Source of the DNA: Pavona decussata
Lineage: Eukaryota
Assembly (NCBI GenBank): GCA_977016875.1
Contig: CDRNST010000214.1
Location: 2,852,001 to 2,916,000 of the forward strand
Length of the DNA: 64,000 bases
Direction: 5' to 3'
The notes under the pieces were generated by a model. The model was not told the origin of the DNA and did no database searches. It saw nothing but the letters and a program-made list of their open reading frames with translations. A program made the translations under genes and the position numbers. Positions 1 through 64,000 of this stretch are shown here, in pieces. Position 1 is the stretch's first letter. Every line of letters starts with the position of its first letter.

Positions 1-1537
1 GAAGATGGACCCACCACCGGAGCCGCCTACTCCTTGTCCATTCCCTCCCCCGCTACCATACATCCGAGGGGTGTAAACAGAGTCATACGGGATCCCACCT
101 TCACCAGAATCTGTCTTTCCACCTTCTCCACCGTGACCAGCTCCGGAGCCAACATTGTTTTGCGTTATTCCACGCCCTACACCCTCTTCTGGTCCAAATC
201 CTGTGCCGTCCAGAATAAGACTGCCTTCGCTTTCAATCCAGCCAAACGCCGAGTAAATATATCCATGATTCATGTTCATCCGCCCTTCATACTTGATCCT
301 AAACTCGGAACATCTTAAGCTTAACGTGTGGTTAAGAATACGGCTGAAGGTCATTTGCGAGTTTCTTTCCACGGTAACTGTAGCAAACGAGAAGTTGCCT
401 TTCTCGTCTATCTCAACATAACGGCGATTCTCGACTCTAGCAGTCTCAGCGGTGGAAGAAAACTCAACAAAACCACCACTTGCGATGATCAAGTCTTCCA
501 CTCCAGTGATACGTCCCTCAATAATGCTTCTTGTCCCGTAAATATTGACAATAGCCGGAAACACAACTTCAGCTCCTTGATCAATCTTGTAACTGCATGG
601 TGCCGTGGTCTCGTTGGTTTCAGACTCGACGACTTCCACGTATATCGTCTGATTCACTCTGACGTGAAACCTTCCCGTGCCGTCACCAAGGAAATGGTGA
701 ATGATAACAGTGACATTAAGACCTCCCGGTGGGTGTCTAACCTGCAGATTAGCGTGTCTCGTCAAGAACAGTTCATCCAGCTCATAGAACAAATGCTCGC
801 TCTCCAACAACATCGAAGACATGTCGGTTTTACGATCTTCGTTGTCAACTTGCATGTACCTGTGAGTTGCAGTAACGTACGTCTTATTCGTGCTTTTGTC
901 ATACTTCAAGTCAGCATATTGTGGTCCACGAGCAGTTTCTTCAACATACACCGTACCCGCTGCAGCGTAGGTTTTTCCTCCACCTCCGTAAGCTTTGAAC
1001 GCGCCTGCATACTTATGCCTGAACCGCACATGCGCAGAGATACGACCACCTGAGCCACCAGATCCACTCGGACCCGAACCATCTCCTCCCATGACATTTA
1101 CTTCTCCATAACCAGTAAAGTTTGTTGTCTCGATGAGAATACTTCCTCCACTACCCCCGCCAGCACTCGTACCAGAACCGTCTCTACCTCGCAAGGTGAC
1201 AAGTCCATCCAGCTCTATCTCCTGTCCAATTCTCCAATGAAGCATCCCTCCCCCAGAGCCCCCCTTTCCTTGTCCATTGCCTCCACCACTACCAAAGTGA
1301 AGTGCGCGGTATATGGAACCATATGGTTCTCCTCCAAGCTGCCCCGCCTGATAAACACCACCTTCACCACCATGGCCTGCTCCAGAGCCAATCATGTTCT
1401 TCGTATTGCCAGAACCAGGGCCCAACTCTGCTGGGTGGCCAGTGTAGTCCAAGACAAGTTTGCCTTCGCTTTCGACCCAAGCCCATGAAGAATCGATCTC
1501 ACCGTGATTGATGTTAACTAACGCGTGGTACTTAAGC
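1..1537 (-). CDS. Giant gene, window exon 44 (absent from ORF track; runs off window edge)
   Basis: ttttcag|G CTT AAG; LKYHALVNINHG...GGRISAH...IKYEGRMNMNHG...GGGSIF; no stop to position 1; internal period 1,239 nt (413 aa). Confidence 0.92.
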
Positions 1538-4500
1538 CTGAAAATAATCGCAGTAAAGACAAGCGTGTTGTTGATTCGTGAAAATTCCAATCGCGAGCCT
1601 TTCTGGACATAAACTTCAGCAAATGTGATGTTACCAGGTGTTGTGAGGAAACGAAATTCTCTGTTTTCTTTAATACCTAAAACGCAATTTTGAAAAAGAT
1701 AATCACTCGGTAAAGAAAAGACCTCAAGTTTGATATACTTTTTCTCTACACGCAAAACTTTTAAAGGTTTAAAAGTGCTGGTTTAATACTGGCCTTGCCA
1801 ATTAAGCCCCAAAACAGTCCCTGGAAGTTGTTACTCAACACTAGTTTAACATTCTTGTAATTAAATTGGAAAGAAGAAATAGATTGATTGATTGATTGAT
1901 TGATCGGTTGATCAATTGATCGTTCATTTGGTTGGTCGATGAATTGATGTATTGATTGAAAAAAAAATGTAATTTTGTTCACGTAGACAAGGAGCACCAA
2001 AGAGCTCCAGGTCGAATTGGAATTTTGGAAAAACTGAAGAACCCAGAGAAAAATCTCTCGGAGCAGGAACGGGACGTGAGCCTCACTGTTTAGCTTATAA
2101 TATGACTAATTCAAAGTTGAAATCAGAAATGTACCTGTCTCACACACAAGTCAAAGACTTACATTGCAGCACTAAATAATCAGTATTCTCTTTTAATACT
2201 TTGGTATTCTTGTGTTTAAGTATTTTAGTACCTTAGTATTCTCGTATTTTAGTTATGTTGTTGTAACTTAGTTTCGTAGGGTTATAAGGGATAATACCGT
2301 CTTGACTGTAATTGTGCGCCCTATTGAAATAAAGTGTCATCGTCCCGGACAATCCGCCTTCCACCAATGTGAAAGGTGGGTGATCTCACCAATGCGCCAT
2401 CCTTCCCCCCCCCCCCCCCCCCCGAAGGGTTGGTTGGNNNNNNNNNNNNNNNNNNNNNNNNNNNNNNNNNNNNNNNNNNNNNNNNNNNNNNNNNNNNNNN
2501 NNNNNNNNNNNNNNNNNNNNNNNNNNNNNNNNNNNNNNNNNNNNNNNNNNNNNNNNNNNNNNNNNNNNNNNNNNNNNNNNNNNNNNNNNNNNNNNNNNNN
2601 NNNNNNNNNNNNNNNNNNNNNNNNNNNNNNNNNNNNNNNNNNNNNNNNNNNNNNNNNNGAGGCGAAAACAACATCGGCACCTTCAGCAACAACAAGGCGA
2701 TGGACACCCACAACCAGTCCTTCAAATGTACATCTAGTCCCAAGAAGGGTCAAACTTGATGGGTAAACTATTTCAGCACCTTGATCTATCTTGTAGCTCA
2801 CAGGAGCAACACTGTAACCTGTACAAAAATTTAGTGAAGAGGTTAAATGTAGAACTCGGTAATGTTATTAAGTAACTGCATTCAGTTCGTCATGGGGTAC
2901 AAAAAAATATGAATCCCCAATGAAAGTCGAATCTTTGCTTCTATCGTCATAACTTGTTCGCAATGGTCGCTTTTCCAAGTGGTTAGATGCAATTTAGATG
3001 AGGTTAAGACAATGCGCTTGATCAGCAGTGACACCGCATTCCAGTATATGACATTCATGTAGCCTGGTTCAGGCGTTCAGATTGCACGGAGCGGCAGACG
3101 AAAATGGCGCGCGCAAAAGCGAACCTCCACACCTAATTATTGTTCGCTCGCGTAACAGTTTTCTTCGCGAGCACCTGTAACAGGCTACCATTTATCATCC
3201 TCAGGGGCTATTATTTGTTACATACGCTGAGCGTGCTTTTAGTTCAGATTCTACATCTTTGATGAACAAAACAAAGCCTTTGTTATTATCATTAGCATTT
3301 TACGTTACCAGTTTAATGGGGTTGCCATAGCCTTATTTTGCGATAGCGTTCAGATTGGCCCTTCCCACGTCTGGAATAAAATGAATCCCACCTTTTGAAC
3401 TGGTCGCCACGTACTTTCAAAATATTGTTGCTACGTAAAAAAAATTAGCCTAACCTGTCTTAGACTCTACAACTTGAACGAACATCTTTTGGCCTGCTCT
3501 GAGGTGTACAAGGCCCGTGCGGTCTCCAGTGAAGTTGTGAACAACCAAACTCGAATTGCCGCCATGGATGTGAAGCACGCCGTGGTTTCTCATTTCTAGT
3601 TCGTCAACCTCGTAGTACGAGCTGTTTTCATCGATGATGATTGTTGCAATGTCGGGGTTGCGGTTGATGTTATCGATTGTGAGTTTTGTGAAGCCCTCGC
3701 CAAACACCGTGTTGTTGGGTTCGTTGATAAGGACTGGTCTGTGACTGAGTCCTTGATTGGTGTCCGTGTAGTACACAGTGCCTGCCGCTCCGGCTTTGAA
3801 ACCTGCGAAGAGGGAGTTTTATAATGCTCGTTAGATATTAAATCTCGTAGATTTACTATCTTCGTTAATTCTCTCTGGAAGGCAAACAAAGACGAAAAAT
3901 AAGTAAATCTGCAAAATTACTAGACCATCCATAGAAGACTTACTCAGAGAAGGTTAATGTTCTTATCTTGACGACCGTTGTAGTTATAGAGGAAACGAAA
4001 AAGTTGCGATAAACATGTCGATAAACACCAGGCGCCATCATAAAACTTGGTTGTTTGAAACCATAAAGTGGTTGTCCAACAAGTAAATAATTATTGTTTA
4101 GCACGCCACGAGCTACCCTGCAACTCAGCCGTTAGAGCAACCGACCGGTTATATGGAAGGGCATTTGTCCCTTTTTTTCGTGGATTTCAAATGTTCTCTA
4201 TGCAGTCCGTAATGTTCTTCACAAACAAAATACAGTCTTCTTTCAAAACCAAGTTGTTGGAAATTCCTTGGCGACATGAGCTGAGCTTGCGAATTTTTTT
4301 GGAGTATTTTTTTAAACACAGTCAATTATGTAGAATAAGTCAACACTTCTACTACCCAAACATTTATTTACACATAGCCAATGCCGTAGAACGAGTCAAC
4401 CGTTTCACTAACCTAAGCCTCCATAAGCTGTATACTGTCCAGAGTACTCTCGTAACCAAGCAACATGTGCTGCAATGCGACCGCCTGCTCCGCCGCCTCC

Positions 4501-7500
4501 GTTACCATGGCCACTCCCGCCATTAACAGTCACTATCCCATGACCGGAGAATTGTACGGTTTTGATTAGTACGCTTCCCCCACTACCGCCTCCACTGTTA
4601 GAAGTCCCGTTAGCACCCTCGCTTTCAATGATGCCATCCAAGTGAAGGGATAAGCCGATTTTAATCTATCAAAAGAAAAGACAATTTAAGAAACGCTGCG
4701 GTCGAGTTTTGACTTCACCATACAACCTATGCAGTAAAAACTAGTGCGAAGGTCATTTTCATTGCATGATTTGTACCTTGTACGCTTATTTCGCCAAGAA
4801 GGTCAACAAATTGTTAAGCTGCAAATTCAAAGTGCCTCTTTCAGCGACTCTTGTTCGAAAATTTAGCAGCGAAGAGAATAAAGAGAATAAAGTGTTTCTG
4901 TTTTGGGAATATCAGTCTGATAGTTGCCCCTTGGAAATTTAAGTCTTTTTAAAACTAGTTTATAAGTCCTCAAAGCTTCACTTATCGGACAAAGAAGTGT
5001 TTTAAGAATGTCAAATTTTCATAGGACAACTATTTAACAACTATCCTGTGAAATCGCGAGGAACATTGCTTGGTACTTAGCCAATGAGTTGTCTAAACTT
5101 AGGATTTATTCCGAAAATTTGAGCTGATAATTGATAATTGTTTTATTATTCAACTTTTTCATAACAGAGCATAGCATGCGGAAAATCTGGAGATGATCTT
5201 TATTTCTGACATTATTCTCCCCGACACACGAAATTAGACAAACGTAAACAAATTTAGCCAAACTTTCTTTTGGATGAGACATGTTTCATGAATGAAAATA
5301 TACCTCTATATGGAAACTCATTTTTATTACTCTTTACCTTAGTTGTGCTTCCTCCCGCTCCGCCATTACTTCCACCTCCGCCACTCCCAGGATGCACCGG
5401 GTACACATACGAACCATACCCAGAACCCCCAGCAACCGTACTTCCTGGGGCACCCTCTCCACCATGCCCGGCGCCAGATCCCGCACTTCCAAAATAAGAC
5501 CCGGGTCCAGGGCCCTGCTGTGCTTTGGGACCCTTTTTAGATGAGGTAATACGGGAGCTTCCCTCAAGGTGTGCTTCATTTAGGTTCATGTGAATTGTAT
5601 CCGCAGAGATGATAGCTTTCTGACGCATATACAGTGTGCTGACGTCAAACTTCATGTGCTTAGCGAATCGCAGTTCAGATGATGCTTCCATTGTGAACAC
5701 CCCAAAAGTTAACTCGCCCTCGATCGGCGTTTCGATGTACTCTTTATTCTTCAATAAAGCGCTGCTGATGTTTTCACCGGCTAGAACCAATAATGCATTA
5801 TTCATTAGCATCGCTAATGCCCTTTAGTTGTTAGCTAATCTTTACTGAAATATCCTCATACTCCTTTTTCAGGACTCTGTGCATGAAATCCTTCAGTACG
5901 ACTAATCAAATGAGAACTGTCGAGGGTTGCTTCTCGGTCTAGTGGCATTGTTCATTAGGCTGTACATGATGGTCCCAACGCTTGAGTCTGGGGATAAAAT
6001 CCTATAGTGTGATCATTCAGATGAAAGCTACTGAACAGCACGTTACTGTGATGCTGTTTATTGTGCTGTACGAGGTAGGTCTTACTCTTAAGGTTGTGGA
6101 TGAAATTGTTAAGTGTGACCATTAAAATAAAAGCTTACTAGTGAGTGTGTTCATGAAATTCTAAAACATGAGCATTTAAATGAAAGCTATTAACCAGTAT
6201 TTTCAAGTAGTACTGTTTATTATTCTATTCAAGAAAGGATAATATGCAATAATCTTACTAAAATGTCAGGGTGTAAAAATCAGCATGAGATCAAAACAGG
6301 TTGCAAGATTGTGTCCGGCTGAACTAAACCTCTAAACGTCGGACATTGTCGCCAACCTGATTTGACTTCATGCTGCTTCTTACATACTCTCTTCATACGG
6401 TGGATCTAACTTCGTAGCCTCCAGACGAAATCGTTAAATTGACGGTTCTGAACTAAACTACCATTTTCTACAATGGGCACTTCTGGGAGTACAAAACCTA
6501 CCCAGGAAGACACGCCCTTCTGTCAGTGAGAGGTTGGAGACGCCAGTGATTCGCCCTTCAAGTTCAAACGCTGGGTTCTTTTTTCCGGCAACATGGACAT
6601 CAGATACTAGCATTACTTCACCAGCGTAGTCCACCTTGAAGTTGACTGGAGGGAAGGACCTTCGTCTTGTGAACTCCTGATACTCGATAAAGAAGGTTTG
6701 GTTCCTCCTGACATGAAGAACGGATGAGCCATCGCCAAGCACGGTTACCACTGAGATGGATGGACGTTTGCTCAAACCCATATCCGCAATCTGGAACACA
6801 GCCTGGAAAAAAAAGTGAAATGAATTGTTACGTACGTTACATGGAGCTCGTTAAACTTACATCAATCAAGAGGTTTATCTAATGGTGCTCATGATACTGG
6901 CAAACCTCTCTCAGGCGAACATCTTTGTAACCGGCTCTATCTGGTCATCTTAGAGAGATATCCGCCTTAACGAGAGTTTAGTTACAGACAAACAAGTGAA
7001 ATCAACGGGGACCAACCAGTCTGAGAATAACTTCTTTTCGGAGTGTCCACTTTGATAAGAGGCTCGGGAATACTAGGTCAGCATTTTACTGTCTCGTTGC
7101 TGTTACGATTAGAGTGGTTCAACTTTATTGACTTACATCTCCTTGTAGCATCAACTCATCGAACCCAAACTCTGCACCGTTCTCCTCCGTAGCATTTGTC
7201 TTCAACGTCTTCGGATTCATCTCGTCCAGTAGAAACACTTTCGGCGGATTTGCCTGCTGGTTATCTATGTATAATCGTTTGAATAATTGTTTCCCTCGCA
7301 CTTCTTCGATATACACAGTCCCTGACCCACCATGCTGCGCCCCCGCTGTTACACCACCCAAGGCATAGAAGCCACCTCTGTACTCGTCTTTGATTGACAC
7401 GTGGACGGCAATTCTACCGCCTGAGCCACTTCCTCCGGTAGCTGAACTGTAGGTGTTTCCAGTCCCTCCGCGAGCAGATATAGAGCCGTGGCCACGTAGG

Positions 7501-10500
7501 TATCCAGTTGTGATCCAAACACTTCCGCCACTTCCAGCTCCACTTCCTGTGGAATTAGAGGATGAACGTTAACAAGCAAAGTTACCCTGCGTCGACGTGG
7601 AATAACGTTACCAGGTTGAAACATTTCAAATACCTTCATGGAGAACGATTAGCCAATCAAAATTGGAGGATACATTCAAAAAATTCAACTAAAATTAAGT
7701 TCACTAAAGCCAAAAGCCTTGAATTGTATTAATAGTTAAGGTGCTCTAACAATTGGAAGATTATCTGCGCTAACTTATTCGTCCAAAGAACTTTCAGAAG
7801 GTTATCTTAGGAGAGCTTGTTATCGGAAAGGGATTATATTGGAGAGAATTTTGCATTTCAAACCTAATTGGGTGTGACAACATAAACAGCTTGAAGCACT
7901 GAGTCTACAGCTTAAGAACAAAATCCTCATAAACCTCGGCTTATATTCTGAAGTGCTTGCTATTGGAAGGATTTTAGGGTCTTAGACTTAAGGGGAGAGG
8001 GGGGGGGGCTTCTGTTGGGGAAGAAGGTGTCTTATATTCGGAATTTAATGATATCGAAGAATTCTTATTTGTTTGTGTTTCCCACAACAGTAATTAAAGG
8101 TGGTTCCGCTGTTGCATTTTGCATTCTGTCCTGGATTCATAACGTTACTCAAAATATCATTTCAAGGAACGGAAAAGGGAGGATGTCACCTTGAGATAAA
8201 TCAAAAGAAAGGCGTGAATTTCCGCATTCTTTTTCACTAACCTGAATTTGTAGGGGCGTTGTCCGCATCCACATTAATAATACCATCCAAACGGAAGGCA
8301 AAACCAACCACCACACGCACACGACCCCCTCCTCTGCTACCAGCTGCACCCCCGATCCTTGTACCTCCACTGGCACCAGGAAGGACAGGTTCATACACAG
8401 ATCCCACTTCCTCGCCTCCGCTAACAACTGCTCCGTCACCCCCGGGTGTTCCGTGTCCCGCTCCGGATCCCCCTGAGGACGAGTCCCTTCCCGATCCCGT
8501 TGTTTTGTTTTGGAATCCTCTTCCTGAACAGTCGAGCTTAGCATCTGGTTCGAGGTAGAAATCAGTGGCTTCAATTTCAAAGAACTCGGCTGTAAAATCG
8601 GAACTGAACTTGATATCCTGAATGATAAAAACAAACAACAGTGAGGAGTGAAGAAATTTCCAAGATCTTTTAGTTTGCTTTAGCTTACACCCAGTGATCA
8701 AGATAAAAATGTGACCTTTTTGGATAATTTTGGAAGAATGTGTAGAATATTGTATTGAGATGTATTTCTTGTAAAAAAAAAGAAAACACCTTCGAGATTT
8801 TCGGTTACGAGAGATTCTTAACATAGCGTTTAATTGAGGATAGATTCAAACAGAATTTCAAAAAGGTTCTTAACGATGATGGTAACGTACGATATATACT
8901 AAAACCGGTGGTGCGTGGAAACGTATTCAATAAGGATTTTATTACGAGCCACTTAATGGTAATAGTGGCTTACGATTTAAATAAGAGTAAAGAGATTGAA
9001 AACATAGAATGGTTTGCTTTAGTTTTACTTTGCTCTGTAGTAGAGAACTTGTATGTGTTAACATGTCTAATCTGGGAGAGGTGTTATTTTTCTTTTCTTA
9101 ACCATTTTTATTCTTTCACGTCAATTTGTTTTGGTTGTGATTGTGCTGATGTGTGTTTCACTTCACAATTGATCGTCACAGATTTACATACCAAAAGACT
9201 GACTATAAAACGAACTCCCATCGGTGGTGGGTAGTGTATCACGGTGCCGCTACCAAACTCCAGTGTGGAGAACCGGAATGTCCCGAAGTCTTCAATGGAC
9301 CGATATTTGCCAGCAGAGGTGGTCGCAGTGTGAGCAAAAAACCCAATCTTGATCGTGCGTTGGTACGCTACGTAAAAGTGCTGCACGTTGATCAGGCGAC
9401 CGTTCCAGTCGAACGCCACGTCACCGAGTCCAACGATGTGCACGGAAGTTGCCATAATGGCATTCGAGTCTTTGTCCAGCTTAAAATTAGCATGTGTCCT
9501 TGTAATTGTGTACACTGCATCTAAGAACTCAGCTTTGAGAGTTTGGTTCGCATGCACGTGAATCAGGCCAGTTCTATCGCCTTCCACTTTGTGCACGGCC
9601 AAGTTCAACGGGCTGCCATCTGGGACCAAGTGAATAGAAGCCTTCCGTACCAGATGTATCTCATCGAAGGTGTAGGACGTCAAGCTTTCATTAAGAGTTA
9701 CATAATGATCCCATGTTCTTCCTTTGTTGTCTATCCGAAGCTGAGTGTGAGCATACTGATTGCGCGCATCTTTGAGGTAAACCGTGCCGGGTCCTCCAGC
9801 GTACTGAGTCGTGTCTTTAGATGCGTCTCCAGCGTTTCCTCCAATGGCAGTGTATTGGCCAAGATACTTATTCTCAGTTGGTGTGTCAATGGCAATACGT
9901 CCGCCTGATCCTCCACCCGAGCTGACACCATCTCCTGCACCACCATTAGTAGTGATTAAACCGTGCCCGCTAAATCGTCCGCATTTGATCCAAGTGCTTC
10001 CTCCACTGCCACCTCCAGCATTCGCTCCACTGGCCGCATCCTGTCCTTCGTTAGCTATTGTGCCGTCGACGTAGAGTTCATCTCCGATTTCCATAAAGAT
10101 GAGACCACCACCTTTACCGCCATCGCTGTCACCACGGCACCCAGCTGTACCGTATTGGTTGGGGGTGAAGAGATTGCCATGGGATGGAAGCTCATTGGCA
10201 CCACTATGACCTAAAAAGAGTACGTGAAAGGAATATTGAACATGATCTCCGTCTTGTAACAAACAGATAAGGGGGTGGGGTAGTTTCAAAGAAAGTGTAG
10301 AGCTGCGTTAGTGGGGAGTGGAAACAAATCCTAGGTTTTATCAACAGAGTTGATAAGGTAATTAAACCACCGTAAAGAGATTCTAAAGCTGACGTTTGGA
10401 GCGTTAGACCTCATCGCTCTGAGAAAGGGCTAACGCTCGAAACGTTAGCACTCGAATCCCTTTACAAACGGTGGCCAAATTGCTTATCAACTCTGCTGAT

Positions 10501-13500
10501 AAAACTAACCATTCGTTTCCACTTCCCACAGACGCAGCACCAAATTTTCTCTAGAACTAACCCCCTTGTATTTTGAACGTGTCGAAATATAGTAATACTT
10601 TCGATAGCATTCATAGTATTCAAAGTATTCAAAATGTTCTCTGGTTAAGCGTGGCCCAGGAATGAAAGGACGCGGATTGTTCTGTAACCAAACAGTCTTA
10701 CCTTTTCCTCCTTTACTACCATAACTTCCCCCGGTACCTCTACAAGAACTTGGAAGAGCAGAGGAATCGTAAGAACTTGGGCGATCTTTACCAGATGCGG
10801 TGATTCTACTTCCGGTTTCAAGAAGAAGAGATGTGATGCTGACGTGATACGTATCTGCGACAATTACGGAGCCGTATTTCATGTGAACGAGACCAGCTTC
10901 GCACCGCATTCCACGAAAGTCAGGGAAATAAACCTCTGAACCATCTTGGATCTCAAACGTGGCCAAGACAAAGGTACCTGGAGCGGCGACAGTGATTGTA
11001 CCGTTATGGATATCAGCCGAATGAGCGTGAGAATGGAATCTTGACTTCAAGCGCTTGGTGACGAATAAATGAGTGACATCTATCATTCTACCATCCAGCG
11101 TGAAAGATGAATCACCTGGTATTTGTCCAGTTCCTTTTGCACCGTCACCGATGACGTACAGCGACGCGCCGAACACCATCTCGGCATCTTTGTCAACTCG
11201 TAAGTTCACTGCAGGTTTTGAAACGCTGTGCTCGGTATTAGAAGCCTCCAGATAGATTGTTTGGTTAGCGCGAGAATGAAGAAGCCCTGTGCGATCTCCG
11301 AACAGGCGCGCCATTTTCAAAACTGTTCTCTCTCGTCGTACAGCCATATTAAGCGCCGCTCTTCGAAACAAATGTACCTCCGAGAAATCGTGGGAAGTCA
11401 TGTTTATTTCATCGATTGTGACTGGATCTTGAACAGATCGCATCAGATTGTCGATTCTGTAAAAAAAAAAAAAAAACAGAGAGAGAAGGAAAAAGTTAGG
11501 TATGTACGTGAGCAAGTAGGCGCGTAAGTATGTTGGTACATTACTTAGTGGACAGTTGAGCATCTCTCACTTTCTCCAAGGGGTGCTCCAACAAAAAGCG
11601 AAGTATGCGAGTTTCCGTAGGGCGGGTAATTGTCCTGCGTTTCAGTCTTTTTTTTTAGTCTGACAAAAAACAAACATTTTCACAATTTACTGGAGAGATC
11701 TTTTGATCAGAGTTGCGTGTAAAAGATGTTCAGAATCTATCACACTCTATCGCATACAATGGACATATTTTGCCTTCCTTAATAGAGCGTTTAACTAAAA
11801 CATCGCGCTAAATGAGAATACAGGTCCGTATAGAAGAATATGTACATACTACACCCATAAGTTGACTAAGATTTGTTTTGTGAATAAGTGAATGATCATC
11901 GCAGAAAGCCTGAAACAAATTTGAGGCCTGAACGGGATTCGAAGCCATGACCTCTGCGATACCGGTGCAGTGCTATTATTCAGTTATTCATTCTTTTGTA
12001 CGCAGTTCAAATGTATGGATTTTCATGTATTCACTTTGATTTGTTTTTTGCAAAGAATAACTTTATATATCACACAGACAGCCGAAAATCATTCTTCAAA
12101 ATTATCGATAGATGAACTTTCTTTTTTCATTTGCTTGTTATCCAGGTATATTGATTTTCAAACACAACAAAAGCTTTGGCTGTCTATGGTTAAATAGTCT
12201 CAAATTTTACTGAGCTTAACCTGAGCTGCGTAAACGGTCTCTTGGAGCGAATGTCTAGCAGAAACACAGTGCCGGGCCCTCCGTATGCTCCTGGAAGAGA
12301 GCTCCCACCGAACGCTAGGTAGGTTCCTCTGTAAGTGTTCTTGTTTGTATAGATTGCTATTCTGCCTCCTGAACCACCTCCAGCAGCAGCCCCTCCTCCA
12401 TTACCACCATTACTGTTTAGCTCTCCGTAACCTGTGGAAACATAAATGAGGTTTCGCTTATCAGTGAAAACGCTTAGCTGCAAAATTTAATCGACAACAT
12501 CAAACATGATGTGACGTCCAATTCCTCTGAGCCTCGGTTTTTTCCCGGTAATCACGCCCTCCAACTGAACACAGTTTCATTGCTAAATTACCATAATTAA
12601 TATTTACACTCTTTATCCCCATATATGACTTTCTAGAAATAAGCGATCCTAACGGTATGCAGGCGTGCGTCAAAATTAAGGAACAATTGAAATGATTTAC
12701 GTCGCCTTGAGTCTCCGCAGCTCAGTTGTAGAGCATCCAACCAACATGTCCAAAGTCACGCATTCTTGTAAACCCATTATTCGTAAAAAGAAATGAATAA
12801 GTTTATTTAAAAAAATCCTAAATAAAGAGTTCTATGCTGTCGAGCGGTTTTGTCATGGCTGTGGTAAAACCAATGTTTATATCAAAAAACAATTACAAAT
12901 TAAAAAAATAAATAATAAAACAACAGAACAATAAGCGGGAAGCAACAACATGTAATTGACGGTGCCAAGCTCTGAAAAAATGTCAGAAAGGCAACACGAT
13001 ATTGTTTTGAGTTTTATACCTGATTGGCTGAAAACAAATGTTCGTTTATCCGGGTAAAGAGATAAAGGGAAGGTTCTTGCCAAATAGGGACGCAAGTCAT
13101 GGCAAGATAGGAAATGCCAACTTGCGTACACAAACTTATAAATATGTTGGGTGGCCAAACGTATTCGTAAATAGGGGTAATTTGTAAATATGATATTTTA
13201 GTGAAGCTGTGGTAACTCTATATCAAATACAAAAATAAGTAAGACCAACATTCCCCTGCTTGCGTTGGCTGTCCAAATAGTGATAAACGTGCAGCAACGT
13301 AAGTACGAATTTGTGCTGAATCAAAGTTAAAGTAAACACAAACTCAGTGTCAACTGAAAACCTCTTAAGAACTTTAGAAAGCTTACCAATGAAAGTGTCT
13401 GTGTTGAACAGCAAGCTTCCTCCGCTTCCGCCACCTGCACTGCTGCCTCCTACGGCACTTCCACCTGCGGTCGTTATTGTGCCGTCATTGATAAGCAAGG

Positions 13501-25500: not shown

Positions 25501-28500
25501 ACATTTTCCAGAATGTGTTCCACTTCAAGCTACGTGGCAAACACCAGAAAACAAACTACTATAGTAAATCTTATTTACCTGAGTGTAAGTTTTCCTTTAT
25601 TTCCTACAGTCACATTTTGAGCTCCACTCAAACTTCCAGCCACAATCATCTTAATCCCGTCAACGACCAGGTTTTGAGGCAATTTCAGATCACCCCTGGC
25701 ATATACATTGACACCCCACAGGAGCTCCGGTTGCTGTCCTTGGCTATCAGACAATGTCATCTTTAACTCCTGATTGGCTCGGACGTGCAGAATTCCTGAA
25801 CGATCGCCACGGATGCCTCCGATATCCCACCGAACAAGCGATTCTGGTGGGTTCGTAAGCACGGCAAGTTGCGACTGGCCCCGAATATCAACCTCATCAA
25901 AAGTCATCGCCACAGTATTTGGTACCGGTGTCAACCATGTTCGCCCACCGTCATAATTCACGTCTGTGATGTCATCTGTCAAAGGAGCACCTATGTTGTT
26001 ATTATCTACGATAAGCTGTTTGTAATCTTTCAACTTGTTGTGAAGATATACAGTCCCTGCACCACCAGCTTCTTTGCTACCTCCTCCACCAAAAGCCTCT
26101 ACTTTTCCACTGAAAGTTCGCTTGTCAAAATCAACGGAGATTCGTCCCCCACCCCCTCCCCCGCTGGTACCGAACAATCCACTTCCTCCGGAGGCTCGGA
26201 CAATTCCATTCCCTTTAAAGGACTTAGATGAGATCCAAATACTTCCTCCACTGGCTCCACCTGTGGAATGGTTTTGACCATTCTCGCCGTTTGCGCCGAC
26301 TAGGCCATCTATGGTGACGATTTCCCTTGCTGCCAACCTAATCACTCCTCCTCCAGCTCCGAACGTGCTTCCACTTCCGTGGGAGAGAGGCTGGTAAAGA
26401 GAGCCATACGCCTGGCCGGGAACTGAACCCGAGTTTCCATTTCCCCCACGGCCGCCATGGCCAGCGCCAGCAGTACCTAGAACCGAGTAAGACAGGTTGG
26501 ACAACAGTTGATTGACGAGGATAAAGGAATTGTGTTGCTGATAAAAACTGAAAATGTGTATTTGATTCTCAAAAACTTGTGCAAACGTTCGAAAGCTATG
26601 TTCACTTCAAAAAGACAACGTGACTGACAATAATNNNNNNNNNNNNNNNNNNNNNNNNNNNNNNNNNNNNNNNNNNNNNNNNNNNNNNNNNNNNNNNNNN
26701 NNNNNNNNNNNNNNNNNNNNNNNNNNNNNNNNNNNNNNNNNNNNNNNNNNNNNNNNNNNNNNNNNNNNNNNNNNNNATAGCAAATGAACGGGCGAAAAAC
26801 AAAACAAAGAACGGAGACAAGGAATATATGAGTGAACAAGCAAATGAGACATTAGATGAATGAGAGAATGAATTAGTGGGGAGTGATGAATGAAGGTGAA
26901 TGGAGAGGCATTAATGATATAAGAAGGAACGAAACGGACAGACGAACGGACTGAAATACAACACATGAAATTTTGTAATACCTGATGGTCTTCCAGGTCC
27001 AATTTTTGCAGCAAATCCTTGTTTCTCAGCAGTAACAACTCCAGAGGCCTCTACTTCAATATCACCGGCACTGATGTTGATCCACTTGCCTTGTATCAAG
27101 CCACCCGCCATCACTCTTAAACTCTCATGTAGCAGGACGTTCACTGTAGGGGAGCTAGTATCGGTGTCAGCTGCTGTGAGCTTTGCGCCATTCATGATTG
27201 TTAGGGAGTTCAAGTTAATGGTCTTCTTGCTGAAGCCCTCCGTTTGACCCTGGACAAAGCATGAAGTGAGGTAAGTGATACCATATGCTTGAAACTGCAT
27301 AATATAATTTACTTTGGAAAAGGAGTTAAAGTTCTCCTTCCAATTCGGGCTGTTCAGTTGAGATTTAATTAGTTCAATAAACAAAAATTTATTGTTTATT
27401 GTCCTGAAACACAAGTTAAGTTTATTAAAAGATTAGCTGACTCTGTAACTAACTGGCTGACTGACTAATGACTTACTGGCTGACTGACAGGTTGATAGAC
27501 AAACAGACAGACTGACTGACTGACTGACTGACTGACTGACTGACTGAATGAATGAATGAGTGACTGAGTGGCTGATTACATGCCTGAGTGACTGAACGAC
27601 TGACTGCCTGCTTTCTGCCTGACAGACTGGCTGACTAGTTCACTGACTGAGTGAGTGAGTGAATGAATGATTTGACGGACTAACTGAATAGTATTGCTTA
27701 AATACGAAAGCATGAAATCGTTATATTTCCAGTGAAAATACCTCTGCTGTCACCACGAACTCTGCGCCTCCCCCAATAGTCAAATTATCCATTCCATGGA
27801 TCATTCCTTCTAGAGAAATCCTTGGATAAAACAAATCCTTCAGCAAGACATCACGGGGCAGATGCAGAAAGCCTTCATTGTAAATGTGAAAACTTGCCGG
27901 AAACAGCCTGGGAGCATAATTAATGTATACCCTGTTCTTCTTCGAGATATGAATCAACCCGCCAAGATCGCCTTCAAGTCGTTCCACGTTTAGTGTAAAC
28001 GTAGGTTTCAGGTGATAAATCGCAAGGTGGCTTCCTCCGCGAAGCTGTAACAGATTGATGGTGAAGTCGTCCATGTACTCCGCAAGGAGCCACGCCCTTC
28101 CACCGTCGTTGGATATATCTCTGTAATTCGATATATACAGCTTGGTTGCGCGGTAGCCATTGTTGTCGATAATCATTGTCTTGTGGGTTGTGTTTCTCGA
28201 GAGATAGACAGTTCCAGGTCCACCAGCCTCGGTCCGACTCGCGCCACCGTGAGCGGAAAATTTGCCCGCGAATCTTGTGGTCTCATAATGTGCAGCGACG
28301 CGGCCTCCAGCTCCACCTCCAGCGTCACCAAATGAAGCCTGCGCGACCTTGCCACCGTTGGCAACTATCTTGCCTTTTCCTGAAAACAGCGTTGATTGGA
28401 TGAGGATGCTGCCGCCACTTCCGCCTCCGGTGCCTTGATTGACAGCTGTGTTGGCTGATGCATCGAGTAGTCCGTCAACTTGAATGATGTGCGCCGCGTT

Positions 28501-31500
28501 GAGTTTGATGGCTCCACCTCCGGAACTGCCAGGCTAATAAGACATTACAATACATCAATAGCTATATACGAACCTAAAGAACATAGCATTGTGGATGTAT
28601 TATTTAGGTGTTAGCAGTCATCATGGCTTTAAAAGGAGCTGTTAACTGCTGCCCATTAAGCTCAGTTGGAAAGGGCATTGGACTGCTGAATGGAGGGTCG
28701 TGGGCTCACGTTCAAAGCGGAACACCAACCAGGGTCTTAAAACAACAAGTTGATCATGCTGACTGTGTTTATCACATTGTCTCAGTTCAGATGATCGTGT
28801 CATTGGGAGGTGACGTTAAGTCATTGGCATTGTCTCATGTAGGGACCATCATACAAAACGTAGGGGACGTTTAGAACGTACTCACGGCTTGAAGAGTAGG
28901 GGGTAGAAAAATAAAATGCATATTCTTGACTGAGTAATTAACATAAGTAGTGTAATCCTGAGGAAGATTTTTTGAGGTAACGTTGACTGACGTTTCGACA
29001 ACATGAGCGGGAGTCATTATCAGAGTCAAGTAACAATACGCTACGTTGCTGTGCTTTTTGCATTGTTTTTATAGAACTGAAAGCCTCAAAACTCTTGCAC
29101 CAATGTACTGTTACAAGTTTGAAGGCACTAGAAACCGGAAGTGACCCTAGATCTTTTTGTTTGACTATCTTGACTTGGCATTCTGGTTGGGCAGCGGGTT
29201 ACAATATTTGGTTTTGAAAAAACTGAAAGTAAGCGTGGGTTCCAGGTTCAAACAGACTAAAAACACTGTCCCAAAACTGTTCTCAAGTCTTTTCATGAGG
29301 CTATGTAAGCACGCACGCCATTTTCTATTTTCAAGGAGAACTAGTAACTAGAGTCTTACCAAATCCTGATAACCTTGTCCTCCGCCACTTCCAAACGCAA
29401 GTGGTATCTCAAAGGACCCATAAGCCTTCCCCACGATCGCTTGATTAGAGGTCTGTCCACCTGCCCCGCCATGCCCTGCCCCAGACGGGGATGTTGCAGA
29501 TTGCTTTCCAGGCTGCTCACCCTTCATGGAAGTAAACCCTCGCCCGCGGGCAGTTAGAACACCAGCAATATCGATAAAAATGTTATGCGCGCGCAAATGA
29601 ACTTGGCTGACGTCCATCAGTGCGCCAGCGAGGATAGTAAGCTCTGCTGTGAGGTTGACTGTTAGTTTCGCAGGCTCATTAGTACGCTGGTAAAAGGTCC
29701 CTCCAGTTAAGATGGTGATACGATTCAATAACACGACGGCTTTGGTTGGTGAGTTGGCATGAGCGTCTTGTGTGACATCAAAGCGGCTGCTGTGTGCAAT
29801 GATGAGGTTTGAAATTCCAACTAACTCGGATTCAGCATAAATGGAAGATTTTTGCAGAAAAACGTCAGATGGGAGGTAAACTTTAGAATCCTGCAAGAAA
29901 ACGAAAACTGCGATCAAAGGAAGAAATTTCCTGAACATATACAAGCAACCTTATGGATGGGACAGTTGCAGGGAAAAAACGTTTTGTTTCTTCAAGTTCT
30001 CAGCCTCCACGTTCGCGCTTTACAGATTATTTTACTTCATACGATGTTTTGATGGAAAATACTTCCCAGGCGTTATCTAGTTTCTTGATTTATTGTAATG
30101 GTGGTTTAATTTTGATTGAAGGTATTTTGTACAAACTAGAATGTCTATTACTGATATTTCCTCTCTGCAAGATGCGATCAATTCTTTTTTCACTTTTTTT
30201 TTATTTGAGATTTAAAGAAAGGCCGGTTTGGTTCCGAATGATATGTCAGCGATCCATGAGAATCAAATCTAGACTCACCAAATCACCACTTACAAACGAA
30301 GGAAGCCCAGAACTGTAAAATGGTCTATTACGTACTCAGTCACAGAAGCAACTCTAAGTCTGCTTTAAATAAAGAGGCAAGTAGTCGCAAAAGATGCAAC
30401 AACGCCCAGACATGTTATGAACTCACCCGATAAGTCCTAAGTGTAAAAGGAATCACGGAATCGTTGCTGGCATCCAGATACAACTCCTGTTGTCTTCCCA
30501 CATGAATTGTACCTGTGAAATCTCCCTTGTATTGGTTCATCTTAAAGTTAACGCTGCCAACATTGTTCTGAATGGCAAGATGTGCATTTCCGCGAACATC
30601 CAACTCATCTACCTCAAAGGTCGCTGACCCAGGATCATTAAACACAAGCCACGTCCTTGAGCTGTCTTGTTCAAGATTGGCGGCTTGGAACGACGAGGTG
30701 GCACGGCCGACAAACACCTTAAGCTCGCTTAACGCAACGTGTGACTCCAGTCTTGTCAAGGTCAGGGTGAACTTTGAGATAGTGTCTTCTATGATTACAT
30801 CATTGTAAACAGTAGTATCAAAGCATCCAGCAAATGATCTCACATCTTTCGTTCTGACTACAAGTCCAGAGGAAGGGCTATATGTAGTCAAACTAAAGCT
30901 GACGCGGTAGCCTCGATGACAGAACTAAGACAAAAAGATAGAAAACTGTTATAAAAGAGATTTTANNNNNNNNNNNNNNNNNNNNNNNNNNNNNNNNNNN
31001 NNNNNNNNNNNNNNNNNNNNNNNNNNNNNNNNNNNNNNNNNNNNNNNNNNNNNNNNNNNNNNNNNNNNNNNNNNNNNNNNNNNNNNNNNNNNNNNNNNNN
31101 NNNNNNNNNNNNNNNNNNNNNNNNNNNNNNNNNNNNTCAATCATTGATTCATTATTTCTTGATTCATTCACTCATTAAATCATTCACCCTCTCGCTGTCT
31201 CTTCCTCTCTCCTTTCATTCCTTCGTTTCCTTCTTTGCTTCCTTCTTTTTGACCATAAAAAACCGCCTGAGTGTGACGCGCCATTCTAAGTTCTCAAAAT
31301 ATCACGATTATATAGCAAAACCTCTTGAAAATGTGGTCCTACCTTTTGTATCTGTGCATAAAATACTCAAGCAGGCCGTGTCCATTCAAAATAAGGCTAC
31401 CAAGACAAATATTTACAATAATGTTGTCCATTAATTTCAAGAGAATGTTTGCCTGGTAATTTTCAATTTGGGTTGTCATGTGGAAGAAAGGGCAAAGATA

Positions 31501-34500
31501 CAACGTTCATGAACACAAATGTGAAAACAGAAACTTGTGTATAAACATAGTTAATTGAGGAACTAGTTGTGAAGCCTTGTCACGACAACAATAGTGCTGC
31601 AATTTATATTGGAAGGGCCGCGACTATGCACAATCCTTTGTTTTAACCTTCTTACTACAGCTGAATATCTTATCAGGAAAGTTTCTATTGGTCAGTTTCT
31701 CCAACACATTTCAAACTATATTGTGGTCTGTGCACAGTCAAGGGCAAAAATGTTAACTAAAACATATCAGAAAGAAGTTTGTCAGGCTTCCTAATCATTG
31801 CGTTTTATTCACTCTGGTATAAATACATACTTACCGGATAGAGTCGGATGTGATGAATGTACATGTTTCTCGGTAGAGTGACAGTAATGACAACATTAGT
31901 GTACTGTGACTGCACTATGTAAGCGTTCTTGACGTCTCCATCACACAGTCGAGTCAGAGAATAGTAGTAAGTCTGAGAGGCGTGATGGTAGCTCTGCGTA
32001 GCACCATTTGACGAGAATTGAAATCCACTTATACTAGTGTAAACTTGCGAGTAGTCTCTATAAATGGAGCCAGGATGTAGTTTCACTTCTTCCACCTACG
32101 AAAAGTAAAAAAGAAGCAGTGAAACAACTTCGTTCCACACAGTCAGTGACTGCTGTGGAACAAGCTTCCACACTGAAGTCATCAGGAAGAACTACGGTAG
32201 CTAGTTTCCGTCCCTATTCCTCAACTGCATTCTGCCTTGGCGGTGTCACTCCTTAAGAGGCTTCTAAGCTGGTGCACATGCTGACTGGTCAATCAGGTGT
32301 TATAACGCTATGTGATGTGTTTCCGCAACACCACACGTAAGACATTAAAAAGGTACCATCTTCCGTCCTGAATAATCAATAACATCTTATAGCTCTGACA
32401 AGAAGATCAATTAAAAAAAAAAAGCTCCTTTTTTTCCTTAAAAACTACGCGTCTTTGTTCTCAGTTTACCTGATTTATTCGTTCGGTAATCGGCCTTCGA
32501 CCTTTGTTATCGACTTTTAGCGTTCGGTGCGCTCGGTCGGAGTTATTTCCCGCCTTTTCCACGTACACGGTTCCAGCAGCACCGTTCTCCAAGTCGCCTT
32601 TCCCGCCAGCAGCCTCAAGGACGCCATCAAAGAATCCTCCACGGTAATATAAAGCGATTCTGCCGCCTGACCCTCCACCACCTCCTCTTGTTGAGTGACT
32701 ATATCCATTTCCACCATTGGCCTTAGGAAAGCAAATTAGACAACGAACATAACATTAGACTCAACAATACAAAATAAGCTCAAAGCGATCGTATCTTGAC
32801 GCTAATTAAGCTGATGTTACCTGCAACGATTCGCAACAACGACTTTTGGCCCGACACCACGTCATTTTTTTGTTGCAATGAACTACTGGTAACGATGACT
32901 TTCAACAAGGAAAGTTAACCCCTTAAATATGGGCCAGCGGAAGATTTTCTGCGCAATATTTGCGTTGAAGCAAGTTGCGAGTATTTGGATCACCTTCAAA
33001 GACATACAACGTCCTTCAGCGCGAATGCTGAATTGGTAATCGTCCGCATAAACATATATGTTACACGGATATTATCCTTGCCGATTGTCTTGTGTATTAA
33101 ACATATACTAAAATATGGTGTGGAGATGAAATAAAAATCATCATTGCGATTAGTCGCGTCTGGTATCAGCTTTACTTGTAATTCTGATTGGTTCATTGAG
33201 CTCGTTACTTATGTTGTGATTGGTTAGAGGGATACCCGGATTCGAGTTGTAATCCAACTCACAGAAGTTCTATGGATAGATTGCTTAACATAGCTGTTAT
33301 AGCAATTTATTATTCAACACATTGTAGCACTGCCCAAATATGGCCATGGTGCACTGAATATTCGTGCTTTCACATGGTTTGTTAGTTTAGTGGAAAACAA
33401 ACTGAAAGTTTACTTCATTTTACAGGATCTTCTGGTGGACAGATTAACGCAAACTGTTGATCGATTGAGAGAAGAGATTGATATGTGTAAGACGCAGTGT
33501 TCAGCTCAGCTGGAGGAAACTAAGGCTGCACAAAAATCACTCTCCGAGGCAACCACTGAAATAGAGGTTAGTATTAATAACAACATTATTAAATGTACAC
33601 TTGTCTGTGATACATGTATGTTACAAAGATCCACTTAGATTCTTTCTTACTCCATTCAGTTAACCCTTTAAACTTTCTTTTTATTTTCATGTTTTTGAGT
33701 TTGCCTTGTTCTGGGTGATTTTGTAACATTATAGCGACAGCAACAACATCGTTTTTAAGAACAGCGAGAGACCTTTGTATTTCTTTCTGTGTTTGCATTG
33801 ATAGTTGGCCCCCCGTTGGGTTACAAGGTCAAATATTCCACATTTTTTGGTCCTTAAACTAGGAAAAATGCATTATGTTGCCAGGCTGTAGCTTGAGAAT
33901 TTAAGCTGGGAACCTTTTATTGCCCTCCACATCTATGGCACGATATTTCACTACAATTGGCAGAATGTGGGTTGCATGCAATGAATGATTTGTTTTACAG
34001 GCAGATATGAACATGTCGCATTTTTAACCTATTTTTTTCTTGCATTTAAGTACCTTGAGAGTACAAAGTTTACTAGAAATTGCCAGAGAACGTTAAATGT
34101 ACTCCTTTAGACCTGCCAATGCCAGAAACCTCTTCAATCAAACGTTGTATCTGGCGTTGTTTGTTTTCCAACATAGGCTATTCTCCTCTTGTACCGAGCA
34201 AGTAAAATTATCGTTCGCCGGCGAACGATAAATCGAATAAAAAATGTTAAAGGGTTAATACCCATGTATATAGTCCATGCCTCCAACGTTGGATGATACT
34301 TTTGAACCAATAGAAATTAGTATCCAAAGGAGGGGAGGAAGTTCTGTTCGAGATAGCGCAGCCGATGTTTAGATATAGCGGCAGTCTACTGAAGTACTTT
34401 AGAATAACATTATGATTGTTTAAAGCTTAGAATTGTTGAAAAAGAATGCGGTTGGTAAGCACACCTGCACAGTTCCACTTCCTTCAAACAGGTTTGTCCT

Positions 34501-37500
34501 GATGAGAATACTTCCTCCACTACCTCCCCCAGCGTAAGATCCAACATAGTTATCGCCATTCGCGCTTAACGTTCCTTCAATGTCCAGGGTGTCACTGATG
34601 TTGAGGAAGAAAATTCCACCGCCGCGGCCTCCCAGCTGTCCTCCCCCACCCTTTCCACCGCTGCTACCTGTCAGTGGATATCAACACTACAAACCTCAGT
34701 GCTTTTCATAATGTAGATACAAACTGGTTAGCATACATGAACAACATGATACTCATACGAAAAGTACAAGGTTTGCATCAAAGCAAAGTCCAACCTCGTT
34801 CCCAGGGTGAAAGAACCTGGGAACGAGGTCGAGCAAAGTCACCGCCAGTATCGCTCCAGTAAAAGGGTCAAGTTACTATGCGCACTACTAAAAAATTGGG
34901 CTTAATTTGAAAACACCACATCTTACTGGTCTTTGACTGTAGTTTGTGACAATTTAATATGCAGTCAGATAATTTAATTCGTAATTTTTAATAAGTATTT
35001 TAGGGTACGGCATTACTGGATTAGCGCAATCAAACTTGAGTTGGCAGATAAAATCAGACCGTCAAATTTTTTGTAAAAGAATTTGCCAACGAAGCATATG
35101 CTTCTGGTGCAAACGGATTTACATCTGTATATTTTGTTTTCGAACGCGATCCTTTTGAATCAATATTTAAATTTTGCAACTGTTTCAATACAGATCTGAA
35201 ATAGTTTGCCTGATTGGAGAACTTGTAATACATTCGTATCTCTAAACTTTATTTTACACAATCAATTTTTCTGTACGTCAGCAATTTATTAATTGTCAAT
35301 GACAACTTTTGTTTTGATCCTGACAATTCCAACTTTTCAATAATTTGAATTTCACCATTGTAGTTTGCTTGGCTTACTTTTAAGGAATTTCTTATTTTCG
35401 AAGAATGTGAAAAGAAAAAAAATCATTTAAGTTGCTTAATAGAAGGCTTGTGAAAAATAAGTTGGTCTAGCTGAAACTGATATAAATTCCCAAGTAACAA
35501 ACAACTTACCAAATTCATTTGGTTCCTTGATGGACCCATAAGCACCTCCAGTCGTCACTTGACTCACAGCACGGCCGCCCAGACCCCCATGCCCTCCACC
35601 AGATCCTCCGGCAAAGCCTGGGGACGGGTAATCCGCACCAGGGCCCTTACCTATTGCGGAAATCACAAAGCATTGGTGACTCATCGCATACTAGTTATAA
35701 CGTAGTGCAAGAGCGCGCTAGCGACTAGAAAACTGTTCAACTGGATTTTGAGATTGGGAAGAACCATACATGACTGCAGTGTTAATGACTACATGTTTAT
35801 GTCTTCCGAACAATAAATATTTGAAATGTTCACGTCCAGCCGAGAATCATTCTCTTAATTGTGTTTGATTGGCTACAAAATCATAGTTGGCCAGTCACGA
35901 AGGTCCCACTTCACCAAAATAAATTACTTCAATAAAAATCACTCTTATTAAGTGTCAAGGACATTTAGCACAGAGTACTACCCCTACCACCCTGTGTTCT
36001 GTATACAGTATAGTGATCGCAAGAAATGATAATGTGTTATGGTGATGTATTTATATACCGCACGTACCACATAGTCTCATGGCGGTTTACAATTCATCTG
36101 TTGGGTGAGATCGGACGTCAGCATGTAAAGGCGCCACTGGCAGCTGCTATCAGTCCATATTTTGATCTCACCCACCCACCCAGCCCACGCATGAATGCAA
36201 AAAACAGATCAAACGTACCATCGTATTCAAAGTTCTCTCCCTTAAGTGTAGCACCCACAGTTGCCAACGCATCGATGGTAAAATTCAGGACGTACACATG
36301 AAGGTTAACAGCTGTGAACGTTCCACCGCCGAACACTTGCATGGATGTTCCACGGAATTCCCGTATTCTCTCCTGATTGGTCACCTTCATGGTTCCCTTG
36401 TTCCGAACTTGGATTGTTTCGAAGAAAAAGGTCTGAAAACAACAAAACAAGACAATACCATAATTGACAACCTAGTGACAGATGTTCTTAATCAGGCTAC
36501 ATTTGTATTAAAACCGATTCCCAATACTATCTCCCTCCCTCTTTACTATGAAATTTTCCACGGAATCAGAGTTTCGCGATCTATTTATCGGTTTACAAGG
36601 GTCCAGTGTTTCAATTAACCACATTTAATTTGCGCGCCGACACAAATCTTTGAGCTGGGATCATAATTTGTCAATGTTGTTGAGCGAGCGGTTATAGTTC
36701 TAAACGAATGCTTTTGTTTTGTTCCTTTCATTTGATTACTTTTACAACACAGTACAATACCATACGATAAGAAACAATACGATTATATACGATCGGGGGA
36801 ACAACACGACACGATACGATACACTTAGGAGTTTGAGGAAGAGACGAGAGGCCATTGGCAGGAAGAGGAGAATAACACAATTTATACACCATTCTGTTCC
36901 CATACCTCGGTCAGTTTTCCCTCTGTATCATACATCTCTTTCATGCGAATGACGCCATCATCAACCACGGTAATATTCTGGCATCTCTTCAAGACTCCAT
37001 CAATCTCAACCGTTACCCCGGCAACGAGCAATTCGCCCTGCATGGTGGTCAGCCCTCCTTGGTAGATAATCATATCCATGGGCAGGTATGATTGGAGAGA
37101 AAGGAACGTCTGATTGAAACCAAGATGAATTCTTCCAGTTCTGAAGAATGTAATTGGGTGTTTAGGTTAGTACATCATGTGCAATGGTTCCCTGTTGAGA
37201 ACTGAGTCAATGTACTGTTATTCCTGTAAGCGGATGAGAACGTGAAGTTTAAAAAGGCAAACAAAAACATTTCAGAAACGTCTATCACTTCTGCTTGAAA
37301 CTTCAATTTCACCTTTGGATATGTTAAATTAACTTTTGATTCTTTTAGAGAACTGCCTTACATAAGAAGACTATTGAGGAGTCTGTTACCCTGATGCGAT
37401 TTACTTTTGAGTCTGCGGATAAAAATCCTTACAAAGTGCGAACATCTAAACGAAAGCTCATGAATAGTACTCTTGTCTCGTACTTCTGAATAAGAGTTAC

Positions 37501-40500
37501 TGAGCAGCTGGGCACTTTGTTTTGAATTTTGTTTTTCGTGCGATTATTGTCAAATAGACCCTTCTCCAAAATGGCGGCCGAAAATTCAAGTAAGTTAAAA
37601 TTAAAAACGTGTACCAGCACTAGAAAGAGCACGTTTACTTGAGTACCCTGCAAAGTTGCAGCATATCAGGTGTAATTTAAGCTGAGAAAATGTAGGTTGA
37701 AAAATGAAAAATTTACAGACGTCTGTATGACTGGGGGTATGACGTATACCCCTAGTCATACAAACGTCTGTAAATTTGTCAAATTTCATCTTACATTTTC
37801 CAAGCTGATATAACGCCTAATGTGCTGAAACTTTGCAAGGTTACTTAAGTAAAAGTGCCCTTTTCAGTGCTGGTATCAGTTTTTCATTCTGTTCAATTTT
37901 AACTCATTCAAATCTGTTGCCGCCATTTTGGAGAAGGGTCTATTCTAGCTATAAGGTTCTTCGCACGTAGATTCGTACCTATCTCCCTGCATTTGACCAA
38001 TCACAATCGATATATGCGCCTTAGTGCTTGCTGGGTTTATAATGGCGAGTTGTGCTCCACCGTAGAGCTGTAGCTCATCCAATTCCAGATCAGTTCCATT
38101 AGATGCGAGATCCTCATCATTCAGCGTGAGCCACACCCTACTTGATCCACCGAGACTGAAATCGCTATAGCTAGCACTCAGATTAGCGCCAGGAGAACGA
38201 GGGGTTCGCCCCATCCCGTTTGCATACAACGTCCTGTTCCGAGTCCATTTCGTTCCATTAATGACTTCTTCATCAATAACAACTCTTTCAGCGTGTGCTG
38301 CTTCGTCGATGCGGTCATGACCATAGGTTGCGTTCATACCAGGCACATTCTCCACAAACACTGTCCCTGGACCCCCGGGTTCGTATGAGCTTGCGCCTCC
38401 GGTCCCAAGGTAACGACCTAGAAAATGGTTCTCACGATAGTACAAGCAAACACGACCAGCCCCTCCCCCGCCGCCGTTGGAGCCGTCCCCATCACCACCA
38501 GACACGTCGAACTCTCCGTCGCCATGTATTCGAGACGTGTACGCTAGAATACTTCCACCGCTACCACCACCGCTACGAGTAGCCCGAAAATTCCCCCCTC
38601 TGGATGATAACTGTCCGTCTACCACTAGCGTGTCATGCGCAATGATTTTGAATCTTCCCCCTCCCAATCCACCTGTAAATGGGAAAACCTCTGCTCCGCC
38701 TGTGCTTCCAAAGTTAGTGGGTTTTCTATATTTCCCGTATGAGACACCGACTTTTGATTGGCCGCGACCCAATCCACCATGCCCGCCATGTCCCGCGCCA
38801 GAGGAACCCGAGACGCCACCCCATCCGTCTCCATAGTAACGTAATCCTGGAACTTCAGCAGCAAGACCATTTGCTGAGAGGGCAGCGAAGGGTTCGATGG
38901 TGATGTTGATGTAGTCTAACGTGAGACTGTTGGCCTCCACCTGCAAGCAGACATAATATTTCTTACATATTTAATAAGCTTCTCAAGAAGATATAGATGG
39001 AAGCATAAAGGGGAAGTATCATGGGGTTTTTGAAATCTTTTGTTAAATAGGATGAAATAAGACAGCTGCCAAATAATTGTAGAATGACAAGAGGAAAGAA
39101 ATCAACTCAATTCTTGAAAGGAACAACTCGTGATCTGTTCTAGTGACTTTTGGAAACAAAAATGCGAGAACTTGAAAAACATTAGCTTAACATTTTTCAA
39201 GTTTCAATCCATACCGACCTACTCTGTCTCTGGCCAGAGGCACTCATCGACAGTTTTGTTGCACTGGGGTGATAATTTATAACAAACTTGACAATTATTT
39301 CTTTGTATCTGCTGACAGACAAACATTTTTGAGTTTTGAAATTACAACAAAGTTGCATGATACTTCCCCTTTAACGATAGTTTTGTTTCGTTTACACAAA
39401 GAGGAGAAAAGGCAAGTCAAGAAAAGTGGAACTGAGATTAGAATGTAACGCAAAACAGAAGGATTAATGCTGTAAAATAACCTCAAGTTAAGGAACGCTC
39501 TTACTGATTAGAAGTATGTTATATGGAAACAAGTTTTTTAAGTTCGTATTGTGTACAGTATTGTGTACAGTAAATAAACTAAGCATTCGTTGATGTTTGT
39601 GAGAACTCGAAAGGCAGTTGAAACACTCGCCTAAGCCTTGTGTTTCCAACAAGAGTTTCTCCTCCTAAATTTCTCCTCGTGTGTCACCAGTCAGATGTTA
39701 TATACACAAGGACCAATTTTCTAATGAAATACCTCTCCTCTGAACAGTCTGCTGTCGACGTTACCGACTGTAGCAAACGTTGCAACGATCATACCTAAAC
39801 ATCAAACTTCATAATGTAAGAAAAGGAATAATACTAACCGTCGCGCCTCCTCTAATGTTAAATGTTTTGCCAATCATTTGCACATCTTTCCTGTCCTCTC
39901 TTACCGCAGCCATGTAGCCGTCAGTTTGTACTACCACGTGATCAAGGGCAAAGTCAGTTTCTGTGGAATTCTCAAGGACAAAACGGCATTGTGGTCCAAC
40001 GGTGAGATTGGCCATCTCTCCCATGACTCCACGCATCACCACCTCGACTCCGCGGCAATTCATGCTAGTGGGAAAGGTCACATTGGAACCTTTTTGGGAC
40101 AGGAGCGAGAATGGAAGGTGCCCTTCTGAGCCCCTCATGTGAACGGTCTGAGTAGAACGCACTGTTAGGATGCCGCTGCTGTCACCAACGATCTGGTCCA
40201 CGCTCATTTTGACGTCACTTCCGGATATCGACAGGCTTCCTTGGCCCTTGATATGCAGCTTTGCGGGGAGAACAGTTTAAAAATGTGAAACGTGTACACT
40301 ATAGACAGAGTTCGTTTGCTTGTAAACATGACAATGGTGATCATGTAGACTTTCCTACAAGCCGAATTCATGCAAACGGGGACTCACATTTTTTATAATT
40401 CAAAACCAAGGCGCTGGCTGTGATAAACCTCAAATTACTACAACTCTCTAGGGAAACAATACAACATAACTTCCAAGAGAAACAAATAACGGTTGTGTGA

Positions 40501-54600: not shown

Positions 54601-57600
54601 GTTCGGTTAAGATCGCCAGGTGAGCCCCTCCGTAAATCTGAAGCTCCTCAAAGTGAAAGTCGTGAGTACCGTTTGCAAAATGATGGCTTCCCGATTCCGG
54701 CAATATCCACGCTCGACAGCCGTCTTGTGAAAGATCGGAATAGTCAGATATTCTTGTTTTCAGCGGGTGTTGGCCACCATTGTCAACTAACAGTGTTCTA
54801 TGGGTGTGAACTAGGTGATATAGGAATGCTGTCCCGGGACCTCCTGCCTCAGTGTTGGATGCACCGCCCTTGGCACCTCCTCTTGACTGGAAGGACCCTG
54901 TGTAGGTGGTGTTTTCAGTGAAGTACACAGCGATCCTTCCACCAGCCCCTCCCCCAGAGTCACTACCACCGGCACCGCCATTTACTGTGATACTTCCAGT
55001 TCCTTAAAAAAAAAAAAACAACAACAACAAAAGAATTGGTTGACAAAGCACACGAGGGTACGAAACCCTCTCCAAGAAACAATAATAAATCTCAGATATA
55101 AACCGTACATTATTATTTACCTCTAACCACACAATCGTAAAACCATATTCCAAGGTACTCAAAAATTTAGGTCATTCAAAGTAAGACCAAACAACTGTAA
55201 TCAAAATACAAGAGACTGATGACATCCCTACTACTGAAAACCCACAAGATCTTCTTTTTAATGAACTGGAGAAAACAATTCTCGAAGGCAGAATTCCGAC
55301 TAAAAGATTCTTATTATGAATTACTCAATAAGGAATACTATTTCCTAGTTTAAAAGAGAATGCTGATAAGAGATATCAGAGCATAGTTTATGACCATCTA
55401 CAAGCAATATCTCAAACGGAATATAAATCCTAGAACTGTAGTTCGAAAAGAAGTTAGGTCACTACTAAAAAACGGAGCAACGAAGCACCTATCACTGTGA
55501 AAGATGCAATGGATGTTGTGTCACTAGTACTATTGACACAAATGATGGATCAGAGAATGCACTCTGCAGTGGATGGTATGACTTGCTCTCATCTGGCCTC
55601 CTAGCTCAGTCGCGGTTGATCAAATCCGAAGATCGTGGGTTCGATTCCCGCCGAAGTCAAACATTGTTTCGTTGGCTCGTGCGGTCTCCTATTTCCTTAC
55701 TAGGGCTAACGCTCAATAGGAAATTCATGGGGTGCACTTAAGCACTTAAACATACACTGCAGAGTTAGTTTTCTGTTCCATTACCTATTACTGTATTACT
55801 TGCAAGAAAAGCGTTCGTTGATCCCTTGCTAAATTGAAAATAAATCTCGGATCTAAATATATTTAAATCCTCTACCTTTCATCCTGTAGCAGTGCATCCA
55901 GATACTGCCTCCACTTCCCCCTCCACTTACAGAATCCCCGCCTGGGTCTCCATCAGCTGTCACCTGTCCGTCAATTTGAATGACATTCGTGACATTGAAC
56001 CAAATCACTCCACCTCCTCTTCCAGATTTCCGCCCCCCACCGGAACTTCCGAATCGGAGGGGTTCGTAGAGATCTCCATATGCAGCTCCGACTACTGCGG
56101 CATGTGTTCCTCGTCCACCTCTTCCACCGTAGCCAGCGCCGGAGGAACCGTAAATGTGTGATGAACCGACACCTAGATTGATGATCCCATGGAGGCCAGA
56201 ACCTTGAGGGTGAGTTCTATGCAACAAAATAAGATAAAAATGAGTAGAAAAAAGCACAAGGGGAGACCCTCACAAAGTCCCTTGGTTAACAAATGTAAAA
56301 ACACAGAATCAAACATTACTACGTAGTCAAACATTTAGGCAAGCCTGTGTTGAGTTTAACCATTAAAAGGAAAGCTGCTGAACAGCACGTTCCTATTTCT
56401 CACGCTATGCAATGCGTTTGGATGATTTTCCCATGTGTGATCATTCAAGTGTAAGCTATTGAGCGAACTTTCTAGTGTTTCCAGTGGGATAATTTCTTAG
56501 AGCAAGCGAATTAACAACAAACATCAGTAAACTACCTGTTGTAACCCTGTCCATTAGCCGTCATCAGCCCACCATCATCAATCGTGATATTCTCTCCAAG
56601 AACAGTCATCCTTGTGCCATGGAACAGTCCACCTCCTTCAATAAAGAACGCCCTGGCAATAATCGTGATTCCAGGGTGAATAATTGGAGAAGTAAAAGCA
56701 CGCATAACGCCATCGTCCTGTACTCTCACGGTGTCGAACTCGAAAGAGCTGTTCGTTTGATTGGCTGTCCTTCCCCCGTGGTACATCCAAAACTCTCCGC
56801 GGTGATGGAGCGTCATGTTTTGAATGTGGTCAACCGCGCCGGAAATGTACAATGTCACGCCGTGCACTTCCGTGTACGGCGCCAGACCAAGATAACCACC
56901 AGCATACACGTGCACGCTGAAGGGAACGTCTATTTCCGGTCGGTGCAAATCCATGACTTGATTTTCGGAAACGTGAAGAGTTCCGGTGCGATCTCCGATC
57001 ATGTGCCGGAAGAATAACGACGCATTCCGACCAACGGGCTCAGTTAGCAGCGCTAAATGACCGCCTCCGTAAACCTGAAGTTCTTCAAAACGAAAATCGC
57101 GGCCCTTCCCGGCAAAATCATGATTTGCCGATTGCGGTAGGATCCAAGCACGGCAGCCATCGCTGGTTAAGTCATTGTAGTCTGCTATCGCTGATACAAG
57201 CGGCTTCTGTCCTCCGTTATGGATGAGTAATGTACGATGCGTGTGGACCATATGATAAAGGAACACGGTACCCGGTCCTCCGGCCTCAGCCTTACACAGA
57301 TCCTCTCTACCAATTTGGCATCCAAGGGCCGCTCCACCTCGCGCCTCATACACAAAGTACGTTGACGTCTCGTTCACCTGGAAATAAATTGCAATCCTCC
57401 CTCCCGCTCCCCCTCCCCCTGGGGATCCACTGTGCGTGGAACCAGCTCCTCCGTTAGCAGCTATCCTTCCATAGCCCTTGATCCTCTTACAGTACATCCA
57501 GATGCTTCCACCGCTGCCACCACCACTTCCGGTCAATGCAGCTGCATCTTCACCATTGGCCGATACCAACCCATCAACGTCAATCAATCCAGTCACGTTC

Positions 57601-60600
57601 ATCCACAACATACCTCCACCGTTACCGCCTCGAGAACTACCTGATCCTTTGCCACCAGCGCTACCAAATATATAAGGCTCGTACAAATCTCCGTAGGCAA
57701 ACCCAGTTTTGGTGGTACCTCCTGTCAAACTTCCCCGTCCTCCGCTCCCACCATGTCCGGCTCCTGATGCCCCGTTAGCATCAATCCCGTGGCCAGGATT
57801 GATTGGCCCATGAGTACCATTGCCTTGGTAACCATGTGACGTATTGTACCCCAGACCATCCGCAATCAAGGATCCACCAGCGTCGATTGTAATGTTTTCC
57901 GTGACAAATGTGAGGCGTGAGCCTCGAATCAGCCCTCCTCCTTCAATAAACACCGCGCGAGTCGTGAAGACAAGGTCGGGGTCATTGATTGGTGACGTGA
58001 CGCAATGAATGGTACCAGTGTCTTGGACTCGAATGGTATCAAACTCATACTGGTTTTCTCCTAGACGTTTATCTGTTCTCCCTCCATGATTAAGCCACAG
58101 ATTGCCGCCATGGTGTATCGTCATATTCTGGATGTAAGCAAGGACACCCCGAACAATAATTTCAACTCCATGGATTTGTGTGTAGGGAGCGAGGCCAAGA
58201 AAACCTCCGCTGTAGATTTGGGCACTGAAGGGCATGTCGATCTCAGGCCTCTTCAAATCCATGACTTGTTTATCTCCAATATGAATCATTCCGCTCCTAT
58301 CCCCGATCATGTGTCTAAAGAACAACGAAACGTTTCTCGTGTCGTTTCCCGCGAGAGGCCAGATACCCAGGTGAGCCTTGTTGTAAATCTGTAACTCTTC
58401 GAAATGAAAATTGTGTTTGTGATCAGCAAAATGATGGATTCCTGATTCGGGCATTATCCACGCCTTGCAACCTTTGAGAAGGAAAAGAAAATGATTTAGT
58501 CATAACTTGGCCCAATACATTGAACAAAACCAGGCCTGTAATATTTCACAGGTTTACAACCATCGCCATCACATCTTTTGAAAGATTATTTGATTTTACT
58601 ATTTCATCTGACGAGTTTTCCTTGATATCATTGCGGTGATGGGCCAAAAGGTGAGCTGCAAAAGGCTACAAATGGCCAGTTATTTTATTAACACAATGTA
58701 AAGACCCTTTTAAACGGTTTTAACATTTGTCCAACATTCGTTCAACGAAAGTTGAAGGGATGTTGGGCAAATGTTGCATGAACGGAGTGTTCAAACGGTT
58801 TCAAGGTCATTCAACATTTTCAAGAACAAAGGAAATGTTGAATCGATGTTGAATGACAGTTTAAACCAATTTAAATTTGATTCAATACGCTTTGAACAAG
58901 CTTTCAACATTTCTTTACGCTTTCAACAATGTTGGACGACCTGTTCAAACGCCCCCGACATTTGGTTCAACAACTGTGTTGAATGCATGTTGAAGCAAAT
59001 GTTGAAACAGTTTAAACGGGCCTTAAAGGTTTCTGGCACGGATGGTTAAGATGTAAATGGATTCCAACTTAAACAAATTGGGCCAACGATGACAAATTCT
59101 TCAATATTGTATTTTTGATAAAAATTGGAAATAATCGTCTTAATTATTTCGTAAGTCTAATTTATAATTAAGTTGATGTGATATCTCACGATTATGCCAA
59201 ATGTTTGACCAAAATACCATCGAAAATGTTTACGACATTACCCCTTCAAACCAAAATTTGAAAACCTTCTGCAGTCTCGAGCTTGAGAATGAAACTACAA
59301 GGGTTAAAAGAACTGATGTTTTACCTTCTTCGTCTAATTTTGCGTAGTTTATGTGCTTATTTAGTGGTTTGCCCCCATTGTTATCAAGAAGCAATGTACG
59401 ATGAGTATGCACCAGGTGGTATAGGAAAGCTGTACCAGGCCCTCCATTCTCCACGTTTTGTAGTCCTGTCTTCGCTTTTCCTCCGTGAGCTTGGTAACTA
59501 GACAGAAAAAAGAAAACACTACATTAAAACGAAGGGCGTCCAATTGAAAATTGAAATGGGCATAAGAGGGGAGATCACGAAAACATTTCCATGAAAACGG
59601 CCAGAGGATCCCAAAGGTAACGGAGGATAAGAACGCCTACAGTGTAACGCACATGTAGTCGATAGTCGACGATAGTCGATTTCAAGAAAACTACAAAAAT
59701 GATTTAATTAGAAGTGGTTACGTTCTTGCACGGAAATATTAGATAATGGCGTGATATATCAATTACTTAGTCTATCAACTGTGAGATTTTAAGTCGATTA
59801 ACCGACAGCTACTTACGCCGTTAGTTATTGGCCTAAAATGTAACAGTTGCACCCCACCCCTGTAATTATTGTCCCGGATATCAATTAGCCCACACGCTGT
59901 TGATGGACAAATCTACGGTTAGCCTATGAAATTAGTCCGTGGAAAACCATATCAAATTCACTCCTGCGTCACGCCAGTTGAGCACCCTTAACGTTAGTCA
60001 TAGGATCGATTTCCAGCCGATGTCCGGTGAAGCGAGCCTGTGCTCCCGCCTCTTCCTGGGGAGAGAGTCCCGGACTCGAAAGAGCGGCGAAATCGAGCCT
60101 ACTTTAGTCTAGGCTTCAATTATGGCGGATCTGTGGGTGTTAAGTGAAATCAGTATCAATTTTAGTAATGTCACCTGAAGTATGAGAAAGTGTCGTTCTT
60201 TCTAAAGTAGACAGCAATTCTTCCCCCTGCGCCCCCTCCCCCATGATAATAATATGGATGTGACGTATCCTCGGGAGACGAGCCGCCATTTGCAGTGATC
60301 TTTCCATAGCCTTTGATGATGTAGCAGTGTACCCAGACGCTACCGCCACTGCCCCCTCCCCCCTGGGGAAGGGAGTCAGCACCGTCCGCCGAGAGGGCTC
60401 CGTCAATTTCCAGAAGATTAGTGACGTTCAAGAAGATTGTTCCACCTCCGGCACCTAAAAGAGATTTCAAGCGCAATCGGTTTAAGTCTAAATTTCGTGA
60501 AAGAAATGGCCGATTTGTCTGGGCTTGTCTCGGGAAAATTAAATTCTTTCGTTAAGCGATCGCCTTGAATTGCGCAGTAGCAAATGTTAAGTAAACTCTA

Positions 60601-60746
60601 TGAATACAAAAAATGTCATGTCGGTATTTATCATGAGCGATTTTAGGCTACAAACTTCTAAATACAGAAGACAACGCGACGCGGCAGGATAAACCGATAT
60701 TTCAGTTTAATGGTCAATTTTAACGAGCAATAACGTTCCGAGCATA

Positions 60747-60801
<55 letters not shown>

Positions 60802-63683
60802 TTTATCCAGGGAGCCCACTCGCCTTGGCGGTTTTTAGTGGGGCCCTGCAAATTAAAAATAAAACAAAAAATACAATTACCTAAAAAACGATTTCACAAG
60901 ATCAAGCGAATTTAAAAATAGCTGAACAATCGTCATTCACAAACTTTTAAGCTTTGCCTTAAAAAGGGACAATGATTTGATGTTTTTAATGTCATTGTCT
61001 AAGTTGTTCCAGTCCTTAGAGGCTTGATAGTTCATAGTTCATAGTTCATAGTTTTCGGAGCCTGGTTGGTTTCTAAATCAATTCTACGAAAATTTTGCGA
61101 AGATAAATCCTGAAAACAATCCAGGATTGAATGGGTATACAACTCATTACCTCTGCGATACCGGTGCAGTGCTCTACCAGTTAAACTATTAAGCCATTTT
61201 TACTATTTTCCTCTTCGAAGAATTCCATAGGCGCCGTTGGGTGGCGGCCGACATTATCCGCTCACTTTGCCACCCAATCACATGTTCCGCACTGTCCCCA
61301 GCTCTCGCTATTCGAGATGGGTGCTCATTGAACTCAGCAATCAAACTCGCTTAACACTCGGAAAATGGAGGCTAAGAACACCAATTCTATCTCTTAACTG
61401 ACAATGGTGATTTTAAAATTGCCATTTTTGTTGTTACCTGCTTTCCCTGATGCCCCTCCACCGCTGCTTCCAAACTCCACTGGTTCGTACATGTTACCGT
61501 ACGGTACTCCAACTTTAGGCGTGTTCTTTCCCCTCCCTCCCGTCCCTCCGTGCCCTCCACCAGATGCGGCAACACTAGTTCCAGGCCCAAGTCCTAGGTT
61601 GATCGTCCCGTGAACACCCTGACCCGTCCCGTCAGATTGCTTGTATCCGCGCCCGCTTACAGACAGAAGACCCTCTGTGTTGATGCTAATGTTTTCAGCG
61701 AGGATTCTCAGATCACTACCTTCAACTTTTCCACCTCCTTCGATATGCAGTACTCGCACAGTCAAATTCATTCCGTTGTGCGTCACAGGCGAAGATATCA
61801 TTTCTATGACTCCTTCGAACTGTACACGGATGAAGTCAAACTTGAAATCGTTTCCCATCGCCTCGTTTCCTGTTCGCGAGTCTTCCTTTAACGACAAAAG
61901 ACCGCCATGATGCAGTGTTAGATTCTTGACGTAGGATATCACTCCGGCCACGTGAATCTCGACTCCGTGAACTTCCGTCGATGGAGCAAGGCCAAGGAAT
62001 CCACCTCGATACACTCGAACATGGAACGGTAAATCGATATTCGGTCGCACCAAGTCCATGGTTTGGTTATAACCGACATGGATGGTCCCTGAGCGATCAC
62101 CGATCATGTTCCGGAAGAAAATCGAAGCGGACCGATTATGAGGCTCGGTTAATATAGCCAACTGGGCTCCACCATAAATCTGCAATTCCTCAAAGTGGTA
62201 ATTTTGATCGCCAGAAAAATTATGTTGACCAGAGCTAGGAAGAAGCCAGGTTTTACCAGTTATCAGGTCTGGTTTGGAATAGTCACTGATGATGCGATGG
62301 GCGGCAGGGATCGCCTTTCTCCCGGCATTACTTATAAGTAATGTGCGGTGTTTGTGGATCAGATGGTACAGGAACACGGTACCGGCGCCCCCAGGGAGAG
62401 CATCCCCCTGAGCATTTCCCCCGAGGGATTCAAACACTCCGCTGTAGGTCTTGTTACTTCTGAAGTAAACTGCTATTCGTCCACCTGCTCCTCCTCCGCC
62501 ATGGAATATATTATGGCTGAAACATAGGAAACGAAGACAAATTACAAACATGTTTATCTCGATTTAAAACAGTAAATGAGCAATGTCCGCTCGGGGATCA
62601 TGAGTGTTTTGTAGTGAAAAAATATATTAAATCCTATAGAGTCAAAACTAATACAGTTGGACAATCACATAATAGTGCCTATAGTCCAAAAATATTAACT
62701 GAGAGAATAAAAATATTCACTATTTTCTTGCTCACTTTAAGCTGCACATGCATGTTTAAATTTACACAACAGAAAGAAGGGACTGGTTGAATTACGAAAA
62801 AGTAGGTGTAAAACTAAGCCACGAGCGTTTAGTGTTTACGAAAAGATTCCAGGTCTTCCAAACACATTCGTGTGGTCGCTTCAGGCGCGTTTCTATTTGA
62901 AACACGGAATTCCAGATTCGTTTTCTTTTCAACAACTACGTGTAAGTGGAAACAGAACGTGGAAAACATGACTGTATTCCCAACGTCTGTTCTCTAATCT
63001 GACCAACCTCGTGGCCAGAACCCACCACTAAAACAACTAAAGTGAAGTAAGTATCATGAGCCTGTGGCTCATGATAAAGTGATTGACAATAAAAATCCAG
63101 ATCGAATTGGAATTTGGTAATGTTGGTTTTTGAGGAGAGGGGGGAAAAGTTGAACCTGGAGAAAAACCTCTCTGAGCGAAGACGAGAAACAACAACCAAC
63201 CCAAGCCAGATATGACGCTGAGTCGGGGAATTGAACCCAAGTCACAATGGTGGGAGGCGAGTGCTTTCACCACTGCGCCATCCCTGCTCCCCAAACTAAG
63301 ATATTACAATAACAAAAGCGTTTAATTACTGTGTCTCGGTATCTCCGTTTCCTCCGTTTGTCTGCACCGCTCCGTATCCCTTCATCAGATTTGTCTCAAT
63401 CCAAATACTGCCACCACTTCCTCCTCCTGAGCGATCCTGCTGGCCGTTTGCGCCATTACAGCTGATTGTTCCGTCAATTTGAAGTGTCCCAGTTACGGAC
63501 ATGCGTATTATGCCTCCACCCACTCCCCCTGAGCGGCCTCCTCTGCATCCAAAGTGCTGAGGCTCGTACACGTGACCATATGCAACTCCAACACGCGTCT
63601 GAGCTTTCCCGCGTCCTCCATTCCCACCATGCCCTGCGCCCGAAGATCCATCTGAGCTTGCGACACCTGCACCAGCGGCACAA
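1..63683 (-). CDS. Giant multi-exon gene (partial at both ends) encoding an about 10,000+ aa Gly-rich/beta-solenoid tandem-repeat protein, probably extracellular
   Basis: 44 exons with GT-AG boundaries; summed length about 29,980 nt; all 42 fully visible junctions preserve frame; 23 copies of the GGGxGGRI-type motif; frame open at position 1; first exon begins mid-repeat. Confidence 0.93.
1881..1958 (+). repeat. (GATT)n microsatellite
   Basis: agattgattgattgattgattgat plus degenerate extension. Confidence 0.85.
2438..2658. other. Assembly gap (others: 26635-26776, 30966-31136, 49818-49949)
   Basis: Runs of N. Confidence 1.
2659..2818 (-). CDS. Giant gene, window exon 43 (3' part hidden in N gap)
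   Basis: tgtacag|GT TAC; GYSVAPVSYKIDQGAEIVYP...DVVFA, then Ns. Confidence 0.85.
3059..3188. mobile_element. Small MITE
   Basis: gtagcctg...caggctac termini. Confidence 0.5.
3455..3802 (-). CDS. Giant gene, window exon 42
   Basis: ttcgcag|GT TTC; GFKAGAAGTVYY...VVESKT; donor g|gttagg. Confidence 0.9.
4413..4665 (-). CDS. Giant gene, window exon 41
   Basis: ttgatag|ATT AAA; IKIGLSLHLDGII...YTAYGGL; donor g|gttagt. Confidence 0.9.
5338..5780 (-). CDS. Giant gene, window exon 40
   Basis: gttctag|CC GGT; AGENISSALL...GAGGSTTK; donor |gtaaag. Confidence 0.88.
5872..6230 (+). repeat. Degenerate tandem repeat of about 105 bp (relative at about 56355-56475)
   Basis: Recurring gtgtga.cattca.atgaaagcta.tga.cag.ac and ctgtttatt.tgctgtac units. 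Confidence 0.65.
6502..6802 (-). CDS. Giant gene, window exon 39
   Basis: tttccag|GCT GTG; AVFQIADM...EGRVFL; donor g|gtaggt. Confidence 0.88.
7137..7546 (-). CDS. Giant gene, window exon 38
   Basis: tccacag|GA AGT; GSGAGSGGSVWIT...FDELMLQGD; donor |gtaagt. Confidence 0.9.
8242..8617 (-). CDS. Giant gene, window exon 37
   Basis: cattcag|GAT ATC; DIKFSSDF...NAPTNS; donor g|gttagt. Confidence 0.9.
9192..10210 (-). CDS. Giant gene, window exon 36
   Basis: tttttag|GT CAT; GHSGANELPSHG...RFIVSLL; donor |gtatgt. Confidence 0.92.
10290..10565. mobile_element. Palindromic Penelope-like/hammerhead-derived repeat (partial copies 48540-48698, 53397-53510)
   Basis: Inverted arms gtggggagtggaaac/gtttccacttcccac, ttatcaacagagttgataa/ttatcaactctgctgataa; central ctgagaa-gggctaacgctc-gaaacgt. 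Confidence 0.65.
10702..11456 (-). CDS. Giant gene, window exon 35
   Basis: tttacag|A ATC GAC; IDNLMRS...YGSKGGK; donor g|gtaaga. Confidence 0.9.
11885..11975 (-). mobile_element. SINE fragment (relative at about 61105-61197)
   Basis: Both carry acctctgcgataccggtgcagtgct and a B-box-like ttcgaatccc or degenerate equivalent. Confidence 0.65.
12221..12431 (-). CDS. Giant gene, window exon 34
   Basis: tccacag|GT TAC; GYGELNSNGG...PFTQLR; donor ag|gttaag. Confidence 0.9.
13387..20837 (-). CDS. Giant gene, window exon 33 (7,451-nt exon, about 6 repeat units)
   Basis: ttaacag|A GGC CAG; GQNAKSSTSGGGAGG...FNTDTFI; donor g|gtaagc; corresponds to the 2499-aa ORF. Confidence 0.95.
21544..21730 (-). 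CDS. Giant gene, window exon 32
   Basis: catgcag|GT TAT; GYGGLGFGG...LDGEISSR; donor ag|gtaagc. Confidence 0.88.
21905..22085 (-). mobile_element. tRNA-containing SINE-like repeat (relative at about 12640-12765, plus strand)
   Basis: Minus strand gtagctcagaggtagaacatccc...ggttcgactcc; similar gcagctcagttgtagagcatcc at 12717. Confidence 0.6.
22352..22444. mobile_element. Small MITE
   Basis: agtctc/gagact ends; internal inverted ttgggtcgtcac/gtgacgacccaa. Confidence 0.55.
22486..23794 (-). CDS. Giant gene, window exon 31
   Basis: cctttag|GCC GTT; AVVAGPGPGAG...FAGSGGSHA; donor g|gttatt (weak). Confidence 0.88.
23838..24600 (+). mobile_element. Degenerate L2/CR1-type LINE 3' fragment, split by the MITE
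   Basis: Removing the MITE gives LRGNGVNLSLP...; downstream part is similar in inverted orientation to 41035-41360. Confidence 0.65.
23863..24278. mobile_element. PIF/Harbinger-type MITE
   Basis: TIRs ggcccagttcagacgccgaacttttcat / atgaaaagttcggcgtctgaaccgggcc; TTA duplication at 23860-62 and 24279-81; internal copies of the TIR motif. Confidence 0.88.
24638..24863 (-). CDS. Giant gene, window exon 30
   Basis: cttgtag|G CAA; QLIASNNQTSRDLTFD...IDLNYK; donor |gttagt. Confidence 0.88.
25088..25310 (+). mobile_element. SINE body/tail fragment
   Basis: ttggacaagaaacttt and ccctgcgatggact.gca.ccatccag...gcttcatgctacagaaa resemble invertebrate SINE central/tail domains as I recall them. Confidence 0.5.
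25579..26476 (-). CDS. Giant gene, window exon 29
   Basis: gttctag|GT ACT; GTAGAGHGG...KGKLTLR; donor ag|gtaaat. Confidence 0.9.
26982..27249 (-). CDS. Giant gene, window exon 28
   Basis: tgtccag|GGT CAA; GQTEGFSKK...IGPGRPS; donor g|gtatta. Confidence 0.87.
27436..27690 (+). repeat. (GACT/GAAT)n microsatellite region
   Basis: Pure (GACT)n at about 27510-27546 with degenerate flanks. Confidence 0.9.
27742..28533 (-). CDS. Giant gene, window exon 27
   Basis: ttattag|CCT GGC; PGSSGGGAIKLN...EFVVTAE; donor |gtattt. Confidence 0.9.
28645..28905 (+). mobile_element. Degenerate tRNA-derived SINE
   Basis: ttaagctcagttgg A box, degenerate gttcaaa B box, followed by a non-tRNA body. Confidence 0.55.
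28984..29030 (-). other. Degenerate minimal hammerhead ribozyme motif (Penelope-like)
   Basis: Minus strand gact-CTGATAA-tgac...gtc-GAAAC-GTC-agtc; core differs from CTGANGA. Confidence 0.55.
29360..29890 (-). CDS. Giant gene, window exon 26
   Basis: cttgcag|GAT TCT; DSKVYLPSDV...GQGYQDL; donor |gtaaga. Confidence 0.9.
30427..30924 (-). CDS. Giant gene, window exon 25
   Basis: gtcttag|TTC TGT; FCHRGYRVSFSLTTY...LSELKVFV...PFTLRTYR; donor |gtgagt. Confidence 0.88.
31835..32095 (-). CDS. Giant gene, window exon 24; discoidin-like insert 3
   Basis: ttcgtag|GTG GAA; VEEVKLHPGS...IHHIRLYP; donor |gtaagt. Confidence 0.88.
32470..32721 (-). CDS. Giant gene, window exon 23
   Basis: tcctaag|GCC AAT; ANGGNGYSHSTRGGGGGSGGRIALYY...LKVDNKGRRPITERINQ; donor |gtaaac. 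Confidence 0.9.
33426..33566 (+). pseudogene. CCDC40: Isolated CCDC40-like exon (orphan gene fragment) inside an intron, antisense to the host gene
   Basis: ttttacag|GAT...GAG|gttagt, 141 nt, phase 0-0; DLLVDRLTQTVDRLREEIDMCKTQCSAQLEETKAAQKSLSEATTEIE resembles the CCDC40 segment as I recall it (QDLYVDQLT...LEEDIALFEAQ..AQAEDT...KAVSEACTEID); no other CCDC40 exons seen. Confidence 0.7.
33660..34258. mobile_element. piggyBac-like non-autonomous element
   Basis: ttaaccctttaa... at the left end and ...ttaaagggttaa at the right end; TTAA on both flanks. Confidence 0.55.
34465..34667 (-). CDS. Giant gene, window exon 22 (absent from ORF track)
   Basis: ctgacag|GT AGC; GSSGGKGGGGQLGGRGGGIFFLNISDTL...FEGSGTVQ; donor |gtgtgc. 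Confidence 0.9.
34793..34829. repeat. Mini hairpin (internally deleted MITE remnant)
   Basis: acctcgttcccagg-loop-cctgggaacgaggt, perfect 14-bp stem. Confidence 0.7.
35510..35650 (-). CDS. Giant gene, window exon 21
   Basis: gcaatag|GT AAG; GKGPGADYP...YGSIKEPNEF; donor g|gtaagt. Confidence 0.88.
36040..36200 (-). mobile_element. SINE 3' part with L2-type tail
   Basis: Minus strand ...tgtaaaccgccatgag...gcggtatataaatac resembles the L2 3' terminus. Confidence 0.5.
36219..36432 (-). CDS. Giant gene, window exon 20
   Basis: ttttcag|ACC TTT; TFFFETIQVRNKG...ENFEYD; donor g|gtacgt. Confidence 0.88.
36906..37140 (-). CDS. Giant gene, window exon 19
   Basis: tcttcag|A ACT GGA; TGRIHLGFNQTF...EGKLTE; donor |gtatgg. 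Confidence 0.9.
37553..37944. mobile_element. Palindromic foldback MITE, copy 1
   Basis: TIRs aatagacccttctccaaaatggcggc / gccgccattttggagaagggtctatt; near-palindromic throughout; second copy at 41489. Confidence 0.85.
37979..38940 (-). CDS. Giant gene, window exon 18
   Basis: cttgcag|GTG GAG; VEANSLTL...QMQGDR; donor ag|gtacga. Confidence 0.92.
39839..40258 (-). CDS. Giant gene, window exon 17
   Basis: cgcaaag|CTG CAT; LHIKGQGSL...IVGDSSG...IRGGAT; donor |gttagt. Confidence 0.88.
40788..40955 (-). CDS. Giant gene, window exon 16
   Basis: tctgcag|GTT GTC; VVISLQKGRTYASLSTVRFFI...HHFNE; donor |gtacgc. Confidence 0.87.
40987..41400 (-). mobile_element. L2/CR1-type LINE 3' end with (TGAT)n tail
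   Basis: Minus-strand SLPSFRLNWMKNSFTYKVTNIWNSLTPDLR matches the ORF2 C-terminal SFxY..WNSL motif; ends in tetranucleotide repeat 40987-41031. Confidence 0.75.
41489..41874. mobile_element. Palindromic foldback MITE, copy 2 (opposite orientation), nested in another repeat
   Basis: Highly similar to the reverse complement of 37553-37944. Confidence 0.85.
42421..42806 (-). CDS. Giant gene, window exon 15; discoidin-like insert 2
   Basis: tctgcag|GT TAT; GYPYYQTVYQAPNGVTL...LHVDK; donor |gtaaaa. Confidence 0.88.
43266..43617. mobile_element. Tc1/mariner-type MITE
   Basis: TIRs cagtcaacccaggtcacgcgtgaac / gttcacgcgtgacctggattgactg; TA on both flanks. Confidence 0.85.
43684..44352 (-). CDS. Giant gene, window exon 14
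   Basis: aaacag|GT ACC; GTVSADYRGYGSQQGPG...LDLVGNTA; donor g|gtaatt. Confidence 0.9.
44801..45895 (-). CDS. Giant gene, window exon 13
   Basis: tttgcag|GC AGC; GSLYFGDYRT...NATIDVA; donor g|gtaagt. Confidence 0.92.
46528..46718. mobile_element. Short CCCT...AGGG-TTAA (piggyBac-like) non-autonomous repeat; relatives at 41471-42050 (interrupted) and 63820-63940
   Basis: Shared ccctttaa..cccaa..gat.agca.c..atttctcctt and ttttgata.t motifs; ends acagggttaa. Confidence 0.55.
46778..47090 (-). CDS. Giant gene, window exon 12 (absent from ORF track)
   Basis: tcattag|GTC TTT; VFGGGHFKSNNKLNI...FYGDYRQPFDYGSAGGYGLHY; donor g|gtatgt. Confidence 0.9.
48071..48262 (-). CDS. Giant gene, window exon 11
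   Basis: gttgtag|ATC TGG; IWGVQDLFVFDHG...LFNLT; donor |gtaaga. Confidence 0.88.
49268..49595 (-). CDS. Giant gene, window exon 10
   Basis: accacag|G TAC; YRHRSFDGARTWIEP...FKSSGK; donor |gtgtgt. Confidence 0.9.
50016..50710. mobile_element. Non-autonomous element with a long subterminal hairpin (class unassigned)
   Basis: Near-perfect inverted repeat 50044-50188; ttttataa at 50211 and at the right end; possible degenerate relative near 39600-39720. Confidence 0.6.
50821..51029 (-). CDS. Giant gene, window exon 9
   Basis: ttcttag|GTT ACT; VTTNDGIRNVPVT...LTELEIFIEGKEVWDR; donor ag|gtaagg. Confidence 0.88.
51828..52455. mobile_element. Degenerate DNA-transposon remnants with repeated AAGCGCCGC motifs
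   Basis: Multiple aagcgccgc/ttcgaata copies; internal duplication of about 52205-52300 at 52388-52472. Confidence 0.4.
52624..53289 (-). CDS. Giant gene, window exon 8 (absent from ORF track); start of discoidin-like insert 1
   Basis: tttgtag|GTT GAT GGC; VDGGIISNS...GGRIAVYY...LRVDN...INHIRLYPYCSGARPRFR; donor |gtgagt. Confidence 0.9.
53870..55002 (-). CDS. Giant gene, window exon 7
   Basis: ttttaag|GA ACT GGA; GTGSITVNGG...NVEDILQ; donor cag|gttcag. Confidence 0.92.
55545..55781 (+). mobile_element. TIR-bounded element carrying a tRNA-like Pol III cassette
   Basis: Imperfect TIRs of about 30 bp atggatcagagaatgcactctgcagtggatg / catacactgcagagttagttttctgttccat; internal tagctcagtc (A box) and ggttcgattccc (B box). 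Confidence 0.65.
55876..56216 (-). CDS. Giant gene, window exon 6
   Basis: gcatag|A ACT CAC; THPQGSGLHG...WMHCYRMK; donor g|gtagag. Confidence 0.9.
56536..58471 (-). CDS. Giant gene, window exon 5
   Basis: ctcaaag|GT TGC AAG; GCKAWIMPESG...GQGYNR; donor ag|gtagtt; matches 640-aa ORF. Confidence 0.93.
58702..59023. mobile_element. PIF/Harbinger-type MITE
   Basis: Imperfect TIRs agacccttttaaacggttttaacatttg / caaatgttgaaacagtttaaacgggcct; TAA on both flanks; internal caacat/atgttg repeats. Confidence 0.8.
59325..59497 (-). CDS. Giant gene, window exon 4
   Basis: tgtctag|T TAC CAA; YQAHGGKAKTGLQNVENGGPGTAFLYHLVHTHRTLL...LDEE; donor g|gtaaaa. Confidence 0.9.
60001..60100. mobile_element. Small MITE
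   Basis: taggatcgattt ... aaatcgagccta termini. Confidence 0.5.
60175..60454 (-). CDS. Giant gene, window exon 3
   Basis: ttttag|GT GCC; GAGGGTIFLNVTN...NDTFSYF; donor ag|gtgaca. Confidence 0.9.
60747..61050 (-). mobile_element. L2/CR1-type LINE 3' end with (TAT)n tail
   Basis: NYQASKDWNNLDNDIKNIKSLSLFKAKLKSL*; 3' UTR stem-loop cagggccccac...gtgggctccctg; (ATA)n at 60747-60800. Confidence 0.8.
61438..62516 (-). CDS. Giant gene, window exon 2
   Basis: tttcag|C CAT AAT; HNIFHGGGGAGGRIAVYF...GGASGKA; donor g|gtaaca. Confidence 0.92.
63097..63293 (-). mobile_element. tRNA-derived SINE (partial copy at about 2005-2070)
   Basis: gggatggcgcagtggtgaaagcactcgcctcccacca...gggttcaattccc head with A/B boxes; shared ccag.tcgaattggaattt and gagaaaaa.ctctc segments. 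Confidence 0.75.
63330..63683 (-). CDS. Giant gene, window exon 1
   Basis: ttcctccag|T TGT GCC...; CAAGAGVASSDGSSGAGHGGNGG...GGNGDTET; donor ca|gtaatt. Confidence 0.9.
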
Positions 63684-64000
63684 CTGGAGGAAAAAGAAAT
63701 GTTTACATGACCTTTTCATAAACTAGAGTGTGACACCTTACATAAATCATTTCCAAATTCACTGTACAAAATTGACAACGCCTGAAGAACCCCATTAACA
63801 TCAAGCGATGATTTAGTCCCTAAATCCTTAAATCACAATATCAACATGTAAATTCTCCTTCCTGTTCTCTGTGTATTTATCATGTTACATGTGAGGAGAA
63901 TTTGTTTAGATGTCACGACATTTCATCTTTAGTGATCACAAAAAGTTCCTATAAGGAGACTCTTATAAAACAGCTAACCTCGCGTCGACGGTGTCTCCTC

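What the first reader, a model, noticed from the sequence alone, without database searches (positions are those of the whole stretch)
1..63683. One giant protein of at least 10,000 aa built from 23 or more beta-solenoid/poly-Gly units
Seen: 44 exons splice in frame into about 10,000 codons with no start or stop in the window. The roughly 413-450 aa unit repeats 23 times, and N-x-S/T sequons are frequent. Established: runs of GGxGG hairpins form polyglycine-II bundles in the ALK/LTK Gly-rich domain and in phage gp38 adhesins, and LxVxxGGxL periodicity is typical of beta-helical adhesin stalks. Inference: a very long, rigid extracellular filament resembling a bacterial adhesin, possibly acting in mucus, adhesion, matrix or microbe binding. 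I cannot name a characterised orthologue, and gene predictors may well fragment a locus like this.
Basis: partly seen in the sequence, partly recalled or inferred. Interest (0 to 1): 0.88.

Follow-up and report, generated by a model that had tools for sequence, protein, structure and literature searches.

The report
Giant membrane-anchored beta-helix rod protein
The window is the middle of one coral gene of about 125 kb that encodes an uncharacterised, membrane-anchored surface protein of about 21,000 residues, built mainly from some 31 stacked beta-helix modules and conserved from corals to sea stars, clams and acorn worms.

Summary
On the minus strand, 45 stop-free, homology-supported coding segments cover about 10,400 codons. 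They contain 23 copies of a unit of about 390 aa. No start or stop lies in the window.

RNA-derived contigs confirm five GT-AG introns. Joining those six exons gives 3,407 codons with no stop. Three assembly gaps are intronic. The fourth (2438-2658) hides about five codons and a donor site.

The gene runs well beyond the window, over about 125 kb and about 21,000 aa. From N to C it has:
- a signal peptide
- about 31 units
- two probable jelly-roll inserts
- at least 50 teneurin-type EGFs
- about seven EGF-VWD-LamG modules
- one transmembrane helix
- a short tail ending ETAV

AlphaFold models (pLDDT 92 and 90) show each unit as a right-handed beta-helix that continues into the next unit. This supports a rigid rod. 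Nothing supports polyglycine-II bundles.

Orthologues in a sea anemone, echinoderms, hemichordates, bivalves, an annelid, Ciona and amphioxus are annotated only as fragmented "uncharacterized" or "Tenascin-X-like" models. Units match by position across phyla. The unit also has thousands of relatives in giant bacterial surface proteins.

Function is inferred: a cell-surface spacer or tether. The scan noted the same locus in the adjacent window (s1-501672).

The parts
1..64000 (-). Middle part of one giant gene: 45 coding segments, about 10,400 codons, 23 beta-helix units. The gene continues beyond both window ends.
   Evidence: HMM mapping; segment count; all 58 unit matches in the genome lie in one locus, C214:2841315-2935261
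13387..20837 (-). Giant exon of 7,451 nt with about six and a half units in one open frame
   Evidence: 2,499-codon ORF. The 3' boundary is set by RNA contigs; the 5' boundary is a predicted acceptor. ORFs of the same length and 36-99% identity occur in many other assemblies.
16736..17917 (-). One complete unit of 394 aa, the one modelled: a strand-rich N half and a Gly-rich C half (GGGSGGS, GGGGxGGRI, GTVYI motifs)
   Evidence: AlphaFold model pLDDT 92, pTM 0.91, all-beta; VIA-align Z 18.9 to the EtpA beta-helix
15584..17917 (-). Two consecutive units, modelled together
   Evidence: pLDDT 90.5, pTM 0.83; strands 391-398 and 401-409 span the unit boundary
12221..12431 (-). Exon with both borders supported by RNA contigs
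10702..11456 (-). Exon with both borders supported by RNA contigs
9192..10210 (-). Exon with both borders supported by RNA contigs
8242..8617 (-). Exon with both borders supported by RNA contigs
56535..58475 (-). Exon with one and a half units. The full unit groups with units at matching positions in Owenia, Saccoglossus, Mya and Patiria. It gives a weak G8 hit.
44772..46001 (-). Exon onto which the end of Saccoglossus model P0001 and the start of P0271 map 37 nt apart
   Evidence: tblastn colinearity
52615..53001 (-). First part of a conserved non-unit insert of about 190 aa, in the same ORF as the end of a unit. Possibly a galactose-binding-like jelly roll.
   Evidence: Translation; orthologous inserts in 10 species; only weak F5/8C and Laminin_N hits
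50820..51026 (-). Second part of the non-unit insert
   Evidence: P0001 residues 3979-4046
2659..2864 (-). Exon whose 3' end and donor site are hidden by the assembly gap 2438-2658
2438..2658 (.). Assembly gap that clips an exon end. About 5 codons are unaccounted for.
26635..26776 (.). Assembly gap inside a predicted intron (26477-26981). HMM positions 240 and 247 flank it.
30966..31136 (.). Assembly gap inside a predicted intron (30925-32469)
49818..49949 (.). Assembly gap inside a predicted intron (49596-50820). Saccoglossus residues 4046 and 4041 flank it.

Best explanation
The window holds the central 23 units of a single minus-strand gene of a scleractinian coral. The gene spans about 125 kb and encodes a type I membrane glycoprotein of roughly 21,000 residues.

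Shown:
- Domain order from N to C: signal peptide; a first half-unit; a probable F5/8C domain; about 31 tandem modules of about 390 aa, with one further jelly-roll-like insert; at least 50 teneurin-type EGF repeats; about seven EGF-VWD-LamG modules; one transmembrane helix; a tail of about 100 aa ending ETAV.
- In the models each module is a right-handed beta-helix, and adjacent modules continue one another.
- The array is expressed and spliced.
- The array is conserved unit by unit between Cnidaria and Bilateria.

Inferred:
- The modules stack into one stiff rod. At about 12-13 rungs and about 6 nm per unit, the rod would be of the order of 200 nm.
- The EGF and VWD/LamG stalk holds the rod away from the cell.
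- The tail ties the protein to cortical PDZ scaffolds.
- The protein acts as a cell-surface spacer, tether or adhesion rod in the apical coat of epithelia.
- The jelly-roll domains are candidate sugar-binding tips.
- A GDPH motif in the membrane-proximal VWD is a candidate shedding site.
For: One locus, one strand: all 58 unit matches in the 602-Mb genome lie at C214:2841315-2935261 on the minus strand.

Continuity: HMM coordinates run on from exon to exon. Five RNA-supported GT-AG introns join six exons into 3,407 stop-free codons.

Gene ends: a Met and signal peptide lie 19.4 kb right of the window, just below the end of a coiled-coil gene. A single strong hydrophobic helix, RRKKKRK and a stop lie 41 kb left of the window.

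One gene, not two: the last unit and the first EGFs share one ORF. The sea-anemone model P0273 also joins units, EGFs and VWD/LamG.

Domains: EGF_Teneurin, EGF_TEN, VWD and Laminin_G_3.

Size: 72 homology-supported segments sum to 21,210 aa.

Fold: unit model pLDDT 92, pTM 0.91. EtpA and HMW1 score Z 18-19, against Z 10-13 for generic beta-helices. Two-unit model pTM 0.83.

Conservation: exon-length ORFs at 36-99% identity. Saccoglossus P0001 and P0271 are colinear with the locus. Unit-by-position neighbours appear in a tree.
Against: - No transcript spanning the whole gene was seen. Only a 6-kb stretch was tested with reads, and the runs are contigs labelled 'RNA?'.
- Internal promoters, polyA sites or alternative isoforms are not excluded.
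- Most of the roughly 70 junctions are predicted from homology plus GT-AG only. The heuristic misplaced one of the five RNA-tested donors.
- One junction is hidden by a gap.
- The rod length, the PDZ binding, the lectin activity and the GDPH cleavage are untested inferences.
- The first F5/8C-like region of the coral matches the Saccoglossus domain only weakly.
- Function has no experimental support in any species.
Confidence: 0.72

Rival explanations
1. The locus is transcribed as several separate genes or isoforms, for example a secreted unit-array protein and a separate EGF/VWD/LamG membrane protein. No polypeptide of about 21,000 aa would then exist.
For: Public annotations of orthologues are always split into models of 3,000-7,500 aa. 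Read evidence covers only 6 kb of the gene.
Against: The Saccoglossus split falls inside a single coral exon. The last unit and the first EGFs share one ORF. Only one signal peptide and one transmembrane helix were found, at the two ends. HMM coordinates run on across every exon border. RNA contigs of 2.1-2.6 kb bridge several exons.
Confidence: 0.15
2. One reading: the Gly-rich halves form polyglycine-II helix bundles like the ALK/LTK Gly-rich domain or phage gp38, set on beta-solenoid spacers.
For: About 68 residues per unit (model 225-292) are Gly-rich, have no DSSP strands and are still modelled with pLDDT 82-94. DSSP does not label PGII, and I could not inspect the coordinates.
Against: No ALK, LTK or gp38 chain is among the best matches in PDB Foldseek, VIA-align over 48,161 chains, or BFVD. 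The rest of the Gly-rich half forms regular three-strand rungs of about 33 residues. Gly runs of five or more are rare.
Confidence: 0.1
3. The protein works mainly after release: the ectodomain is shed and becomes part of mucus, mesoglea or the skeletal organic matrix, and is not a cell-bound rod.
For: Only the VWD-like domain nearest the membrane keeps a true GDPH motif, the autocatalytic site of MUC4, MUC2 and RGM-type VWD regions (the comparison is from general knowledge). VWD and EGF modules are typical of gel-forming and matrix proteins.
Against: Cleavage is untested. Orthologues occur in animals without skeletons. The conserved transmembrane helix and the tail with a PDZ-type end argue for a role at the membrane.
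Confidence: 0.2
4. A decaying or mis-assembled repeat array with no coding function.
For: There are four assembly gaps in the window, and the locus is a long tandem repeat.
Against: Units are only 27-31% identical to each other, so the assembler could not collapse them. There are 45 stop-free segments. The big exon is open over 2,499 codons and is conserved at 61% identity with an orthologue of the same length. Spliced RNA contigs exist.
Confidence: 0.02

Closest known systems
Uncharacterised invertebrate orthologues: Saccoglossus kowalevskii XP_077861759.1 plus LOC100369350, Patiria miniata LOC119725183 ('Tenascin-X' in UniRef), Mya arenaria MAR_011998 plus 'TENX-like', Actinostola QZH41_005193, Ciona LOC104266654
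   Same: Same units, same order, the same inserts and the same EGF/VWD/LamG tail. The two Saccoglossus models are colinear with the coral locus.
   Different: They are annotated as separate fragments of 3,000-7,500 aa, with no function and no family name. The 'Tenascin-X' labels rest on the EGFs only.
Bacterial two-partner-secretion and autotransporter beta-helix adhesins (EtpA, HMW1, FHA, Ag43)
   Same: Best structural matches of the unit: Z 18.9 and 18.3 over 267 aligned residues. All are long right-handed beta-helical surface rods.
   Different: There is no sequence-family match and no Pfam Haemagg_act hit. This is a eukaryotic type I membrane protein with introns, EGF, VWD and LamG modules, and modules repeated about 31 times.
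Giant multi-unit surface proteins of Verrucomicrobiota, Planctomycetota and Lentisphaerota (unnamed, or 'carboxypeptidase-like regulatory domain-containing', some with G8); Myxococcus AgmC
   Same: True sequence relatives of the unit, above all its Gly-rich half. 11,943 cluster representatives have E<=1e-3, many with 6-9 units. Atlas models reach TM 0.74-0.80. There is a weak NCBIfam AgmC_N hit.
   Different: The flanking domains differ and there are no EGF, VWD or LamG modules. A tree of the Gly-rich halves does not resolve whether the animal units form one clade.
Fibrocystin family: PKHD1, and PKHD1L1, the stereocilia coat protein (PMC6707252)
   Same: Very large type I membrane proteins with beta-helix ectodomain parts (G8, PbH1) and short tails. 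PKHD1L1 forms a surface coat on stereocilia. Units here give weak G8 hits.
   Different: The G8 score is below Pfam's cut-off (18.4 against 22.9 bits). No IPT/TIG domains were found. This protein is about five times larger and has a different unit.
Transmembrane mucin MUC4 and the VWDE / teneurin-type EGF proteins
   Same: A membrane-proximal VWD with GDPH, EGFs, a single transmembrane helix and a short tail. The MUC4 comparison is from general knowledge.
   Different: There is no mucin PTS domain, NIDO or AMOP. No vertebrate VWDE was recovered by the word-based search.

Membership tests
Right-handed parallel beta-helix (beta-solenoid) fold | An all-beta coil of repeated three-strand rungs that superposes on solved beta-helices | tested here: met
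   Model pLDDT 92, pTM 0.91, strands only. Z 18.9 for EtpA, 18.3 for HMW1, and more than 80 chains with Z>=8, all beta-helices among the 50 listed.
Right-handed parallel beta-helix (beta-solenoid) fold | Consecutive units form one continuous helix, which a rigid filament requires | tested here: met
   Two-unit model pTM 0.83; pLDDT 86-92 at the junction; strands 391-398 and 401-409 cross it. This is a prediction only.
Polyglycine-II bundle domains (ALK/LTK Gly-rich domain, T4 gp38) | Structural similarity to ALK/LTK GlyR or gp38 | tested here: not met
   No such chain among the best matches in PDB Foldseek, VIA-align wide or BFVD.
Polyglycine-II bundle domains (ALK/LTK Gly-rich domain, T4 gp38) | Packed left-handed PGII helices made of Gly runs | tested here: inconclusive
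   Residues 225-292 have no strands but high pLDDT, and the coordinates could not be inspected. Gly runs of five or more number only 6 in 13,889 aa.
Two-partner-secretion (TPS) adhesins | Sequence membership (Haemagg_act/TPS domain) and an N-terminal secretion domain paired with a TpsB transporter | tested here: not met
   No Pfam or PDB sequence hit. The gene is eukaryotic, with a signal peptide and introns.
Fibrocystin/PKHD1L1 (G8 + PbH1 + IPT/TIG) | G8 domain above Pfam's threshold | tested here: not met
   Best score 18.4 bits against a cut-off of 22.9. The same weak hit is seen in Saccoglossus P0001.
Fibrocystin/PKHD1L1 (G8 + PbH1 + IPT/TIG) | IPT/TIG arrays | tested here: not met
   None in any ORF scanned.
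Fibrocystin/PKHD1L1 (G8 + PbH1 + IPT/TIG) | Type I membrane topology with a short cytoplasmic tail | tested here: met
   Signal peptide; a single C-terminal transmembrane helix and a tail of about 100 aa.
Tenascin (the automatic name of some orthologues) | Fibronectin type III repeats and a C-terminal fibrinogen globe | tested here: not met
   Pfam finds only EGF_Teneurin, EGF_TEN, VWD and Laminin_G_3 in the C-terminal ORFs.
Teneurin | Type II topology with a YD-repeat shell and a toxin-like C-terminus | tested here: not met
   The topology is type I and there are no YD/RHS hits. Only the EGF type is shared.
Conserved invertebrate giant protein (unnamed orthologue group) | Colinear unit-by-unit similarity to the Saccoglossus, sea-anemone, echinoderm and bivalve proteins | tested here: met
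   tblastn colinearity, 23-71% identity over long stretches and positional neighbours in a tree.

The most novel reading that the evidence does not exclude
This is a previously undescribed, ancient eumetazoan 'mega-rod': a single type I membrane protein of about 21,000 aa, among the largest animal proteins. Its array of about 31 beta-helix modules was already fixed, unit by unit, before cnidarians and bilaterians split. The module is shared with, and perhaps acquired from, giant surface proteins of PVC-group bacteria. It would define a new class of animal cell-surface spacer or tether, apparently missing from vertebrate and ecdysozoan models, which would explain why it has gone unstudied.
Probability: 0.45. 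Interest if true: 0.8.

Novelty: new variant of a known kind. Interest (0 to 1): 0.66.

Why it matters
If one polypeptide is made, this is one of the largest proteins known in animals. It would also be a conserved but entirely unstudied part of the cell surface in corals, sea anemones, echinoderms, hemichordates, molluscs, annelids, tunicates and amphioxus.

It shows that bacterial-style beta-helix rods are used at huge scale by animals. It gives a clear case of a tandem array whose units stayed individually orthologous for more than half a billion years.

It also shows that current annotations cut such genes into meaningless "uncharacterized" or "Tenascin-X-like" pieces, which distorts gene counts and matrisome and proteome catalogues. 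For coral biology it is a candidate for the epithelial coat, mucus interface or tissue anchoring.

Tried and rejected
- Pfam, NCBIfam and PDB sequence searches of units gave nothing above threshold. The only hits were weak: K1-lyase Rider, G8, AgmC_N and desmoglein noise.
- Foldseek against PDB gave only weak generic beta-helix rows. VIA-align was needed to get clear matches.
- BFVD gave no gp38-like or tailspike-specific match.
- Self-BLAST of the big ORF did not reveal the repeats. Motif spacing and an HMM did.
- The tree of Gly-rich halves could not decide whether animal units are monophyletic against bacterial ones: the largest pure animal clade held 21 of 88 units. No claim of horizontal transfer is made.
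- The word-based search with a VWD-LamG module found only cnidarian-type ORFs and no vertebrate VWDE.
- Literature searches found no description of the family. The library is partial, so this is weak evidence.
- Profiles of the 190-aa insert gave only marginal F5/8C and Laminin_N hits.
- ARAGORN found no tRNA under the tRNA-like intronic repeat.
- My splice heuristic produced some spurious mini-segments and one wrong donor, so exact exon borders outside the RNA-tested stretch are approximate.
Only single-ORF references and database proteins were used. Joining was done only inside scripts, to count stops and composition.

Full report
**What is in the window**

The longest open frames all lie on the minus strand. 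One of them, 13226-20722, is 2,499 codons long. Its Gly density and a recurring G-T-V/I-Y/F-I motif show a period of 380-396 aa.

An HMM of four such units hits minus-strand ORF pieces along the whole window. Each piece resumes at the model position where the previous one stopped. This is what a spliced tandem array looks like, not a set of independent genes.

I combined the HMM with tblastn of orthologous proteins. This gave 45 stop-free coding segments touching the window, 10,439 aa inside it and 23 unit C-termini.

The core unit is about 390 aa.

N-x-S/T sequons are about 1.5-fold above what composition predicts over the window's coding sequence, 129 against 86. They are not enriched in the big exon, 18 against 21.

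**Assembly gaps**

Three gaps (26635-26776, 30966-31136, 49818-49949) lie inside predicted GT-AG introns. HMM or orthologue coordinates are continuous on either side of each.

Gap 2438-2658 touches an exon. The coral reading ends "...VVFA" at the gap and resumes "GIKEN..." in the next exon. Two sea-anemone proteins have five residues between those points. So about five codons and a donor site are hidden there, and continuity at that junction is inferred. I did not try to fill any gap.

**Splicing and expression**

Runs labelled "organism A" (RNA by guess) and coral metatranscriptomes hold the sequence. Contigs of X1 and X6 laid on 7300-13299 skip 7547-8241, 8618-9191, 10211-10701, 11457-12220 and 12432-13386. 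Each is GT..AG on the minus strand.

The genome has only this intron-containing locus, so intron-less contigs must derive from RNA. The six exons joined at those sites give 3,407 codons without a stop; the other two frames have 174 and 209 stops.

My homology-guided splice heuristic reproduced four of the five junctions exactly and misplaced one donor. The remaining predicted borders are therefore approximate.

Joining was done only inside scripts, to count stops and composition.

**The whole gene**

The window is G000:C214:2852001-2916000. All 58 unit matches in the 602-Mb assembly lie in one minus-strand locus, 2841315-2935261. I fetched the flanks.

*Upstream (5').* About 19.4 kb to the right of the window, an ORF starts with MSGNQLPRRSIILFVLLQAVSDLVQAA, a typical signal peptide. 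A half-unit follows, then exons with discoidin-like motifs. A coiled-coil gene ends about 5 kb further up. The match of those exons to the Saccoglossus F5/8C domain is weak.

*Downstream (3').* The units continue to about 10.7 kb left of the window. The last unit runs, in one ORF, straight into teneurin-type EGF repeats.

Further down the gene come, in order:
- At least 50 EGF motifs.
- About seven EGF-VWD-Laminin_G_3 modules, including an ORF that is open for more than 3,300 codons.
- A last exon with the only strong hydrophobic helix of the gene (IIVISVSSFVFLWFLLLILIVFC), then RRKKKRK and a tail ending EDEETAV-stop.

Homology-supported segments sum to 21,210 aa over about 125 kb.

**Fold**

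A unit modelled with a 45-sequence alignment gave pLDDT 92 and pTM 0.91, with strands only. Foldseek against PDB gave only weak beta-helix rows.

VIA-align over 48,161 chains put the EtpA and HMW1 secretion-domain beta-helices first (Z 18.9 and 18.3, 267 residues aligned). These stand above a long list of generic beta-helices at Z 9-13.

The ESM Atlas returned unnamed clusters from molluscs (TM 0.89), Lentisphaerota (some with G8) and Verrucomicrobiota.

Two consecutive units, modelled with 42 orthologous exon segments, gave pLDDT 90.5 and pTM 0.83, with strands crossing the unit boundary. That level of confidence is not expected for two independently tumbling domains, so a continuous rod is the predicted geometry.

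The Gly-rich half mostly forms rungs of about 33 residues whose turns carry the glycines. Only residues 225-292 lack regular strands. No search returned ALK/LTK or gp38. The polyglycine-II reading is therefore unsupported, though not excluded for that segment.

**Relatives**

A profile search of 1.84 billion representatives found 11,943 proteins with E<=1e-3, many with 6-13 units. The best named one is Saccoglossus XP_077861759.1 (4,555 aa). It is followed 0.8 kb later on the same contig by a 5,938-aa "LOW QUALITY" model.

The two Saccoglossus models map colinearly onto the coral locus. Their end and start fall 37 nt apart inside the single coral exon 44772-46001. They are therefore one gene split by annotation.

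Further orthologues occur in Patiria, Asterias, Diadema, Lytechinus, Amphiura, Ptychodera, Mactra, Mya, Potamilus, Mytilus, Pecten, Solemya, Owenia, Ciona, Branchiostoma and Actinostola. All are "uncharacterized", "hypothetical", "Tenascin-X" or "TENX-like".

ORFs of the same length as the big exon form an identity series from 99% down to 36%. A Desmophyllum protein is 78% identical to a VWD-LamG module. Together with the coral metatranscriptomes, this places the window in a scleractinian coral.

In a tree of Gly-rich halves, several coral units have as nearest neighbours the units at the corresponding position in other phyla, not their own flanking units. Paralogous units within the coral are only 27-31% identical. 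The array therefore predates the cnidarian-bilaterian split.

Bacterial relatives are giant surface proteins of Verrucomicrobiota, Planctomycetota, Lentisphaerota and candidate phyla. The tree does not settle who gave what to whom.

**Mechanism**

*Shown:* the topology, the domain order, the beta-helix fold (as a prediction), splicing over part of the gene, and deep conservation.

*Inferred:*
- A rod of the order of 200 nm (about 31 units at about 6 nm each), carried on an EGF and VWD/LamG stalk.
- Anchoring through a PDZ-type C-terminus.
- A role as spacer, tether or adhesion element of the epithelial surface coat.
- The jelly-roll inserts as possible glycan-binding sites.
- The single true GDPH motif, in the membrane-proximal VWD, as a possible cleavage and shedding site.

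The closest animal analogy is PKHD1L1, a large type I beta-helix-containing coat protein of stereocilia (PMC6707252, found). Membership of that family fails on G8 score and on the absence of IPT/TIG domains.

**Novelty**

I found no paper describing this family, and no Pfam or NCBIfam model covers the unit. The folds are known, and giant beta-helical surface rods are known in bacteria. The animal protein, its size, its architecture and its unit-wise conservation appear to be undescribed.

Noticed in passing
window 10334-10465 and 11929-11974: Short intronic stretches with very high summed contig depth in coral metatranscriptomes and many loose ends. The second carries tRNA-like letters, but ARAGORN finds no tRNA. 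They are probably SINE-type repeats.
   Followed up: partly
L011, about 38.6 kb left of window position 1 (contig C214 about 2813420): Of the roughly seven VWD-like domains, only the membrane-proximal one has a true GDPH motif (TFGDPHFTS). It is a candidate autocatalytic cleavage site.
   Followed up: no
L012:8868-9908 (minus): Last exon: a transmembrane helix, a polybasic stop-transfer stretch and an acidic tail ending ETAV, which looks like a class I PDZ ligand. It also gives a faint Cadherin_C_2 hit (E 0.01).
   Followed up: partly
L001 (Saccoglossus GL018007.1) against window 44772-46001: Two adjacent RefSeq models of Saccoglossus (4,555 and 5,938 aa) are parts of one gene. The split point lies inside a single coral exon.
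   Followed up: yes
L006-L007 (minus strand, 24-40 kb right of the window end): The upstream neighbour on the same strand is a multi-exon coiled-coil gene. The scan also holds a note on a CCDC40-like antisense exon at window 33426-33566 (s1-482389). I did not test either.
   Followed up: no
L004, about 4.1-4.4 kb right of the window end: An intronic tandem repeat reads VSQS(VSQS)n in all three minus frames, directly after an exon. It looks like a simple 12-nt microsatellite.
   Followed up: no
window 52615-53001 and 50820-51026: A conserved insert of about 190 aa lies between two units and is present at the same place in 10 species from 5 phyla. It has only marginal F5/8C and Laminin_N similarity, and its fold was not modelled.
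   Followed up: partly
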